In this document: positions 1 through 64,000 of the stretch, piece by piece
Layout: each line of letters begins with the position of its first letter
Numbering within the stretch: the first letter of the stretch is position 1
Assembly: GCA_963829055.1 (NCBI GenBank)
Contig: CAWHHI010000011.1
Coordinates: 576,001 to 640,000, forward strand
Length of the DNA: 64,000 bases
From: an uncultured Gemmatimonadaceae bacterium
Lineage (GTDB): Bacteria > Gemmatimonadota > Gemmatimonadetes > Gemmatimonadales > Gemmatimonadaceae
Reading direction: 5' to 3'
Program-made: the position numbers and the translations under genes
The notes under the pieces: generated by a model
The model's input: only the letters and a program-made list of their open reading frames with translations
Databases searched by the model: none
What the model was told of the DNA's origin: nothing

Positions 1-1588
1 AGATGAGCCCCACGCCAGCGCCCACGCGCGGATTCACCGTGTTACCGAACGGGACGTCACCCGCCCACATCTTCCCCGCGTCGACGAACGCCGCGCCACC
101 GAAGCCCATGTATTTCTTGAACCCCGGGAAGATCAGACGCTCCTCGAGGCGCGCTACCGCGCGGCGACCACCAGCGGTTTTCGACCCCTCGTAGCCACGA
201 ATGCCCACGCGATTCGTGCCTAACTGGAGCTGCATCGGGATCGACGTATTCCACCCACCGGCAAACTCCACGCTCGCGATCTGCGTGCGGCGCCTCGTCG
301 GCCGGTAGTACCAGGCAAGTCGCCCTTCCGTGATCAGGTCGGCCCACTCGCCGTCGGAACGCGATGTCTCGACGTTCGACTGCAGTCCGACGAACGACCG
401 TGGCGTTCCCGCACCGGCGTAGATCTGACTCCCGACGAACCACCCGTTGTTGTCCGATCCGAAACCGCGGCCAATCAACGAGCCGAACTGCATTCCACGC
501 CCGACGTCCTGCGCGCCCTCGAGCGCGTCGAAGCTCGTTGCCTTGAAGAACGAGAGCGCACGCGCGCCGAGGATCGCCGCGATGAGCGGTCTGTCCTGGG
601 TACTGTAGCGAGGCCCGAGCGTCGTGTCGGGATCCGCCACGAAACCCTGCTCGGTAATCACGACACCCTCCTCCGCTGGCGCGATGCGATCGGCGCCGAT
701 CTGCGCGCCGGCGAACAGACCGTAGGAGGTGCGCGTGGAGTTGCCGGCGAAGCGATACACGGCGTTGAGCGCCCAGCTTCGACGCGAGACTTCCAGCGAA
801 AGCGGATCGATGTCCTCACCGCGAACGAACGTCTGGTAGCCGTCGACGTCGGCGTACGTGGCCGACCAGGCGAACCTCTGGATCTGCGAGTAGAGCGGTG
901 CCGACAGGGACCCGGCGATCACCTGACCCAACGGGGAGCGTTCGAGCTGGCCGTCGAACAGGTACGGTTTGCCCAATACGTGGTAGTCGGAGAATCGCGC
1001 CGCCCAGCCGTCGCGAAACGCGAAGCCCTGTTGCCACTGCAGCGTCGCCAACATCCCGTAGCCGGCAACGTTGCCGCTGCCGAGCTTGAGGCGCGTCGGC
1101 TTGTTGTCCTTCACGCCGAGGCCGACGATGGTGCGGATGTCGTCGACGGTCGAGAACGACACGACCACGGTTCCACCGGAATCCGGCGTGACGACCGCCC
1201 GTGCGTCCGCCAGATACGGCTGTGCGCGAAGCACGCGCTCGGACTCGGCCAGCAGGGTTTCGGTGCACGCCGCCCCCTGCCTAACGAGAAGGAACGGCTC
1301 CACGGCCGACACGCGCGTCGGCGCACCGGAGAGCAGGAAGCGCAGCACCGGACGCGACCACCAGGTCGACCGTTCGACGATCACCGGCTCCTGCCGCGAG
1401 ACGATCACCATCGAGATCGTCTCGCCATTGCACCGCGGACCCAGGGCAGCGCGTGCCGCCGTAGTAGCGGTGGTGTCCTGCGCGGACAGCGGATTGGCAC
1501 AAATCGCGAGCGCAGTGACAACCGATGCGCTCACGCCTGATGCGGAGCACACACGAGAACGCACGTGAGAACGCACGTGAAACCGCAC
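1..1588 (-). CDS. Outer-membrane protein, POTRA + beta-barrel (BamA/TamA/Omp85-like); runs off the left edge
   Basis: Not in the ORF track (no stop in window). Manual minus-strand translation gives ...VVTALAICANPLSAQ...FLLVRQGAACTETLLAESERVLRAQPYLADA...STVDDIRT...: a signal peptide and a POTRA-like ESERxLR motif, followed by aromatic-rich beta strands. Start uncertain (GTG 1588 or 1534). Confidence 0.65.
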   Translation of the reverse strand, partial: MRFHVRSHVRSRVCSASGVSASVVTALAICANPLSAQDTTATTAARAALGPRCNGETISMVIVSRQEPVIVERSTWWSRPVLRFLLSGAPTRVSAVEPFLLVRQGAACTETLLAESERVLRAQPYLADARAVVTPDSGGTVVVSFSTVDDIRTIVGLGVKDNKPTRLKLGSGNVAGYGMLATLQWQQGFAFRDGWAARFSDYHVLGKPYLFDGQLERSPLGQVIAGSLSAPLYSQIQRFAWSATYADVDGYQTFVRGEDIDPLSLEVSRRSWALNAVYRFAGNSTRTSYGLFAGAQIGADRIAPAEEGVVITEQGFVADPDTTLGPRYSTQDRPLIAAILGARALSFFKATSFDALEGAQDVGRGMQFGSLIGRGFGSDNNGWFVGSQIYAGAGTPRSFVGLQSNVETSRSDGEWADLITEGRLAWYYRPTRRRTQIASVEFAGGWNTSIPMQLQLGTNRVGIRGYEGSKTAGGRRAVARLEERLIFPGFKKYMGFGGAAFVDAGKMWAGDVPFGNTVNPRVGAGVGLI

Positions 1589-1611
1589 TTGTAACTCCGG
1601 GGCTGAGCTGG

Positions 1612-2868
1612 TCAGCGCGCTTGTGCAAGGATCGCGATGATCAAGGCAGCCCATTGCGGACCAAGCCAGCCGCGATCGCCATCGTCGTACGATTCGGACG
1701 TTGCGTGCGCGCCCTGGCCGTCACCGCCACCGTCAATGGTGATCGCGGGAATGCCGAGGCTCATCGGGAAGTTCGCGTCAGTGCTGGACGCCGAGGTTCG
1801 CGCCGTGAAGCCGAGTGCCTTCCCTGCGTCGACCGCGGTCCGAACGATGAACGCACTGTCCGGCTGCGCGCCGGCTGGTCGAATTCCAATCGTGTCCACC
1901 TTGACGGAGATGCGCACTTTCGACGAAGGCCACCGCGCATTCTCGGCCGCGAGTGCGTTTCGCACCGCGGCCTGGAACTTTTTATCGAGGTCGGCCAGCG
2001 CCTTCGCCGACTCTGAACGCAAGTCTACATCCATCGAGCCGCTGGGCGAGATCGTGTTCACCGACGTGCCGCCCTCGATGATCCCGACGTTGAATGTCGC
2101 CTTCGGAGTTGTCGGTACCTGGATGTCCGCGATCGCCGCGATCGCTCGGCCTAACGCGTGGATGGGGCTCGGCATGCCGAAGGCGCCGTAGCTGTGTCCG
2201 CCAGGCCCCTGATACGTGACACGGTAGCGGTTGCTGCCGACGGCGCGACTGGTGACGCCGAGCCCGGTGCCATCCACCGAGATGAAATAGTCGATCTTGC
2301 CCTTGTACTCACGCGTGACGAGGTGCCGGGTGCCGCGGAGGTTGCCCGGCCCTTCCTCGCCGACGTTGCCGACGAAAATCACCGTGCCGGCGGTCGACAG
2401 CTTCTCCATCTGAAATGCGCGCGCGACCGACAGCACCACCGCGAGCCCACGACAATCGTCGCCAATGCCGGGGGCCGTCATCTTCGTGCCCTCGCGCTTG
2501 ACCTTCACGTTCGTGCCTTCGGGAAAGACAGTGTCGAGATGCCCTTCGATCAGCACCGTCTTCCCGCCACCTGTCCCGCGACGTTCCGCGATCACGTTCC
2601 CGATGGAATCCGTCCGCACCGTCAGGCCGAGTGCCTCGAGCCGCCGCTTATACTCGGCCCCCCGGGTCGCCTCCTTGAATGGTGGCGCGGGGATCTCGCA
2701 GATCGACCGCTGCTGGTCGAGTGTCCACGCGTTGTCGGCTTTGATGCGGTCGAGCGTACGCTTGACCGCGGGGTTCGTGGACGGAACGGCCTGAGCCGCG
2801 AGCGACACTGCGGAACACAGCGCGACTGCCGCGCAGGAGAAGAAGACGCGGCCGGTACGAATAATCAT
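1612..2868 (-). CDS. M20/M25/M40 family metallo-hydrolase, exported
   Basis: GHLDTV, GIGDD, VGEEG and GGHS motifs; N-terminal signal peptide. Confidence 0.9.
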   Translation of the reverse strand: MIIRTGRVFFSCAAVALCSAVSLAAQAVPSTNPAVKRTLDRIKADNAWTLDQQRSICEIPAPPFKEATRGAEYKRRLEALGLTVRTDSIGNVIAERRGTGGGKTVLIEGHLDTVFPEGTNVKVKREGTKMTAPGIGDDCRGLAVVLSVARAFQMEKLSTAGTVIFVGNVGEEGPGNLRGTRHLVTREYKGKIDYFISVDGTGLGVTSRAVGSNRYRVTYQGPGGHSYGAFGMPSPIHALGRAIAAIADIQVPTTPKATFNVGIIEGGTSVNTISPSGSMDVDLRSESAKALADLDKKFQAAVRNALAAENARWPSSKVRISVKVDTIGIRPAGAQPDSAFIVRTAVDAGKALGFTARTSASSTDANFPMSLGIPAITIDGGGDGQGAHATSESYDDGDRGWLGPQWAALIIAILAQAR

Positions 2869-2913
2869 GAGCGACAGTGTGAGTGCGGGTTGCGGGCGGG
2901 TTGAAGACGGCGC

Positions 2914-3801
2914 TCAGCGAGCGCCGGCGAGCTCCGGGTTCTTTGCGGCCGTGGTGCCATAGAGCTTCCGCTCGAGCGCGGCGCCGAGCAGCCGCGTTAT
3001 GCGGCCGGGCGTTCCGGGGCCGACAGGGCGACCGTCCAGCTGCACGATGGGCGTGATGTCGCTCGTGGTGCCGGTGACGAACAACTCATCGAGGCGCCCG
3101 ATCTCCTGCTGCAGGATCGGTGTCTCGCGAACGGTGACGCCCTGCTCCACCGCGAGCTCGAGCACGACGTCACGCGTGATGCCGGCGAGGATGTAGTTGG
3201 AACGCGGATACGTACGCAGCTCGCCATCGATCACACCGAACACGTTCGTGTGCGACCCTTCCGTGATGACGCCGTCGCGGATGAACACCGCCTCGAGCGA
3301 GCCCGCGGCGACCGCGTGCTGCTTCGCGAGAACAGCGCCGAGCAGGTTCACCGTCTTGAGGTCGCAGCGGGACCAGCGAATGTCGGGGTACGTCACCGCG
3401 GTGGCGCCCGTCTCACGCTGCGCGTGGTTCGGCGTGAACGGCGAGGCCGAGAGGAAGACCGTGGGCGGCGTGGTCGCGGCTGGGAAGTAGTGGGTGCGTG
3501 GCGCCGCACCGCGCGTGATCTGGAGGTACACGGTACCTTCGCCACTCGTGAGATCGTTCTCGCGGATCAGGCGGGTGTGGATGTCGATGATCTGCTCGGG
3601 CGACAGGCGCGGATCGATGCCGATACCACGAAGCCCGTACTGCAGGCGGCGCATGTGACGGTCGGCCTCGAAGAGGCGGCCGTTCACGACGCGGGTGACC
3701 TCGTAGATGCCGTCGCCGAAGATGAATCCACGGTCGTCGACGGATAGCGTCGCGCGTTCCCGGGGCATGAACTCGCCGTTCAGATAGACCACGCCAGGCA
3801 T
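2914..3801 (-). CDS. dat: D-amino-acid aminotransferase (class IV PLP)
   Basis: YLNGEF, DRGFIFGDGIYE, YLQITRG, RCDLKTVNLL, EGSHTN, ILAGITR motifs; ATG at 3801 preferred. Confidence 0.85.
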   Translation of the reverse strand: MPGVVYLNGEFMPRERATLSVDDRGFIFGDGIYEVTRVVNGRLFEADRHMRRLQYGLRGIGIDPRLSPEQIIDIHTRLIRENDLTSGEGTVYLQITRGAAPRTHYFPAATTPPTVFLSASPFTPNHAQRETGATAVTYPDIRWSRCDLKTVNLLGAVLAKQHAVAAGSLEAVFIRDGVITEGSHTNVFGVIDGELRTYPRSNYILAGITRDVVLELAVEQGVTVRETPILQQEIGRLDELFVTGTTSDITPIVQLDGRPVGPGTPGRITRLLGAALERKLYGTTAAKNPELAGAR

Positions 3802-3868
3802 GACATTACTCACATTCAATGGGGTGACCGGAATCACTCGTCTGGCTGAGGGATTGTCAACGAGTGTC

Positions 3869-3944
3869 GGGAATCGGGAATCGGGAATCGGGAATCGGGA
3901 ATCGGGACTGGGGACTGGGGACTGGGGACTGGGGACTGGGGACT
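3869..3944 (+). repeat. Heptamer tandem repeat: (GGGAATC)x5 then (GGGACTG)x5 plus a partial unit
   Basis: Read directly; intergenic between divergent genes. Confidence 0.95.
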
Positions 3945-4005
3945 ACGGATACTCGCGTCAGGCAGCCCGGGCTATCGGCGAACACCGGTTAATCGTCCTC
4001 ATGGC

Positions 4006-4587
4006 ATGGCGACCCAACGACGTCCGTCAGGAAGCATCGACCCGGTGCCTGCGGGCCAGTCGACGGAATCCAGCGGTGGTACGCTGCGGACGCGGCTTCG
4101 AATCGCATTCCTCGTCCTCATCGCCATTTACGCCGTTGTCCGCGTCGCGAACCCGGAGCACTGGGACCCGCTCGACGACCTGAATCTCGCCGTCCACGAA
4201 GCCGGGCACCTCGTGTTCTCGGCCTTCGGAGAAACGCTGACCATTCTGGGCGGGTCGCTCTTTCAGGTCATCGTACCGCTGACGTTCGTCGGGTACTTCG
4301 CCCGCACGAAACAGCGGTACGCCGCCGCGGTGACCATGGCGTGGGTGGGTGTGAACCTGCTCAACGTCGCCCGCTACATCGGGGACGCTCGCGCGCAGGA
4401 GCTGCCGCTGCTCGGCGGCGAGGACAGCATCCACGACTGGTGGTACCTGCTGATCAACTGGGACCTCCTGCCTCGCGACCTCGTGATCGCGCGCTGGGTG
4501 CATTTCCTGGGCGTCGTCGCGTTCCTCAGCTCGCTGTTGGCTGGGGTCATGACGCTCAAGTCGCGCGGCGCCCCGGATTCGGAATAG
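4006..4587 (+). CDS. Membrane protein with HExxH motif (putative membrane metalloprotease)
   Basis: VHEAGH, several TM segments, GG...HDW motif. Confidence 0.7.
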   Translation: MATQRRPSGSIDPVPAGQSTESSGGTLRTRLRIAFLVLIAIYAVVRVANPEHWDPLDDLNLAVHEAGHLVFSAFGETLTILGGSLFQVIVPLTFVGYFARTKQRYAAAVTMAWVGVNLLNVARYIGDARAQELPLLGGEDSIHDWWYLLINWDLLPRDLVIARWVHFLGVVAFLSSLLAGVMTLKSRGAPDSE

Positions 4588-4593
4588 CCGGTC

Positions 4594-4745
4594 GTCATTC
4601 CGAGCGGAGCTGTCATTCCGAGCGAGCGAAGCGAGTCGAGGAATCGCGATCGTCCCGATAGAGAGCCCCTCTACCCAGTACGGTCACGATTCCTCGACTC
4701 CGCCGCTTCGGCCTCCGCTCGGAATGACAGCCCGCTCGGAATGAC
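4594..4745. repeat. Palindromic REP/MITE-like element, family A
   Basis: Doubled termini GTCATTCCGAGCG...CGCTCGGAATGAC; inner arms GTCGAGGAATCG/CGATTCCTCGAC. Confidence 0.9.
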
Positions 4746-4798
4746 ACGCTCCGCGGCTCTCACGCGGCCGCGGCCGCGAATCTGCAAGACTGCGACGC

Positions 4799-5746
4799 AT
4801 GGCTACCGCGTCGGTTCGATCTCGCGCCTCGGCGCAGCGTTCGCCGGGACGGCGTTCGCCCGCCCAAACGCCGCGAACCGGGCGCATTCACGTGGGCACC
4901 GCGGGCTGGCTGTATCGCGACTGGGAGGGTGTGCTGTACCCGAAGCCGCACCCGCGTGGCTTCGACCCACTCGCATACCTCGCGCGCTACGTCGACGTGG
5001 TCGAGGTCAACTCCACGTTCTATCGACCCGTCGACGCTGACGTCGCGCGTCGGTGGGTCGACCGCGTGACTGACGCGTCCGACTTCAGGTTCACGACGAA
5101 GCTCTGGAAGCGATTCACGCACGAGCGCGACACGGCGTTCACGCGAACGGAAGTGTCCACCGTGCAGCGCGGACTCCGCCCGCTGCATAACGCGGGGAAG
5201 CTGGGTGCGCTGCTCCTGCAGTTTCCGTGGTCGTTCCGGAGGAACGAAGCGAACCAGCAATGGCTCGAGGATCTCGCCAACGCGTTCGAGGAATTCCCGC
5301 TCGCGGTGGAGGTCCGCCACGCGTCGTGGGCGGTACCGGAGTTCTACGGCGAGCTCGCAGAGCGTGGCATCGGCTTCGTGAACATCGACCAGCCGCTGTT
5401 CCGCCACTCCGTCAAGCCGAGCGCGACGGCGACGGCGCGGGTGGGCTACGTCCGCATTCACGGCCGCAACTACCGCGAGTGGTTCCGCAAGGACGCGGGC
5501 GTGGAGGCGCGTTATGACTACCTGTATTCGCCGGCCGAGCTGGCGCCGTGGGCGGAGCGGAGCGTTCAGGTCGCGGAGAGTGGCGCGGACGACGTCTACG
5601 CGATCACGAACAACCACTACCAGGCGAAGGCGGCAGTGAACGCGATTCAGCTGGCGAGCATGGTACGCGACGAGCCAGTGCCAGCACCGGAGACACTCTA
5701 CGCATCGTACGAGGATCAGTTGGCTGCGTGGGCATACCCCGAGTAG
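4799..5746 (+). CDS. DUF72 (YecE-like) TIM-barrel protein
   Basis: GTAGW, VEVNSTFY, LLQFP, VEVRH, YVRIHGRN, RYDYLYS motifs. Confidence 0.9.
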   Translation: MATASVRSRASAQRSPGRRSPAQTPRTGRIHVGTAGWLYRDWEGVLYPKPHPRGFDPLAYLARYVDVVEVNSTFYRPVDADVARRWVDRVTDASDFRFTTKLWKRFTHERDTAFTRTEVSTVQRGLRPLHNAGKLGALLLQFPWSFRRNEANQQWLEDLANAFEEFPLAVEVRHASWAVPEFYGELAERGIGFVNIDQPLFRHSVKPSATATARVGYVRIHGRNYREWFRKDAGVEARYDYLYSPAELAPWAERSVQVAESGADDVYAITNNHYQAKAAVNAIQLASMVRDEPVPAPETLYASYEDQLAAWAYPE

Positions 5747-5929
5747 TACGACGCTGCGAGCGACTGGGCACATCGCCGACGGCTGCCATGCTGCGGCCGC
5801 ACGCTGCCCGCTGCTGCTAGTACGCTCGGTCGACCCACGCGCTGACTCGCAGCGCACTCAGCGTCACCCAGCAACCAGCACGACCACCCAGCAACCAGCC
5901 GCAGTTCCAGTCCCCAGTCCCCAGTCCAC

Positions 5930-6722
5930 CTAACGCTTCGTCAGTAACTCCTCGAACAGCGCAATCGCACGCGGGTCGTTCGACTGGCCGAGCCAGAACA
6001 CCGCATCACGGCGCACCTCGGGGTCCTTGTGCGTGCGCGCCACGCGAATGAGGATCGGGATGCCCTCGTCGTGCGGACGCTGCGACAGCGCGAACACGAC
6101 CTGCTTCTGCACCTCACGATCGCTATCGCCGTCACGCGAGAGCGAGTCGAGGCCTGACGTCGCCGCATCGCCCGCCGCCTGGCCGAGCCAGAAGACCGCC
6201 TGCTTCCGCGTCTCGCGCGGACGATTCTCATCGCGCGCCAGGCGGATGAGTGCCGGCCAGATCACCGCACTGTCGGCGATCGTCGCGGGGAAGATCGCGT
6301 CGCGACCCGCTCGCCCGGGGAGCTTCGTCGCGAGCGACAGCAGGTAGTCCGCTGCCTCCTTCGCTGGCACCGTGCCAATGTCGGTCACGTCAGAGCCGGC
6401 AGCGCGCCAACGTCCGCCGACCACGAAGCGAAGCGCCACGATCTCCCCGTCGCGCTTCTCGAGTACCAGACGCCCCGGACCGTAGTCGCACGCATTGTCC
6501 CACTCGACGTCACGCGTACGGTCGTTGTCGCCCCAATTATTCCGCCAGTTGTTCCCTCGGCTGATACTACCGCGGTTCCCGCAGTACTCGGGGCGCACGG
6601 CGAAGCTGAGTCGCACCGTGCCGTCGCCAGCACGCGAGACACGGTCCGCGATGGACTGCGCGGCGAGCGTGGATGCGCTGGAAGCAGCGAACGCCAGCAG
6701 TTACGAGATATCGTCGCATCAT
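5930..6722 (-). CDS. Exported HEAT-repeat protein 3 (frameshift near 6701)
   Basis: Repeated AVFWLGQ units. The signal peptide MMRRYLV/LLAFAASSASTLAAQ is restored by removing one base; ATG overlaps the upstream stop. Confidence 0.8.
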
Positions 6723-7993
6723 TTGGAGATCCTCTCTTCCAGAAACTTCGAGGCCCGCGGGTCGCGACTCTGGCCGAGCCAGAACGTCGCCTTCGAGCGG
6801 ATCTCGCGATCGGTGTCGTTACGGGCGAGGTCGATGAGCTTGTCCACCGCGGCCGACTCCTGGCGCTGCGAGAGGACGAAGACGTAGTGGTCGCGCAGCT
6901 CACGCGAGTCGAGGCGCGGGTACAGCGCGAGCAGATCGCCTAACGGGGCCGAATTCTTCTGGCCGCGCCAGAACAGCGCCTGCTTGCGAAGATCGACGGG
7001 CTCGTTCGCGTCGAGCACCCGGTCCACCAGCCATCGCTGATCAGCGTCGTCATCCATCTGCGCCACCGCCTGGATGACTTTGTCCTTGAGGTGCCGATCG
7101 TCGAGTCGGCCGTACAGCGAGCGGAGAAACGGCCCGTTGTCGCCATCCCTGTCGAGAAAGCCGAGCGCGAAGATCGCCTGATCGCGAAGGTTCCGGCCTA
7201 ACGTGTCACTCGCCGCGAGCGCTCGGAGCGTCGTGCGGGCACGGTCGTCGTCAGCGTTGCCGAGCCAGAAGATCGAACGCTCGCGAAGCCATTGTTCGCC
7301 GTCGTCACGACGGGCCATCTCGATCAGGGTGGGCACACCCGCGCCGTCGCGGAGCTGAGCGAGCGTCATGATCGCGCCTTCACGCAAGGACTTCGGCTCA
7401 CCGCCGGTCCGTGCCAGGGTGGCGAGCGGTGCCGCCGCCTCGGGCGGCGCGACACCACTCATCCAGAACAGGGCCGAGCTCTGGACGTCGTTAGGCCTGT
7501 TGTCGTCGCGAGCGATGGCAAGCAGCTGGCGCCAGATATCCGCGCTGTCCGCGACCGCCGCCGCCATGACCGCGGAGCTCGCGGCACGACCGCTCGCCGT
7601 GGACGCGACCCCGAGGAAATACGCGGCCGCCGCTGGCGCCGAGACGGTACCCAGGTCGGTCGCGGACGGATCGGCTCGACGCGTGGAGCCGATGTACGTT
7701 CTCACCGCCGTGACCTCGCCGTCACGCCGCGTGATCACGGAGCGGGCAGGCCCGAAGAAACAGTTCGCGTTCGAGTGGCCGTGCCCGCGCATCGACGGAT
7801 ACACCGTGATCAGCCTGCCTAACGCCGCCACGTCGGCACCGTCGCCACAGACATCCGGGCGGGCGGCGTACGTCATCGTGACGCTGCCATCCTTCACCGC
7901 GTTCACGCGGTCTGCCAGCGACTGGGCCGCGAGGTGTGGTGCGGCGACCAGCGCCGCCAGCACCACCCCGCGAATCGAGAGCGTCGTGCGCAT
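6719..7993 (-). CDS. Exported HEAT-repeat protein 2
   Basis: Signal peptide MRTTLSIRG...LAAQ; repeats ALFWMS, SIFWLG, ALFWRGQ, ATFWLGQSRDPRA. Confidence 0.85.
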   Translation of the reverse strand: MRTTLSIRGVVLAALVAAPHLAAQSLADRVNAVKDGSVTMTYAARPDVCGDGADVAALGRLITVYPSMRGHGHSNANCFFGPARSVITRRDGEVTAVRTYIGSTRRADPSATDLGTVSAPAAAAYFLGVASTASGRAASSAVMAAAVADSADIWRQLLAIARDDNRPNDVQSSALFWMSGVAPPEAAAPLATLARTGGEPKSLREGAIMTLAQLRDGAGVPTLIEMARRDDGEQWLRERSIFWLGNADDDRARTTLRALAASDTLGRNLRDQAIFALGFLDRDGDNGPFLRSLYGRLDDRHLKDKVIQAVAQMDDDADQRWLVDRVLDANEPVDLRKQALFWRGQKNSAPLGDLLALYPRLDSRELRDHYVFVLSQRQESAAVDKLIDLARNDTDREIRSKATFWLGQSRDPRASKFLEERISK

Positions 7994-8003
7994 CGGACGC
8001 GTC

Positions 8004-9437
8004 CTACTTGGAGATGAGGTCTTCCAGGAACTTCGCGGCGCGTGGGTCACGGGACTGCCCGAGCCAGAACACCGCCTTGCTGCGGAGCTCCTTGTCCTTG
8101 TCGCTCTTCGCAATGCTCATGAGCTTGTCGAGCGCCTTGGCATCTCGCTTCTGCGAGAAGACGAAGATCAGCTGCTCCTTGATCTCGGCGTCCGTCATCT
8201 TGTCGTACAGCGAGGAGAACGCCTCGATCGATGTTCCACCGTTCTGGCCCGCCCAGAACAGCGCCTGCTTCCGGATCTCGATGCTCTGCTTCGGATCGAG
8301 CGCGATGTTCATGATCCACTCGCCGTTGCCGAAGCCGCGCTGCTGCGAGAGCGAGAAGATGATCTTGTCCTTGAGCGCGTCGCTCTTCACTCGACCGAAA
8401 AGGGTCTTCAAATAATTCGCGTTGTCCGCTGATCCATTCTGGCCGAGCCAGAAGATCGCCTGCTCACGGAGCTCCTCGTTCTCGCTTTCACGCTCGGCGA
8501 AGTCACGCAGGATCTGCCCAGCTCGCGAGCTCTGCTGCTGCGATAGCGCGAACAGCGCCTTGTTCTTGATCTCGTTGTTGTCCGAGTTCTTCAGGATGTC
8601 CTCGAGCAGCGTGACGGCACGATCGGAACGGACCTGGCCCAACCAGAACACGGCCTGCTCGCGCGTCTCCTGATCCGGATCGGTCTTCGCCGCCTGCACG
8701 AGAATGTCGGCTGCCTCGTCACCACCCTTCTGCGACACGAGGAAGACGGCTTTGCGTCGCAGCACGTACGAGCAGGCGTCACGGCGAGCCAGGACCTTCT
8801 TGAGAATCGGCATCGCGCGCTCGCTATCCATCTGCAGCAGGGCGTTCAGTGCGGCCACACGCTCGTCATCGTCGTCGTCCTCGACGCACTTCGTACCCTG
8901 GGTACCCTTCCGACTGCCGGTGGCGCTCGGTGACTGATCGCCACTGTCCTTGCCACCCTCGGCCGCGGCGAAGATCTCGGCCGCGCAATTGGCATCACCA
9001 CGTTGGGCGAGCTCGCCACAGACCCGCGTCCCGAGTGCCTTGGCATCGGAGAGGTCCGCGTTAGGGTAGTTCCGGCCGAGCGCCTTGAGTACGTCGCGTG
9101 CCTCGCGCATGCGGTCCACGCTACCCGTCTGATACAGCGAGAACGCGCGGAAGTACATCGCGGACGGCGCCGACGGCGACTTGGGATAGCGATCCGTAAC
9201 CGCACGGAACAGGTCAGCGGCCTGCGTGTAGCTGCGCCGGTTGAGCGTCTCACGTGCTTTGCGGTACAGCGAATCGGCGGGGTCGCCCTGACGGAGCGCC
9301 GGCACTTCCGGCCCGGCGCGCAAGCCACCGAGGTCCACGCGCGAGTACGACACACCTTGCGTCATGGCGGAGGTGGGAACCGCAGCCAGCGTCATCGCGG
9401 CAACAGCGGCAACGATCGTGATCGTCTTCATTGTCAT
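8004..9437 (-). CDS. Exported TPR (BamD-like) + HEAT-repeat protein 1
   Basis: Signal peptide; ADSLYRKARETLN...YPKS TPR-like segment; multiple AVFWLGQ HEAT units. Confidence 0.85.
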   Translation of the reverse strand: MTMKTITIVAAVAAMTLAAVPTSAMTQGVSYSRVDLGGLRAGPEVPALRQGDPADSLYRKARETLNRRSYTQAADLFRAVTDRYPKSPSAPSAMYFRAFSLYQTGSVDRMREARDVLKALGRNYPNADLSDAKALGTRVCGELAQRGDANCAAEIFAAAEGGKDSGDQSPSATGSRKGTQGTKCVEDDDDDERVAALNALLQMDSERAMPILKKVLARRDACSYVLRRKAVFLVSQKGGDEAADILVQAAKTDPDQETREQAVFWLGQVRSDRAVTLLEDILKNSDNNEIKNKALFALSQQQSSRAGQILRDFAERESENEELREQAIFWLGQNGSADNANYLKTLFGRVKSDALKDKIIFSLSQQRGFGNGEWIMNIALDPKQSIEIRKQALFWAGQNGGTSIEAFSSLYDKMTDAEIKEQLIFVFSQKRDAKALDKLMSIAKSDKDKELRSKAVFWLGQSRDPRAAKFLEDLISK

Positions 9438-9442
9438 ATTCC

Positions 9443-10256
9443 TCAGGTTCCCTTCGGCGAGGGAATCGCGGTGCGTATTCTCGTCAGGACCTGGTCGTCG
9501 GTGAGCGCGCCCTTGATCAGGTCACGATCACGCGCCGAGGTCCTCGGAGAGAGTTGAACGATCTGAACGAGCACGAGCTCGAGGTCCTGCAGCAGCTTGC
9601 GGCGAGCCGGGTCACGCGCCGCGGGTGAATCGAGCAGCAGCCGAGTGTTGGAGAGCAGATCCTTGCTCCACGACGTGATCTCGGCGTCCATGCGTCCCTG
9701 CGAGAGATCGCCCTTGAACGCGGTGAGCATCGCTTCGGCCGCGGTGAGATGCTGGGCCGTCGCCACGGTGTAGGCGCGGGCCGAGGCATCGTCGGTCGTG
9801 TTAGGCGCGAATCGCTCAGGCTCTTTCGGGCGTTGCTTGCCCTTGCCATCATCGCTGCGGGCGACCTGCTCATCGGGCTTGCCCAACGGTGCGGCGTCGT
9901 TCCGCGGCGCGCCACGAGCCGAGTCGATGGGGCTGCCTAACGAATCCCGCTGCGTGGGGGTCCGATTCGCCATCTGATCCGACTGCCCCAGGCGCCGCCC
10001 GACCTGAATCCCCACCGCGAGCAGCAGCACTGCCGCGACCGCGAGGTAGACCCACCGAGGAACCCGGCGAACGAATCGGGAGCTCGCGCCCTTTCTCCGT
10101 TCCCTGTTCCCCCTTCCCTGTTCCCGCTGTCCCGGTCGACAGTCCCGCCTGAACAGCGTCCCACATCTGTTCACGTGGCACGATCTGCGGGGGGCGATTG
10201 TACTCCTCCACCGCCATCTGCCTGAGTAATGCGTCCATCTTGTCGTCGTCGGTCAT
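9443..10256 (-). CDS. Putative transmembrane anti-sigma factor (frameshift near 10080)
   Basis: ATGA overlap with the sigma gene; N-terminal PREQMWDAV segment in one frame, single TM helix and periplasmic tail in another. Confidence 0.7.
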
Positions 10257-10825
10257 GAGACCCACTCCCCTGCAAAGTCGGCGAGCGCCTCGCGGAGCTT
10301 GGCCCTCGCCCGGAAGAGCTGCGCCTTCGAGGTCCCGCTCTGCACTCCCAGCGCGGCTCCGATCTCCTCGTGCGTGTAGCCTTCCACGTCGTGCATCACG
10401 AACACCGTTCTGTATCCCTCGGGCAGCGCATCGATCGCCTGCCTCAACCGTTCCTTCAAATCCGGCTCGGCCCGTCGCGTCGCAACGCCGATCGTCATTG
10501 CGTCATCCATTGGGGCCTCGCGCGTCCTGAACCGCTTCACCTTCCGCAACCCGTTCAGCGACACCGACATCGCGATCGTGTGGATCCAGGTGCCGAACGA
10601 CGAGTCGCTGCGAAAATCCTTGAGCCGCTGGAACGCCCGGATGAACGTCTCCTGCGTGAAGTCGCGCGCGAGGTCGTCGTCTCCCGCCAGCCGAAATGCC
10701 AGGCGATAGACTCGATCGACGTGCTGGTCATATAGCATTCGCTGCGCTGTGACCTCACCAGCCACTGCCGCGGCGATCAACTGACGTTCATTCACTAGGA
10801 TCTTCGCTTCGGTGTCCCCGTGCAT
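10253..10825 (-). CDS. ECF RNA polymerase sigma factor
   Basis: Region 2 DFTQETFIRAF...FGTWIHTIA; region 4 LPEGYRTVFVMHDVEGYTHEEIG...SKAQLFRAR. Confidence 0.95.
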   Translation of the reverse strand: MHGDTEAKILVNERQLIAAAVAGEVTAQRMLYDQHVDRVYRLAFRLAGDDDLARDFTQETFIRAFQRLKDFRSDSSFGTWIHTIAMSVSLNGLRKVKRFRTREAPMDDAMTIGVATRRAEPDLKERLRQAIDALPEGYRTVFVMHDVEGYTHEEIGAALGVQSGTSKAQLFRARAKLREALADFAGEWVS

Positions 10826-10840
10826 TTGCTGCTCGGTTGG

Positions 10841-10868
10841 TTGACACGGGCTGGTCCAGGAAGGTTGC
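10841..10868 (-). promoter_or_regulatory. Putative ECF-sigma promoter (autoregulatory)
   Basis: Minus strand GCAACCT-N16-GTCAA, the spacing of sigmaE-type GGAACTT-N16-GTCAAA. Confidence 0.6.
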
Positions 10869-10953
10869 GCGGAATCGGCTAACTCAAGTCTGGGCAGTAG
10901 CCTGAGTGTGAGCTAGCTGGCCGACGACACTCGCACCGCGCATATTCGGCCCA

Positions 10954-12474
10954 ATGACGGTCACCCCCGCCCCGCCTCCCTCGGGCCCTTCGCTTGCTTC
11001 CCCGAACGGCGGGATGTCGTCAGTTCCGCCTGACGGACCGCCCGCGCACACGGCGAACGAAACGCTCACCCGGCGCGACCTCATCCTGCGTTGGGGAGCC
11101 GTCATCGCGACGGTCGCGATCATCCTCGCCGCACCGGTCCCGGCCGGTATCACCGTCAAGTCCTGGCGGCTGCTCGCGATCTTCCTTGGCACCATTGTCG
11201 GGTCGATCGTTCGCCCAGTTCCCGCGGGCGCCATCGTCTTCCTTGGCGTTGCGGCAGTCGCGTTCACCGGGACGCTCACGCCTGCCCAGGCCCTCGGCGG
11301 ATACGCCGATCCGATCGTCTGGCTCGTGCTCTGCGCCTTCTTCATTTCGCGTGGCGTCGTGAAAACCGGGCTCGGCCGGCGCATCGCGTTCATCTTCATT
11401 CGCGCGATCGGGCACCGCTCGATCGGGCTCGCGTACGCGTTGATCGCCACGGACACACTGCTCGCGTCGCTCGTGCCGTCCAATGGCGCGCGTGCCGGCG
11501 GCGTCGTGTTTCCCGTCGCGAAGAGCCTGGCCGAGGCGTACGACTCGACGCCCGGGCCGACGCGTCGGCGGCTCGGCGCGTATCTGATGACCACCGTCTA
11601 CCAGTGCGACGTCATCGCCTGCGCGATGTTCCTCACGGGTCAGGCGTCGAACGTGCTCATCGCGAAGTTCGCGAAGGACGTGGCAGGCGTCGAGATCAGC
11701 TACGCGCGCTGGTTCATCGGCGGCATCGTGCCGGGCCTGCTGTCGCTGCTGCTCGTTCCGCTGCTCATCTACCGCCTCTTTCCACCCGACGTGCGGCGCA
11801 CGCCGGGCGCAGCCGCGTTCGCGGCCCAGGAGCTCGCACAGCTCGGGCGCATGACGCGCGGCGAGCGCATCATGCTGATCGTCTTCGCGCTCATCGCCGG
11901 GCTGTGGATGACGACGAGCTGGCATCAGATCAACTACGCCGTCATCGCGCTCGGCGGCGTCTGCGCGCTGCTGCTGACGAACGTGCTCACGTGGGACGAG
12001 GTCGTCAGCGAGCGCAGCGCGTGGGACGTCTACATTCGGTACGGCGGACTGGTCCAGATGGCCGCGGCGTTAGGCGAGACGGGGATCACGAAGCGGTTCG
12101 CTGAGACGGCGGCGGGGGTCACGAGTGGGTGGGCGTGGGGGGCGGCGCTGGCCGTGCTGCTGCTCGTGTACTTCTACGCTCACTATGGGTTCGCCAGCAT
12201 CACGGCGCACGCCACCGCGATGTACACGCCGTTCCTCGTCGTGACGATCGCCGCTGGGGCGCCGCCGGCGTTGGCCGCGCTGTCGCTCGCGTACTTCTCG
12301 AACCTGGACGCGTCGCTCACGCACTTCGGGACGACGCCAGCGCCGATCTACTTCGGGTCGCGGTACGTGACGCAGCGCGAGTGGTGGAAGTACGGGTTCA
12401 TCGTTTCGCTCGCGACGATCGCGATCTGGAGCACCGTGGGCGTCGCGTGGTGGAAGCTGCTGGGCTGGTGGTGA
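10954..12474 (+). CDS. DASS family di/tricarboxylate transporter (CitT/TtdT-like)
   Basis: KTGLGRRIA, PSNGARAGG, MFLTGQASN, HYGFASITAH, LTHFGTTPAPIYFG motifs. Confidence 0.92.
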   Translation: MTVTPAPPPSGPSLASPNGGMSSVPPDGPPAHTANETLTRRDLILRWGAVIATVAIILAAPVPAGITVKSWRLLAIFLGTIVGSIVRPVPAGAIVFLGVAAVAFTGTLTPAQALGGYADPIVWLVLCAFFISRGVVKTGLGRRIAFIFIRAIGHRSIGLAYALIATDTLLASLVPSNGARAGGVVFPVAKSLAEAYDSTPGPTRRRLGAYLMTTVYQCDVIACAMFLTGQASNVLIAKFAKDVAGVEISYARWFIGGIVPGLLSLLLVPLLIYRLFPPDVRRTPGAAAFAAQELAQLGRMTRGERIMLIVFALIAGLWMTTSWHQINYAVIALGGVCALLLTNVLTWDEVVSERSAWDVYIRYGGLVQMAAALGETGITKRFAETAAGVTSGWAWGAALAVLLLVYFYAHYGFASITAHATAMYTPFLVVTIAAGAPPALAALSLAYFSNLDASLTHFGTTPAPIYFGSRYVTQREWWKYGFIVSLATIAIWSTVGVAWWKLLGWW

Positions 12475-12528
12475 TCGGGATGATGGCGATGCCGATACCG
12501 CGCACCGGGCTTCACAGGAGACGTGACA

Positions 12529-12849
12529 ATGGGTAGGCCATCTGGGGGCGATAGCGACAAGCCGGTCGGACGCGTTGGTCCGGCGTCGCTCGCGGGCCGA
12601 CTCGGCAGCATCCCACGCCCGGCACAGACGGAGAAGCCGCGGCCACCGTCGATCGAGAAGCCGCAGACCGCGCCGCGGGTAAAACCCGGTGCCGCGAAGC
12701 CACGGCCGGCCAAGCCTAACAAGCCACCACGACCTGTCGTCGCGCAGCGGCCTTCATCGACGCATCCCGCGGCGCCGGCGACGACTCCGCCACGACGCGG
12801 CGTGGCCGGCCGGCTCGGCTCGATCGGACGCGGACGCGGCGGACGCTGA
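12529..12849 (+). CDS. Small basic Pro/Arg/Lys-rich disordered protein
   Basis: AGGAG RBS 8 nt upstream of ATG 12529; fills the gap between DASS and ABC genes; AGRLGSI occurs twice. Confidence 0.55.
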   Translation: MGRPSGGDSDKPVGRVGPASLAGRLGSIPRPAQTEKPRPPSIEKPQTAPRVKPGAAKPRPAKPNKPPRPVVAQRPSSTHPAAPATTPPRRGVAGRLGSIGRGRGGR

Positions 12850-12852
12850 CGC

Positions 12853-13611
12853 GTGTCACTCGTCGCGCGAGACGTCGTGAAGCGCTACCAGACGTCTGCT
12901 GGTCCTGTCGATGCGCTGGCCGGTGTGACGCTGGAGGTCGCGAGCGGCGAATGCGTCGCACTCGTGGGCGAGAGTGGGTCTGGCAAGACCACGCTGCTCC
13001 GCTGCTTCAACCGGCTCGTCGAGCCTGACGCGGGGACGATCCTGGTGGACGACGTCGACGTCCGACAGGTGAACGATGTCGAGCTCCGTCGTCACGTCGG
13101 CTATGTACTGCAGGACGGCGGGCTCATGCCGCACTGGACGGTGCGCCGGAACGTCGAGCTCGTACCGTGGCTGCGCGACGCACCTAACGCGGCGACGCTC
13201 GCCGCGGACGCGCTCACACTCGTCGGCTTCGCCGACCGCACGTTCGACGACCGGTATCCACGACAGCTTTCCGGCGGGCAACGACAGCGTGTCGCGATGG
13301 CCCGCGCGCTCGCGGCGCATCCGACGGTGATATTGCTCGACGAGCCGTTCGGCGCGCTCGACGCGATCACGCGGTCGGATCTCCAGGAGATGTTCGCGGG
13401 CATCAGGAAGCGTCGCCCGGTGACGGCGCTGCTCGTCACGCACGACCTGTTCGAGGCGCAGCGACTCGCGGATCGTATCGCGGTGATGCGGGCGGGACGC
13501 ATCGAGCACATCGGCACGCCGCGAGAGATCAGGCAGGCGCCGGCCACCGACTACGTCGCTCGACTGGTAGAGAGGGCGGGGTTGCGGCGGATGGAAGCGG
13601 CCGGCCGATGA
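12853..13611 (+). CDS. Osmoprotectant ABC transporter ATP-binding subunit (OpuA/ProV-like)
   Basis: Walker A GESGSGKT, LSGGQRQR, LLDEPFGALD. Confidence 0.92.
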   Translation: MSLVARDVVKRYQTSAGPVDALAGVTLEVASGECVALVGESGSGKTTLLRCFNRLVEPDAGTILVDDVDVRQVNDVELRRHVGYVLQDGGLMPHWTVRRNVELVPWLRDAPNAATLAADALTLVGFADRTFDDRYPRQLSGGQRQRVAMARALAAHPTVILLDEPFGALDAITRSDLQEMFAGIRKRRPVTALLVTHDLFEAQRLADRIAVMRAGRIEHIGTPREIRQAPATDYVARLVERAGLRRMEAAGR

Positions 13612-13618
13612 GCTCCGC

Positions 13619-15170
13619 ATGAACCTGACGCTTGCGCTGGCGCTCGCGTTCACCGTCGCGCAGGGCGTGCCGCGCTCGCGGCCGATCATCGTCGCGTCGA
13701 AGCCGTTCGGCGAGTCGTACATCCTGTGCGAGATGTTCGCGCAACTGCTCGAGGCCCGAGGCTTCCGCGTGGACCGTCGTCCCGGGCTCGGCGCGACCGA
13801 GATCGCGTTCGCCGCGCTTCGCACGAATGCGATCGACGTGTATCCGGAATACACAGGTACCGGGCTGCTCGCGATCCTCGGCGATACCACCCGTCGGTCG
13901 CCGACTCAGGCATTCACTCGTGTGGCCACGGAGTTCCGCCGGCAATACGGTACGCGCTGGCTCCCGCCGCTCGGCTTCGAGAACACGTACGCCATCAGCG
14001 TGCGCCGCGAGACGGCCACGCGTTATGCACTGCGCACGTTGTCGGACCTCGCGCGTGTCGCCCCAACGCTCCGGGGTGGCTTCACGGCGGACTTCATCGG
14101 CAGAGGCGACGGCTTGCCCGGGCTGTCCCGGTCGTACGGACTGCGATTCCGCGAGGTACGTCCGCTACTCGGAGCGGTGAAGTATCGCGCGCTCGCGTCA
14201 GGCGACGTGGACGTGATCGATGGCTATTCCACCGACGGCCTCATCGCGCGCTACGATCTTGTCGTGCTCGTGGATGACCGGCGCTTCTTTCCGCCTTACG
14301 AGGCGGCGGCGCTCGTCAGCCCGTCGCTCGCCGCCGATGACCCTCGGGCCATTGCCGTTCTGTCGGAGCTGAGCGGACGCATCGACGACACGATGATGCG
14401 CGGATTCAATCGACGACTCGAGGTGGACGGCGTCGCGGTCGACGTCGTCGCACGCGCGGCACTCGACACGCTGGGGCTCGTGGTGTCGAGCACCGGAACG
14501 GCACCCGCGGCGCGCAGCAGTCCGCGCGCTTCGACGTGGGACTCGTTCGTCCACGAGACGGTCGATGAGCGTGGGGCTCTGGCGCAGCGCACGCTGCGTC
14601 ATCTGATGCTCACGTCGGTGTCGCTCGTGCTTGCGGCGCTCGTCGCGATTCCATTCGGGCTCGTGCTCGAGCGCCGGCGGCGGTGGGCGGAGCCGCTCGT
14701 GCGCACAACGGGCGTGCTGCAGACGATTCCGGGCATCGCGCTGCTCGCGTTCATGATTCCGATCCTCGGCATCGGCACCGTGCCGGCGCTGGTCGCGCTG
14801 TTCATCTACTCGCTGTACCCGATCGTCCGGAACACGTATTCGGGCGTGCGCGATGCCGATCCGGTCGCAGTCAACGCGGCGCCACGCGCTCGGGATGACG
14901 GCTGGCCAGGTGCTGCGCCACGTGCGTCTGCCCTTGGCGGCGCCGACGATCATGGCCGGCGTGCGGACGGCCGCGGTCATCAACGTCGGGACGGCGACGC
15001 TCGCGGCATTCATTGGCGCGGGCGGACTCGGCGAACCGATCGTCACGGGTCTCGCGCTTTCGGACACGGGGATGATCCTGAGCGGGGCGATCCCGGCGGC
15101 GCTCCTCGCGCTACTCGTGGATTTCGCCTTGGGGATTTGCGAGCGGGCCGTACGGCCGAAGGGACTGTAG
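13619..15170 (+). CDS. Fused glycine betaine/choline ABC substrate-binding + permease (frameshift near 14880)
   Basis: SKPFGES, DVYPEYTGT, GFENTYA, FPPYEA, then QTIPGIAL; C-terminus FIGAGGLG in the shifted frame. Confidence 0.88.
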
Positions 15171-15212
15171 AAGCGAGGCCGCAGGAAGGCGGAGGGCGGA
15201 AGGCGGACGGTC

Positions 15213-15355
15213 GTCATTCCGAGCGGAGCGCCGAAGGCGCGCAGTCGAGGAATCGCGATCGTACGGGTAGAGGAGCCGCTCTACCGGCGCAAGCCGAGGA
15301 TTCCTCGACTCCGGCCTTCGGCCTCCGCTCGGAATGACATACCGCTCGGAATGAC
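15213..15355. repeat. Palindromic REP/MITE-like element, family A
   Basis: GTCATTCCGAGCG...CGCTCGGAATGAC (right end doubled). Confidence 0.9.
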
Positions 15356-15447
15356 ACCTAACTTCGCGGCGTGCGCCGGTCCATATTGCGATCGTTCAGC
15401 CGCCCGCGCGGTGGCCACTCCGTCTTTTATTCCGGCGCGGACATTTA

Positions 15448-16624
15448 ATGAAGCGATCCTCCTCGCAGCGGCGCGCAGCGTTCCCTACGCTCGAGCCACC
15501 CGAACCGCCAAAGCAGCTCTCCGCACTCGAGACGCCCGTCGCCATCGTCGACCTCGACCGGCTCGCGCAGAACCTCGATCGGATGGCGTCCTACTGCACG
15601 TTGCACGGGTTGGCGCTCCGCCCGCACGTCAAGACGCACAAGTCACCCCGCATCGCCGCCGACCAGCTTCGACTTGGCGCGGTCGGGCTCACGTGCGCGA
15701 CGCCGCGCGAGCTCGAAGTCATGGGCGACGTGTCGCACGACCTGCTGCTCGCGTATCCGCTCGTCGGCGCGACGAAGCTCGCTCGCGTCATGTACATCCC
15801 GCACCAGGTGAAGCTGACCGTCTCGCTCGATTCGACCGCCGCTCTCGGACAGCTCTCGGCGGCGACGAAGGTCTCGCAGCGCGAGGTCGACGTGTACGTG
15901 GAGATCGACCTCGGCATGCATCGCGTGGGCGTGCAGACGCCAGCCGAGGCGGTGACGATCGCGCGTCAGATACTGCAGCAACCACCGCTCAACTACGCCG
16001 GCATCGCGTTTTATCCGGGCCACGTGCGCGAGCATGCGAACGACCAGGACGCGAGCATGGCGCAGCTTCGCGCGGACCTCGCTCGCGTACATCGGCGAGC
16101 TCGATCGTGCCGGCGTGCATCCGCGTGTGGTGAGTGGTGGCTCGACGCCGACGGCGTGGCGGATGCACGAAGTGCCGGGCGTCACCGAGGTGCGGCCCGG
16201 GACCTACGTGTACAACGATCGCACGACCGCCGAGATCGGAGCGTGCGGGTGGGAAGACTGCGCGCTGACGGTGTTGGCGACCGTGATCAGCCGCGCCGTG
16301 CCCGGCCAGGCGGTCATCGACGCCGGCACGAAAGCGTTAGGCAGAGAACCCATGCGCGGGGTCGCGGGCGAAGGATTCGGCGTCGTGATGGATCACCCGG
16401 ATATCGTCGTCGCGCGGATGTCGGAGGAGCACGGCATCCTCGACCTCTCGAAGTCGGACTGGAACCCGCAGGTGGGCGATCAGGTCCGGATCATCCCGAA
16501 CCACGTCTGCATCGTCGTGCACCTGAACGACGTGATCTACGGCGTCCGGGATTCCATCGTGGAGACCAGCTGGATGGTCGCTGCACGCGGGCGGCTCGAG
16601 ACCGAGGCCGGCATTGAAGGCTGA
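15448..16624 (+). CDS. Fold-type III PLP enzyme, D-threonine aldolase / D-serine dehydratase-like (frameshift near 16085)
   Basis: LETP, LRPHVKTHK, HRVG, SGGSTP, EVRPGTYV, DAGTK, SEEHG, PNHVC motifs. Confidence 0.88.
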
Positions 16625-16626
16625 CT

Positions 16627-16771
16627 GTCATTCCGAGCGGGGTGTCATTCCGAGCGGAGGCGCAGCGAGTCGAGGAATCGCGACCATCTGGGTCGAGAGG
16701 CCCTCTACCAGTATGATCGCGATTCCTCGATGGCCGAGGATTCCTCGACTGCGGCCTCCGCTCGGAATGAC
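16627..16771. repeat. Palindromic REP/MITE-like element, family A
   Basis: Left end doubled; between convergent genes. Confidence 0.9.
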
Positions 16772-16774
16772 AGC

Positions 16775-17413
16775 CTAACGCGTCACGCGGATCGAGATCC
16801 GCACCTCATCGCCGATGACGACGAACAGCGGATCCAGCCGACGTATGCCAGTCGGGACGCCGACGCCGTAGGCTCGGCGCGACAGCGTGACGTCCGCCGC
16901 AAGCTGCCCGGTGTTCGTGATGTCGTCGATCGAGCAGCGAAGCTCCTCCGTCCGCGTCACGCCGCGAATCGTGAGCGAGCCCGGCACCGCCACGTAGTTC
17001 GGGAGACGCATCACATCGCCGCCACGGAACGTGATCGCCGGATGGCGCGCCGCGTCCAGAAACAGTGGCCCGCGCAGGTGGCGATCCCGGAGTGAGATGC
17101 CTGTGCGCAGACTCTCCGCCAATATCTCGACGGTCACCGCCACCGTGTCATCGTCATTCGCCGGGACGTGAATGGTGCCGCGCACATCCATGAACCGGCC
17201 GCGGACGAGCATTCCACCGAGCCACCGGACCGACATCGTGACGACGACGTTCTCCGGCGTTAGGCGGATGGGTGTCGTGCCGAGCGGCGCGAGCCACGAC
17301 CAACGGTCGCCGAGCGCGGCACCCGCACCGTCGCGGGTAGCGGCACGTCGGCGCCCCGGTCGCGCGGAACCGGCGGATCGTGACCCGCCACCAGGCCTGG
17401 ATTCAGACTCCAT
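16775..17413 (-). CDS. YceI family protein
   Basis: VRGRF, SLRTGISLRDRHLRGPLFLDAARHPAITF, GSLTIRGVT, LSRRAYGV, IGDEV. Confidence 0.85.
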   Translation of the reverse strand: MESESRPGGGSRSAGSARPGRRRAATRDGAGAALGDRWSWLAPLGTTPIRLTPENVVVTMSVRWLGGMLVRGRFMDVRGTIHVPANDDDTVAVTVEILAESLRTGISLRDRHLRGPLFLDAARHPAITFRGGDVMRLPNYVAVPGSLTIRGVTRTEELRCSIDDITNTGQLAADVTLSRRAYGVGVPTGIRRLDPLFVVIGDEVRISIRVTR

Positions 17414-17847
17414 CAGTTTCGCTGCGCCCCCTGCTCGATCCAGCGGACGATCGTCTCGATCTGGTTCGACGTGAGCGGCTGAGTGGCGAGCGGCATACGA
17501 CTGTGCCCCTGTCGCGCCGCGTCGTCGGCGCTGATCATCGTCACGAGCCACGACCGGTTCGGTTCGGTCGGACGCACGCGCACCTCACCTGGCCGGAGCG
17601 TAGATGGCACGCCGACGATCGCGTCGTACGCCGCGCTCGGATCCAACGTGAGCCCGGCCTGATGCGTGGCGAGGGAGTGACAGCCACCCGTCGCGCAGCG
17701 CTTATCGAAGATCGGCACGACGTTCGCCGAGAACGATGGCGTCGGCACGAGGTCATCGGGCGCGCCGCCGGTCGGATCCACGGACGTTTCGAAGTCGACA
17801 CAGCCTAACGCGCCACCGAGCAGGCCAAGCGCTGCCATTGTCCGCAT
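17413..17847 (-). CDS. Lipoprotein with atypical heme-c-like motif CATGGCH
   Basis: Lipobox LGC; SFSANVVPIFDKRCATGGCH...RMP...IVRWIEQGA resembles planctomycete-type cytochrome c domains. Confidence 0.7.
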   Translation of the reverse strand: MRTMAALGLLGGALGCVDFETSVDPTGGAPDDLVPTPSFSANVVPIFDKRCATGGCHSLATHQAGLTLDPSAAYDAIVGVPSTLRPGEVRVRPTEPNRSWLVTMISADDAARQGHSRMPLATQPLTSNQIETIVRWIEQGAQRN

Positions 17848-18860
17848 CACCATAGATGGACGCCCGCCAGCGCACGCACCGTCAACATGCTGCCGGGAGC
17901 GTAGTAGAGCTCGGCCGCGAGGCGCGTCCGCGGAAACCCGAGCCACGATGTGCCGGCCGTTCCGTAGGCGCGCGTCGTCGTGACCTCGAGGATCGGCTGG
18001 TCAGGATCGCGCGTGCCATCCGTGCGGATGACGCCGATGTCGAACCGCGTGCGCTCAGCGCGGGCGCCGGCGGACGCGTACGGCTGCCAGCGTCCACTCC
18101 CCGACGCGCGCGCGAACAGCAGCTCACCCGACACATGGTTCGGCTCGAAGAAGTCGCGACTGTCGTTGTCGTAGCACACGAACGTGAAGTACGTCGCGAG
18201 TGCGGCAGTCCCCTCCGCCGCCGTCTCGCGATTACAGGTGATCGGTCCTTCCACTCGGCCCGTGAGGAACGACGCGCGCGGGACGACTCTCACCCCTAAC
18301 GAGGTGGTGAAGGATCGCGAGATTGCACCCGCCAGGAGATTCGCCTTCACGTCGAACACCTGCAGCGGAGGAATCCAGCTCAGCTCGAGCCCGATTCCAC
18401 CAGGGAGCCGAGCACCGACGCGCGGGCGTACGAACATCGGCGCGAGGTTCGTCGACTCAGGCTTGTCGGAACCCGTCGTCCGCTGCTCCGACGAGAGCGG
18501 AGGCAGGTACGAGAGCTCGAGTGCCGCCTCGAAGCGCGATGAGGCACTGCCTGGTGCACGATCCGATGCGACCGCCATCGCCGACGGACGATCGGCGCCG
18601 AACGGCACGCCCAGCGGTGAGAACGCCACCGTGGACGAGTAGTACAGCATGAGCTTCGCCTCTGGCGCGCCTGGGCCATAACTCTTGATCTCTCGTGGCT
18701 GGGCGACGAGCCCAGCCGACGGGAGCATCGAGCCTAACGCGACGAACAAACGTACGATGGTCTGTCCGGTAGTGTCTCTGCGAATTCGCCGTTGGCTCGT
18801 CGTGTTGCGTCCGACCTGCTGACGCCTACTGCTGCCCGACGTGCGTCGCGGCTCCCGCAT
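17847..18860 (-). CDS. Hypothetical exported protein, probable outer-membrane beta-barrel
   Basis: Signal-like segment, amphipathic beta strands, C-terminal aromatic residue (GVHLW); start uncertain. Confidence 0.55.
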   Translation of the reverse strand: MREPRRTSGSSRRQQVGRNTTSQRRIRRDTTGQTIVRLFVALGSMLPSAGLVAQPREIKSYGPGAPEAKLMLYYSSTVAFSPLGVPFGADRPSAMAVASDRAPGSASSRFEAALELSYLPPLSSEQRTTGSDKPESTNLAPMFVRPRVGARLPGGIGLELSWIPPLQVFDVKANLLAGAISRSFTTSLGVRVVPRASFLTGRVEGPITCNRETAAEGTAALATYFTFVCYDNDSRDFFEPNHVSGELLFARASGSGRWQPYASAGARAERTRFDIGVIRTDGTRDPDQPILEVTTTRAYGTAGTSWLGFPRTRLAAELYYAPGSMLTVRALAGVHLW

Positions 18861-19484
18861 TACTGGACCACGACAGACCCGCTCATGCCTGCGTGAATCG
18901 TGCAGTGATAGGCGTACGTCCCCGCGGTCGGGAATGTCAGCGCCGCCGATCCGGAGGAGCGGTCGGTGATGTTGCCCGGCGCCCCCTGCGTATCGAACGT
19001 CACGTTATGCAGCGCGGCGAACGTCCAGGTGACGACCCCGTTCCGCGTCACGGTGACGGTGCGCGGATCGAACGAGTTGCTGGCCGTCGCCGAGACACTG
19101 GCCGTCGCCCCCGGTGCCGGTGCCGCCGACACCGTTACGTTGACATCCTGCGTCTTCGTCACGGTTCCCACCGTTCCACTCGCCGTGATGCGCGCGGTGC
19201 CCGGCCGCTACGCCCGTCACGACGCCAGCGTTCGTCACCGTCGCCACGGCCTGGTTGGCGGACGTGTACGTGACCGTGAGTCCCGACATCGTCGCACCCG
19301 TCTGATCTTTCGCGGACGCCGTGAGGGTCTGCGTACCACCAACGATGATTGTCGGATTCGCCGGATCGACCGCCAACGTCGTGAACACTGCCGGCGCGGT
19401 TGTCCCTCCGCCGTCATCGCCTCCGCCGCCACACGCCGCCACCGCCATCACGACTCCGGCCATCATCACTCGCACTGCACGCAT
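18860..19484 (-). CDS. Lipoprotein with Ig-like (Big_2) domain + plastocyanin-like cupredoxin (frameshift near 19200)
   Basis: GGAGG RBS; lipobox VAAC; YTSANQAVATV Ig motif; HNV...YHCTIHAGM type-1 copper ligands. Confidence 0.82.
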
Positions 19485-19704
19485 AAATCCTCCGTCAATT
19501 GATTCATGACTCGACTCGACGCTCGCATCGTTCGCGTCACGGAACAGGCGCCACGACGCGTGCGACCACGCGCCTGCGCGAGCCATTCGCAGGAACGTTC
19601 GCCCTGGATGGGCGGGTGGGACAATCGTGTCACGGTGAGCACACACGCGCGCGCGGTGAATGGCCTGCGCGGTGGCGTGAGCGCTGCGGTCACGAAGTCA
19701 AAAC

Positions 19705-20509
19705 CTAGGTGAGCCGCTCGATATACTCGCGCACTTTCGAGCGATAGCTCTTACCCGAATGCAGGCGGGTGCCGTCGTGCAGGATCGAGCACCCAGTCAC
19801 CCTGGAACCACGGCTGGATCTCGCGAATACGATCGACGTTCACGAGCGTCGATCGATGCACGCGCAGGAACTTCGATGCCGGGAGTCGCTCCTCCAGATG
19901 CGTGAGCGTGCTGCGGTGCGCGTGTACGGTCTTACCCGCGTGAATGCGAACGAGATCGTCATCGGCTTCGATCCAGTCGATCTCCCCGACGCGAATGAAC
20001 ACTACTCGGCCATCGGCTTTCACGGCGAGGCGATCGAGCGCCGTGCGCTCGCTACGCAGCGCTTCGATGAGCGCCGTGAGCGGCTCATCGGCCGGAGGTG
20101 CGTCGGAACCATCGCTACGGTCGGTGCGAATTAGACCAATCACACGATCGATGGCCTGCGTGAAGCGTTGACGACTGACGGGCTTGAGGATGTAGTCGAA
20201 GGCGTGAACCTCGAACGCCGCGAGCGCGTGCTCGTCGTACGCCGTCACGAACACCACTGCGGGCATCTTCGTCGGTCCGATCTCGCGAATCACCTCGAGC
20301 CCGCCGAGCTCCGGCATCTGGATGTCGAGGAGCACGAGGTCCGGCGTCAGGCGGCGAATCTGATCGATGGCCGAACGGCCGTCGCCACTCTCACCGATGA
20401 TGTCGACGTCGCCGCGCTCTCGCAGTAACGACTTGAGGTGTGCGCGCGCGAGCGGCTCGTCGTCCACGATGAGCGCGCGCACCGGTGAGATCGTCTGTGT
20501 ATCCGTCAT
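19705..20509 (-). CDS. LytTR family response regulator (frameshift near 19785)
   Basis: IVDDEPLAR, LLDIQMP, FVTAYD, DYILKP, FLRVHRS; C-terminus ILHDGTRLHSGKSYR in the shifted frame. Confidence 0.92.
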
Positions 20510-21840
20510 ACCAATGCCTCACGTTCCGACTCGCGCCGCGCCGACTCTTTCGGCGCGGCGTCCGTGCGATAGGGAATCTCGATGTGAACCGCGAACCCGC
20601 CTGATGACGGAGAGCCAGCCTCGAAGCGATGATCGCTGCCGTAGAGCGAGAGCAGGCGCGCGCGCGTGTTCCCGAGTCCGACTCCGTCGCGATGATCGGC
20701 GCGCGGATTCTCACCGACACCGTCGTCCACCACGCTGAGCTCGAGGCGTCCATCGCGCCTCGTTGCCGTGACCATCACATGCCCCGCCGCGGCCCGCGGC
20801 GCGATGCCATGACGGATCGCGTTCTCCACGAGTGGTTGCAACATCAGGTTAGGCACCAACGCCTGCCGTGCGTCCGGGTCGATGCGAAAGTTGACGGTCA
20901 AGCGATCCTGGAAACGGATCTGCTGAATCTCGATGTAGTGCGTGAGCAGCTCCAGCTCCCTCGCGAGCGACACCTCCTGCTCGCTCGCGCTACTGAGCGA
21001 CATCCGCAGCAGCTCGCTGAGCCCCGAGATCACGCGCTCCGCCGCATGGCGATCCGTACCGATGAGGGCATTGATCGTGTTGAGCGTGTTGAACAGAAAA
21101 TGTGGATGCAACTGCAGCCTGAGACTCTGAAGTTGTGCGCGCGCGAGGCGAGCTTCCAACTGCTCCCGCTCTTCGGTCGCGCGCGAGAAGCTCGTCGCGA
21201 GGCGCTCCTGCCAGTTCGTGGCGTAGGTGGCGATGGCGCCAGCGACGGCCAGCAGCAACAGCTTTGCGCCCTCGTCGAGCGGCGACACGCGGTCCGCCTG
21301 ACTCGCGGTCACCGGGTTCAACACCGTCGGCAGGCGGCCCGCCGTGGCGAAGATCCACAGCAACGTTCCGTAGCACCCGAGGGCCATGCACGTGACGGCA
21401 GCGGCCTTCCGTGTCGACGCGGCGATGGGCAGAGCCGCGAGGATCACGAAGTACATGAGGAAGATCGGCGTCTTGAGCGCGAGCGTTGCCGACTGCGCGA
21501 ATGCATACCCGCCGATGATGGCGGTGACGGCCGCGATGTCGGCCACGGGATTCGCGACGCCGAGCCAGGCGGGAAGACGCGGATCACGATAGAACAGCTG
21601 GCTCTGGAGCAGCGTCCACCCGAGGATCGTCCCGAGCACGGAGATGTTGACGCGGTTCAGCGCCGGCGTCAGGCTCGGCGCATAGAAGAGCGCCGCGACA
21701 CCCAGCAGCACGAGCACGATCAGGCGCGCTCGATTCAACATCCGCTCGGCGCGATCCCGCTGGCGATCGAGCACGACGCGCGCCGAGTCGACGGGTTCGG
21801 TCAGTGGGCGCGGAGCGACATCGTCGACGATTGGGGCCAT
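20506..21840 (-). CDS. LytS/YehU family sensor histidine kinase
   Basis: TM N-terminus; QLHPHFLFNTLN, LQPLVENAIRHG, DDGVG, GVGLGN. Confidence 0.93.
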   Translation of the reverse strand: MAPIVDDVAPRPLTEPVDSARVVLDRQRDRAERMLNRARLIVLVLLGVAALFYAPSLTPALNRVNISVLGTILGWTLLQSQLFYRDPRLPAWLGVANPVADIAAVTAIIGGYAFAQSATLALKTPIFLMYFVILAALPIAASTRKAAAVTCMALGCYGTLLWIFATAGRLPTVLNPVTASQADRVSPLDEGAKLLLLAVAGAIATYATNWQERLATSFSRATEEREQLEARLARAQLQSLRLQLHPHFLFNTLNTINALIGTDRHAAERVISGLSELLRMSLSSASEQEVSLARELELLTHYIEIQQIRFQDRLTVNFRIDPDARQALVPNLMLQPLVENAIRHGIAPRAAAGHVMVTATRRDGRLELSVVDDGVGENPRADHRDGVGLGNTRARLLSLYGSDHRFEAGSPSSGGFAVHIEIPYRTDAAPKESARRESEREALV

Positions 21841-21989
21841 GAGTTTATTCTATCGTCGGGGATGCGGGATTGTCAGTTATGGCTTCTGGCATGGCACCAC
21901 CAGTAACACGTCATCAGTCCTCAGTCATCGGACATCAGGTTTCAGTCCCGCCTGGCGAACGGCCCCGCGCGGCCTCTCGCTGCCGGCGA

Positions 21990-23068
21990 TCAGCGCCGAA
22001 CCGCGGTGGTCTCGAGCAGCGCCTTTCTGACGGCATCGGCCTTCCCTGCCCGGCCGAGCGCCGCCCACAAGCGCTCGACGGTATCCTCGTCGACCAGCCC
22101 GGCCGGCGAGCCTAACGCCGGCAAGGAGAGCTTCTCGGCGGCACGAAACGCGTCGACGGCCGCGATCGTTTCGGGCGTGTAGATCAGCGCGTCCGGCGTA
22201 TCGCGCTTGAGCTCAGTCTCGTTAGGTCGGAAGTGGCCGAGTGCGTGCAGCATCACCTTGAGTTGCCAGAATGTCCGCGCCCGTGAACTGCTCGAGCTGG
22301 CGGAAGCCAAGCGTCTGCGAGATCGTGTTGTAGATGCGCCGGAGCTCGGCCACCGGCTCGGGGTTCTCGCAGACGTTGATGTTCGCGGTGACGCCGTCCG
22401 CGCGACGCGAGCGACCCGGCCGAGGGTCCGCGACGATGACGGCGGCGGATTGCGTGCGGCCTTTGCGCGCGTCGCCGCCCTTGGCGTGGCCCGCCGCAAT
22501 CGCGTCGATGAGGCGATCCGCGAGATGCCGCGGCGTGCCCTCGCTCGCCTCGAACGACGCCGCCACTGCCTCGATGACCTCGGGGCCAACGAGCAGATTG
22601 CCCTGCGTCACGTAATTCTTGCCGGCGCGATTGCCCGCCCAGACGCTGTTGCCCGTGCCGGTGTACTGGGCGCTCTTGCCGTTGACCGCGATGACACCGA
22701 TCTGACGCGAGATGGCCTGCGAATCCGCGGCCAGCGCACGGTCGAGCGCACGCGCCGGCTCCTCGCCCTTGGCCAGCGCGTCGAGCAGAATCTGCCCGTA
22801 CTCGGTTCGCGTGTTCGCCTGCGTCGCGACCGCACCCACGCCAGCGCGGACCCAGGGCACGCCATTGCCGACGCACGGAACGCGAGTCGTCACGGCGACG
22901 CCGACCTCGCCAGTCCGCGGGTCGATCGCCGCGATGGAGAACGTGTGGAACTCGAGCGCGTCGCGCGTCGGGCGTGCCCCACGCCGCGGGCTCCTGGGCC
23001 GCCAGGGGACGACGGCCGCCAGCGACCGTGAGAAGAGCGATGGACAGGAGAACCGGATATGAACGCAT
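21990..23068 (-). CDS. DUF1028 (Ntn-hydrolase-like) protein with C-terminal peptidoglycan-binding-like domain (two frameshifts)
   Basis: Signal peptide; HTFSIAAID, GVGAVATQA, QGNLL, GGDARKG.QSAA, PVAELRR. Confidence 0.82.
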
Positions 23069-23268
23069 GAGGTGGCCTTGGGAGGAGCGAGTTCGGCCGA
23101 CGATGATGAAGATGGACACCGGGGCTGGATAGGCTCGCCGGTCAGGACGACCGAGGGCCGGGGGTGAAAAGCGATACTTTGGTGCTGGACCGATCGGTCG
23201 CAGGGACATAACGTAGCGGGCCGCCTTGTCTGGGCGGAGAGTCGCATCTTCTCACCGGAGGAGCCTTC

Positions 23269-24742
23269 ATGGTCAAGTACGCAGTCCTCGGCGCGTTGCT
23301 CGTCGGCGTTGCCGCATGTCAGGACTCCACGTCGCCGCGTGCCACCGCGGAATCGCCGTCTCGATTGCCAGCTGGCGTGAGCGCGTCGCAGGGCGCCGCG
23401 CAGAATGACTACATCGTCACGTTGCGGGACGACGAGCCGGATCCGGACGGTCAGGCGAATGCGCTGGTGAAGGCGCATGGCGGCTCGCTCAAGCACGTCT
23501 ACCGCGCGGCGCTCAAGGGATTCGCGGTCGGCAACCTGCCGGATGCCGCGGTCGAAGCGCTGCAGCGCAATCCGCGCGTCGCGAGCATCGAGCGGGATGG
23601 CATCATGACAGCGGACGGATCAGGAACTCAGACGGGCGCAACGTGGGGGATCGACCGTATCGATCAGCGGGATCGCCCCGTTGACGGCGTCTACAACTAT
23701 GATGCGGACGGGTACGGGCGTCACCGCGTACATCATCGACACGGGCATCCGCATCACGCATAGCGAGTTCGTTGGACGCGCGAGCAGTGGGTACACCGCG
23801 ATCAACGATGGGAATGGTACGAACGATTGCAACGGGCACGGTACCCACGTCGCCGGCACGGTTGGTGGATCGACGTACGGTGTCGCGCAGAACGTGACGC
23901 TGGTGGCGGTCCGCGTGCTCGATTGCAGCGGGAGCGGCTCGCACGTCGGGCGTCATTGCCGGAATCGACTGGGTGACGGCAAACGCGCATGCGCCGACGC
24001 GGTCGCGAACATGAGCCTCGGCGGAGGATTTTCGTCGGCGCTCAACACCGCGGTCGCGAACTCGGTCGCTGCCGGCGTGACGTACGCGTTGGCCGCTGGC
24101 AACAGCAACGCGAACGCGTGCAACTACTCGCCGTCCAGCGACGCCTAACGCGATCACGGTCGGCGCGACGACGAGCACTGACGCCAAGTCGTCGTTCTCG
24201 AACTACGGTACCTGCGTCGATATCAACGCGCCGGGGTCGTCGATCACGTCGTCCTGGAATACGAGCGACGTCGCGACGAACACGATCAGCGGGACGTCGA
24301 TGGCATCGCCGCACGTGGCGGGAGCGGCAGCGGCGTACCTATCCGCGCACCTCAATTCGACCCCGGCTGCGGTCGCGACCGCGCTCACGAGCGCCGCAAC
24401 GACCGGGCACGTCACGGGTTGCCTGCCGGCACACCGAACCTGCTGCTCTACACGCATTTCAGCGGCGGCGGTAGCACAGCCACCACCGTCCGGCCCAGTC
24501 GCGAGCTTCACGAAGTCGCTGCAACGAATTCACGTGCACGTTCACGCAGCACGTCGACCGGGTCATGCCGTCGTACGCTGTGGACGTTCGGCGACGGACA
24601 GACCGGATCGACGACGAGCTCAGTCGACCCGCACGACTACGGCCCGCCAGAGCGGACGGTTACACTGACGGTCATCGCAACGACGGCCGGGAGCACGAGC
24701 ACCTCACAGACCGTGAGCTGCAACCCGAAGAAGTGCCAGTAA
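23269..24742 (+). CDS. S8 subtilisin/aqualysin-like serine protease lipoprotein with I9 propeptide and PKD-like tail (several frameshifts)
   Basis: Lipobox [46 protein letters not shown] pieced across frames. Confidence 0.88.
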
Positions 24743-24774
24743 TGCAGTAGTCTGGAACGCTAGCCACTGAACAG

Positions 24775-24815
24775 AAGACCTCGGAGCGCCTAACAGGCTC
24801 CGAGGTCTTTCGTTT
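24775..24815 (+). terminator. Rho-independent terminator-like hairpin
   Basis: Perfect 13-bp stem AAGACCTCGGAGC/GCTCCGAGGTCTT, 9-nt loop GCCTAACAG, T-rich tail, just after the S8 stop. Confidence 0.75.
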
Positions 24816-25057
24816 GGTCAAGTGCGAGTCGCGGGCGAAAGGCATCGCGATCGGTCACGCCAGTAACCATGTCGTGAGTCGTGAGTCGTCGGTCATCCGA
24901 GTTTTCAGTCTCGCCTGGCGAAAGGCTACGAACCGCCACTGCTGCGGTGCTACTCATGACTCGACTGATGACTGATGACCCACGACTGGCCGACTGAGAA
25001 CTCACGACAGGCACGAACGTCCGCGATGGCAGCCCTCTCGGGTCCTCGCACGATCGC

Positions 25058-26219
25058 CTAACTCGAGAACCGCGTCATGCGGAACATTGACAGATCGTAC
25101 CGCGGCTGCCGAGCCGGTCACGAGGTCGACTACGATCTCGCCGACCGCCGTCGCGAACTTGAAGCCGTGGCCCGAGCACGCGCTGACGACCACCACCCGA
25201 TTCGAGTGCACGGGGTGGACGTCCACGATGAAGTGCAGGTCCGGAGTATTCGTGTAGAGGCACACCTGCGATTCGCGCAGGCGCCCCTTCGCGTGAGGCA
25301 TGAAGCGACGGAGCAGGTCGGTCGCCTGCGCATCCTCGGCCGTCGACGTGCGCCGGTCCACCTGGTCCGGATCCACGGGCCGTCCCTGATAGTGCACGCC
25401 CGCCTTTACCCCGTCGCCAAAGTCCGGCAGCGTGTAGAACACGCGGTCCGGGCCATACTCCCAGAGCGTCACCGGGCAGCGCTGCGGCGTGAAGTCCGCG
25501 TCGTGCGACGCCGGCTCGAACCAGTGGATGGGCTGCCTAACGACGCTCAGCACGCCCGTCAGCTCCGGCACGAGCTGGCCCATCCACGCACCCCCCGCGA
25601 GCACCAGCTGGCCCGCGCGATACTCCCCGCGGGTCGTCGTGACGCGCACACCGTCGTCGGCGGCCTCCCACGACACCACCGCCTCATCACGGAGCAGCTC
25701 AGCGCCGGCGTTCGTCGCGCGCGCGAGCATCGCCGTGATGCAGTCCTCCGGGAAGAGGACACCCGCTCGTTCCTCGAGCACGCCGACCATGTCGTCCAGC
25801 GGCTGAAGCACCGGGAACTGACGACGAACGCCAGTCGCCGAGAGGACCTGATGCGGCACCTTGAACGCCGCCGCGCTCGCGCGGGCGCCGCGCACGAGCG
25901 TGCCGTCCTCCGGGCCAATGGTGATGCCGCGCGTCTTCACGTACAGCGGACGACCGATCGACCGCTCGAGCTCACGCCAGAGGTCGAACGCGCGGCGCAC
26001 GACTGGCACGTACGCCGGATGCTCGAAGTACGCTTCGCGAATGATCCGCGTACGCCCGTGCGATGAGCCGAGCGTGTGCGGCGGAGCGAACCGGTCGATG
26101 CCTAACACGCGACGCGCCGGCTGCCCGGGACGCGTGAGCGAATACACGGACGCGCTCCCCATCGCGCCGAGTCCAACGACGATCACGTCGAACGGCCGGT
26201 CGGCGCGCGAGGCGGTCAC
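25058..26219 (-). CDS. solA: N-methyl-L-tryptophan / monomeric sarcosine oxidase family FAD oxidase (frameshift near 25105)
   Basis: DVIVVGLGAMGS, GSSHGRTRIIREAYFEHP, CLYTNTPD, CSGHGFKF. Confidence 0.88.
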
Positions 26220-26233
26220 AGGATAGATGGTCG

Positions 26234-27179
26234 TCAGAGCGTGAAATGGATGCCAGCGCCGTAATAGCGAACGTCGCGACGGAAGAACTGGCCGTAGGGC
26301 GACGGCCCGTCGTACGCCTCGAAGAGGAGCCCCCACCGTCGTCCCGGCGGATCGGTGTCGCGCGGGCGGTCGAATTCGAAGCCGGTGCGGACGCTGACTG
26401 CCGGCTTCCAATCCTGTTCCTCCGATGCCTTCACGTCCGCGGCGGCAACGAAGCGCACGCCGGCAACGGTGCCGAACCGCGCGAGCCGACGCGATGGACG
26501 AAGCTCGAGCCCGCCGTGCAGGAGCGAACGCTCGAGGTCTTCCGGATCGCGGCGCAGCAGATACTCGCCTCCGCCGTACACGCGCACCGGACCACCGTCG
26601 ACGGACAGGATCAACTCGGCGGACTCGAACGAGAATGTTCTCGCGCACGAACGTCGGGTTGTCTTCGCGGAGGAGAAACTCGTCGCCCAGATGCGAGCTC
26701 TGATGGTAGAGACGAAATCGCGTCGAGAACGCGCCGCTCCGGAACGTGATCGGCAGGCCGATGATGTAGTCGGCATTGATCAGGTCGTACGACGAGACAT
26801 CGAGATCGAACTGCGCGAACACACTGCCGGCGATGCTGATCTGGAACCCGTTGCCCGCCTTCGACCCGCCAATGCGTACGAGCGCGAACGCATCGCTGAT
26901 GCCGACCGACCCGACATCCCCGTCGCCCTCGTCAGTGCGTTCGCGCAGGTAGCTCACGAACGATCGTTGACCTTTGGGATCCGCGAGCAGCGGACAGAAC
27001 ACATCTCCACGCGGCAGCGGCACGTACCCCGCCACCTCGCCCGACGGAATGCCGACGCCACACCGTGACGGGACGGGAAGCTCTGCCTGCGCGCCGACAT
27101 TCCTTGGAGCCCCCACCCAGCCGACCGCGATGGCGAGCGACAGGATCGCCAACGCCTTCACTCCGCGACGAACGTGCAT
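26234..27179 (-). CDS. DUF1207 family exported/outer-membrane protein (frameshift near 26635)
   Basis: PLLADPK, FAQFD...DLINADY, RLYHQSSHLGDEF, YDGPSPYGQF. Confidence 0.8.
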
Positions 27180-27279
27180 CCGCCCTCCGCTACTGTTCGC
27201 TGTTGAGCTGTTCGCTACCCAACCGGATCAATCGGGTCGACCAGAGCTGTCGTTAGGTCGGCCGCGACCGACCGTCCGC

Positions 27280-27522
27280 TCACGCTGACGGTCGCCCAGT
27301 CGGGGCATTTGGCGCGCCACCGCTGCGGCCACCGACGTGCTTGCGCGCCATCCAGATGGCGACCGCGAGCCCCACGCCGGTCACCCCGAACAGGAACACG
27401 AGCGCGGCCCCGACCGTCTGACCAGCCTGTGCGAGCATGTAGCCGCGGTACATGAAGAAAAGGCCGAACACCAGCGCGAACGCGGCGAGGAATGGGAGCG
27501 CGAGGAGCGATAGGCGGCGCAT
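27280..27522 (-). CDS. Small two-TM membrane protein
   Basis: 80 aa with two hydrophobic helices. Confidence 0.6.
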   Translation of the reverse strand: MRRLSLLALPFLAAFALVFGLFFMYRGYMLAQAGQTVGAALVFLFGVTGVGLAVAIWMARKHVGGRSGGAPNAPTGRPSA

Positions 27523-27697
27523 ACGTGGCGGGCGGAATGAGGGTCCGAAAACGGGTCGTCGCGGGCATCGAGCAACTAGCCCAGAAGCTAGCAGTCGATC
27601 ACTCGACCGGCACGTCAGAGCTCAGAAATCGTTCCGGAAAAAAGCGATGGCGCAACGCCAGCCGAGCAACGCCGACGGGAACCGGATCGTTCGCGAA

Positions 27698-28918
27698 TCA
27701 CCCAACGTCCTCCGACGAGATATCGGGGTCGACGACCACCGTCGGCGCGCGCTTCGTCTCGACGCCTGGCGTGTCCGCCTTCACACCGGTCGCCCCTTCA
27801 TCGTCGCGCTTCTCCCCGCCAATCTCGGCGAGCGCGTCCGACGCGATCCACCCGTGCATGGCCGCGTGTTTTGCGACGGCGAGCGTGTCGTCAGCAAGCA
27901 CGAGCGTCGATCCTGCCTGCTCGATCTCGCGTGCGAGCGCTTCGATGCGCGACAGGCGCTCTGCATGCGGTGTCACGTTGCGAATGTACACGGCCTTCAC
28001 GCGGCCCGGCCGCTCGCGCACGAGCTCCGCGTAGATCTCCGGATCCTCCTGGCCGCTGTCACCAACGAGCAGAAACGGCATTTCCGGGTAGGTGTCGAAG
28101 ATCTCGCGAATCACCGTGCCCTTGTGCCGCGCGTGGCGCTCCGAGAGCCGACCCAGATCCCAGTCACGCAGCAGCAGCGGACCGGTTGGTATCCGCTGCG
28201 CCTCGAGAAACCCGTCGATGACGTCGTACAGATTCCACGGGCTGCTCGACACGTAGAAGATGGGATTCGCTTCCGCGCCAGTCGCGCCACGCTCGAGCGC
28301 TCGATAGAACGCGGCGACTCCTGGGAACGGGAGGCGTGTCAGCGCGTTCTCGAGCAGCACCATGCGCGCCGCCCGGAGGAAGCTCGTGACCTCCGACTGG
28401 AGCACCGTGTCATCCATGTCGCTCACGACCCCGAACGTCGCCGTCGGCGCGGGCGTGAGGATGCGCGTCGTGGCGCGAACCGGAACGGCGTTAGGCGGGT
28501 CGGCCAGGTCGAGCGACACGGTGTGCCAGCCGTGCGGCGTGAACGGCGCGTCGGTCGCCGCGAGCCAGCGACGCAGGAAGCCTTCGTTGTCGGCGATGAT
28601 CTCGTCGTGCCCGGCGTGCGTCGACGCGGCCGGGCGCGCGCGAACCCGGGCGAATGGCAGTGGATCGCTCTCCATGCGCCGCAGCGAGGAGATCAGATTG
28701 CGCCACCGCGACTGGCTGGGATCTGGCGCGCGGACTCCTTCGTCCTGCAGCACGCGTCCGAGCACGAGCGCCCGATCGGCGGTGCCGTACCCGCGATACC
28801 CGACGATCTGGATGGGGTCGCGATCGATCGCGCGGCCGATGGCGCCGGCGGTGCGCCGGGCTTGCCACGCGAGCTCGCCGAAAACACCAAGGAGGTCGTC
28901 ACGCCAGTGGGCCGCCAT
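27698..28918 (-). CDS. App1 / DUF2183 phosphatidate phosphatase-like protein
   Basis: VSDMDDTV, FYVSSSPWNLY, GPLLLRD, LVGDSGQEDPEIY, VYIR. Confidence 0.9.
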   Translation of the reverse strand: MAAHWRDDLLGVFGELAWQARRTAGAIGRAIDRDPIQIVGYRGYGTADRALVLGRVLQDEGVRAPDPSQSRWRNLISSLRRMESDPLPFARVRARPAASTHAGHDEIIADNEGFLRRWLAATDAPFTPHGWHTVSLDLADPPNAVPVRATTRILTPAPTATFGVVSDMDDTVLQSEVTSFLRAARMVLLENALTRLPFPGVAAFYRALERGATGAEANPIFYVSSSPWNLYDVIDGFLEAQRIPTGPLLLRDWDLGRLSERHARHKGTVIREIFDTYPEMPFLLVGDSGQEDPEIYAELVRERPGRVKAVYIRNVTPHAERLSRIEALAREIEQAGSTLVLADDTLAVAKHAAMHGWIASDALAEIGGEKRDDEGATGVKADTPGVETKRAPTVVVDPDISSEDVG

Positions 28919-29129
28919 GCTGGAAGATTACTGGGGTGTACCATGGGTTCGGTAACGCGTCTCCGCCGGCATCTCAGACGAACGGAGCGCACGGATTCGA
29001 CCGATCCAACGGATTGACTCCTCTGTCATCCCGAGGTGCGCGGGAATCCGGCGTGCGGAAGCATGACGAAGACCTTCTCGATCATTCTCGGGTGGGTCCG
29101 TTCACGCGAATACGGTTGGGTCTCTAAAT

Positions 29130-29388
29130 CCAACAGCGACGCAGAATACGCAGGCGCGCTGGGCGCGCAACGCAGAAGGACGCAGAAAACTGCAACTCAT
29201 GTTCGAGACAGCCCGCATCTCGGCGGGCCGTGAAAAAGGGGAACGACCTCCGGACGCACTGGCCCGCCCGAGGTCGTTCCCCTTTTCAAAGGCCTGGCGC
29301 ACCGCCGGCGTCCCGAGCGGCCGTTTTCTGCGTCCTTCTGCGTTGCGGCCGCGAAGCGGCCGCCTGCGTATTTCTGCGTCGCTGTTGG
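29130..29388. repeat. Palindromic MITE-like element, family B
   Basis: TIR CCAACAGCGACGCAGAA/TTCTGCGTCGCTGTTGG; inner IRs CGCAGAAGGACGCAGAAA and AAAAGGGGAACGACCTC. Confidence 0.88.
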
Positions 29389-29569
29389 GATCGCGCGTTC
29401 CACTCTGCTCCACGGCGCGTCCAGCCCTTGCCCGGGATGACAAAGCGTCTCGTGACATGGAATCAATCCGCTCGATCCCCAGCATCCGTGTGCCGTCCGT
29501 CCGGCCTGCCTAACGCTGCAGGCCGACGGCAGGCTGTCACGTTACGCGTGCGTTACGCGTGCGCGCCGC

Positions 29570-30334
29570 TCACGTGCGGAAGGCACTCGCGAGCACAGGC
29601 AGCGCACCCGCCAGCCATATCACGACGCCCGCGATCGCCGCCTTACCTCGACTGATCTTTCCTGTCACGGCCAGCCCGATCACGAGGAGGACGGTCACCC
29701 AGATCGTGAACAGGTCGATGCGGCCCAGCAAGCCGAGCACGACGGGCGACGTCGTGTCGGCATCCAGGAATCGCCCGATGCCGAGCGACAGACTGAAGCG
29801 GTTGTCGAGCGAGTCAGGATCGACGAACAGGCCCTGCACGCGCGCCACCACGCCTTCCACGATGCGCGGCACGTAGGAGAACGTCGCGACGACCATCGCC
29901 GCGTTCAGCGTCTGCTTCGCGTCGAAAAACTTTCCGACGACCCACAGCACGAACCCGATGAACAGCATGGCGATCGGCGGCCCGACGAACGCGCCGACGA
30001 GCGCGAACTTCGTGGCGAATTTGGACGCTGCGGCGATCTGGTCAGGCGTGAGCTTGTTGCCCTGGGCGCTCTGAGCCATCCCGCGCGCGAACTCCGCCTC
30101 CATGATCGGCTCGAACACATCGCGGTTGGCGAGGAACAGGCCTCCCACGATCACCGTGATGATGATCAGCGGAACCCAGAAGTCGCGGTTCGCGCGTCGA
30201 GCGAACACGGACGACGGCGAATAGAAGATGTCCATGAAGTCGTCGAGCAACGACGACTTCTCGGCTTTTGCGGGCGGTGCGGACGGCGGAGAGTCGATTC
30301 CGGGGCCGCGGTCGGACGTCGAGGGTTGGGTCAT
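29570..30334 (-). CDS. Yip1 family membrane protein
   Basis: DIFYSPSSVF...WVPL, multiple TM helices, IDLFTIW. Confidence 0.8.
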   Translation of the reverse strand: MTQPSTSDRGPGIDSPPSAPPAKAEKSSLLDDFMDIFYSPSSVFARRANRDFWVPLIIITVIVGGLFLANRDVFEPIMEAEFARGMAQSAQGNKLTPDQIAAASKFATKFALVGAFVGPPIAMLFIGFVLWVVGKFFDAKQTLNAAMVVATFSYVPRIVEGVVARVQGLFVDPDSLDNRFSLSLGIGRFLDADTTSPVVLGLLGRIDLFTIWVTVLLVIGLAVTGKISRGKAAIAGVVIWLAGALPVLASAFRT

Positions 30335-30520
30335 GGCTCGGTGGCGAGGGCGTTGGGAAGATGGAGCGCCCGTCCACATGTGTCCAGCATCCGTCCAGCG
30401 TACGCGCCCGTCACGCGCCGCCGTCACCCGAGAGGGCGGAACGAAATGTGGGGAGGACAGCGTGGCGTTCAGCCCCGCGCCTCCCCTCGACACATTGCCG
30501 GAAACGTTAGGCTGTGAAGA

Positions 30521-31126
30521 CTACCGCCGTGCAGTCGTCCGCTTCGCCCGTGTGGACCGCTTCGTCGCGCCGGCGCGGCGCGCTCCGCCGCTGCGACCGT
30601 TCATACCGCCGCTCTCGCTCATCTCGTCATCATCCGCCTGCTCGGCTTCGATGTTGATCGAGCTCTCGGCCAGCGACGACAACAGCTTGTCCGTCTCGCC
30701 TTCCTCGTCGAGCGTCTGCTGGAGCAACGTTGCCTGCTCTTCCTCGCCGAGCTGGCGCGCGTACGTGCGCACTGTGCCGTAGCCAGCGATCTCGTAATGC
30801 TCCACGCGCTGCGCGGCCGCGATCAGCCCCGCATCGAGCACCTCGGGCTCCGGACGCTCCTTGATCAACTCCTGCCCTTCCTCGAGCAGACCCTCCATCC
30901 CCTTGCACTTCTTCCCGCGCGTCGACTCGTCGAGAAGCTTGAAGATCCGTTCGAGCCGCTTCACGTGCTGTTGTGTCTGCCGCTCGTGCTGCGTGAACGC
31001 GCGTTTCAAGTCGCTATTCGACGCCGCTTTGATCATCCTCGGCAGCGCTTTCAGGATCTGAGTCTCGGCGCTGTAGAGATCCTTGAGCTCTTCCACGTAG
31101 AGCTCACGCAAGGAATTCATCTGCAC
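30521..31126 (-). CDS. Ferritin-like DUF892 (YciE/YciF) protein
   Basis: ELKDLYSAETQ, CKGMEGL, AQRVEHYEIAGYGT, TLDEE.ETD; GGAGG RBS. Confidence 0.92.
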   Translation of the reverse strand: MQMNSLRELYVEELKDLYSAETQILKALPRMIKAASNSDLKRAFTQHERQTQQHVKRLERIFKLLDESTRGKKCKGMEGLLEEGQELIKERPEPEVLDAGLIAAAQRVEHYEIAGYGTVRTYARQLGEEEQATLLQQTLDEEGETDKLLSSLAESSINIEAEQADDDEMSESGGMNGRSGGARRAGATKRSTRAKRTTARR

Positions 31127-31280
31127 GGTGACGCCTCCGGACCAGTGAGTGGATGGTTCGACGACCCCGCGTCGTCGACACATCACTCGCTAGTGCAATG
31201 GCGGGGCCCGCAGCGGACATTCTGCCCGGATGCGATCCACTATCAGTGGACCAACATCGAGATCATCGAGGACGACATCA

Positions 31281-32597
31281 TCATCGATCGGTCCTGCGCT
31301 CGAGGATGATGATGTTCTCGCGCTCCGCCGCGGTCATCGGTGACACGCGTGCGCCCGCCGCAGCACCATCCGGCGGCGGAAGCGGACGCGTCCACCGGAC
31401 GCCCGTGTCGATCACGACACGGGTCACGCGCGCCGTGCCGACGACCGCTCCACGCAACGCGTTCGCATCATGCGCCCTCGGCCCGGCGCCGACATCGAGC
31501 GCGCGCACCAACCTGATCTGGTTCGGCAACGCGGTGTTACCCACGGAGATGCGGGGCGCGGCGCCGGCCAGCAGGAGGAGCGCGCAGACACTCACACCGA
31601 ACGCGCTTCTCGTCGATCGCGCACGCGGAGCCGAGCGCTCGCCGAGGATACGACCGACGCGCCGGACGAGCGGCGAGCCACCCGACTCGACCATCGCCGA
31701 CATCGGATGCAGGCGCGGCGTGTCGTCCACCTCGCGAGCGCGTCCCACCCACTCGGCGACCGCCGCGAGACACTTCGCGAGCGTGACTGGATGACTCGTG
31801 CTCGCGACTGCCCAGTCGTCGCAGAGATACTCCGCGACTTCCTGCATGCGATGCCGGGCCAGGCGGTTGAGCGGTTGCATGAACAACACCATCTCGATCG
31901 CTCGCGCGGCGACGAGCCACTGCGGATCACGACGCACCAGATGCGCGATCTCGTGCGCCAGCATGCTGTCCTGCTCCACCGGCGCGAGCTCCATGAGCGC
32001 ACGTCGCGGCAGACACACCTCGTCGCCCGTGAGCGCGACCGGGCTCGCAATGTGGTCCGAGCATGAGAGCCGAACGTTGCGCCGCACACCGGCGCGCGCC
32101 AGCAACGCCCGCATACGATCGGCGATTGGCGTCGCGTCGAGTGGCGTGCGGCCACCAAGGACCCGGAGCGTTCGGGCGTGGCCGGCGGTGAGCCACAGCA
32201 GTCCCGCGCCCGCGGTCGTAAGCCACAGGATCAGCACTCCGGCCGTCCAGTGCGTCCCCCGCTGGCGCATGAAGAAGACGCGAGGCTCACTTCCCGGCGG
32301 GCCGTCGCGAACCGCGAGCCGCATCGCCGGCACCGCTGAGGGCGCGGTTCTCGGCGCCAGGCGGAGTTGACCTGCGAGCGGCTCGCGCGCGACTGCCGTC
32401 TGCAATGACGCGGTCACGATCCCACCCACGAGCGCGGTCTTCCAGAACAGGTCGCGCGTGGCATCGCCCATCCGCTTCCACGACGTTGCCACCCACGTCG
32501 CGAGGAGGATGAGTGTGCTGTGGACGAGATACGTGAGGAGCCACGCGACGGCGATGTCAGTCCATCGGAGCACGACGAATTCCAGGCTAGCCAGCAT
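31281..32597 (-). CDS. M56 family (BlaR1/MecR1-like) membrane metallopeptidase
   Basis: LAHEIAHLVRRD, EYLCDDWA, LAKCL; coupled to a BlaI-like gene. Confidence 0.9.
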   Translation of the reverse strand: MLASLEFVVLRWTDIAVAWLLTYLVHSTLILLATWVATSWKRMGDATRDLFWKTALVGGIVTASLQTAVAREPLAGQLRLAPRTAPSAVPAMRLAVRDGPPGSEPRVFFMRQRGTHWTAGVLILWLTTAGAGLLWLTAGHARTLRVLGGRTPLDATPIADRMRALLARAGVRRNVRLSCSDHIASPVALTGDEVCLPRRALMELAPVEQDSMLAHEIAHLVRRDPQWLVAARAIEMVLFMQPLNRLARHRMQEVAEYLCDDWAVASTSHPVTLAKCLAAVAEWVGRAREVDDTPRLHPMSAMVESGGSPLVRRVGRILGERSAPRARSTRSAFGVSVCALLLLAGAAPRISVGNTALPNQIRLVRALDVGAGPRAHDANALRGAVVGTARVTRVVIDTGVRWTRPLPPPDGAAAGARVSPMTAAERENIIILERRTDR

Positions 32598-33054
32598 CGC
32601 TGCCACCGTCGTTGGGGGCGGGCTCGCGCGCGGCCGACGCACCGCGCCGAGTTCCGTTCTCCGCTTCGGCGATCATCCGCTTCACGCGGTCGAGGTCACC
32701 GGGATTCATGTCGCGCGAGCGCAGGAGATGGCTCATGAGCGCGGCGGAGCTGCCGTTGAAGAGCAGCTCTGTGAGCTCGGAGACCATCGAGCCGCGCACG
32801 TCCTGTTCGGTGATGAGCGGACGGTAGACGAACTGGCGCCCGTCCAGTCGGTGCTCGACGACGCCGCGCTTCTCGAGGCGCGAGAGGAGCGTCGCGATGG
32901 TTGTTTGCGCGAGATCGCGCTCGGGGCGCAGCCGGTTCTGGACGTCCAACACCGTCGCCTCGGCGCGATCCCACAGGATGCGCATGATGGCGAGTTGGAG
33001 ATCGGTGAGAGAGGTTGGCACGGTTGAGAGGGATGAGGAACCCGGCGCGTTCAT
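32587..33054 (-). CDS. BlaI/MecI/CopY family transcriptional repressor
   Basis: LTDLQLAIMRILW, LAQTTIATLLSRLEKRG, FVYRP, LFNGS. Confidence 0.92.
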   Translation of the reverse strand: MNAPGSSSLSTVPTSLTDLQLAIMRILWDRAEATVLDVQNRLRPERDLAQTTIATLLSRLEKRGVVEHRLDGRQFVYRPLITEQDVRGSMVSELTELLFNGSSAALMSHLLRSRDMNPGDLDRVKRMIAEAENGTRRGASAAREPAPNDGGSDAG

Positions 33055-33083
33055 GGAGTGGCTAGCCGCGTCGTTCACTTTGG

Positions 33084-33112
33084 TGAGACAAGCGCCGCGC
33101 GTCCGGGGTTGC
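33084..33112 (-). promoter_or_regulatory. Putative ECF-sigma promoter
   Basis: Minus strand GCAACCC-N16-GTCTCA about 30 nt upstream of the BlaI-like gene. Confidence 0.5.
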
Positions 33113-33268
33113 CGATCACCGCGCAATCGCGGTCGTCATCAGGGTTGCGCCGGCGAACCCGTGCTCCAAAGTTGTTCGCGCCAATCCATACCTGAGCTGC
33201 CGTCCGCCTTCGGAGCGCGCACTCCGCAGACGGATCGGTCCATTCTCTACATCGAGGAGTCGCACCTG

Positions 33269-34150
33269 ATGATTCGCATCCCGTTCCACGCGACGGCCGC
33301 CGCGGCCATCGCCGTTCTGGCGTCTGGCTGCGCGAAGACCGAAACGAAACCGGCGGCTGATTCCGCCGCGAGCGTTGCTACACCCGCACCGGCGCCTGCT
33401 GCCACCGCGAACACGGTCAACTTTACCGCAAAGGAATTCGCGTTCGAGGGGCCGGACACGATTCCCGCGGGGCTCACGGCGTTTCACCTGACCGACGCTG
33501 GTAAGGAGTTGCACCACGTCGCGCTCATCAAGCTCGATCAGGGGAAGACGTACGCCGATCTGCAGACCGCGTTCAAGGCAGGTGGTGGTCCACCACCGGC
33601 GTGGGCGGTGGCGTACGGCGGTGTGAACCCGCCGGCGCCGGGCGAGTCGGCTACAGCCATGCAAGTGATGGAACCGGGCAACTATGCGGTGGTCTGCTTC
33701 GTCGAAGGCGCGGATCATGTCCCGCACATGGCAAAGGGCATGATGAAGCCGCTCACGGTGACGGCATCGGCGAACGCGAACATGACCGAGCCGACGGCCG
33801 ACGTCACGCTGACGCTCAGCGACTACAAGTTCGTTCTCTCGAAGCCGCTCGTCGCGGGCAAGCAGATGATCAAGGTCGAGAACGAAGCTACGCAGCCGCA
33901 CGAGGTCGTGCTGGTTCAGCTGGCGCCGGGGAAGACGATCGAGGACGTCGGCAAGTGGGTCATGGACATGAAGGGCCCGCCGCCGGGAAAGCCGATTGGT
34001 GGCATCCCGGGGTTCATGGCCGGGAAGAACACGTACTTCGAGGTGAACCTCGCGCCGGGCGACTACGGAATGATCTGCTTCATAGGGGATGCGAAGGACG
34101 GCAAGCCGCACTTCGCGCACGGCATGGCGCAGACGTTCAAGATCAGCTGA
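33269..34150 (+). CDS. Lipoprotein with two tandem cupredoxin-like domains
   Basis: GAGGAG RBS; lipobox LASGC; H...PGNYAVVCFV...HMAKGM and PHE...PGDYGMICFI...HFAHGM. Confidence 0.8.
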   Translation: MIRIPFHATAAAAIAVLASGCAKTETKPAADSAASVATPAPAPAATANTVNFTAKEFAFEGPDTIPAGLTAFHLTDAGKELHHVALIKLDQGKTYADLQTAFKAGGGPPPAWAVAYGGVNPPAPGESATAMQVMEPGNYAVVCFVEGADHVPHMAKGMMKPLTVTASANANMTEPTADVTLTLSDYKFVLSKPLVAGKQMIKVENEATQPHEVVLVQLAPGKTIEDVGKWVMDMKGPPPGKPIGGIPGFMAGKNTYFEVNLAPGDYGMICFIGDAKDGKPHFAHGMAQTFKIS

Positions 34151-34179
34151 GCCCAGAGGGAGGCCTTAGGAAGGAGGCC

Positions 34180-34366
34180 GGAGGAAGGAGGGCGGACGGC
34201 GGATGGCGGACGTCGAGGCGGAGCGTGTCATCCCGAGCGTCGCGCGAGGGATCTTCTGCGACGTCATCGTGGCAGCCTCGCCACGAGGACGTCGAGAAGA
34301 TCCCTCGCTGCGCTGCTCGGGCTGACACGCTCGGCATGCCATCCGCCGTCCGCCGTCCGCCCTCCG
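34180..34366. repeat. Divergent family-A palindrome flanked by inverted GGCGGAC-type heptamer tracts
   Basis: GTCATCCCGAGCG...GAGGGATCTTCT/AGAAGATCCCTC...CTCGGGCTGAC between convergent genes. Confidence 0.7.
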
Positions 34367-34388
34367 AAGGCCGCCTCCTTCCTACGGC

Positions 34389-35384
34389 CTATTTCTTTGG
34401 TGGAGGCGGCGGCGGCGTTAGGCTCGCCTTCCATGCCGCCTCGAGTCCCGGGACGTCGTGCGGCAGTGACTTCGCCTGGGCGAGGGTGGCGCTGAGTGGC
34501 TCGCCGCGCCGCGTTCGGTCGACGACCTGCCTGATGATCCCGCGGCCCTCACGGGCCCACATGAACTCGACCAGGCTCGCGGACTGGAGCGCAGCCAGCG
34601 TCTCCCGCGGTTGTTTCCGGAGGTTCTGCGGCTGAACCGGCCGGCCACGGGAGTCGACCCGACTCTGGTCCATCCCGCTGAGCGCTCCTTCACTCGACAC
34701 ACCGGCAGGAATGGAGGATTCGGGGATCGACATCTGCACGAGCGTGTCGATCGGTACGAGGTCGCCCAGCTGCGACGCGAGCTGCGCGTTGCGATTACGA
34801 GACGACGGGTACCCAGTCACGAGCTGCGTCGCACCGGCGACAATCCAGTCCGGCAGCGGGCTCGCGCCCACCGCCGTATCCGCGCTCAGAACCCACTGCC
34901 GCGCGACCTTGTTACGCACCGACGACACCAGGAACCTCGCGATCGGGAGCGGATTTCCTTCGCGGTCTCGCGGAATGTTCACGTGCTCCCACACGATGAT
35001 CTTGGCTCCCGACGTTCGCACGACGCTATCCATGGCCGCGCTGTCCGCGGGCTGCACGATCAGGCCAACGGCCGTTCTGGGCGGAAGCGTCTGGAAGTAG
35101 CGACGATATGGTAGCTGCGCGTCGTCGAGCAGCAGGAAGATGCCGCCCAGCAGGGAGCGATCGCGTGAGGCGACGACGATGTCGCTGCTGTCCAGCACGG
35201 AGAAATGATCGTTCGCGCCGATCGGCACGACCTTGACGGTCGGCTCGAATCCGGGAATCCCGGTCGTTTCGGGGGGCGGCCCTGAGGAGCACGCCAACGC
35301 GAGTGCCAGCAGGAAGGTCGCGCTCGTCAGGCTCGTGAGGCGTACTACGGGTCGTCGCACCGCGTCCATCTGGATTCCTGGCAT
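34389..35384 (-). CDS. Hypothetical lipoprotein
   Basis: Lipobox LALAC; long ORF; start uncertain. Confidence 0.6.
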   Translation of the reverse strand: MPGIQMDAVRRPVVRLTSLTSATFLLALALACSSGPPPETTGIPGFEPTVKVVPIGANDHFSVLDSSDIVVASRDRSLLGGIFLLLDDAQLPYRRYFQTLPPRTAVGLIVQPADSAAMDSVVRTSGAKIIVWEHVNIPRDREGNPLPIARFLVSSVRNKVARQWVLSADTAVGASPLPDWIVAGATQLVTGYPSSRNRNAQLASQLGDLVPIDTLVQMSIPESSIPAGVSSEGALSGMDQSRVDSRGRPVQPQNLRKQPRETLAALQSASLVEFMWAREGRGIIRQVVDRTRRGEPLSATLAQAKSLPHDVPGLEAAWKASLTPPPPPPKK

Positions 35385-35497
35385 CGCGTTCTCAGTCCGT
35401 TCCGGTTTTGGGTCTGTCGGAAGCGTTCGGGGGGCCGTCCGCCGGGGTCTACTCCCAATGGGCCCGCCGGTTCCCTCGCTTTCCGGCCTCGACAAGT

Positions 35498-36322
35498 CTA
35501 GTGCCTCGGCACCAGTGCGACGACCCGCACGGGACCGCCGGAGCCGCCTTCGATCTTCATGGGCAGCGCGAACAGGAGCGCCCCGGTGGCGGGCAGCAGG
35601 TTCAGGTTCGTGAGGTTCTCGATGCCGGGAACGTCGGCGGCGGCCGCGATGCGGTGGACCATGAAGTCCTGCGACGCGCCGTAGTCGATGGACGCGGCGT
35701 CCACGCCAATGGCAGCCGCACGGCGCTCCTGAATCAGAAGCCTGGCGGCTTCGACGCCGTAGCTCGGGAAGTGGAGCTTGGAGGCGTCGTTTGGCGTGTC
35801 ATCGCCCATGTACGATTTCTTGTCAGGCCAGCGCGTGCTCCATCCGGTGCGCAGCAGCACGATCGTCCCGGGCGGAATGCGGCCGTTCGTGCGCTCGAAC
35901 GCGAGGACGTCGTCACGCGTTAGGCGGTAGTCCTGGTCAGCCCGGGTCCGCGCCGTGACGTCGATCACGACCGCCGGCGCGATGAGCCGGTCGAGCGGCA
36001 CGCGGTCGACGGTGAGGTGCCCTTCGCCGAAGTGGATCGGGGCGTCGAGGTGGGTGCCGCCGTGCTCGGGAGCCGAAAACGCGAACGACGAGTAGAACCA
36101 GCCGCCCGGCGTCTGTCCGTACGACAGGCTGTCGAGCTTGAACGTCGTCGGCGACGTCGGCCAGTAGATGGTCTTCGCGTTGAGCGCGTGCGTGAGATCG
36201 ACCGTTCGATAGCTCCGCAGGTCGAGCGTCTGCGCGCCCACGCCGCGCGCCCACGCCGGTATGACCGACGCGAGCACGAGCGCAACGGCGAACACGCGAG
36301 CCTGACGACGTCCGGGGTTCAT
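35498..36322 (-). CDS. Cyclase family (kynurenine formamidase-like) metal-dependent hydrolase, exported
   Basis: VDLTH, EHGGTHLDAPIHF, LLRTGW, GVDAASID, IENL, GGSGGPVR; signal peptide. Confidence 0.9.
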   Translation of the reverse strand: MNPGRRQARVFAVALVLASVIPAWARGVGAQTLDLRSYRTVDLTHALNAKTIYWPTSPTTFKLDSLSYGQTPGGWFYSSFAFSAPEHGGTHLDAPIHFGEGHLTVDRVPLDRLIAPAVVIDVTARTRADQDYRLTRDDVLAFERTNGRIPPGTIVLLRTGWSTRWPDKKSYMGDDTPNDASKLHFPSYGVEAARLLIQERRAAAIGVDAASIDYGASQDFMVHRIAAAADVPGIENLTNLNLLPATGALLFALPMKIEGGSGGPVRVVALVPRH

Positions 36323-36629
36323 TGTTTCCTCCCTGTCGTTATCCGGCGCAACCGCGGTCTGCGGTCGCGCTTGTGTGAGCCGCGTCCATGAAGCAAGGGC
36401 GACGCAGCTTGCGGCTGTGCAGCCCATATAAAAGGTATGGCAACCAACGCGGCGCTCAGCGCTAGCGGATATGCGCCGTCGTATCGTGGAGGGCAAGCGC
36501 GAGAAGAGAACACGGAGGCAACACGCACGCGCCACACCGTATCGCAACGCTCGAACGAACCCTCCTAACGGCAGAGGTAGGCACGGTAAGTGGTCGTCCC
36601 GTTGTGATCCCAATGGACTACCTCTTGCT

Positions 36630-36830
36630 CAATGCACGAAGGTGAACAACTCGAACCCGCAGCTCGCGGTTCGGACCGCTGGCACCACGACGAGCCTGAC
36701 CGGCTTTTCGCCGTCGTTCGCCGCGAACGGGACATACACCGTGATCGTTACAGGCACGGCCGCGTCGCCGGTGTTCACGACGCTGAACGATGAGTTCATC
36801 ACGCCGACCAGCGGGTCGGCTCCGCCACGC
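36630..36830 (+). pseudogene. Gene fragment resembling a DUF4397-type beta-sandwich segment
   Basis: Coding-like stretch NPQLAVRTAGTTTSLTGFSPSFAANGTYTVIVTGTAASPVFTTLNDEF with no credible start or end. Confidence 0.4.
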
Positions 36831-36909
36831 CTAACGTCGACGTGCCATTGCGGCGTATGTCCGCGTCGTCGTACCTGACGGCTCGCGCCGCCAGGCAGGA
36901 GGATTTCCC

Positions 36910-37884
36910 ATGACGACCCTCGAACGTCACGAGCCGCAACCGGCGACCGCAGAAGAGCCGACACAGGTCGCACCGGGCCTGGCTTACCTGAGAGACCGTA
37001 TCGTGAACGTGGCGTTCATCGCGTCGTCCGATGGACGTGACGGTGAGTGGGTGCTCGTAGACGCCGGGCTCCCCGGTGCGGCATCGCGCATCGTCCGAGC
37101 CGCCGAGTCGCTGTTCGGTGCAGGCGCGACTCCGGCGGCCATCGTCCTCACGCACGGCCACTTCGACCATGTCGGGTCGCTGCGTGAGCTGGTCCGGCGC
37201 TGGCAGGTGCCGGTGTACGCCCACGAGCTCGAGTTGCCGTACCTGACGGGCCGCTCGTCCTATCCACCGCCGGATCCGGCGGTGGGCGGGGGAGCGATGG
37301 CGACGATGTCGCGCTTCTTCCCACGCAAGCCCATCGACCTTGGCGACTCGGTGCAGCCGCTCCCGAAAGATGGAACTGTTCCCGTGATCGGGGAGTGGCG
37401 ATGGCTCCATACACCGGGGCACGCGCCGGGCCACGTCTCGTTGTTTCGCGACTACGATCGCGCGCTCGTCGCTGGAGATGCGTTCGTCACGACGAAGCAG
37501 GAATCACTGTGGGCGGCGATGACACAGCGGCCCGAGGTCCACGGACCGCCGGCGTACTTCACCATGGATTGGACGGCGGCCGAGTCGTCGGTCGATGATC
37601 TCGTGGCGTTGCGGCCGAGCGTCGCGGTGACGGGCCACGGCATGGCCATGCGCGGTGAGCGGCTCGAGCGCGAGCTGCGCGAGCTATCGATGAACTTCCG
37701 CGACCGGGAGGTGCCTCGACGTGGTCGGTACGTCGGCCATCCGGCGGTCGCCGATCGCTCCGGCGTCATCTTCGTTCCGCCGCCCGTCGCTGACGTCGTC
37801 GGCCGCACGGTGACTGGCGTCGCCGCGGCCGCGGTGGCGCTGGTGACACTCGCCGCCGTTAGGCGGCGGAGCAACGGCGGATAG
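36910..37884 (+). CDS. MBL-fold metallo-hydrolase
   Basis: LVDAG, THGHFDHVG, HTPGHAPGH, AGDA, TGHG; GGAGG RBS. Confidence 0.92.
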   Translation: MTTLERHEPQPATAEEPTQVAPGLAYLRDRIVNVAFIASSDGRDGEWVLVDAGLPGAASRIVRAAESLFGAGATPAAIVLTHGHFDHVGSLRELVRRWQVPVYAHELELPYLTGRSSYPPPDPAVGGGAMATMSRFFPRKPIDLGDSVQPLPKDGTVPVIGEWRWLHTPGHAPGHVSLFRDYDRALVAGDAFVTTKQESLWAAMTQRPEVHGPPAYFTMDWTAAESSVDDLVALRPSVAVTGHGMAMRGERLERELRELSMNFRDREVPRRGRYVGHPAVADRSGVIFVPPPVADVVGRTVTGVAAAAVALVTLAAVRRRSNGG

Positions 37885-38182
37885 CAGCACGCGAGCGGAT
37901 AGCATCACACGACCAGGAGGCGCGATCGCACGGTGCGATCGCGCCTCCGCGCGCATGACGGATCACTGTCTCCAGCTTCATAAACGCTCCATGAATACCT
38001 GCCCCGACCGTCTGATTCGTTAGGCGGCGACGGTCCGGCAGGTCATTCGGCGGTGCCCGCAACAGGACGCGGCCCGGCGCGGTTCCTGCACTAGATATAG
38101 TTGCGATACAGACCTTATTGCTTTGGACAGCAACTGTGCAGCTCAGCAGTATTCGCTGCACGGGCCAGGAGGTGCGTCGGAA

Positions 38183-40082
38183 ATGGCTTGCGACCGGGCA
38201 ATGTTGAACGTCTCGAAATGCGGCCGAGTGGGCACGCTGCTGTTGGTGGCCGCGCTCTGCGGGTGCACGCGCGAGATCCCGCGGTCTGCCGAAGCCGAAA
38301 CCGCGTCGGCGCGACCTGCCACCACAACCGCCTCCAGCACGCCGTCCGCGACGGGCGCGCGCGCGGAGATCACCATCCCGGGCCGAGACGCTGAGGACGG
38401 GCAGTGGATCCGACCGGCGAAGGACTACGCGAGCACGCGGTTCAGCGGACTCGATCAGATCACGACCGCCAACGCCGCCTCACTCAAGCTCGCGTGGAGC
38501 TTCTCGACCGGCGTGCTGCGCGGGCAGGAGGCGGCGCCGCTCGTCGTGGGCAGCACGATGTACGTCGTGACGCCGTATCCGAACATCCTCTACGCGCTCG
38601 ATCTCTCGAAGCCCGGCGCGCCGGCGAAATGGAAGTACGAGCCGAAGCCGCTCGCCGCCTCGCAGGGCGTCGCGTGCTGCGACGTCGTGAACCGCGGCGC
38701 CGTCTACGACAACGGCAAGATCTTCTACAACACGCTCGACAATCAGACGGTCGCCGTCGACGCGAACACCGGGAAGGAGCTGTGGCGCACGCAGCTCGGT
38801 GACATCAACAACGGCGAGACGATCACGATGGCGCCGCTCGTCGTGAAGGGGAAAGTTCTCGTCGGCAACAGTGGCGGCGAGATGGGTGTGCGCGGATGGC
38901 TCACGGCCCTCGATGCCGGCACCGGCAGAGTGGCGTGGCGCGCGTATCACACCGGGCCCGACTCGCTCGTGCTCATCGGCTCGCGCTTCAAGCCGTTCTA
39001 CAAGAGCGATCAGGGCAAGGACCTGGGCGTGAAGACGTGGCCGCCCGACAAGTGGAAGCAGGGCGGCGCCGGCGCGTGGGGGTGGATCTCGTACGACGCG
39101 GCGCTCGACCTGATCTACTACGGCACGGCCAATCCGGGACCATGGAATCCCGAGCATGCGGCCCGGCGACAACAAGTGGTCGTCGACGACGTTCGCGCGC
39201 GACCCCGATACGGGTGAAGCGGTGTGGGCGTACCAGGTCACGCCGCACGATCTGCACGACTACGACGGCATCAACGAGAGCATCCTGCTCGACCTGCCAT
39301 GGAACGGGCAGCAACGCCGAGTGCTCGTGCGGCCAGAGCGAGATGGCTATGTGTACGTGCAGGACCGCGCGACCGGCGAGGTGCTGGCGGCCGACACGTT
39401 CGGCGTCGTCAACTCCACGTTAGGCGTCGATCTCAAGACGGGCCGTCCGGCGGTCAACAAGGAGAAGGAGCCCATCACCGGACAGGTCGTGCGGATGATC
39501 TGCCCGGCGTCACCGGGTACGAAGGACTGGCAGCCGTCGGCGTTCTCGCCGCGCACGGGGCTCATCTACATCCCGCACCAGAACCTGTGCATGGACGTCG
39601 AGAGCGTGGAGGCGAACTACATCGCCGGCACGCCGTACGTGGGCATGAACGTGAAGATGTACGCCGGACCGGGCGGGCACCGCGGCGAGTTCGACGCGTG
39701 GGACCCGATCGCGCGGAAGAAAGTATGGAGCCTCAAGGAGAACTTCCCGGTCTGGAGCGGAGCGCTCGTGACGGCGGGCGATGTCGCGTTCTACGGCACC
39801 ATGGACGGGTGGTTCAAGGCGGTCGACGCGCGCACCGGCAAGCAACTCTGGCAAACGAAGCTGGGCTCGGGGATCATCGGACAGCCGATCACGTACCGCG
39901 GCCCTGATGGCAAACAGTACGTGGCGATACTCGCCGGCGTCGGTGGTTGGACGGGCGCCATCGTCTCCGGAGGGCTCGACCCGCGTGACTCGAGCGCCGC
40001 GCTCGGGATGGTGAACGCGATGCGCGACCTGCCTAACGCCACGACCAAGGGAGGGACGCTCTACGTCTTCGCGTTGCCATGA
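38183..40082 (+). CDS. xoxF: PQQ-dependent methanol/ethanol-family dehydrogenase, lanthanide-type XoxF-like (frameshift near 39155)
   Basis: CCDVVNRG vicinal disulfide, SGGEMGVRG, ANPGPWN, RPGDNKWS, HDYDGINE (D-x-D), lipobox ALCGC; adjacent xoxJ- and xoxG-like genes. Confidence 0.85.
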
Positions 40083-40961
40083 TCACGCCCATGATCACGC
40101 CTCGGAATGTTGCATTGGCCATGGTGACGTCGGTCGCGACGCTGCTCGGAACGGCAGGCACCACGACGGGCTCGGCCCGCCCGCTTCGCGTCTGCGCTGA
40201 CCCGAACAACCTGCCCTTCTCCGACTCGACCGGCGCGGGGTTCGAGAACCGGCTCGCCTCGCTCGTCGCCAGCGAGATGAAGACGACGGTGGCGTATACG
40301 TGGTGGGCGCAACGGCGCGGCTTCGTCCGCAACACGCTCAACGCGCAGGAGTGCGACGTCGTCATGGGCGTGCCCGCGTCGTTCGAGCTGACCGCGGTCA
40401 CGCGCCCGTACTACCGCTCGTCCTACGTCTTCGTCTCACGCCGCGACCGCGGGCTGCATGTCCGCTCGCTCGACGACCCGGCGCTCAGGCGCCTCACGAT
40501 CGGCGTGCAGCTCGTCGGAGACGACTACGCGAACACACCACCCGCCCATGCGCTCGCGCGGCGCGGCATCGTCCAGAACGTGCGCGGGTACCAGGTACAG
40601 GGAGACTATCGCCAGCAGTCGCCGCCGGCACGCATCGTCGACGCCGTCGCCAACGGCGACGTGGACATCGCGCTCGCGTGGGGACCGCTCGCCGGATACT
40701 TCGCGTCACGCGAGCGCGTGCCGCTGGATGTCGTGCCGGTGTCGCCGGAGTTCGACTCCGCCTTCGCTGCCGTTCGTGTTCGACATCTCGATGGGCGTGC
40801 GACGCGCGGACCGCACGCTTCGCGATACGCTCGACGCGATTCTCGTCCGGCGCCGTTCGTCGATCGACAGCCTGCTCCGCGCCTACGGCGTTCCGCTGGT
40901 GAACGCGAAGCGGTCGGCGTCGACGAACAGCGCGCCACGTCCAGGCCGGGAGGTCCAATGA
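40079..40961 (+). CDS. MoxJ/XoxJ-like quinoprotein dehydrogenase-associated substrate-binding protein (frameshift near 40760)
   Basis: LRVCADPNNLPFS, GFENR, RRGFVRNTL, PYYRSSYVF, WGPLAGY, FDISMGVR. Confidence 0.88.
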
Positions 40962-41551
40962 TCGCCCGCACCGCTTCACGCCGAGAGCGCTCGCGTGCGC
41001 AACGCTGTTGTCGTCGCCATCGCGCTCGCCGCCATGCAGCCGGGTGCAAACGCGAGGAGCGACGATTCGACGCCGAGGCGCCGTCGGCACCGGCCTACGC
41101 CGCGGTCGCGCAGGACACGCTGCAGCCTGGAGTGCCCAGGCCCGACATCGACGTCGTCAATTCGTCCGAGAAGAACGCGTACGACATCTCCGAGGGCAAA
41201 CGACTGTTCGAGCAGTGGAACTGCAGCGGCTGCCACTCGCACGGCGGCGGTGGAATGGGGCCGCCGCTGATGGATGACGAGTGGATCTACGGTAGCGATC
41301 CGGAGAACATCGTCGCCACGATCGTCGAGGGCCGGCCTAACGGGATGCCGTCGTTCCGCGCGCGGATCACGAACCAGCAGCTGTGGGAGATCGCTGCGTA
41401 CGTGCGTTCGATGGCCGGGCTGACACCCAAGGCTCCGAGTCCGGGGCGTGATGACGACATGCAGTACAAGGTGGACGAGCAGCGTACGGCGGCGCAGCCA
41501 CCCCGTGCGTCGGCATCGCGCGGCACGCCGCCGAAGTCGGAAAAGCCATGA
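40958..41551 (+). CDS. Monoheme cytochrome c (XoxG/cytochrome cL-like), probable lipoprotein
   Basis: EGKRLF..NCSGCH..GGGGMGPPLMDDEWIYG, GRPNGMPSF; N-terminus seems to carry compensating frameshifts. Confidence 0.85.
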   Translation: MIARTASRRERSRAQRCCRRHRARRHAAGCKREERRFDAEAPSAPAYAAVAQDTLQPGVPRPDIDVVNSSEKNAYDISEGKRLFEQWNCSGCHSHGGGGMGPPLMDDEWIYGSDPENIVATIVEGRPNGMPSFRARITNQQLWEIAAYVRSMAGLTPKAPSPGRDDDMQYKVDEQRTAAQPPRASASRGTPPKSEKP

Positions 41552-42525
41552 GCGCCATGACGTGGGCGGGTAGCATCTTCGACACGGCTGGAAGCCAGGC
41601 GGAACGCATCGCGCGGCTCGCATGGTTCATCATCACCGTGTCGACCATCGTGTACGTGCTCGTGCTCGCGGCCACCGCGCTCGCGGTACGTCGCGCACGC
41701 GCGCGCACTGCGCGCGGTGATCTCGCTGATCAGGCGCCGGAGACCGAGCGCCGCCTCACGCGGCATGTGCTCATCGCGACGGGCGTGAGCACGATTCTCC
41801 TGCTCGTGTACGTCACGGTCACCGCGCAGACCGGACGCGCGATCGCGTGGCCCATGAACTCCACGCAACAACCGCTCACGGTCGAGGTCACAGGGCATCA
41901 GTGGTGGTGGGAGTTCCGCTATCGCGACTCCGTTCCGAGCAACTGGCTCAGCACGTCGAACGAGCTGCACATCCCCGTCGGGCGGCCCGTCCGGGTGATC
42001 CTGTTGTCGAACGACGTCATTCACAGCTTCTGGGTGCCCGAGCTGCACGGCAAGCAGGACGCGATTCCCGGCCACCGGAACACGACGTGGCTGCAGGCGG
42101 ATCGCCCCGGCGTGTGGAAGGCGCGGTGCGCGGAGTTCTGCGGCTACCAGCACGCGAAGATGGCGTTCGACGTCGTCGCCGAGTCGCCCGCGCGCTTCAA
42201 TCAGTGGTACGTGAGCCAGCTCGCGTCGGCGTCGCCGCCAACTGACACGTCGGCAAAGCGCGGGCAGGACGTCTTCGTGCAGCGCACGTGCGTCATGTGC
42301 CACACGATCAGCGGAACGCCGGCCGGTAGCCGTGTGGGTCCCGAGCTGTCACACCTCGCGACGCGCCCGTCGATCGCCGCTGGCTCCCTGCCTAACACGC
42401 GCGAGAACCTGAGCCGCTGGATTCTCAACCCTCAACTCATCAAGCCCGGCGTGCACATGCCGCCGAATCCGCTGCCGCCGTCCGAGATGAATGCGTTGCT
42501 CGATTACCTGGAGACACTCAAGTGA
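41548..42525 (+). CDS. coxB: Cytochrome c oxidase subunit II with fused cytochrome c (caa3-type)
   Basis: GHQWWWEFRY, DVIHSFWVP, CuA CAEFCGYQHAKM, heme CVMCH. Confidence 0.95.
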   Translation: MSAMTWAGSIFDTAGSQAERIARLAWFIITVSTIVYVLVLAATALAVRRARARTARGDLADQAPETERRLTRHVLIATGVSTILLLVYVTVTAQTGRAIAWPMNSTQQPLTVEVTGHQWWWEFRYRDSVPSNWLSTSNELHIPVGRPVRVILLSNDVIHSFWVPELHGKQDAIPGHRNTTWLQADRPGVWKARCAEFCGYQHAKMAFDVVAESPARFNQWYVSQLASASPPTDTSAKRGQDVFVQRTCVMCHTISGTPAGSRVGPELSHLATRPSIAAGSLPNTRENLSRWILNPQLIKPGVHMPPNPLPPSEMNALLDYLETLK

Positions 42526-44456
42526 CCGCGCAACCCGTACCCGCCGAATCCGCGCCACGCGATGTGGCTGACGAATCGGTCCACGCTCGTCTGGAACGCG
42601 TCTGGGCAAACAAGCCCGGACTGTGGGGCTGGATCACGTCCGTCAATCACAAGTCGATCGCGCTCCGCTCCATCATCACCGCGTTCGCGTTCTTCGCCCT
42701 CGCCGGTGTGGAAGCCGCGCTCATCCGCGTTCAGCTCGCGCGCCCCGAGAATTCGCTCATCGGCCCCGACCGGTACAACCAGCTGTTCACGGTGCACGGA
42801 TCGACGATGATGTTCCTGTTCGCCGTGCCCGTCGTGCAGTCGGTCGCGCTGTACCTCGTGCCGATGATGATCGGCACGCGCAACGTCGCCTTCCCGCGTC
42901 TCAACGCGTTCGGGTACTGGACGTACCTGATCGGCGGCGTGCTGCTGTACGTCGGGCTGTTCACGAACACCGGCCCGGACCAGGGGTGGTTCAGCTACCC
43001 GCCGCTCGCGGGGCCCGAGTTCTCGCCGGGTAAGCGCGTCGACATCTGGGCGCAGATGATCACGTTCACGGAGATCGCGGCGATCGTCGCCGCCATCGAG
43101 ATCATCGCGACGGTCTTCAAGCAGCGCGCGCCCGGCATGTCGCTCAATCGCGTACCGCTGTTCGTCTGGGCGATGGTCATCATGTCGTTCATGGTGCTCG
43201 TCGCGATGCCATTCGTCGCGACCGCCAGCATGATGCTGGCGATGGATCGGCTCATCGCGACGCAGTTCTTCAATCCGGCCGAAGGCGGCGATGCGCTGCT
43301 CTGGCAGCACCTGTTCTGGTTCTTCGCGCATCCCGAGGTCTACATCATCTTCATCCCGGCGCTCGGGATGGTGTCGTCCATCGTCGCGACGTTCTCGCGA
43401 CGGCCGGTGTTCGGCTACACCGCGATCGTGCTCTCGATGGTGTCGGTGGCGTTCCTGTCGTTCGGACTGTGGGTGCACCACATGTTCGCGACGCCGCTTC
43501 CGCAGACCGGCCAGAGCTTCTTCACGGCCGCGAGCGCGATGATCGCGATCCCGACCGGCGTCCAGATCTTCTGCTGGATCGCGACGATCTGGGCCGGACG
43601 ACCGCGCTTCACGACGCCGATGCTGTTCGTCGTCGGCTTCATCGCGCTGTTCACCATCGGCGGACTGTCCGGGCTCATGATCGCCGCGGTTCCGGTCGAC
43701 CTGCAGCTCACCGACACGTTCTTCCTCCCGGGTCACATCCACTACGTGCTGCTCGGCGGCATGGTGTTCCCGTTGTTAGGCGGCGTGTTCTACTGGTTCC
43801 CAAAGATCACCGGGCGGATGCTCAGCGAGTCACTCGGCAAGCTGAGCTTCTGGCTGCTGTTCGTCGGCGTGAACGTCACGTTCTTCCCGCAGCTGTTGTT
43901 AGGCATGGCCGGCATGCCGCGGCGCATCTACACGTACAGCGCGGACACAGGCTGGGGCCCGCTGAACATGACGTCCAGCGTGGGCGCCGCGCTGCTCGCG
44001 CTTGGCATCATCGTTCTCGTCGTGAACATCGCCCGCGCACTCGCGTCCGAGCCTAACGCCGGCGCGGACCCATGGGGCGGTGAGACGCTCGAGTGGGCCA
44101 TGAGCTCGCCCGCGCCCGACTATAACTTCGCCTACATCCCGATCGTGCACGGACGCAGCGCCCTGTGGGCCGATACAGGTCCGCTCGAGGCCGTGTCCGG
44201 CCTGCGAGAGGACCGCCGCGAGGTGCTGGAGACGACGATGCTCGACGCGGAGCCCGACGCGCGCCACGAGCACCCCGATCCGACGATCACACCGCTGCTC
44301 GCCGCCATCGCGGTCGGCATCACGCTGATCTGGGGCATCTTCGACCCAATCGCGTTCGCTGTCGGTGGCGTACTGACGTTCTTCGCCCTGGTCGCGTGGG
44401 GATGGCCCAGGCGAGAGAAGCCGAACACGCGTGAGATCGTGGAGACACCGCAATGA
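42522..44456 (+). CDS. ctaD: Cytochrome c oxidase subunit I (A1-type)
   Basis: NHK, HGSTMMFLF, AFPRLN, WFFAHPEVY, WVHHMF, GHIHYV, GMPRRIY. Confidence 0.95.
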   Translation: MTAQPVPAESAPRDVADESVHARLERVWANKPGLWGWITSVNHKSIALRSIITAFAFFALAGVEAALIRVQLARPENSLIGPDRYNQLFTVHGSTMMFLFAVPVVQSVALYLVPMMIGTRNVAFPRLNAFGYWTYLIGGVLLYVGLFTNTGPDQGWFSYPPLAGPEFSPGKRVDIWAQMITFTEIAAIVAAIEIIATVFKQRAPGMSLNRVPLFVWAMVIMSFMVLVAMPFVATASMMLAMDRLIATQFFNPAEGGDALLWQHLFWFFAHPEVYIIFIPALGMVSSIVATFSRRPVFGYTAIVLSMVSVAFLSFGLWVHHMFATPLPQTGQSFFTAASAMIAIPTGVQIFCWIATIWAGRPRFTTPMLFVVGFIALFTIGGLSGLMIAAVPVDLQLTDTFFLPGHIHYVLLGGMVFPLLGGVFYWFPKITGRMLSESLGKLSFWLLFVGVNVTFFPQLLLGMAGMPRRIYTYSADTGWGPLNMTSSVGAALLALGIIVLVVNIARALASEPNAGADPWGGETLEWAMSSPAPDYNFAYIPIVHGRSALWADTGPLEAVSGLREDRREVLETTMLDAEPDARHEHPDPTITPLLAAIAVGITLIWGIFDPIAFAVGGVLTFFALVAWGWPRREKPNTREIVETPQ

Positions 44457-45106
44457 CGGTCGTCGGCCAGATCCCCGCGGATACGGCGAGCGCGGCCGCA
44501 CGACCGCTGCGTCCGGTCTTCGACGCGAGCGAGCTGCCGAGCGTTGCGTTTGGGAGCCGGACGGTGACCTGGTGGGGAACCGTCGGCTTCATGGTCGCCG
44601 AGACGGCGACGCTGGCCGCGTGCGTCGCTGCCTACTACTACGTGCGCCGCAACTTCAACGCGTGGCCACCGCTGCACACGCCGCTGCCCGATCTGCTCAT
44701 CCCGACGATCAGTCTCGTCGTGCTGATCCTCTCGGTGATCCCCTGCTACCTCTTCGCGAAAGCGTCGGAGCGGCTCGACGAAGCGGCGACGAAGCGGTGG
44801 ATGTGGATCGCGGTCGTCGTCATGATGGCGGCGACAGCGCTGCGGTTCCTCGAGTTCGGAGCGCTCAACGTACGCTGGGACGCGAATGCGTACGCGTCCG
44901 TTGCGTGGGCGATCGTCTTCGCGCACTTCACGCTCCTGCTCGCCGATACGCTCGAGACGCTGGTGTTCGCCGTCATTCTGACACGCGGTGACGCGCCGCC
45001 GCGCTTTTTCCCCGGCTTCGCCGAGGACGCGTTCTACACGTACTTCATGGTGCTGGCGTGGATTCCGTGTTACGTGACGGTGTACCTCGTGCCGCACTGG
45101 GTCTGA
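44453..45106 (+). CDS. Cytochrome c oxidase subunit III-like protein
   Basis: WWGTVGFMVAE, WPP, RFLEF, NAYASVAW; operon context. Confidence 0.8.
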   Translation: MTVVGQIPADTASAAARPLRPVFDASELPSVAFGSRTVTWWGTVGFMVAETATLAACVAAYYYVRRNFNAWPPLHTPLPDLLIPTISLVVLILSVIPCYLFAKASERLDEAATKRWMWIAVVVMMAATALRFLEFGALNVRWDANAYASVAWAIVFAHFTLLLADTLETLVFAVILTRGDAPPRFFPGFAEDAFYTYFMVLAWIPCYVTVYLVPHWV

Positions 45107-45109
45107 CGC

Positions 45110-45505
45110 ATGGCCACTGTCGACGTTCGCCCCGAAGCGCCACCGCGTGAGCATCCACCGGTGTCCGATACCGCGCTCTGGGTCTCGGTGCTCACCGGTC
45201 CGCTCGTGTTCCTGCTCAACCTCCAGATCAACTACGTCATGGTGGATTGGGCGTGCAACACCGGCAACGACTGGTCGCTGCACGTCGTTCACCTGGTGTG
45301 CCTTGTTGTCTCGGCCGCTGCCGGGTTCCTCGGCTTCTCGATGTGGAGACGCATCGGGGCAGAGTGGCCCGACCCCGGCGCCGGGTCGGTGTCTCGGTCG
45401 CGATTGCTGGCCATGGTCGGGGCGTTAGGCGGGGCGCTGTTCGCCATCAGCATCTTCGCGCAGTGGATCACGGTGATGGTCCTCGGCACGTGTCCCCGGG
45501 CCTGA
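45110..45505 (+). CDS. Small membrane protein in the oxidase operon
   Basis: Three TM helices with Cys residues; operon position. Confidence 0.7.
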   Translation: MATVDVRPEAPPREHPPVSDTALWVSVLTGPLVFLLNLQINYVMVDWACNTGNDWSLHVVHLVCLVVSAAAGFLGFSMWRRIGAEWPDPGAGSVSRSRLLAMVGALGGALFAISIFAQWITVMVLGTCPRA

Positions 45506-46419
45506 TCGTCTTCGCACACATCGGCGCACCGCTCCGGCCACACGATCTGTGGCGAGCGTGGACGTTCGAACCGGTGACGATCGTTCTGCTCGTGCTTTCC
45601 GCCGGGATGTACGCGCGTGGGCTGACGCGCCTCTGGCACGCGGCAGGTGTTGCGCGTGGCGTGCGTCGCCGCGACGCATGGGCCTTCGCGGCCGGGTGGA
45701 CGCTGCTGGCCCTCGCGCTCCTGTCACCACTCCACGCGCTCGGCGGCGTGCTGTTCTCGGCCCACATGACGCAGCACGAGCTGCTGATGACCGTGGCGGC
45801 GCCACTGTTGGTGTTAGGCAGACCGCTCATTCCATTCGTCTGGGCGCTCTCGCCGCGGTGGCGGAGGATCAGCGGACGCTGGGTGAGCGCGCGCGTAGTC
45901 GCGCAGCCATGGCACGTGCTGACTCATCCGGCGAGCGCGTTCCTGCTCCATGGAGCAGCGATCTGGTTCTGGCATCTGCCGTCACTCTATGATGCGACCG
46001 TCGAGAGTGAGCTCATGCACACGGCGCAACACCTGAGCTTCGTGCTCACCGCATTGCTGTTCTGGTGGGTGGTACTTCAGCCAAGTGGCGTGCGTGGTGG
46101 CGCGCCTGCGTCTATCGGAATGCTGTTCGGCACCGTGCTGCATACTGGAGCGCTCGGTGCGCTCCTCACGCTGACGTCGCGGCTCATCTACTCCGCGTAC
46201 GCGACGACGACGGGACCATGGGGCCTCACGCCAGTCGAGGACCAGCAGCTCGGCGGCATCATCATGTGGGTGCCCGGCGGACTGGCGTACGTCGTCGCGG
46301 CGCTGGCCCTGGTGGTGAGGATGCTTCGTGAGTCGGAGCACCGCGTCGCGCGACGCGAGTTGGCACGTGCATCGACATTCGATGCAGGGCAGTCGCATTC
46401 TGGCTGGGACCCCATTTGA
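45490..46419 (+). CDS. ctaG: caa3-type cytochrome c oxidase assembly factor (CtaG family)
   Basis: LSPLH...LFSAHMTQHELLM..AAPLL, WHLP.LYD, QHLSF, DQQLGGIIMWVPG. Confidence 0.88.
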   Translation: MSPGLIVFAHIGAPLRPHDLWRAWTFEPVTIVLLVLSAGMYARGLTRLWHAAGVARGVRRRDAWAFAAGWTLLALALLSPLHALGGVLFSAHMTQHELLMTVAAPLLVLGRPLIPFVWALSPRWRRISGRWVSARVVAQPWHVLTHPASAFLLHGAAIWFWHLPSLYDATVESELMHTAQHLSFVLTALLFWWVVLQPSGVRGGAPASIGMLFGTVLHTGALGALLTLTSRLIYSAYATTTGPWGLTPVEDQQLGGIIMWVPGGLAYVVAALALVVRMLRESEHRVARRELARASTFDAGQSHSGWDPI

Positions 46420-46693
46420 TGTCGGAAATCATCACGGAGTCCCTGTTGGGCGTAGATGCCGCCAGTGAAGCCATCGCCGAGTCGCCCTGCGTCACACCCC
46501 ATGTCGTCAGGCGGCTCGTGGCACGTGCATGGTGGCTCGTGTGTCTGCTACCTGCCGCGGTCCTGCTCGCCGTCGCCATGTCGCGCGGATGAAACACGTC
46601 CTCGACTAGTCAGGCCCGTGCCGGCACGAGACACGCGATTGCGAGCGATGAACCTACCCGAGTGATCGATGCCGCCATATCAAGCCGTCGCGG

Positions 46694-47542
46694 ATGCCAA
46701 GGCGGATGAGCGCCGTGAGCCGCCACCGGACCAAGGGTCCGGAGCTCGAGGAGAAGGAAAAGAAGAAGGCGGACGAGGAGGAGTCGCTCAACGCGAGCAT
46801 CACCTACGAGGTGATTCGCCGCGAGGGCGAGACGGAGCTCGAGCGTTCACCGCAGGCGCTCGCCTGGTCGGGGCTCGCGGCCGGGCTTTCCATGGGGTTC
46901 ATCCTCGTCGCGGAGGGATTACTCCGCTCGCACCTGCCTGACGCGCCGTGGCGGCCGCTCGTCGCGAAGCTCGGCTACAGCGTCGGCTTTCTCATCGTGA
47001 TTCTGGGGAGTCAGCAGCTGTACACCGAGAATACGCTCACGCCGATCGTCCCGCTGCTGACGCGGAAGTCCGGCGAGATGCTTGGCCGCGTGCTGCGACT
47101 GTGGGCGATCGTGCTCGTGACGAATCTCGTGGGCACGATCGTGTTCGCGTGGGTGCTGGCGCGAACGACACTGTTCGACCCCGAGGTACACGTCGCGTTT
47201 CTGGGCGTAGCGAGCGAGGCGCTTCGCGGGGAGTTCGCCACGACGTTCCTGCGCGCGATCTTCGCCGGCTGGCTCATTGCGCTGATGGTCTGGATGCTGC
47301 CGGCGTCACAGCAGGAGCAGGTGCCGGTGATCGTGGGGATGACGTACCTCGTGGGCGTCGCGGGTCTGGCGCACATCATCGCGGGGTCGACGGAGGTGGC
47401 GTACCTGGTCGCGCGTGGCGCGGCGACGTGGGGGGACTACTTCGGCCGGTTCGTGATTCCGACCGCGTTGGGTAATACGTTAGGCGGGGTGACGCTCGTC
47501 GCCGCGCTCAATCATGCCCAGGTAGTTGGTGGGAAGGATTGA
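46694..47542 (+). CDS. Formate/nitrite transporter family (YfdC-like)
   Basis: EGETELER, SGLAAGLSMG, LYTENT, AGWLIALMVW, HIIAGS, GNTLGG. Confidence 0.9.
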   Translation: MPRRMSAVSRHRTKGPELEEKEKKKADEEESLNASITYEVIRREGETELERSPQALAWSGLAAGLSMGFILVAEGLLRSHLPDAPWRPLVAKLGYSVGFLIVILGSQQLYTENTLTPIVPLLTRKSGEMLGRVLRLWAIVLVTNLVGTIVFAWVLARTTLFDPEVHVAFLGVASEALRGEFATTFLRAIFAGWLIALMVWMLPASQQEQVPVIVGMTYLVGVAGLAHIIAGSTEVAYLVARGAATWGDYFGRFVIPTALGNTLGGVTLVAALNHAQVVGGKD

Positions 47543-47574
47543 TTGCCGACAAGACAGATGGTTCATCTCGAGGT

Positions 47575-47834
47575 CCAACAGCGACGCAGAAGACGCAGGC
47601 GGGCGCTCGCGGGCGCAACGCAGAAGGACGCAGAAACTGCAACACTCCTATGGGGACAGGCCCTGTTGCCGGTCAGGCCACGAAAAACGGGGAACCGCTT
47701 CGGGCGAGCCAATGCGTCCCGAGGTCGTCCCCCTTTTCAAAGCTTGGCGCACCGCGACTGTCCCGAGCGGCTGTTTTCCTGCGTCCTTCTGCGTTGCGCG
47801 CAGAGCGCGCCTGCGTATTCTGCGTCGCTGTTGG
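47575..47834. repeat. Palindromic MITE-like element, family B
   Basis: Same TIR and internal layout as 29130-29388; between convergent genes. Confidence 0.88.
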
Positions 47835-47847
47835 AGGCGCGACGCAA

Positions 47848-48819
47848 CTATGCGGACCACGCCGTCGGACGCCGGTCCCACCGATGTGATCGCAAACGCG
47901 ACACGAGCTCGGGGTCCAGCGGGCCGCGGTCGCTCGCCCTGATGTTCGCCTGGACGTGTGGGACGCGGCGCATGCCCGGGATGACCGTCGCGACGTCGGC
48001 GTTCGCGAGAATAAATCGCAGCGCCAACTCAGGCAGAGTCGACCCCTGCGGTACGAGCGGTGTGAGCGCATCCACGCGATCCATCGTCGGGCCGAGGTTC
48101 TCGGGGCCGAAGTAGATCCGCCGGAAGTCGCCTTGGGGGAACTGCGTCTCCCTCGTTAGGTGGCCCGTCAGCGAGCCTTCGTCGAAGGGAACCCGCGCGA
48201 TCACCGCGATGCCGAGCTCGCGACACAGCGGGAAGAGCTCATCTTCCGGCGCCTGGTCGAAGATGTTGTAGATGACCTGCACGGCGTCGATGAGACCCGT
48301 GCGCAGCGTCTCGAGGCCGTTCTCCGGTTCCCAGCGGTTGACGCTGATGCCCGCGCCGCCGATGAGCCCTTCGCGCTTCAGGTCTTCGATCACGCGCTGC
48401 CAGCGGTCGTCGCGCGCCCACGCGTCTTCCCAGACGTGGAACTGCAGCAGATCCACCGACTCGAGGCCGAGATTCTCGAGGCTGGACTCGGCGTAGCGGC
48501 GGATGTGATCGGGCGGAAACACGTCGTCGAGTGAGAACTCCGGACGCGACGGCCACGTCCGGTTCTTCGGCGGAACCTTTGTCGCCGTGTACAGGCGCTG
48601 GTCGGGATGCGCCCGCACGAGCTCGCCGAGGAAGCGCTCGCTGCGGCCGTCGCCGTACGCCCATGCGGTGTCGAAGAAGTTGCACCCGAGACGCACCGCT
48701 TCGTCGAGCGCCTGACGAGTCAGGTCATCGTCGGACCCGGTCCAGCCAGCGAGCCCCCACATGCCGTAGCCGACTTCGCTGACCTTCCAGCCCAGTCGGC
48801 CGAACGTCCGATATTGCAT
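47848..48819 (-). CDS. Aldo/keto reductase
   Basis: YRTFGRLG..VSEVGYG, FFDTAWAYGDGRSE, ATK, DLLQFH, YNIFDQ, VIPG. Confidence 0.93.
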   Translation of the reverse strand: MQYRTFGRLGWKVSEVGYGMWGLAGWTGSDDDLTRQALDEAVRLGCNFFDTAWAYGDGRSERFLGELVRAHPDQRLYTATKVPPKNRTWPSRPEFSLDDVFPPDHIRRYAESSLENLGLESVDLLQFHVWEDAWARDDRWQRVIEDLKREGLIGGAGISVNRWEPENGLETLRTGLIDAVQVIYNIFDQAPEDELFPLCRELGIAVIARVPFDEGSLTGHLTRETQFPQGDFRRIYFGPENLGPTMDRVDALTPLVPQGSTLPELALRFILANADVATVIPGMRRVPHVQANIRASDRGPLDPELVSRLRSHRWDRRPTAWSA

Positions 48820-48979
48820 GATCCGATGACCTAACGAGAACGGTGAGCGCCTGCGAACGGGGCGGGAATCTGAAAGCTAGCAGAAGCGCTAGCAGCAAGG
48901 CGACCAGCGACCAGCACGAGCGACCAGCCACAAGCTGCAGTGATCAGTTCCCGTTGCGGTTCCCCGTTCCCGGTTCCCG

Positions 48980-51900
48980 CTACGGTCTCGGCCGTCGGTT
49001 CTGTCCACCCTGCTGCTGTCCCGCGTTCTTGATGCGGTCCGGCAACCGCGCCCACTGCTCCGCCGTCAATATCGCCTCCGCCTCGGCTACCGCCTTCTGG
49101 GCATTTGCTCGGCCCTCCTCGAGTTTCGGCCGCAGCGCGCCGAACAGCGCTCCCGGATCCGGGTTCGCGCCCGCCTTCTCGATCTCCTTTCGCACCTCCT
49201 CCGATACGCGCTGATTTCTCGCATCGAGCGAGTCGCGCAGCGTCGTTAGGCGAACGGTCTGCGAATCCGTGAGCGCGATCGAGTCCTTGCGCGCCAGGAT
49301 CTGCGTGATCGGGTTCGGGAGCACGCGCTCGAATCGCGACGCGAAATTGCCCGGGCCTCCGGGGCCGCCGGTTCGCCCAACGCCGCGTTGCGCGAGTGCG
49401 CCGCGGACGAGATCGCGCGTGCGATCCGGTCCGAGCGTGTAGCGTGCCTGGAAGCCGATCTGAAACGGCAGAACAACGCTTCCCTGCCCACTTCTCTGTG
49501 CGCCGAAGCGCTCGTTCACCTGATAGAGATACCGCTCCGACGACGCGTCGAACCCGCGCACGTACAACAGCGTCGGGTCACCTGCGCGGAAGCTTCCCCA
49601 ACCCTGCAGGTTTTTCTGACCATTGAACAGCTGATCGATGCCGCCGAGGAAGTTGACCGTCGTCACCGAGAGCATGAGGCGTCGGTCGAGTCCGAGCGCG
49701 CGCGGACGGTAGTTCACCTGAAAATCGAGCGACGGCTGCCACGGACCCGTGCACGAGTTGCGACCCGCCACGGCACCGATCTGCGAGCGCAGGCAATCAG
49801 CGACGCTGGAGGAGCTCTTGTCGATGAGCCGCTGCATCGCGTTCGCCACGCCTGTATCGGCCGTGGCGCTCGGGATCGAAAACGAACGCGCGGTCGTTGC
49901 GTGCGCCGTCGGCGTTGATGTCCGACGCGACGATCGGTGTGAACGGCGCACCCGAGGACAGACGCGCAATCGTCGTGAGCTCGAGCCCTTCGTTGAACGG
50001 ATACGTCACCGTCCCCACGATCGAGTGTCGCCGATCGAAGTTGCTCGGCGCCCATTCCCGGACGTTCGGATCGCCGGCGGTTGTTGCCGAAGCGAAGCCA
50101 CCGGTTGCGGAGCCGCCGCCCGCGGAGGATTGATCGCGCGATCGCCCGAGCGTGTACGACACGTTGAAGATCGCGCCCGAGCGCGTGATGCCGTTCGCGC
50201 CCACCGTCACCTGTTCGCTGTGCGACGCGAGATCCGACCCTACCGCGATCACCTGACCATACTGCGGCGCGATTCGGGACGAGGCGATCGACACAACGCC
50301 CGTCGCCGGCACGATGGCCGACGCGTCCGCGAAGACCGGTCGCCCACCTTCCGCCGCGAGTCCGAATCGCGGCGTGACGTTCAGATTCAGATCGCGGAAG
50401 CCGTACTGGTTCACGCCGCGCGCATAGTTCGCGTCCACGGACAGCTGCATGCGATCGAAGACTCGTCGCTGAGCACCTAACGACGCGCGCCATGCGCGCG
50501 GCGCGCCGAAATTCGGGTCGAACACCGTCACGTTAGGCCGAGCAGTCGTGGGAGGCGTGTTGACGGTGCCGCCGGCACAGGTGGCGGGGATGTCCGAGGC
50601 ATCACCCGACAGATTGTCCCAGTTCGGCGCCGGAACGAACGCGCCGATGCAGTAGAGCTGCGATTCGGACAGCAACAGCCCGGTCGCGTTCTGTGCCGCC
50701 GAGTAGAGCGATGTCGGAATGACGCTCCGGAACTCTCCGATGCCACCGCGGATGATGACGGGCGTCGTCTGGGCGGCTGTGGCGTTAGGCCTGGCGCCGT
50801 TTCCACCGCCGGCAGCGCCTCCACCACCTCCTCGCCGTCCGCCGCCAGGACCGCCGCCTCCGAACCCGCCAGCACCAAAGCCCCCGCCCGTTCCGGCTCC
50901 TCCCAACGCCCATGTGAAACCGACGCGCGGGCTCACACGCACGTCGGTCGGGATCTCGTCTGTCCGGTAGCCGAAGAGCTGCTCGACCGCCGGGTTGTAC
51001 GCCGGTGCGCCGTTGAACTGCGATCGCTCGAGGCGTGCGCCGTACGTGAGTTGCAGCGAGCGTGATTGCCGCCACGTGTCACCCATGTACACCGCGGAGT
51101 TGACGCTCGTGCCGCTTCGGATGCGCGGCGACAGGGTGCGGGTGAAGCTCGACGGGCGGTTGGCCTCGAGATCCTCGAGCGAGTTGAACGTGTACGTCCC
51201 AAGGCGGTTCGTCGTCATGTTCTGGTCGAACCGCGATCCGCTGAACAGCAGCCCGAGCTTGATCCGGTGATCGCCGTTGCCGGACAGCCAGGAGAGCTCG
51301 TCCGAGAGGTCGAGGCTCCTCGTGTGCGACCACTGCGGTAGCCCGGCGTTGCCGCCGAACACGAGCGTCGTGATGGACCGCGCATCGGTGAGGTCCGAGT
51401 TCACCTGCACGCGTCCCGCCGGCAGAACGGCGAACGGGTCGGAGTGGCGTTGGTCGGTCTGCCCGTACGCGCGCAGCTCGTTGATGAATCTGCCGGCGAA
51501 GTTCGATGACAGCACCGCCATCACGCCGCCGCCACTGCTCTGCTGGTTTCCGCCCGTCTGCGGGAGCGAGAGTGTGCCGACGCGGGTCGGATCCTGACCG
51601 GTTCCGCGAAAGTCGCCGCGCAGCGTTAGGGTATGCCCATTCGACGCGAGCCAGTCCACGCGCACGAGCGAGGAATACGTATCCGCATCCCGGCTATCGT
51701 CGAGCCCAGTGGTCGTCGAGAGGCCGAAGCCCTGGACGATGGAGAAGAACCGATCGACGGAGTCCTGGCTGACGCCAGCCCGCTCGAGCGTCGCGGCATC
51801 GGCATTCACGAGTGACGGAACGGCGTCGATGCGACGCCTGACCTGCATCGAGCCGAACACGAACAGCTTGTCCTTCACGATGGGTCCACCGAGACCGCCG

Positions 51901-52754
51901 CTCAGCTGGTTCTGCGTGTAGCCACGGTTGAACGACGTCTCGTCGCCGGCTTCCCACGCGAGCTGGTCATCGCGCAGCGAATAGTTGAACGAGCCCTGCT
52001 TGAAGTTGCTGCCGCTGCGCGTCGTGGACGCGATCTGCCCGCCGGAAAACTGTCCGCGCGCGACATCGTAGCTGCTCGTGATGACGCGAGTGTTGCGCAC
52101 CGCGTCCTGCGGTATGGTGGACGCGCCGAACGTTAGGCCATCGAGCGTCACGCTGTTCGCGTCCGGTCGCTGGCCCGCGACGGAGAATGCCGACGCGGTG
52201 GAATCAGTGCCTTCGATGCCGACGACGCCGGGCGCGAGTGTCGCGAGCAGCGCGAGATCGGTCGGGTCGATGGGCAGCCGTGCGACCTGATCGGGCGTCA
52301 GATTTCGCTCTTGCGACCCGGGCGTCGGGCGGTCGGGGACGTCGCGCGGTGTTGGTCGAGCGCGCACGACGACGCCCTGGATCTGCGTCGGGTTCTGCGA
52401 CAGCTGCACGTTCGTGACGAGCCGGTCTTCATCGGCGACGTGCGCAACGTTGAGCGTCGCCGGCGCCATGCCGAGGAACTTGACGGTGAGCTGGTACTGC
52501 CCACCACCGTCAGGGAAGAGGATGGTGTACCGCCCGTCGGAGTTCGTGCGTGTGCGCCGCGTGACCTGGGTCTCGACCGACTTGGCTTCGACCGTAGCGC
52601 CCGGAATCGGAGCGCCGGCGGGATTGCTGACGACGCCGGTGAGAATGTCGGTCGTCGATCCAACCTGAGCGGCGGCGCGCGTGGATGAAAGCGAGAGCAG
52701 GCACAAGAGAGCAACGAGCGGAACAAACCACTCACGACGTCGAGAGCGATGCAT
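48980..52754 (-). CDS. TonB-dependent receptor-like (Oar/carboxypeptidase-regulatory domain) OM protein with C-terminal helical extension (frameshift near 49870)
   Basis: Signal peptide; GVV..PAGAPIPGATV..TNSDGRY; plug LAPGV..FSVAGQR..N..TLDG..YDVARGQFSGG; SPRVGFTW; DINADG..NDRAF. Confidence 0.85.
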
Positions 52755-52793
52755 GCAGCGGCGAGATTTGGAGAACGAGCGGTGCTGACCAGG

Positions 52794-52822
52794 TTGGACG
52801 CTATAGGCTATACCGTCGTTAA
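52794..52822 (-). promoter_or_regulatory. Putative ECF-sigma promoter
   Basis: Minus strand TTAAC-N18-GTCCAA about 40 nt upstream of the receptor start. Confidence 0.4.
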
Positions 52823-52978
52823 CGGGCTGACGTTTGCGGACGTGGGGGAAAGGGCGTACCGCGCTTCATGCATCGCCGCGGACCCTGGGGGTATCTGGCA
52901 TCGCGACGTACACCCTCGGTCACTGAGTACCGAGGAGTCAGTCGTTGGTCATCAGGTTTCAGTGGGAGTCTGTCAGTT

Positions 52979-53096
52979 GTCATTCCGAGCGAGCGTCACC
53001 GAGCGAGCGAGGAATCACGATCGCGTCCTGAGGTAGAGGGCCTCTATCGGGACGATCGCGATTCCTCGACTCGGCTTCGGCCTCGCTCGGAATGAC
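52979..53096. repeat. Palindromic REP/MITE-like element, family A
   Basis: GTCATTCCGAGCG...CGCTCGGAATGAC, itself flanked by the IR CATCAGGTTTCAGT/ACTGAAACCTGATG. Confidence 0.9.
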
Positions 53097-53319
53097 ACCA
53101 GCCGGCGGATACGGGGACTGAAACCTGATGACTCGAACTGAGTGACTGACACACTTGGTACTGGCCAAGCCCAGTCGCGATGCCAGCGTTCTCCGTCGTT
53201 TTATCGAGCACGAAGTCAGCCGTTCGGGCGATCCCCGCAGTTCTCCTCACCATCCATTGTTCCCTGCAGGTGGGTGCGCATCGAACAGCCCGCGCGCGCC
53301 CCGATACTCGGGAGATACC

Positions 53320-54282
53320 ATGGCTGGACCAACGACCTCTTCGTCCACGCCGACTGGCGGCGTGCTCGAATCCCTCTCCAATGACCTCGCCGGCGCCGTG
53401 GACCGCGCCGGCCAATCCGTCGTCGCCATCCACGCGCGACGTCGCATCCCCGCGAGCGGCATTCACTGGCGCCCGGGCATCATCGTCGCCGCGCATCACA
53501 CCATTCAGCGCGACGAGGAGATCACGGTCTCACTCGCCGACGGCTCGAGCGTCGCCGCCACGCTCGTCGGCCGCGATCCCACGACCGATCTCGCCGTCCT
53601 CAAAGTCGACGAAGCGAAGGTGCCCGTCGCCTCGTTCGCCGAGTCGTCCGGTCTCCGCGTTGGCGCACTCGTCCTCGCGCTCGGCCGGCCCGGCTCGGCC
53701 ATCACCGCGAGCCTCGGCGTCGTCAGCGCGATCGGTGGTGAGTGGCGCACGTGGCATGGCGGAACGATCGATCGCTTCGTGCGACTCGATGTCTCCATCT
53801 ATGACGGCTTCTCCGGCGGTCCGCTCATCGACGCCGGCGGACGCGTGCTCGGACTCAACACGTCCGGCCTCTCGCGCGGCGCGGCGCTCGCGATTCCGGC
53901 GGAGACCGTGAACCGCGTCGTCGATCAACTGCTGAAGAGCGGGCGCGTCGCGCGCGGCTACCTCGGTCTCGGCATGCAGGCAGTCCGGCTTCCGGCCGCG
54001 CTCGTCGAGCGACTGCGAATGCCTAACGACATCGGACTCATGGTCGTGAGCGCGGAACCTGGCGGTCCCGGCGACCGCGCCGGTATTCTCATCGGCGACG
54101 TGCTCATCGCCGTCGGCGACACACCGGTCTCCGACCCGGCCGAGCTGCTGGCGTTCCTCGGTGGTGATCAGATCGGCAAGCCGGTAACCGCGAAGCTGAT
54201 CAGAGCCGGAGAACCGACCACCGTGTCCATCACCGTCGGCGAACGGCCGCAGCAGTCGCGCGGCTCCCGGAGGGGCAGATGA
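53320..54282 (+). CDS. S1C trypsin-like serine protease with PDZ domain (HtrA-like), no signal peptide
   Basis: AAHH, RDPTTDLAVL, GFSGGPL, RGYLG, AGILIGDVL; GGAG RBS. Confidence 0.88.
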   Translation: MAGPTTSSSTPTGGVLESLSNDLAGAVDRAGQSVVAIHARRRIPASGIHWRPGIIVAAHHTIQRDEEITVSLADGSSVAATLVGRDPTTDLAVLKVDEAKVPVASFAESSGLRVGALVLALGRPGSAITASLGVVSAIGGEWRTWHGGTIDRFVRLDVSIYDGFSGGPLIDAGGRVLGLNTSGLSRGAALAIPAETVNRVVDQLLKSGRVARGYLGLGMQAVRLPAALVERLRMPNDIGLMVVSAEPGGPGDRAGILIGDVLIAVGDTPVSDPAELLAFLGGDQIGKPVTAKLIRAGEPTTVSITVGERPQQSRGSRRGR

Positions 54283-54914
54283 CCAGCGGCCTCTCCGCGA
54301 CCAGCGCCACGACCGAACCGCTCGGGCGCGAGCTGGCCGATCTCGCATCCGTGCTTCGACAGAGTACCGTCGAAGTGCGGACGGGCGGGACGGGATCCGG
54401 TTCGGGGATCATCTGGACCACGAACGGACTCATTGTGACGAACGCGCACGTCGCCCGCACCGAGCGGGCGACGATCATCCTCTGGGATGGCCGAACATTC
54501 GACGGCGTGGTCACAGCGCGCGACCCGCGGCGTGACCTCGCGACGATCGCCATCGACGTCGGATCGGCGATACTTCCTGCCGCCGCGATCGGCCATCCCA
54601 CGGACCTGCGCACCGGGGACGTCGTCGTCGCGCTCGGCAACCCGTTAGGCATCGCCGGCGCGCTGGCGCTCGGCGTCGTTCACGTGGTCGAACAGCGTCG
54701 CGGCGGTCCGCGGTGGATTCGCGCGGACATTCGGCTCGCGCCCGGGAATTCGGGCGGTCCGCTGGCCGACGCGCACGGACGCGTCGTCGGTGTGAACACG
54801 CTCATCGCCAATGGACTTGGCGTCGCCGTTCCGGTGACGACGGTCGCGCGATTCCTTGGCGACGCCGAAGTGGAGCGCGCGAACGTCAAATACCGAGGCG
54901 ACCGAGCGGCGTGA
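54279..54914 (+). CDS. S1C trypsin-like serine protease without PDZ
   Basis: GSGSG, VTNAHV, RDLA, GNP, PGNSGGPL. Confidence 0.88.
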   Translation: MTSGLSATSATTEPLGRELADLASVLRQSTVEVRTGGTGSGSGIIWTTNGLIVTNAHVARTERATIILWDGRTFDGVVTARDPRRDLATIAIDVGSAILPAAAIGHPTDLRTGDVVVALGNPLGIAGALALGVVHVVEQRRGGPRWIRADIRLAPGNSGGPLADAHGRVVGVNTLIANGLGVAVPVTTVARFLGDAEVERANVKYRGDRAA

Positions 54915-55568
54915 TTCGCACGCTCGTCGTGGCCGGTTCGCCGGTGGTTCGCGCAGGCCTCGAGGCGCTCCTGACGCGGAGCGCCTCGGTAGCCATTGTC
55001 GCGGTCACGAACGGCGAGACGCCTGACCGATGATATCGAGGCGCACGAACCTCAGGTCGTGCTGTTCGCGGTGGACTCGCGCGACGACGCAGCACCAACG
55101 ATCGCGTCACGAATCGCGCTCTCGCCCGACGCGGTGTCACGAACACCAGCATTCGTGCTGCTGACCGAAGCGCCGACAGCACAGTGGGCGGCAGCAGCGC
55201 TGCGGGCCGGCGCGCGCGGCGTGTTGCCACGCGACGCCACGCCTGACGAGATCGTTGCCGCAGTCGAAGCCGCGGCGGTCGGACTCGTGACATTGCCCGC
55301 GGAGCTCGCGGCCAATGTCGCGGCCGCCGCACGTCCAGCCAGCACGGCGAGGCCGACGGCGCCGACATCGCAGCCGCTCACGCGTCGCGAGATCGAGGTG
55401 CTGGGCATGCTGGCCGAGGGGTTGGCGAACAAGAACATTGCGGCGCGGCTTGGTATCTCGGAGCACACGGTGAAGACGCACGTGGCGTCCATTCTCATGA
55501 AGCTCGACGCGTTTTCACGCGCCGAAGCCGTTGCGATCGGTGCTCGGCAGGGCCTGATCCTGTTGTAG
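54911..55568 (+). CDS. NarL/LuxR-type regulator with degenerate receiver (frameshift near 55025)
   Basis: LTRREIEVL..LAEGLANKNIAARLGISEHTVKTHV HTH; receiver lacks the canonical acidic residues. Confidence 0.85.
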
Positions 55569-55644
55569 ACCGCCCGACAGCGGCGCAGGACACTGGACAC
55601 ACCGCGTAGTGCGCGAGCCCATCCCTTGCGTTAGGACCCGGGTA

Positions 55645-56178
55645 ATGGGGCAACCGCGACAATGGCTCGGACGATGGACGGCGCTGACGTGGATCACGGG
55701 ATTCGCGGGACTCGGCGCGGGCGCGCAAGTGCGGTCGAGCCCGGTCGACCTCAGCCGTCCCGTATCCATGGTGGAGCCCGCATCTGGCGACGTTTCCGGG
55801 TCATGGGCCGGGACGTTCAGCCTCGACTCGACGTGGGGGCTCGATCAACGCGCGTCGACGCGGTCCATACCAGCACGACTGCACTTCAATCCGGTCGGTG
55901 ACGCGTCGCCCACCACGTCCAGCGCGCGGTCGGTTCACCCCGGCACATTCGAGATCGACTTCTCGCGTTTCGGGATCACACTCTCGACGCAGGAAGCGCT
56001 CGGCTGGAGCGCGACGCCCGATTCGATGCGCGCGGTGCTCAACCCGACGGTGGACCACGGCCTGGTGGAGGTTCACGGCGTCTTTCGCGGCGAGACAATC
56101 TCCGGCACGTGGAGTTACAAGAGCGACCCCGGCGGGGCGAGCGGCACGTTCGAGGTGAAGCGAGTCCAGTCGCGTTAG
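55645..56178 (+). CDS. Hypothetical exported beta-rich protein
   Basis: Signal-like N-terminus, DVSGSWAGTF, ISGTW...GTF. Confidence 0.6.
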   Translation: MGQPRQWLGRWTALTWITGFAGLGAGAQVRSSPVDLSRPVSMVEPASGDVSGSWAGTFSLDSTWGLDQRASTRSIPARLHFNPVGDASPTTSSARSVHPGTFEIDFSRFGITLSTQEALGWSATPDSMRAVLNPTVDHGLVEVHGVFRGETISGTWSYKSDPGGASGTFEVKRVQSR

Positions 56179-56205
56179 GCGCACGGAGTTGTCATCGCGC
56201 GCAGC

Positions 56206-56443
56206 GTCATCCCGAGCGAGGCGCGACGGCTTCTCTGTCTAGGGCCGAATTCGCCGTGAGCTCGAGAGATCCCGCTGCGCGCAGCAGCGTTTCTGCGTCT
56301 CGCGTTGCGGACGCGGAGCGCGCCTGCGAATTCTGCGTCGCTGTTGGATTTAGAGGCCGAACGTATGACACGTCGCCATAGCCTCCGTCCTATGCCAGGA
56401 ATCAATCCGTCAGATCCCCACGATCCGTTCCCGTTTGTCTGAG
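56206..56443. repeat. Partial composite repeat (family A-like left arm + family B right arm + outer arm)
   Basis: GTCATCCCGAGCG; TTCTGCGTCGCTGTTGGATTTAGAG is the reverse complement of 29122-29146; AATCAATCCG...GATCCCC as at 29461. Confidence 0.7.
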
Positions 56444-56474
56444 TGGGTTGCCGAAGCAGTTCCCTGTTACTCAG

Positions 56475-58007
56475 CTACCGTGATGACTGACGCAGCAGCC
56501 TCCCTGCTTCCACGACGATGTCCGGCACCGCATCCACGTCAGCCACCGACGTTCGGAAATTCACGATGCACGCCCGCAGCGCGAACACGCCGTCGATGAC
56601 CGCGTTCGACAGGTAAATGGCGCCGCCCTCCTGCAATCGCGTCAGGAGCGTCGTGTTCAACTCGTTCAGATATTTCGTGCGCTCGTCAGGCGACAGCGAC
56701 GGGGACAGGTCCCGCGGAACGTAGCGGAACGTCGTGATGCTCAGCCCGTGCGTCAGTGCCTCGAGCTCCGGGTGCGCCTCGACCTTCTCGTACATACGCC
56801 GACTCAGCGCGATGTCATCGGCGATGAGCTTCGTGTAGCCCTCGCGGCCAACCTGCTTGAAGGCGAGCCACACCTTGAGCGCACGGAAGCCGCGCGAGTT
56901 CTGCGGACCCAGCTCGTGGAAGTTGATCGCCGGGTCTTCGGCCACGTCGGGAAAATGGTAGTACGACGGCTGGTGCGAGAACGCCGCACGTAACGCGTTA
57001 GGGTCACGAACCAGCGCGCAACCCGCCTCGAGTGGCGCATAGAACCACTTGTGTGGGTCGACCGCCACCGAATCCGCATCGCCTAACGCCGCAAGCGTCG
57101 CCGGTGCGCCAGGCACTCGCGCAGCCGGCGCGCCGTACGCCCCGTCGACGTGGAACCACACGCGCTCCTCTCGACACAGCGTCGCGATGTCCGGCAGCGG
57201 GTCCACCGCGCCCGTCGCCACAGAGCCTCCTGTACCAATCACGAGGAACGGCAGGAACCCCGCGCGACGATCTTCGGCCATCCGCTCGCGCAGTCGGTCC
57301 ATACGCATGCGCTGCTCGCTATCGACTTCGATCCACCGCACGGCATCGTTGCCGAGTCCGTAGAGCTCGACCGCTTTCTGGATCCACGTGTGCGTCTCGG
57401 CCGATGTGTACACCGTGAGCTTCGCGCCGTCGCCTGCAACCATTCCCTTCGCTCGCAGGTCCCACCCGGCGCGCGTCGCGTACGCCGTGCGTGCGGCGAG
57501 GAAGCAGACCATGTTCGCCATGTTCCCGCCGCTCACGAACAGCCCGCCACACGATGCCGGGAAGCCGAGGAACTCCGCCACCCACCGCACTGCTTGTCGC
57601 TCGATCTCCGTCGCGCTGGGCGACAGCGACCACGCGCCGACGTTCGGGTTGACCGCGGCGGCCAACATGTCGGCGAGAATGCCGATCGGGGCTGCCGATG
57701 CCGTGATGTAGCCGAAGAAGCGCGGATGTCCGTTGAACGTCGAATTGTCGAACAACACGGACGCCGCGTCGTTCAACAGCTTCGCCGGATCGTCGCCGGT
57801 TTCAGGAAGGCGACCGTCCCCCAACAGCGCGCGGATCGCGCTCGGCGTGGTGTGAGGGGCGACCGGCCGATCGGAAAGCGACGCGAGCAGAGCGGCAATG
57901 CGATCGACGAGCGCGTGTCCGGCCGCGCGGAATTGCGCGGGGTCCATCTCCAATGACGCATCCCGCCGGTCGCTCACAGCGGCGACGTGGTCCTGCGTGG
58001 TGCTCAC
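56475..58007 (-). CDS. Group II PLP-dependent decarboxylase (aromatic-L-amino-acid / diaminobutyrate decarboxylase-like)
   Basis: HPRFFGYI, SGGNMAN, TGAVDPL, FHVDGAYG, DPHKW, SRGFRALKVW. Confidence 0.92.
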   Translation of the reverse strand: MSTTQDHVAAVSDRRDASLEMDPAQFRAAGHALVDRIAALLASLSDRPVAPHTTPSAIRALLGDGRLPETGDDPAKLLNDAASVLFDNSTFNGHPRFFGYITASAAPIGILADMLAAAVNPNVGAWSLSPSATEIERQAVRWVAEFLGFPASCGGLFVSGGNMANMVCFLAARTAYATRAGWDLRAKGMVAGDGAKLTVYTSAETHTWIQKAVELYGLGNDAVRWIEVDSEQRMRMDRLRERMAEDRRAGFLPFLVIGTGGSVATGAVDPLPDIATLCREERVWFHVDGAYGAPAARVPGAPATLAALGDADSVAVDPHKWFYAPLEAGCALVRDPNALRAAFSHQPSYYHFPDVAEDPAINFHELGPQNSRGFRALKVWLAFKQVGREGYTKLIADDIALSRRMYEKVEAHPELEALTHGLSITTFRYVPRDLSPSLSPDERTKYLNELNTTLLTRLQEGGAIYLSNAVIDGVFALRACIVNFRTSVADVDAVPDIVVEAGRLLRQSSR

Positions 58008-58189
58008 GACGTCTCCTCCGTTGACGAAATTCCCAGCGGTCTCGCGGTCAGTCTACCGCCGCCGCCCACTGAACGATATAAGGTATGGCATCCGGCAACC
58101 CGTTTCTTGTACAAAGTGAACGCACGCGAGGAATTGAAGTCATGACCTGCCAGGTGCCAGTGGGTCGGGTATCGCTGCTCACGGCTGCC

Positions 58190-59140
58190 ATGTCGGAGCG
58201 TAGGCGCGCGTTGCGGACGGTCGCCCTGACGATCGGCATCGTCGCGTTCGCATCGGCGCCCGCGACTCACGCGTTAGGTGCGCAGCCGCCGCACCGTTCG
58301 ATCCTCGCCGAGAAGATGCGCGCGGACCTGCGCCGTATCGCTGACGACACCCGAGGGGTAGTCGGCGCGCAGGTCATCGATCTCGCGACCGGCGATCGCA
58401 TTGGCGTGAACGACACGCTGACGTTCCCGCAGGGCAGCGCGATCAAGATCCCGCTGCTGATCGAGCTGTACCGACAGGACGCGGTCGGTCAACTCAAGCT
58501 CTCGACGCGCGTGCCGGTTCGTCAGGCGGATCGTACTGGCGGCAGCGGTCTCCTCCTCAACCTTGGCGACGGCACGAGCGAGCTGTCACTCGGCGATCTC
58601 GCCATGTTCATGATCACCGTGTCCGACAACACGGCGACGAACATGCTCATCGACCGCGTGGGCATGGACAAGGTGAACGGGACGATGCGCGAGCTCGGCG
58701 TGCCTCAGGTCAAGCTGCAGCGGAAGATGATTCGTCCGAAGGACAGCGCGGCGGGAAACGAGAACATCGCGACGCCAACCGGGGCGGCAACGATCATGGC
58801 GAAGATCGCGCGATGCGAGCTCCCGATGCCGAAGGAGCGGTGTGGTGAGCTGCGGAAGCTGCTCGAGATTCCGAAAGGCGGACCGATCGAGGCGTCGGTC
58901 CCGGAAGGCGTGCGGGTCGCCTGGAAACCGGGGGACATCGAGGGCGTGAACACGGCATGGGGTCTCGTGGATCTTCCGGGCCGCCCGTATGTGGTAGTGG
59001 GGATGGTCAACTACAGCGACGCGAGCGACGCGGAGCGCGCGCTCAGGCGCATTGCCGACGCTGCCTACGGATACTTCCACGTCCTGGCGCGATCGACACC
59101 GTACGGGGCGCGAGTGCCGCTCGAGGTCATGCCGAAGTAG
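58190..59140 (+). CDS. Class A beta-lactamase-like serine hydrolase, exported
   Basis: FPQGSAIK (SxxK), SDNTATN, KPG; signal peptide. Confidence 0.85.
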   Translation: MSERRRALRTVALTIGIVAFASAPATHALGAQPPHRSILAEKMRADLRRIADDTRGVVGAQVIDLATGDRIGVNDTLTFPQGSAIKIPLLIELYRQDAVGQLKLSTRVPVRQADRTGGSGLLLNLGDGTSELSLGDLAMFMITVSDNTATNMLIDRVGMDKVNGTMRELGVPQVKLQRKMIRPKDSAAGNENIATPTGAATIMAKIARCELPMPKERCGELRKLLEIPKGGPIEASVPEGVRVAWKPGDIEGVNTAWGLVDLPGRPYVVVGMVNYSDASDAERALRRIADAAYGYFHVLARSTPYGARVPLEVMPK

Positions 59141-59142
59141 CT

Positions 59143-59281
59143 GTCATTCCGAGCGGAGCGTCAGCGGAGTCGAGGAATCGCGATCGTAGCGGTAGAGGGG
59201 CCCCTCTACCGGTAGGATCGCGATTCCTCGACTGCGCCGCTTCGCGGCTCCGCTCGGAATGACAGCCCGGCTCGGAATGAC
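59143..59281. repeat. Palindromic REP/MITE-like element, family A
   Basis: Central perfect hairpin GTAGAGGGGCCCCTCTAC; right end doubled. Confidence 0.9.
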
Positions 59282-59289
59282 AGCCGGGC

Positions 59290-59318
59290 CAAACCTTGGT
59301 CCCCATTCGCCTGTCTCA
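59290..59318 (+). promoter_or_regulatory. Putative ECF-sigma promoter
   Basis: CAAACCT-N16-GTCTCA about 30 nt upstream of the DUF4097 gene. Confidence 0.5.
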
Positions 59319-59347
59319 TGTGGCAGTCCACTCACGGAGACACCCGA

Positions 59348-60253
59348 ATGCTTTCCCGTTTCGCACCTGCGCTGGTCGCCGCGTGCGTGCTCGCTTCACC
59401 GCTCGCCGCCCAGAACCAACTCCAGGGCCGCGAGGGGAATCGGTTCACGTGGTCCGAGCGTGTGCCTGCCGGCCAATGGCTGCGCGTCTACGGAAACAAT
59501 GGACGGATCACCGTCAGCGAAGCGACGGGCGATGCAGCCGAGGTCGTGGGAGAGAAGGACGTGCGACGCGGACGTCCCGAGGACATCGCGTTCGAGGTCC
59601 GGCGGACGAGTGACGGCGTCACCATCTGCGCGATCATCGACGACGACACCGACTGCGATGACAGGGGCGTGCGCCATCGCGGCCGATGGAACGACGAGTC
59701 GAACGGGTTGCGCGTGCACTTCACCGTTCGCGTTCCGAAAGGCGTGAAGCTCGCCGTCGGATCGGGCAACGGCGATGTGGCGGTGACCGGCGCAACGGCA
59801 GACGTCCAGGCGTCGAGCGGCAACGGGAAGGTGCGCGTATCGGCCGGCGGGCCTGTGAGCGCCTCGAGCGGGAACGGTGATGTGCGCGTCGACCGCGCGG
59901 GCGGGCCAGTAAAGGCGTCGAGCGGCAACGGCAGCGTGTTCGTAGTCACCACCCGCGGACCCGTGAATGCGTCGAGCGGCAACGGAGATGTGGAAGTCTC
60001 GATGGATGCGCTCGCCGACACGGCCGAGGACATGGAGCTGTCGAGCGGCAACGGCACGGTGACGGCCACGGTGCCATCGGACTTCGCTGGCGAGCTCGAT
60101 GCGTCGACGGGCTCGGGGAAGTTCTACAGCGACTTCCCGCTCACGCTGCAGGGCCGCATCAACCCACACCGTGTCCATGCGACGATCGGCCGTGGCGGCA
60201 GGCGGATCACGATGAGCTCCGGGAACGGCGACGTGGAGTTGAAGAAAAAATGA
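59348..60253 (+). CDS. DUF4097 family beta-strand-repeat (adhesin-like) exported protein
   Basis: Signal peptide; repeated (A)SSGNG(D/K/S)V units; FYSDFPL...GRGGRRI. Confidence 0.85.
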   Translation: MLSRFAPALVAACVLASPLAAQNQLQGREGNRFTWSERVPAGQWLRVYGNNGRITVSEATGDAAEVVGEKDVRRGRPEDIAFEVRRTSDGVTICAIIDDDTDCDDRGVRHRGRWNDESNGLRVHFTVRVPKGVKLAVGSGNGDVAVTGATADVQASSGNGKVRVSAGGPVSASSGNGDVRVDRAGGPVKASSGNGSVFVVTTRGPVNASSGNGDVEVSMDALADTAEDMELSSGNGTVTATVPSDFAGELDASTGSGKFYSDFPLTLQGRINPHRVHATIGRGGRRITMSSGNGDVELKKK

Positions 60254-60284
60254 GCTCGTGGATCATCGCGGATCGAGCGATACG

Positions 60285-60647
60285 CATCATCGCGCCGCGG
60301 CCGGTGGGAACTACGATTGACGCGGATTGAACGGAAAACAGCCGGATACACCTTTGCATCGACGCTGGCTCTCGCCGGGCCTGAATGAAAGAGGAACGGC
60401 CGCTCGGGACGCAGGAGTCTCCCGAGCGGCCGTTCCCAAAGAATCCGGGCTCGTGGCGCGAGGGGCCGTCCCGAACGCGATCGATCCTGCTTCTTCCGCG
60501 TCATCCGCGAAATCGCAGTTCCCACCGATCCGGCGCGATGATGCTCGAATGCAAAGCCGGATCCGGCAGTTTCGCAGTACCGATCCGCACAATCGTAGTT
60601 CCCACCGGCCCGGCGCGATGGTGCGCGAATGCAAAGCCGGATCCGGC
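60285..60647. repeat. Family C repeat: two direct ~57-bp copies plus one inverted partial copy
   Basis: AATCGYAGTTCCCACCG..CCGGCGCGATG.TGC.CGAATGCAAAGCCGGATCCGGC at 60511-60567 and 60591-60647; inverted copy at 60285-60318. Confidence 0.8.
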
Positions 60648-60650
60648 TGC

Positions 60651-62801
60651 CTATCGCCCCACAGAGATCGTCATTCCCGCATAGACGGTCCGCCCAGGCG
60701 AGGGCTCGAAGTAGCGGCCAGCCGCAGCATTCACCACGATCGACCCCGCATACGCGCGGTCGAACAGATTCGACACACCGAACACCGGCACCAGCGCCAT
60801 CCCCGCAACCGTCACACGCCCACCGATCCGCGCGTTCGCCACCTCCCAACCACCCGCGCGCAGCGTGTTCGCGTCGTCCATGAACATCCCGCCCGCTGTC
60901 TGTCCTTCCACCGTCCCGAACCAGCCGCGCCAGTTGTACGTCACGTAGCCTTGCAACTGCTGGTTAGGCACGCCCGGAATCGTGTTCCCACTGAAGTCGT
61001 TCGCGCCGACGGTGTAGTCCTCGAACGCGAAGTCCGAATAGCTGTACGACGCACCGATCGTCGTCGCGCCTAACGCCGATGCCAGGCCCAGCTCGCCGCC
61101 GCGCCGCCGCGTCGACCCCGCGTTCCGGAAGTACCGCCGCCCCGCCCCGCCCGGCACCTCGAATGGAATGAGCTCGTCCCTGACGCGCGTCGCGAACAGC
61201 GCCGCGTCATAGCGCAGTCTACCGAACGCTACTCCTTTCACCCCCGCCTCGAACGTGGTCGCGTACTGCGGGTCGAGCGTCGGGTTGATCCCCGCGGAGC
61301 CATCGGGCTTGTTCGCGAGCTCCGTCGCCGTCGGCGTCTCGAACGCGGTCGAGAGGTTCGCGTACACGGAGTGCAGCGCGCCGACGCGCGCGACGAGGCC
61401 GACCAGCGGGCTCACCGCGTGCAGCGTGCGCTCGCCCGAGTCGTCCGGATTCGTCGCCGTGATGAGGTGATCGCCGACCCGGAACTGCACGTAGTCGGCG
61501 CGCACGCCTAACGTCAGACGGTAGCGGTCCGAGAATGCGATCTCGTCCCGCACGAACGGCCCGAGCCCCGAGACCCGCTCACGCTGGTCGAGCTGCACCA
61601 CGCCGCGCTCACGCGAGACGACGGGACACGCCGCCGTCGGCTGCGTGAGCGGCGGCACGAAGTTGCAGTTCGCGAAGTTCTTGCGCTCGTCGTCCTGAAA
61701 CTGCGCGTCCATGCCCGCACTCACACGATGGTCGAGCCCGAGGAAGCGAACCGGAACGGTCACGCGCGCGTTTGCACCGGACGTCGTGCGGTCGACATCC
61801 ACGATCGCGAACGTGAGCGGATTGTCGAGCGTGCGCCAACCGAAGTGCGCCGCGGCGGACCACTCCACCCCGCTCGACGAGCGTCGGTTCGCGGTCAGGC
61901 CGAGCTGCGACTGCTGCACCGCCTTGCGCGTCGCCTTCCGGATCTGCGCCGGATCCGCCTGACGCGGATCACTCTTCATCTCGGCCGCCGTGAGCGCGCC
62001 CGGATTCTCCGCCGTCGGCGTGTCGTACCCGGTGTACGTGAGCGCGAGATCGCCGGCCTCGCCCGACAGCATCGCCCGCGCCGTCCCACTCGTGGATTGT
62101 TGCCGAGCGTAGAGGCGGTACCCGTCCTGGTCGGTGCGCGAGAGGTCACCCTGGTACTGAATCGCACCCGCCGTCCCACCGGCAGCGCCCGCCCAACGCT
62201 TCAGGCCATACGAACCGCCAGTCCCCGTCACACGACCCGCGATCGCGTCAGATGGCGGATCCGCCGTGCGAACCTCGACGACTCCGCCCGCCGCGTTTCC
62301 GTACAGAGAGCCCGCGCTCCCACGAATGACCTCGATGCTCCCAACCGACTCGAGATCGAGGTAGTCGATGGGCGTCTGCCCATCGGGTAGCGTGAGCGGA
62401 ATGCCGTCGCGCACCACCCGAACGCCGCGCACGCCGAACGCCGATCGCGCGCCGAAGCCTCGGATGGAGATGCGCGGGTCCTGCGTGGGGTTGCTCCGGT
62501 TGGCAACGGCGAGGCCCGGGATCGCCAGCAGCATCTCGTCGAACGAGACATGACGGAGAGACGGTCGGCCACTGTCCGGCACAATCCGCGAGATCGCGTA
62601 CGGGAGGTCGAGCGTCGGGCGCGCGGCGTCACGCGTGACGGTGACCTGCACGGGCGGCAGCGTCGACGGCCGCGGTCTGGGCGGCGTGGTGTCTTGCTGT
62701 GCGTCGAGGCGGTGCGTGATGCCGACACTCATCGACGCAACACACAGCGCGGTGATGTTGAGCCCCGTGAACCTTCGACCCGCGAACGTCTGTATCGGCA
62801 C
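60651..62801 (-). CDS. TonB-dependent receptor, YncD/PqqU-like
   Basis: QDPRISIRGFGARSAFGVRGVRVVRDGIPLTLPDGQ, EVIRG..SLYGNAAGGV, FETPTATEL, YFEPSPGR; start uncertain. Confidence 0.85.
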   Translation of the reverse strand: MPIQTFAGRRFTGLNITALCVASMSVGITHRLDAQQDTTPPRPRPSTLPPVQVTVTRDAARPTLDLPYAISRIVPDSGRPSLRHVSFDEMLLAIPGLAVANRSNPTQDPRISIRGFGARSAFGVRGVRVVRDGIPLTLPDGQTPIDYLDLESVGSIEVIRGSAGSLYGNAAGGVVEVRTADPPSDAIAGRVTGTGGSYGLKRWAGAAGGTAGAIQYQGDLSRTDQDGYRLYARQQSTSGTARAMLSGEAGDLALTYTGYDTPTAENPGALTAAEMKSDPRQADPAQIRKATRKAVQQSQLGLTANRRSSSGVEWSAAAHFGWRTLDNPLTFAIVDVDRTTSGANARVTVPVRFLGLDHRVSAGMDAQFQDDERKNFANCNFVPPLTQPTAACPVVSRERGVVQLDQRERVSGLGPFVRDEIAFSDRYRLTLGVRADYVQFRVGDHLITATNPDDSGERTLHAVSPLVGLVARVGALHSVYANLSTAFETPTATELANKPDGSAGINPTLDPQYATTFEAGVKGVAFGRLRYDAALFATRVRDELIPFEVPGGAGRRYFRNAGSTRRRGGELGLASALGATTIGASYSYSDFAFEDYTVGANDFSGNTIPGVPNQQLQGYVTYNWRGWFGTVEGQTAGGMFMDDANTLRAGGWEVANARIGGRVTVAGMALVPVFGVSNLFDRAYAGSIVVNAAAGRYFEPSPGRTVYAGMTISVGR

Positions 62802-63100
62802 GCGATGCCTTGATACTGGTGCAGTGGTATGTCCGCCGAGCACCGATTCCGAACGTTTCTCGACACGTGTTCGAATCGTGTTCAACGCGGGTTCGAGCGC
62901 CGGCGAAGCTGCAGGCGGTCTCGGACCCGTGCAACCCCTGTGCAACCCTGATGCTGGATTGCGGCGGCCGCGCAACTCGGGCTACCCACAGTGTTCAGTG
63001 CGTTCGCCAGGCGCTACAGTATCGAAGTTGCCGTCGCTCACTTTCACCTGTCCGGCCGCGCGCAGCGTGGCAACGCCGGCCCGTACACGCGGAGAACTCG

Positions 63101-63409
63101 ATGACGAATCCTCGCCCACCACGGAAGCACGTGATCACGCACGAAGAAGCGGTCGCACAGCTGAGCCGCCGTCCGAAGGAGCTGAAAGAGCGAGGCGGTC
63201 ACTTTCCTCGCGAAGCCATCGAGCAGATCCTCGCGCAGCCGGGTTGCGCCAGCATTCGCTTCTACTTCGGGACCAAGACAGACGGTTCCCTGGCGGTCGT
63301 GATGGTCGGTATGGACGAGAACGAGAAAGACATGACCGCCGGCGTCATCATCGAGGATCACTATCCCTGCCCACCATTCTGCGACGCGACGAGCAGCCTG
63401 ATTCGGTAG
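63101..63409 (+). CDS. Small hypothetical protein with IRFYFG and C-terminal CPPFC motifs
   Basis: GGAG RBS, ATG 63101, 102 aa. Confidence 0.8.
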   Translation: MTNPRPPRKHVITHEEAVAQLSRRPKELKERGGHFPREAIEQILAQPGCASIRFYFGTKTDGSLAVVMVGMDENEKDMTAGVIIEDHYPCPPFCDATSSLIR

Positions 63410-63410
63410 C

Positions 63411-64000
63411 ATGGGCAGTAGACTGCTCGCATTCGTTGTAGACGTGGCGCAGATCGCTTCCGCTGACGGCGCACACCGCTCATCCTCCACGCTGCTGCGT
63501 TATCCCAGGCACTGCCGGTTCTCGCGGGGCTTCGTCATGGTCGGCGACTTCCGGCAGCGCGATTGCTGGACCATCGCGTGGTGCGTGGCGCTCATGGTCG
63601 GCGACGGCGCGCAGCTCTGGTGGCGAGGTGGCGAGCGGCACGAACAATCTCTGGCTTCAGGCAGCTGGCAACTCCGCTTCAGAACGCGATCATGCTGTGG
63701 ACGTTGTCGCTCTGGCAGCGTCACGCGGTGTCGCGACTCGCCTTTCGCATCGCAATTCCGCTGTTCCTCGTCACCGTCCTGGCGCTCATCCCGACCGTCA
63801 GCGACACGTCGGACGTTCGATACCGTCACCGACCGTTTCAGGCGTTGGTCCTTCTCGCGGGCGCGTTGTATACGCTCGTACGGAACGCGGCGAGCGAACC
63901 GGGCGACGTCACACGCCAGGACTGGTTCTGGATCACGCTCGGCACATCGCTGTACTTCGCGATGCGCGTCGCGCTACCGCCGTTCGCTGCGATCCTGATG
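63411..64000 (+). CDS. Multi-pass membrane protein (several frameshifts; runs off the right edge)
   Basis: Segments pieced across frames: LSQALPVLAG, WTIAWCVALMVGD, TNNLWL, AIMLWTLSLWQ, RIAIPLFLVTVLAL, FQALVLLAGALYTL, DWFWITLGTSLYF. Confidence 0.65.

What the first reader, a model, noticed from the sequence alone, without database searches (positions are those of the whole stretch)
219..61512. Pervasive non-palindromic motif (G)CCTAAC(G)/(C)GTTAGG(C), about 1 per kb on both strands, overriding codon usage
Seen: by eye I count 34 CCTAAC (219, 1280, 2150, 5929, 6939, 7197, 7818, 9936, 12715, 13183, 15357, 16774, 17804, 18295, 18733, 22111, 24144, 24789, 25057, 25536, 26101, 29509, 36564, 36830, 40032, 41336, 42391, 44052, 48830, 50476, 54022, 57082, 61069, 61507) and 33 GTTAGG (7490, 9060, 9800, 12069, 16336, 17259, 20848, 22221, 27252, 28490, 30506, 34417, 35919, 37858, 38019, 39419, 43775, 43898, 45424, 45813, 47479, 48155, 49245, 50532, 50784, 51625, 52132, 54644, 55630, 56174, 56997, 58273, 60963). 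Many extend to GCCTAACG. Nearly every CTAA/TTAG tetramer I found sits in this context (a few exceptions, e.g. ~10879, 20131, 29124, 34167, 56350), whereas base composition alone predicts roughly one in eight. Inside genes it is read in all frames using codons rare in a high-GC genome: GCG-TTA-GGC (Ala-Leu-Gly), CCT-AAC (Pro-Asn), GTT-AGG (Val-Arg). Established: about 1/kb density without strand bias is typical of DNA-uptake sequences (Neisseria DUS, Pasteurellaceae USS), and cyanobacterial HIP1 is similarly iterated; Chi and KOPS are strand-skewed. GTTAGGC also fits the integron core GTTRRRY. Inference: a genome-wide cis-acting signal (uptake/self-recognition, methylation-linked repair, recombination or nucleoid-protein site) that I do not recognise as described for this lineage.
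Basis: partly seen in the sequence, partly recalled or inferred. Interest (0 to 1): 0.88.

Follow-up and report, generated by a model that had tools for sequence, protein, structure and literature searches.

The report
Hyper-abundant GCCTAACG genome word
This soil bacterium writes the eight-letter DNA word GCCTAACG about once per kilobase through ordinary genes, against its own codon habits; the word recurs in a second phylum and in phages and matches the integron cassette core, but what reads it is unknown.

Summary
All 67 listed CCTAAC/GTTAGG sites exist, against 5.7 expected. In the window, 67 of 72 CTAA/TTAG tetramers lie inside the word.

The full word is GCCTAACG. The genome holds 5,004 copies, against 19-258 expected. 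The two strands are balanced, there is no replication polarity, and all four stop-free frames are used. A synonymous-shuffle null is exceeded 8-fold and Pro-Asn dipeptides are inflated 1.38-fold. Sites are conserved 55% against a 19% background between congeners. Close pairs are avoided. The word is missing from foreign or chimeric blocks.

It is enriched in about 31 of 77 genera of the family, which is probably Gemmatimonadaceae. It is also enriched in 5 of 71 sampled Chthoniobacterales-type genomes of another phylum, with a 9-mer dialect, and in a bona fide phage contig. It equals the R' core of local integron attC sites, but the dispersed copies are not attC sites and IntI does not track it.

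No canonical DNA methyltransferase was found in this genome. RecBCD/AddAB are mostly not found. ComEC and PilT are universal and so uninformative.

Best reading: a DUS/USS-class DNA-level "self word" read by an unidentified protein. The mechanism is open.

The parts
219..224 (+). word copy, octamer GCCTAACT; in gene, read xCG-TTA-GGC
1280..1285 (+). GCCTAACG; in gene, read GTT-AGG
2150..2155 (+). GCCTAACG; in gene, TTA-GGC
5929..5934 (+). ACCTAACG; supplies the stop codon (TAG on - strand) of gene 5930-6616
6939..6944 (+). GCCTAACG; in gene, TTA-GGC
7197..7202 (+). GCCTAACG; in gene, TTA-GGC
7490..7495 (-). GCCTAACG; in gene, CCT-AAC
7818..7823 (+). GCCTAACG; in gene, TTA-GGC
9060..9065 (-). 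CCCTAACG; in gene, CCT-AAC
9800..9805 (-). GCCTAACA; in gene, CCT-AAC
9936..9941 (+). GCCTAACG; in gene, TTA-GGC
12069..12074 (-). GCCTAACG; in gene, TTA-GGC
12715..12720 (+). GCCTAACA; outside my called genes
13183..13188 (+). ACCTAACG; in gene, CCT-AAC
15357..15362 (+). ACCTAACT; outside my called genes
16336..16341 (-). GCCTAACG; in gene, TTA-GGC
16774..16779 (+). GCCTAACG; supplies the stop codon of gene 16775-17236 (-)
17259..17264 (-). GCCTAACG; outside my called genes
17804..17809 (+). GCCTAACG; in gene, TTA-GGC
18295..18300 (+). CCCTAACG; in gene, TTA-GGC
18733..18738 (+). GCCTAACG; in gene, TTA-GGC
20848..20853 (-). GCCTAACC; in gene, CCT-AAC
22111..22116 (+). GCCTAACG; in gene, TTA-GGC
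22221..22226 (-). ACCTAACG; at the 3' end (TAA) of gene 22222-22893 (-), overlapping the next gene
24144..24149 (+). GCCTAACG; supplies the TAA stop of gene 23699-24148 (+)
24789..24794 (+). GCCTAACA; outside my called genes
25057..25062 (+). GCCTAACT; in gene, TTA-GGC
25536..25541 (+). GCCTAACG; in gene, GTT-AGG
26101..26106 (+). GCCTAACA; in gene, TTA-GGC
27252..27257 (-). ACCTAACG; outside my called genes
28490..28495 (-). GCCTAACG; in gene, CCT-AAC
29509..29514 (+). GCCTAACG; outside my called genes
30506..30511 (-). GCCTAACG; outside my called genes
34417..34422 (-). GCCTAACG; in gene, CTA-ACG
35919..35924 (-). GCCTAACG; in gene, CTA-ACG
36564..36569 (+). TCCTAACG; outside my called genes
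36830..36835 (+). GCCTAACG; outside my called genes
37858..37863 (-). GCCTAACG; in gene, GTT-AGG
38019..38024 (-). GCCTAACG; outside my called genes
39419..39424 (-). GCCTAACG; in gene, TTA-GGC; kept at the same place in congener G001
40032..40037 (+). GCCTAACG; in gene, CCT-AAC; kept in G001
41336..41341 (+). GCCTAACG; in gene, CCT-AAC; kept in G001
42391..42396 (+). GCCTAACA; in gene, CCT-AAC
43775..43780 (-). GCCTAACA; in COX1 gene, TTA-GGC
43898..43903 (-). GCCTAACA; in COX1 gene, TTA-GGC
44052..44057 (+). GCCTAACG; in COX1 gene, CCT-AAC; not present in G001/G003 orthologues
45424..45429 (-). GCCTAACG; in gene, TTA-GGC; absent in G001, one-off in G003
45813..45818 (-). GCCTAACA; in gene, TTA-GGC
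47479..47484 (-). GCCTAACG; in gene, TTA-GGC; kept in G001 and G003
48155..48160 (-). ACCTAACG; in gene, CTA-ACG
48830..48835 (+). ACCTAACG; outside my called genes
49245..49250 (-). GCCTAACG; in gene, CTA-ACG; kept in G001 and G002
50476..50481 (+). ACCTAACG; in gene, TTA-GGC
50532..50537 (-). GCCTAACG; in gene, CCT-AAC; two-off in G001/G002
50784..50789 (-). GCCTAACG; in gene, CCT-AAC; kept in G001 and G002
51625..51630 (-). CCCTAACG; in gene, CTA-ACG
52132..52137 (-). GCCTAACG; in gene, CTA-ACG; one/two-off in G001/G002
54022..54027 (+). GCCTAACG; in gene, CCT-AAC; kept in G001
54644..54649 (-). GCCTAACG; in gene, TTA-GGC
55630..55635 (-). TCCTAACG; outside my called genes
56174..56179 (-). 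GCCTAACG; supplies the TAG stop of gene 55645-56178 (+)
56997..57002 (-). CCCTAACG; in gene, CCT-AAC
57082..57087 (+). GCCTAACG; in gene, TTA-GGC
58273..58278 (-). ACCTAACG; in gene, TTA-GGC
60963..60968 (-). GCCTAACC; in gene, CCT-AAC
61069..61074 (+). GCCTAACG; in gene, TTA-GGC
61507..61512 (+). GCCTAACG; in gene, TTA-GGC

Best explanation
GCCTAACG is a DNA-level 'self word' of the same class as the uptake sequences of Neisseriaceae (DUS) and Pasteurellaceae (USS). The logo is [G>A>C]C[C>>A]TAAC[G>>A].

An unidentified sequence-specific protein reads double-stranded DNA in either orientation. DNA carrying the word gains a small advantage per copy. That advantage pushes point mutations creating the word to fixation wherever the protein code tolerates them, and keeps existing copies.

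The mode I think most likely is preferential uptake and recombination of word-bearing DNA during natural transformation, that is, a molecular drive with diminishing returns for a second copy nearby.

Shown: the DNA-level directional force, its strength, its anatomy and its distribution. Inferred: that a protein reads the word, and that uptake is the process.
For: Enrichment is about 20- to 260-fold, depending on the null.

Anatomy. The strands are balanced at 2457/2547 with no replication polarity. There is no information outside the 8 bp. All four stop-free frames are used and the two stop frames are avoided.

Codon and protein effects:
- 39% of Pro-Asn dipeptides are written CCT-AAC, against 5.6% expected.
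- 57% of all TTA codons sit in TTA-GGC.
- The Pro-Asn dipeptide is 1.38x over-represented.
- The synonymous-shuffle null gives about 560 hexamers against 4,451 observed.

Conservation and turnover. Against a congener at 78% nucleotide identity, 38 sites are shared, 31 are found only in G000 and 25 only in G001. That is 55% of G000 sites kept, against 19% of random 8-column windows.

Spacing is even. Observed/expected is 0.29 below 50 bp, 1.2-1.4 at 300-1500 bp and 0.75-0.85 at 2-10 kb. The same pattern holds in the other phylum.

Dialect. The other phylum uses the 9-mer GCCTAACGA, with A at 0.81 of the extra position.

Foreign DNA. The word is missing from foreign or chimeric blocks and from an island with a plasmid-type RepA.

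Uptake hardware is encoded: ComEC, PilT and type IV pilins.
Against: ComEC (270 of 301 genomes) and PilT (81 of 81) are just as present in word-poor genera, so they support nothing specific.

No receptor candidate emerged. The one orphan pilin tested is conserved only within the genus.

The same core word is abundant in another phylum. Independent uptake systems are not expected to converge in this way.

A phage contig with portal and terminase genes carries 22 octamers in 12.4 kb. As I recall, MGEs of Neisseria and Haemophilus are DUS/USS-poor; I did not check this.

Close inverted pairs are depleted. By recall, DUS/USS often form terminator pairs.

The avoidance range is only about 200-300 bp, which is shorter than typical uptake fragments.

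No uptake experiment exists for any member.
Confidence: 0.35

Rival explanations
1. Self-tag against an intracellular DNA-degrading or defence activity. This is Chi-like logic in the broad sense. A translocating enzyme spares or repairs DNA when it meets the word within about 1-2 kb. Chromosomes, and the phages that must survive in these cells, therefore fill up with evenly spaced copies in both orientations. The reader is a mobile system, which would explain the patchy, cross-phylum distribution.
For: Spacing is even, with a deficit of gaps over 2 kb.

A bona fide phage contig is saturated at 2.6 hexamers per kb. Two further phage-like contigs carry about 1 per kb.

The distribution is patchy. 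It includes word-poor species inside rich genera (g54: G120, G275, G297; g53: G296) and 5 of 71 genomes of another phylum.

Foreign blocks lack the word.
Against: There is no strand skew with replication.

RecC was not found in 5 of 5 genomes. An AddB-like protein was found in only 16 of 301 genomes, and in none of the 7 genomes of rich genus g14. PDDEXK_1 has no hit in the rich genome G062.

No candidate reader gene was found. 881 kb of two rich genomes of the other phylum shared no unusually similar non-housekeeping gene with G000.

A 48-kb word-free block would be unprotected if it truly belongs to this chromosome.
Confidence: 0.2
2. The word is linked to integrons. It is the attC R' core (C-GTTAGGC) because its reader is tuned to that universal core. 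The reader could be an uptake or capture function for gene cassettes, or a tyrosine-recombinase-like DNA binder. Different phyla therefore arrive at the same word.
For: attC sites of a cassette array in the same order read GCCTAACA...CGTTAGGC, with the R' octamer present in 14 of 16 copies.

G000's own integron has attC-like sites ending CGTTAGGC or CGTTAGGT.

Integron integrase scores over its cut-off in 14 of 21 relatives.

The last-base preference of the word (C > T > G > A) has the two pyrimidines on top, as in GTTRRRY.

The core is identical in two phyla.

Only 16 of 32,768 strand-collapsed octamers fit C-GTTRRRY (my arithmetic).
Against: IntI is found in word-rich and word-poor genomes alike, in both phyla.

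Other permitted R-box variants (GTTAGAC, GTTAAGC, GTTGGGC) are not enriched.

The copies have no L boxes and no flank conservation.

CCTAAC...GTTAGG pairs at attC distance are fewer than random.

The preferred base 5' of CGTTAGGC differs: G/T in the genome against C/T in attC.
Confidence: 0.12
3. The word is a binding site of an abundant nucleoid-associated or chromosome-organising protein. Regularly spaced sites would be selected for chromosome structure.
For: Density along the chromosome is uniform at 18.2 per 20 kb. Neighbours closer than about 200 bp are excluded, and spacing is regular at 0.3-1.5 kb. The site is orientation-free.
Against: Nothing explains why phages would need it at equal or higher density. 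Nothing explains why closely related species do without it. The one lineage-typical small DNA/chromatin-type protein I met (SWIB domain) is present in 77 of 81 genomes whatever their word content.
Confidence: 0.1
4. The word is a by-product of methylation-linked or very-short-patch-type biased repair, which converts near-cognate sequences into it. This is one idea raised for HIP1.
For: HIP1 is a comparably iterated octamer associated with methyltransferases (abstracts of PMC4390886 and of bioRxiv 10.64898/2026.06.24.733823, seen in the listing).
Against: G000 and the rich genome G062 have no match at E<=1e-8 to N6_N4_Mtase, N6_Mtase or DNA_methylase, while the poor genomes G120 and G297 have them.

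N6_Mtase is present in 34 of 81 genomes without relation to word content.

The 18 single-mismatch variants of the inner hexamer sit near background, at 0.38-1.04x on the order-2 null. The exceptions are GCATAACG (11.5x) and GCCTGACG (2.2x). No neighbour is drained.

The word is not palindromic.

Other methyltransferase families and Vsr were not searched.
Confidence: 0.05
5. The word is an artefact of sequencing, polishing or binning.
For: The genome is an 86%-complete assembly with chimeric or foreign blocks and apparent frameshifts.
Against: Copies respect reading frames and are conserved at orthologous sites between species. They occur in hundreds of genomes and in contigs of runs from 16 studies dated 2017-2025. 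They are absent from foreign blocks of the same assembly.
Confidence: 0.01

Closest known systems
DNA uptake sequences: DUS of Neisseriaceae (receptor: minor pilin ComP) and USS of Pasteurellaceae
   Same: A short non-palindromic word at about 1 per kb on both strands. It lies inside genes in any usable frame, overrides codon and amino-acid usage, and is conserved between species. It has dialects between lineages, is poor in foreign DNA, and is more evenly spaced than chance. The comparison with DUS/USS properties rests on my recall and on the abstracts listed (PMC1939737, PMC2817400, PMC3630211).
   Different: The word is 8 bp rather than 9-12 bp. The same core is shared by two phyla. Close inverted pairs are depleted rather than used as terminators. 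At least one phage is saturated. Uptake bias, competence and a receptor are all untested or unknown.
HIP1 (GCGATCGC) of cyanobacteria
   Same: An octamer iterated about once per kb inside genes. It is conserved and quasi-periodic, its function is unresolved, and it is patchily lost in some lineages (abstracts).
   Different: HIP1 is a palindrome recognised by orphan methyltransferases. This word is asymmetric, and no canonical DNA methyltransferase domain was found in this genome.
Integron attC core site (R' box GTTRRRY, inverse core RYYYAAC)
   Same: It is letter-for-letter the R' end of attC sites in this order, CGTTAGGC, and of the few attC-like sites in this genome.
   Different: Dispersed copies lack the R''/L''/L' architecture and any partner at attC distance. 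They sit in conserved housekeeping genes. They do not follow the distribution of IntI.
Chi (crossover hotspot instigator) and KOPS
   Same: An over-represented asymmetric octamer that marks 'own' DNA.
   Different: There is no leading-strand skew: 52-57% on the one contig with a clear replication switch. The density and fold-enrichment are much higher. RecC was not found, and AddB-like was found in only 16 of 301 genomes.

Membership tests
DUS/USS-type uptake sequence | Short asymmetric word, hundreds to thousands of copies, both strands about equally | tested here: met
   5004 copies, 2457 forward and 2547 reverse
DUS/USS-type uptake sequence | Occurs inside genes at the expense of codon and amino-acid preference | tested here: met
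   8-fold over the synonymous-shuffle null; Pro-Asn dipeptide 1.38x; 57% of TTA codons lie in the word
DUS/USS-type uptake sequence | Shared by related genera, with dialects | tested here: met
   31 of 77 genus representatives have more copies than the reversed control.: 9-mer dialect GCCTAACGA in the other phylum
DUS/USS-type uptake sequence | DNA carrying the word is taken up or transformed preferentially | not testable with these tools
   needs uptake assays in a cultured member
DUS/USS-type uptake sequence | A dedicated receptor (ComP-like minor pilin) co-distributed with the word | tested here: inconclusive
   4 pilin-like genes found by a strict pattern. The orphan pilin tested is conserved beyond its N-terminal helix only in the congener
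DUS/USS-type uptake sequence | Competence machinery encoded | tested here: met
   ComEC and PilT are present, but equally so in word-poor genera, so this does not discriminate
DUS/USS-type uptake sequence | Frequent close inverted pairs acting as terminators (feature recalled, not checked in a paper) | tested here: not met
   pairs closer than 150 bp are 2-3 times rarer than random in every orientation
HIP1-type iterated palindrome | Palindromic word | tested here: not met
   GCCTAACG differs from its reverse complement CGTTAGGC
HIP1-type iterated palindrome | Cognate DNA methyltransferases | tested here: not met
   no PF01555, PF02384 or PF00145 match at E<=1e-8 in G000 or G062. Other families not searched
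Chi / KOPS polar signals | Orientation skewed with replication | tested here: not met
Chi / KOPS polar signals | RecBCD or AddAB present | tested here: not met
   RecC 0 of 5. AddB-like 16 of 301; in G000 the AddAB-like genes are split over several frames
Integron attC site | R''-L''...L'-R' imperfect inverted repeat of 50-150 bp | tested here: not met
   no flank information; only 3 attC-like pairs in the whole genome
Integron attC site | Core sequence GTTRRRY / RYYYAAC | tested here: met
   the word contains GTTAGGC/GCCTAAC and equals the R' octamer of attC sites in L113
Integron attC site | Co-occurrence with integron integrase | tested here: not met
   IntI is over its cut-off in 14 of 21 relatives irrespective of word content. 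IntI-like genes occur in 3 rich genomes and 1 of 2 poor genomes of the other phylum

The most novel reading that the evidence does not exclude
The word equals the integron attC R' core because its reader is aimed at that universal core. One version is a DNA-uptake or ssDNA-capture function that preferentially brings in gene cassettes, which integron integrases recombine as single strands. The genome-wide enrichment would then be the drive by-product of that preference. This would explain why unrelated soil phyla (Gemmatimonadota and Verrucomicrobiota) and their phages converge on the same octamer.
Probability: 0.1. Interest if true: 0.95.

Novelty: new variant of a known kind. Interest (0 to 1): 0.8.

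Why it matters
Sequence-specific "self words" of this strength are established in only two bacterial families (DUS and USS), plus the unexplained HIP1 of cyanobacteria.

Here, one octamer marks large parts of an abundant, mostly uncultured soil family, a subset of a second phylum, and at least one phage. It is identical to the most conserved piece of integron recombination sites.

Finding its reader would do one of two things. It could reveal a new uptake or self-recognition system in soil bacteria, bearing on how genes and cassettes move in soil. Or it could reveal a new kind of genome-wide DNA mark.

Practically, the word is a sharp binning and contamination marker. It exposed chimeric blocks in this assembly.

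Tried and rejected
1. Maximal-order Markov ranking did not surface the word, because its information sits in the 4- to 6-mers. Lower orders and a masked background did surface it.

2. Apparent single-strand runs of the word in G061 and G222 were a listing artefact. Both strands are present.

3. The single-strand runs in G015, G013 and G017 are integron cassette arrays, a different phenomenon.

4. Candidate readers tested without result:
- Integron integrase.
- The orphan pilin.
- ComEC and PilT.
- Methyltransferase families.
- RecB-type nuclease, RecC and AddB.
- SWIB-domain protein.

5. I looked for a cross-phylum shared gene. I ran tblastn of my 6,420 G000 gene calls against 368 kb, then 513 kb, of two rich genomes of the other phylum. 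The top outliers were housekeeping enzymes (LepA, urocanase, PurL, EF-Tu, RecA and others). The exception was a SerRS+DUF4126 pair that lies in a low-GC, probably chimeric, contig start of G000. Only about 13-17% of each genome was sampled, so this is weak negative evidence.

6. The viral-contig scan used a same-orientation pair pattern. It mostly returned integron arrays, for example L207, L213 and L230. Only L252/L253, L197 and L223 were shown to be phage-like.

7. Laying contigs of four runs was too noisy to compare variation inside and outside the word. Only 40 of 565 differences were shown, none inside a word core.

8. Stop codons are not a special home of the word. About 32% of TAA stops lie in it, against 34% of all TAA. 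About 11% of TAG stops lie in it, against 13% of all TAG.

9. Literature.
- The octamer strings occur in 478 papers. The 20 listed look like primers or oligos by title (listing only).
- No paper held both 'Gemmatimonad' and 'uptake sequence'.
- PMC2843746 and PMC4390886 hold none of my search terms.
- No listed hit concerned Gemmatimonas.

I corrected them and resent them to the same tools.

Full report
**1. The observation**

Dinucleotide-preserving shuffles of the window give 5.67 (sd 2.46, largest 15 of 100).

Of 72 CTAA/TTAG tetramers in the window, 67 lie inside the hexamer.

The window is ordinary chromosome. It holds a cytochrome c oxidase operon, TonB-dependent receptors, transporters, two-component systems and peptidases.

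The window is C11:576001-640000 of a 7.78-Mb, 20-contig, 66.7% GC assembly. The assembly is 86% complete with 4% contamination. The best named relatives of its COX1 are Gemmatimonadales MAGs at 64-68% identity.

**2. What the word is**

Genome-wide there are 7,103 hexamers. 80% of all TTAG lie in GTTAGG.

The logo adds G before the hexamer (0.79) and G after it (0.90). Beyond that there is only codon periodicity. The word is therefore GCCTAACG, with 5,004 copies.

Expectation is 102-258 under order-1 to order-3 Markov models. It is 19-58 when all copies are masked out of the background.

Flank variants are also enriched: ACCTAACG 30x, GCCTAACA 26x and CCCTAACG 16x. The 18 one-letter variants of the inner hexamer sit near background, with two exceptions. 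GCATAACG has 583 copies (11x) and behaves as a dispersed word of its own with no longer context. GCCTGACG is at 2.2x.

**3. It acts on DNA, not on protein or RNA**

A local codon-score classification of 7,101 sites gave:
- 1,643 xCG-TTA-GGC
- 1,109 CCT-AAC
- 653 CTA-ACG
- 431 GTT-AGG
- 52 and 37 in the two frames that would read TAA or TAG
- 3,176 unclassified, meaning near gene ends, intergenic or ambiguous

Codon and dipeptide effects:
- 39% of Pro-Asn dipeptides are written CCT-AAC, against 5.6% expected.
- 9.6% of Leu-Gly dipeptides are written TTA-GGC, against 0.36% expected.
- 57% of all TTA codons sit in the word.
- The Pro-Asn dipeptide is 1.38x over-represented.
- Within-gene synonymous shuffles give 533-580 hexamers, against 4,451 observed.

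Octamer density is 0.56 per kb in my called genes and 0.70 per kb elsewhere. My home-made gene caller covers only 73% of the genome, so that contrast is rough.

The word supplies many stop codons. Its share of TAA/TAG stops (about 32% and 11%) equals its share of all TAA/TAG (34% and 13%).

**4. Strand and spacing**

There are 2,457 forward and 2,547 reverse copies.

I saw no polarity in 50-kb bins of seven contigs. On C16, which has a clear GC-skew and gene-strand switch, GTTAGG is on the leading strand in only 52-57% of cases. It shows a slight sense-strand preference, 53% genome-wide.

Copies avoid each other. Observed over expected is:
- 0.29 below 50 bp
- 0.41-0.63 up to 200 bp
- 1.2-1.4 from 300 to 1500 bp
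- 0.75-0.85 from 2 to 10 kb

**5. Conservation and turnover**

119 kb of a congener aligns at 78% identity. There, 38 sites are shared, 31 are found only in G000 and 25 only in G001. So 55% of G000 sites are kept, against 19% of random 8-column windows. Non-shared partners differ at 1-6 letters (examples in the window).

**6. Foreign DNA lacks it**

The three largest word-free gaps are C6:6854-55038, C11:7377-44055 and C6:591809-623330. At least the first two carry second copies of single-copy housekeeping genes (FtsK, AroC, FolD, PepA, DAHP synthase). These copies are about 47-59% identical to copies elsewhere in the genome. GreA (C6 end) and IlvD (C11) found no second copy. The blocks are therefore chimeric joins, contamination or large transfers.

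A smaller word-free island holds a plasmid-type RepA.

The first 15 kb of C19 has GC 0.59. Its SerRS+DUF4126 pair is 74-75% identical to a genome of the other phylum, so it looks foreign too.

**7. Distribution**

All 7 genomes of the genus hold 2,501-5,112 copies.

I scanned 301 genomes of 77 genera of the family. I computed by hand the ratio of the word to its reversed control for the first-listed genome of each genus:
- 31 genera are at or above 1, and 11 of those are at or above 5 (g1, g14, g29, g31, g42, g45, g53, g54, g60, g67, g78).
- 42 genera are at or below 0.3, which is the baseline.
- 4 genera lie between.

Rich genera contain poor species: g54 (G120, G275, G297) and g53 (G296).

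These tallies include seven genomes flagged unpublished (G021, G047, G048, G146, G260, G278, G305). No conclusion rests on them.

Prompted by earlier notes of this scan, I tested another phylum myself. A Chthoniobacterales MAG reached through one search has 293 copies against 161 control. In 71 genomes of its order, 5 exceed the control:
- G377: 2,512 against 260
- G341: 2,140 against 332
- G366: 948 against 290
- G354: 352 against 235
- G309: 293 against 161

In 368 kb of G341 (GC 0.57) the hexamer stands at 1.36 per kb. Close pairs are avoided in the same way. The dialect is GCCTAACGA, with A at 0.81 of the extra position.

**8. Phages**

Many are integron cassette arrays (L207, L213, L230).

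L252/L253 is one 17-kb contig with GC 0.62. It encodes a portal protein and large and small terminase subunits. It carries 32 hexamers and 22 octamers in 12.4 kb, on both strands, including inside the terminase and portal genes. Its dialect is the Gemmatimonadaceae one.

L197 (endolysin) and L223 (head protein, protease) carry about 1 hexamer per kb.

**9. The integron coincidence**

In a genome of another family of the order, a cassette array has attC sites reading GCCTAACA-L''...L'-CGTTAGGC. The R' octamer is therefore the word.

G000 has an integrase-like gene at C20:208041-208958, scoring 265.7 bits, just over its cut-off. Four attC-like sites lie beside it.

The dispersed copies are nonetheless not attC sites:
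- Flanks carry no conservation.
- Only 3 attC-like pairs exist in the genome.
- IntI is over its cut-off in 14 of 21 relatives, whether rich or poor. IntI-like genes occur in rich and poor genomes of the other phylum.
- Other GTTRRRY variants are not enriched.

**10. Mechanism**

*Methylation or VSP-type repair* is disfavoured. No N6_N4, N6 or C5 methyltransferase domain was found at E<=1e-8 in G000 or in the rich genome G062, although the poor genomes G120 and G297 have them. N6_Mtase occurs in 34 of 81 genomes without relation to the word. No neighbour of the word is depleted.

*A Chi-type role* is disfavoured. There is no skew. RecC was found in 0 of 5 genomes. AddB-like was found in 16 of 301 genomes.

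*Competence hardware* is encoded but universal in the family: ComEC in 270 of 301 genomes and PilT in 81 of 81.

What remains is a DNA-level force mediated by an unknown reader. I rank the readings as follows:
- Uptake or recombination drive: 0.35. The anatomy matches DUS/USS point by point.
- An intracellular self-tag: 0.2. This best fits the phage and the patchy cross-phylum spread.
- An integron-linked reader: 0.12.
- A nucleoid site: 0.1.

**11. Literature**

I found no description of this word. The papers opened were PMC2843746 and PMC4390886 (term searches only, no hits) and PMC8618304 (one passage, which lists Gemmatimonadota among phyla with integrons).

DUS, USS and HIP1 properties used for comparison come from my recall and from the abstracts listed.

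Noticed in passing
window 52961-53125; further copies near window 4611-4729 and 59139-59264: A hairpin-forming repeat of about 125 bp (TGTCATTCCGAGCG...CGCTCGGAATGACA; DNA fold -46 kcal/mol). It has 361 blastn hits in this genome and many in congeners. It looks like a MITE/REP-like element family, and it explains the top k-mers of the maximal-order Markov ranking.
   Followed up: partly
L151:12008-12985 (- strand; G000 C20:208008-208985) and L151 about 6790-11190: An integron-integrase-like gene (TIGR02249, 265.7 bits, just over its cut-off). Four attC-like sites on its 3' side end in CGTTAGGC or CGTTAGGT. On the other side there is a run of 11 same-orientation word copies with no attC features.
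   Followed up: partly
L113:1-12000 (G015:C95), also G013:C3, G015:C43/C80, G017:C113: Large integron cassette arrays in word-poor genomes of other families of the order. In those genomes, many of the listed GCCTAACG copies sit in attC sites.
   Followed up: partly
L145-L147 (G000 C6:6854-55038), L143-L144 (C11:7377-44055), L148-L149 (C6:591809-623330), G000 C19:1-15000: Word-free blocks of 31-48 kb at contig ends. The C6:6854-55038 and C11 blocks hold divergent second copies of housekeeping genes (FtsK, AroC, FolD, PepA); for the C6-end block the one gene tested (GreA) found no second copy. The low-GC start of C19 has genes 74-75% identical to a genome of another phylum. These are probably chimeric assembly, contamination or large transfers.
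   Followed up: partly
window 38123-39217 and 39156-40082; L159:1162-8049 (G000 C15): Genes split over overlapping frames. A PQQ-dependent dehydrogenase falls in two ORFs. An AddB-like and an AddA-like gene each fall in three. These are frameshifts, from either assembly errors or pseudogenes.
   Followed up: no
whole genome (not in one place): A second dispersed word, YGCATAACG, has 583 copies, about 11x over expectation. It differs from the main word at one inner position and has no longer conserved context.
   Followed up: partly
L130-L139 (G010:C1:1-200000): In a weakly enriched genus, 27 of 34 hexamers have GTTAGG on the strand that is both GC-skew-positive and gene-rich. This is a much stronger orientation bias than in G000. 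Whether it follows transcription or replication was not separated.
   Followed up: partly
G000 C11:56177-56398 (outside the window): A small SWIB/MDM2-domain protein, 64% identical to one in a genome of the other phylum. The domain was found in 77 of 81 family genomes and in 0 of 14 control genomes.
   Followed up: partly
L252:4740-8426: In the word-saturated phage contig, a row of small same-strand ORFs repeatedly ends in the word's TAA (for example ORFs ending at 5060, 5602 and 8426). Word orientation follows gene direction in this contig but runs against it in L197 and L223.
   Followed up: no
window 4892-5746; L303:1502-3274; L316:1768-2193: DUF72 proteins recur: one in the window, and two in the 368 kb sampled from the other phylum, one of them 61% identical to a G000 copy. 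I did not test for any link to the word.
   Followed up: no

Follow-up and report, generated by a model that had tools for sequence, protein, structure and literature searches.

The right end of the window, by which we mean the whole 64,000-nt stretch of Gemmatimonadaceae DNA that was analysed, carries the first part of a four-gene cassette whose remaining genes lie beyond its edge. The first gene (63101..63409, plus strand), identified as an open reading frame, encodes a protein of 102 residues whose translation contains REAIEQILAQPGCASIRFYFG, VVMVGMD and EDHYPCPPFCDATSSLIR and whose C terminus reads PCPPFC. The translation agrees exactly with that quoted in the initial annotation, which had called the protein signal-less. 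Indeed, a hydrophobic N-terminal stretch is absent from the 102-residue protein and also from its in-frame upstream extension to 62810. The second gene encodes a membrane protein with seven predicted transmembrane (TM) helices, referred to here as 7TM, and the junction between the two genes reads TAG-c-ATG. Its 5' 590 nt (63411..64000, plus strand), traced by three-frame translations and tblastn, lie within the window in a frame-broken form that is discussed below. The gene continues to 64129 in window-extended numbering, which bears out the earlier remark that it is truncated by the window edge.

The third and fourth genes, a histidine kinase (about 64129-64869) and a response regulator (about 64880-65518), were placed in the same extended numbering, in which coordinates past 64000 come from locus L002 (= window + 62000). 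The ATG of the kinase gene overlaps the 7TM stop codon (TGATG). In Pfam, the kinase matches HATPase_c (46.1 bits, E 7.7e-12, cut-off 26.4) and, marginally under the 24-bit cut-off, HisKA_3 (23.7 bits, E 7.3e-5), and the H-box EVHDD is visible in its translation. Ahead of the H-box lie only about 25 hydrophobic N-terminal residues, which form the one TM helix, and about 20 linker residues, with HisKA_3 beginning at residue 43 of 247; as in an intramembrane-sensing kinase, there is no extracytoplasmic sensor domain. The best NCBIfam matches are restricted to the C-terminal half of MctS, UhpB and NarX. The regulator contains Response_reg (89.6 bits) and GerE (57.2 bits) domains. A kinase and a response regulator had been predicted for the DNA to the right of the window; judged by the domains of both proteins, the two genes constitute a two-component system of the HisKA_3 and NarL/LuxR type.

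How well is this arrangement conserved? A set of 70 loci from species-representative genomes was found with a narrow alignment (A4) and is therefore biased toward forms in which the small protein lacks a leader; 60 of these loci have at least 2300 nt downstream and were usable. The order small protein, 7TM, kinase, regulator occurs in 58 of the 60, in Gemmatimonadota, Bacteroidota and Ignavibacteria, with kinase and regulator recognized by their own HMMs in 57 loci and L063 added by Pfam. The pairing seen in the window is thus conserved, and it occurs in Bacteroidota, as the initial annotation had stated. The gap between the end of the small-protein gene and the start of the kinase model measures 634-780 nt in 46 of 61 loci, with room for the 7TM gene only. 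Among 11 loci from related genomes (L004-L014), the small-protein gene is followed by the 7TM gene in 10 and also by the kinase in 9, L011 being incomplete, and in L068 the first two genes are duplicated as a unit. The 7TM protein is fused to the small protein or to the kinase in none of the 70 loci. A sigma-70 promoter scan gave no hits. In the window, 11-nt repeats are present at 62860-62896.

Loci in which the small protein bears a leader tell a similar story. The small-protein gene precedes the 7TM gene in 11 of 11 such loci, the next ORF contains HATPase_c by Pfam in 10 of 10, and the kinase ORF begins no more than 50 nt from the end of the 7TM gene, or overlaps it, in eight of the ten. 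The nine kinases that adjoin the 7TM gene here contain PAS (7/9), HisKA (5/9) and HisKA_3 (2/9) domains. One input pair therefore precedes kinases of differing classes, namely PAS-less HisKA_3, PAS-HisKA_3 and PAS-HisKA.

The interrupted reading frame of the membrane protein gene

The initial annotation had placed a single membrane protein 1 nt after the small-protein gene. The spacing stands, with an ATG at 63411 following the TAG at 63407-63409, but what comes after it in the window is not one open frame. One frame contains MGSRLL (63411) and WTIAWCVALMVGDGAQLWW (63567-63623), a second contains NNLW (63643-63654), and a third contains PLILHAAALSQ (63476), IMLWTLSLWQ (63689) and WFWITLGTSLYF (63923-63958). 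The motifs NNLW and WFWI.LG.SLYF, which had been assigned to one protein, accordingly lie in different frames here, but both are hallmarks of the family. An intact 7TM ORF of 237 residues is present in three near-identical metagenome contigs (L015:2992-3705, L016 and L017:616-1326), and a further intact orthologue lies at L004:826-1491 on the minus strand. Intact 7TM orthologues occur alongside small proteins that are 96-97 % identical to that of the window.

Relative to the three near-identical contigs, the window carries a cluster of indels (63452..63830, plus strand) that breaks the 7TM frame: six 1-nt insertions near 63452, 63465, 63565, 63632, 63670 and 63808, and one 1-nt deletion near 63830, each placed to within about 3 nt. 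A single additional 1-nt insertion lies at 65707, outside the cassette. Programmed frameshifting in the 7TM gene was rejected in view of the seven indels and the single frame of the relatives.

Is the 7TM gene simply dead, its seven frameshifts real and the cassette in decay? The assembly as given does contain seven indels, and the main frame, once closed by the stop at 63461-63463, offers no further start codon. Nonetheless, several results make this reading highly improbable. The indels fall within 380 nt while the small-protein, kinase and regulator genes are intact, and the MAG locus L030 is similarly fragmented in its 7TM and kinase genes. With the indel columns removed, the 7TM sequence of the window differs from that of L017 by 30 synonymous and 11 non-synonymous codons, a ratio that indicates purifying selection. 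Moreover, at the sites that vary between L015 and L017, the window agrees with L015 at 55, with L017 at 111 and with neither at 2, the agreement alternating every few sites within the 7TM gene. With 166 of 168 variable sites matching one of two alleles, and only two private substitutions, the window copy is a site-by-site mixture of known alleles. The frame breaks are therefore probably consensus errors, introduced when the assembly merged two divergent alleles carried by strains that occur together. The broken 7TM gene in this genome should be read as a pseudogene only after the reads have been checked.

The small protein, the 7TM protein and their proposed role as kinase input

The small protein has homologues in 15 of 41 related genomes, and a profile search gathered 2758 clusters at E<=1e-3. 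It has no match in Pfam, NCBIfam or PADLOC, and a sequence search of the PDB gave nothing below E 0.1. Conserved positions span the entire domain of about 100 residues (H9, Q47, R54, Y56, D78 and CPPxC), and the tail beyond CPPxC is patterned, not hypervariable, with leucine occupying profile position 101 in 119 of the 122 rows that have no gap there. The domain also occurs naturally in duplicate: in many relatives, two copies are fused in tandem, which leaves one CPPxC mid-chain. The structure model is of moderate quality (pLDDT 70.3, below 50 in the tail), and a fold search with it found no match (best Foldseek E 0.19, best VIA Z 2.9); many weak PAS/LOV rows appeared in Foldseek and were discounted at TM <0.3. 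Three residues separate the cysteines of the C-P-P-x-C motif, unlike the thioredoxin-type CxxC. Membership of the thioredoxin-like CxxC proteins was rejected on this spacing and on the lack of a thioredoxin-type Pfam family. A zinc site of one His and three Cys was likewise rejected, as neither H9 (154 of 171 non-gap rows, and missing from several Bacteroidota members) nor C50 (135 of 216 domains) is universal.

The 7TM protein has no match in NCBIfam or PADLOC, and two intact proteins matched no Pfam family at E<=10, 7TMR-DISM_7TM included. No sequence relation to a solved structure was found below E 0.1 in the PDB, nor were longer, fused relatives found, the latter by a search that constitutes weak evidence. 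In a 33-sequence family alignment, the hallmarks are the second N of NNLW (29/33) and the F and W of FW (29/33 each), and conserved His, Cys, Ser, Asp or Glu residues of potentially catalytic type are absent. A match to a known enzyme family, which the initial annotation had named as evidence against its proposal, was found for neither input protein in Pfam or NCBIfam. In the ESM Atlas, the two proteins match only unnamed clusters, the named family members that were checked (for example, from Spirosoma and Fibrisoma species) are annotated as hypothetical, and nothing relevant appeared among the literature matches listed for CPPFC, for the Spirosoma and Fibrisoma locus tags, or for accessory proteins of HisKA_3 kinases.

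The structure model of the 7TM protein is of high quality (pLDDT 91.1, pTM 0.86), with helices at residues 23-41, 48-73, 79-99, 104-128, 138-160, 169-195 and 199-225. Counted per sequence, K+R residues number 3.67, 1.85, 2.18 and 2.12 in loops 1, 3, 5 and the C terminus, compared with 0.8-1.0 in the N terminus and loops 2, 4 and 6. The predicted topology is N-out/C-in, and the modelled helix arrangement resembles that of GPCRs and rhodopsins. The 50 VIA rows listed are all seven-helix receptor-type bundles except for one designed nanocage, mostly GPCRs or microbial rhodopsins. Their Z values of 10.1-13.3 (top match Z 13.3, rmsd 4.2 over 202 residues) can be reached by helical bundles through arrangement alone, and the Foldseek values (best E 8.9e-3, TM 0.45-0.54) are likewise in the range of a common helical arrangement. 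The earlier description of a 7TM-like receptor agrees with the model and the fold search in that the protein has seven helices and the shape of a receptor.

What might these two proteins do? We lean, at somewhat better than an even chance, toward the view that the small protein and 7TM form a joint, detachable input module for the sensorless kinase encoded in the same conserved operon. The 7TM protein would perceive a membrane or extracytoplasmic cue and pass the signal to the kinase through contacts with its lone N-terminal TM helix, and the small protein would bind and tune the complex of 7TM and kinase. Because it has no export signal, the small protein of this genome would presumably act from the cytoplasm. 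Its invariant Cys-Pro-x-x-Cys pair could provide a thiol site or bind a metal. The regulator would then control transcription, probably including that of its own operon. An origin of the 7TM protein and kinase as the halves of a split eight-TM kinase was rejected: the 7TM C terminus is predicted to lie inside and the kinase helix to run out-to-in, an arrangement that simple fission does not fit, and the two are fused at none of the 70 loci.

A difficulty for a cytoplasmic small protein comes from its relatives. A Sec, lipoprotein or anchor leader is present in 38 of 149 family representatives, which places the small domain outside the cytoplasm in those cassettes. Leader-bearing proteins account for 13 hits in 34 loci of the Bacteroidota sample, and the Gemmatimonadota relatives are mostly leaderless (leader in 3 of 72 hits). 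An extracytoplasmic small domain in the leader cassettes, combined with a 7TM topology that looks the same, sits uneasily with a small protein that works as a cytoplasmic partner in this genome. The small protein may instead act as a whole outside the cytoplasm, as a partner or as a signal.

As a partner, the leaderless protein would somehow be placed on the outer side of the membrane and cap the 7TM protein as a periplasmic co-sensor, by analogy with the lipoprotein SaeP and its partner SaeQ. In favour of this reading, the N terminus of the leaderless proteins coincides exactly with the start of the mature part in leader-bearing ones, (P)xxDHxI(S/T)L, and the cassette is otherwise the same in the two classes. 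Cys-x3-Cys pairs are, moreover, typical of oxidising compartments. However, the protein has no known export signal and the cassette no transport gene. In addition, leader-bearing cassettes pair with PAS kinases (7 of the 9 kinases adjoining the 7TM gene, plus L063 and L066), whereas the kinase is mostly PAS-less in leaderless ones (46/61), so that the two classes may work differently. On balance, we regard an outer-face co-sensor as unlikely.

As a signal, in line with the initial annotation, the small protein would be exported, whole or as a fragment closed by the Cys-x3-Cys disulfide, and the 7TM protein on the same cell or on sister cells would detect it, making the circuit autoinducing. 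Homologues with Sec or lipoprotein leaders in the same cassette are consistent with this proposal, as is the conserved NNLW, given that the loop in which it lies, the second, is predicted to face away from the cytoplasm; strong palindromes about 80 nt upstream of the small-protein gene in relatives would permit autoinduction. Furthermore, L015 and L017 differ at 10.4 % of nucleotides in the small-protein gene and 16.8 % in the 7TM gene, and at only 0.9 % in the kinase and 1.3 % in the regulator. The first two genes are thus a divergent island among otherwise near-identical strains, and by analogy resemble pherotype loci. The island differences are nevertheless mostly synonymous (24:7 synonymous to non-synonymous in the small-protein gene, 69:32 in the 7TM gene), and the L015 and L017 small proteins are 93 % identical with one change in the tail. 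The window protein and most of its Gemmatimonadota relatives also lack a leader, conservation extends over the whole domain, tandem two-domain fusions occur, and the 7TM protein has no conserved residue of catalytic type. Among 124 flanking ORFs from 34 loci, there is no recurrent gene for an exporter, peptidase or maturase. A self-made signal therefore seems quite unlikely.

The processed CPPFC peptide suggested in the initial annotation is not supported, given the missing export signal, the lack of a recurrent maturase or exporter, the full-length conservation, the patterned tail and the tandem fusions. A RiPP or other exported peptide precursor was rejected on the same fusions, the wholly conserved domain and the lack of a maturase, peptidase or ABC exporter in the flanking ORFs, and quorum sensing of the agr type on the lack of a Pfam match for either protein, of a conserved catalytic-type 7TM residue and of any fusion of 7TM to kinase. 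More speculatively, the two proteins could be a portable, matched signal-receptor pair that, throughout the phyla of the Fibrobacteres-Chlorobi-Bacteroidetes group, can be combined with various classes of single-TM kinase. Deeply divergent allele pairs, maintained within a species against an otherwise identical background, would then mediate strain-specific, pherotype-like signalling or kin recognition. We think this very unlikely; if true, strain-specific signalling by matched pairs would have no described counterpart in Gram-negative bacteria.

Significance and relation to known systems

On the evidence of gene order and domain content, the cassette is a widespread and unnamed four-gene bacterial signalling unit. 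To our knowledge, sensorless kinases need input from a partner, and few such partners have been described, most of them in Firmicutes. Here, two uncatalogued families precede such kinases in poorly studied soil and water phyla. If the pair is indeed an input module for the kinase, it would provide a new, common and genetically compact signal feed into two-component systems, and culturable carriers exist among Spirosoma and Fibrisoma species, for instance Spirosoma linguale and Fibrisoma limi.

The LiaFSR and VraTSR systems of Firmicutes combine a HisKA_3 kinase of the intramembrane type and a NarL-family regulator with a separate membrane protein that is encoded in the same operon and on which the kinase depends. 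The cassette resembles them in its HisKA_3 kinase without an extracytoplasmic sensor domain, its NarL-family regulator and its separately encoded membrane protein. However, the accessory proteins are unrelated by sequence, with no Pfam or NCBIfam match, even at E<=1 to 10, and no homology to LiaF or VraT. The partner here is a GPCR-shaped protein of seven helices, the kinase has one TM helix rather than two, a second, small partner with a Cys motif is present, and the lineages are Gemmatimonadota, Bacteroidota and Ignavibacteria.

In the SaePQRS system of Staphylococcus aureus, two accessory proteins act on the kinase, and SaeS and SaeR are not known to be of the HisKA_3/NarL type. The likeness lies in the four genes, for a small protein (a lipoprotein in many relatives of the cassette), a polytopic membrane protein, a sensorless kinase and a regulator. 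Again, there is no sequence relation; the small protein of the window has no lipobox, and the membrane protein here has seven helices.

The agrBDCA and ComQXPA operons for peptide quorum sensing, in the latter of which the kinase ComP is of the HisKA_3 type and the regulator ComA of the NarL type, also encode a small first-gene product beside a polytopic membrane protein, a kinase and a regulator. They share with the cassette the divergent island that the input genes form between close strains, against a conserved background of kinase and regulator. The cassette differs in having no AgrB-like or ComQ-like processing enzyme and a candidate receptor that is not fused to the kinase. Its small protein is a conserved, folded domain of about 100 residues that is also found in tandem fusions, and the divergence of its island is mainly synonymous. 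Finally, in 7TMR-DISM receptors a 7TM module is joined to a kinase or a cyclase in one protein. These receptors resemble the proposed module as bacterial seven-helix proteins that feed a histidine kinase, but the 7TM protein described here stands alone (fused in 0 of 70 loci) and matches no Pfam family at E<=10.

The cassette and its genomic spread

The genes at the right edge of the window are best read as an accessory-sensor two-component system, made up of genes for the small CPPxC protein, a seven-helix membrane protein (7TM), a HisKA_3 kinase and a NarL/LuxR regulator. The first is an ORF at 63101-63409 on the forward strand, and its product, ending in ...EDHYPCPPFCDATSSLIR, is exactly the 102-aa protein quoted in the initial annotation. 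That protein had been called signal-less, and indeed a hydrophobic stretch is absent from its N-terminus and from the in-frame upstream extension to 62810. A membrane protein had been placed 1 nt further on; the ATG is there (63411, one base past the TAG stop), but the region beyond it has no single open frame. In a three-frame translation, membrane-protein-like segments are spread over all three forward frames, and GC3 changes frame in step with them. NNLW (63643-63654, forward strand) and WFWITLGTSLYF (63923-63958, forward strand), once presented as motifs of one protein, sit in different frames of the window.

When 14 kb across the right edge of the window (G000:C11:576001-640000) was examined, the predicted downstream kinase and regulator were both found. 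The 7TM frame terminates at 64129, with its TGA overlapping the kinase ATG (TGATG). The kinase (247 aa) occupies positions 2130-2869 of L002, the stretch across the window edge. It begins with a single hydrophobic helix and a short linker, after which come HisKA_3 (Pfam, 23.7 bits, narrowly short of the 24-bit threshold) and HATPase_c, which scores 46.1 bits. Because the N-terminal part is short and the best NCBIfam matches (MctS, UhpB, NarX, LiaS) cover C-terminal halves only, the kinase has no sensor domain of its own. The regulator (Response_reg+GerE) follows about 10 nt later.

A single-protein query found the small protein in 15 of 41 related genomes (13 of 31 among those of high quality) and a profile search recovered it from 39 of the 301 genomes sampled across the phylum, a patchy distribution. 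In tblastn searches of 11 relatives' loci (L004-L014), the small gene is followed by 7TM in 10 and also by the kinase in 9; L011 ends early. A scan of species-representative genomes yielded 70 cassette loci, hosted by Gemmatimonadota, Bacteroidota (Chitinophaga, Spirosoma, Fibrisoma, Hymenobacter, Chryseobacterium, Crocinitomix and others), Ignavibacteria, one Zixibacteria MAG and a few MAGs with other labels. Sixty of these have at least 2300 nt downstream, and HMMs built in this analysis detected a same-strand kinase and regulator in 57 of them; Pfam reveals a PAS-HisKA kinase and LuxR regulator in L063, and the exceptions are L071 and L096. The kinase model starts 634-780 nt past the end of the small gene in 46 of 61 loci, which leaves space for the 7TM gene alone. 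In none of the 70 loci does 7TM share a reading frame with either the small protein or the kinase, and a search for longer 7TM homologues found none, which is weak evidence. One locus (L068, 3587-7075) has the order small-7TM-small-7TM-kinase-regulator, with the small+7TM pair duplicated in tandem, and the same-genus relatives G003 and G004 have two small genes ahead of one 7TM.

Flanking genes vary between lineages (124 flanking ORFs, 34 loci). A divergent TonB-dependent receptor-like ORF (60651-62975, reverse strand) lies upstream of the small gene in the window; L004, from a relative of the same genus, and L015, a near-identical metagenome contig, have this neighbor as well, and it is absent from more distant cassettes.

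Many of the Gemmatimonadales relatives have a strong palindrome ahead of the small gene, at a distance of about 80 nt. The form GGACTATGGGATCTCATAGTCT, or a near-identical one, occurs in 8 of the 10 loci L029-L038, and different palindromes occupy the same distance in L039, L052, L055 and L051. We infer that these palindromes would fit dimeric NarL/LuxR binding and autoregulation. Those at this distance in L029-L038 are near-perfect, 22 bp long and of the GGACTATGGGATCCCATAGTCT type, and in many cases another lies a further 30-50 nt upstream. No comparable palindrome lies upstream of the small gene in the window. Three direct repeats of TCGAnnCGTGTTCGA, spaced at 11 nt, are found there instead (62860-62896, intergenic, between the divergent receptor gene and the small gene) and may be an operator array; L015 and another such contig, L017, carry four copies, the extra unit being a 10-nt gap in the window. 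Two adjoining 11-nt direct repeats, CCyGTGCAACC, are present at 62926-62947.

Frame breaks and divergent alleles

An intact 221-aa 7TM ORF is present at the equivalent place in G003 and G004. The near-identical contigs L015, L016 and L017 belong essentially to the window's species (small protein 96-97 % identical, flanks syntenic), and they carry an intact 237-aa 7TM ORF whose ATG is 1 nt past the small-gene stop. Relative to these contigs, the window's 7TM gene contains seven 1-nt indels within 63452-63830, six of them insertions and one a deletion; over the 5.4 kb in common with L015 there is a single further 1-nt indel, at 65707, within the ORF that comes after the cassette. This lone insertion (L002 3707), seen against all three contigs, alters the N-terminus of that ORF, which follows the regulator gene, and it suggests that indel errors occur sporadically in other parts of the assembly. 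In another MAG (L030, 5351-6686) the 7TM and kinase genes are each in three or four frame fragments, which looks like the indel damage of the window.

With window-only columns removed and X placed at the deletion, the window's 7TM copy differs from that of L017 by 30 synonymous and 11 non-synonymous codons, which points to a gene under purifying selection rather than in decay. L015 and L017 themselves hold two deeply different 7TM alleles. Of the 168 sites variable between these contigs, the window shares 55 with L015 and 111 with L017, leaving 2 where it matches neither, and within the 7TM gene it alternates between the two alleles every one to four variable sites. A third natural allele would be expected to show changes of its own, and a natural recombinant to switch only rarely. 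We therefore infer that in the window copy two strain alleles were collapsed into one consensus, and that the indels are probably consensus errors.

Among the near-identical contigs the kinase gene differs by 0.9-1.9 % of nucleotides and the regulator gene by 0.3-1.6 %; the small and 7TM genes differ far more (10.4 % and 16.8 % between L015 and L017; 9.1 % in each gene between the window and L015). This island of divergence extends from about 63000 to about 64050. Its differences are mainly synonymous (24 synonymous and 7 non-synonymous in the small gene, 69 and 32 in 7TM), with protein identities of 93 % and 86.5 %. Judged by these codon changes, the alleles are old and have been kept by purifying selection, rather than driven apart by selection on a signal. 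The window's kinase gene differs from L015 and L017 by 8 non-synonymous and only 1-2 synonymous codons, a ratio that seems odd for a gene 1.2-1.4 % diverged.

The small-protein family and the side of the membrane

At E<=1e-3 the small-protein profile matches 2758 clusters, counted as 50 % identity representatives; at E<=1e-10 it matches 1146. An alignment of 149 representatives contains 216 domains, indicating many natural tandem two-domain fusions. Across these domains the best-conserved positions are Q47, R54, Y56, G71, D78 and C91-P92-P93-x-C95; H9 is found in 154 of 171 non-gap rows and a third cysteine, C50, in only 135 of 216. Variants in Bacteroidota (CPRHC, CPQHC, CPYNC, CPAIC, CPPWC) reduce the core motif to C-P-x-x-C. 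The tail after the motif is patterned, with N/S at 99, L at 101 (119 of 122 non-gap rows) and N at 102. A moderate-confidence model (pLDDT 70.3; core 37-85 at 81-92, tail <50) predicts two helices and a three-stranded sheet, and matched none of the solved folds.

Unexpectedly, a leader (Sec signal, lipobox or N-terminal anchor) precedes the same domain in 38 of the 149 representatives. In a Bacteroidota sample of 34 loci, 13 small-protein matches have a leader, and the 7TM gene is directly behind 11 of them. In 11 leader-bearing loci taken in full, the order is always small then 7TM. The next ORF contains HATPase_c in 10 of 10 such loci analyzed with Pfam, and its start overlaps the 7TM stop or falls within 50 nt of it in 8. 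Nine of these ORFs are kinases adjoining the 7TM gene (PAS in 7, HisKA in 5, HisKA_3 in 2); the remaining one (L143) is a CHASE3 kinase, unrelated and located farther downstream. L063 and L066 are of the same kind as the leader-bearing loci. The small+7TM pair is thus a module found ahead of single-TM kinases of more than one class.

The small domain is therefore extracytoplasmic in one cassette class and leaderless in the other, to which the window belongs. We have no explanation for how a single small domain could work with the same 7TM partner on either side of the membrane. An extracytoplasmic role for the whole small protein is possible, given its leader-bearing relatives. The processed peptide proposed initially is not supported: the window's protein has no export signal, the whole domain is conserved along with the patterned tail, tandem fusions occur, and no exporter, peptidase or maturase recurs among the 124 flanking ORFs.

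The seven-helix protein as a proposed membrane sensor

Neither the small protein nor 7TM has a match in Pfam, NCBIfam or PADLOC, or below E 0.1 among PDB sequences. Their Atlas neighbors are unnamed clusters, members from Spirosoma and Fibrisoma are labeled 'hypothetical' or 'uncharacterized' in NCBI and UniRef, and a literature search confined to result listings found nothing on the family.

A 7TM model from a 33-row alignment with L017 as first row (pLDDT 91.1, pTM 0.86) has seven long helices; a short extra N-terminal helix is restricted to the window's genus. Lysine plus arginine counts per sequence are 3.67, 1.85, 2.18 and 2.12 in loops 1, 3, 5 and the C-terminus, versus 0.8-1.0 elsewhere, which puts these parts inside and gives an N-out/C-in topology. 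NNLW then falls in the second loop, predicted to be outer, and FW..G...Y begins at the inner end of helix 6. An enzyme is unlikely, because the protein has no conserved His, Cys, Ser, Asp or Glu.

In the accessory-sensor reading, 7TM would act as the sensor in the membrane and communicate with the single TM helix of the kinase, and the small CPPxC protein would tune the system as a third subunit, perhaps providing a thiol or metal site. In a wide structural search, the 50 matches listed are, with the exception of one designed nanocage, 7-helix bundles of receptor type, mostly GPCRs or microbial rhodopsins, with two designed GPCR-like folds (Z 10.1-13.3, about 200 aligned residues, rmsd 4-5 Å; best Foldseek E 8.9e-3). 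At the level of the predicted model, this likeness shows a common helix arrangement with the known receptors, not kinship.
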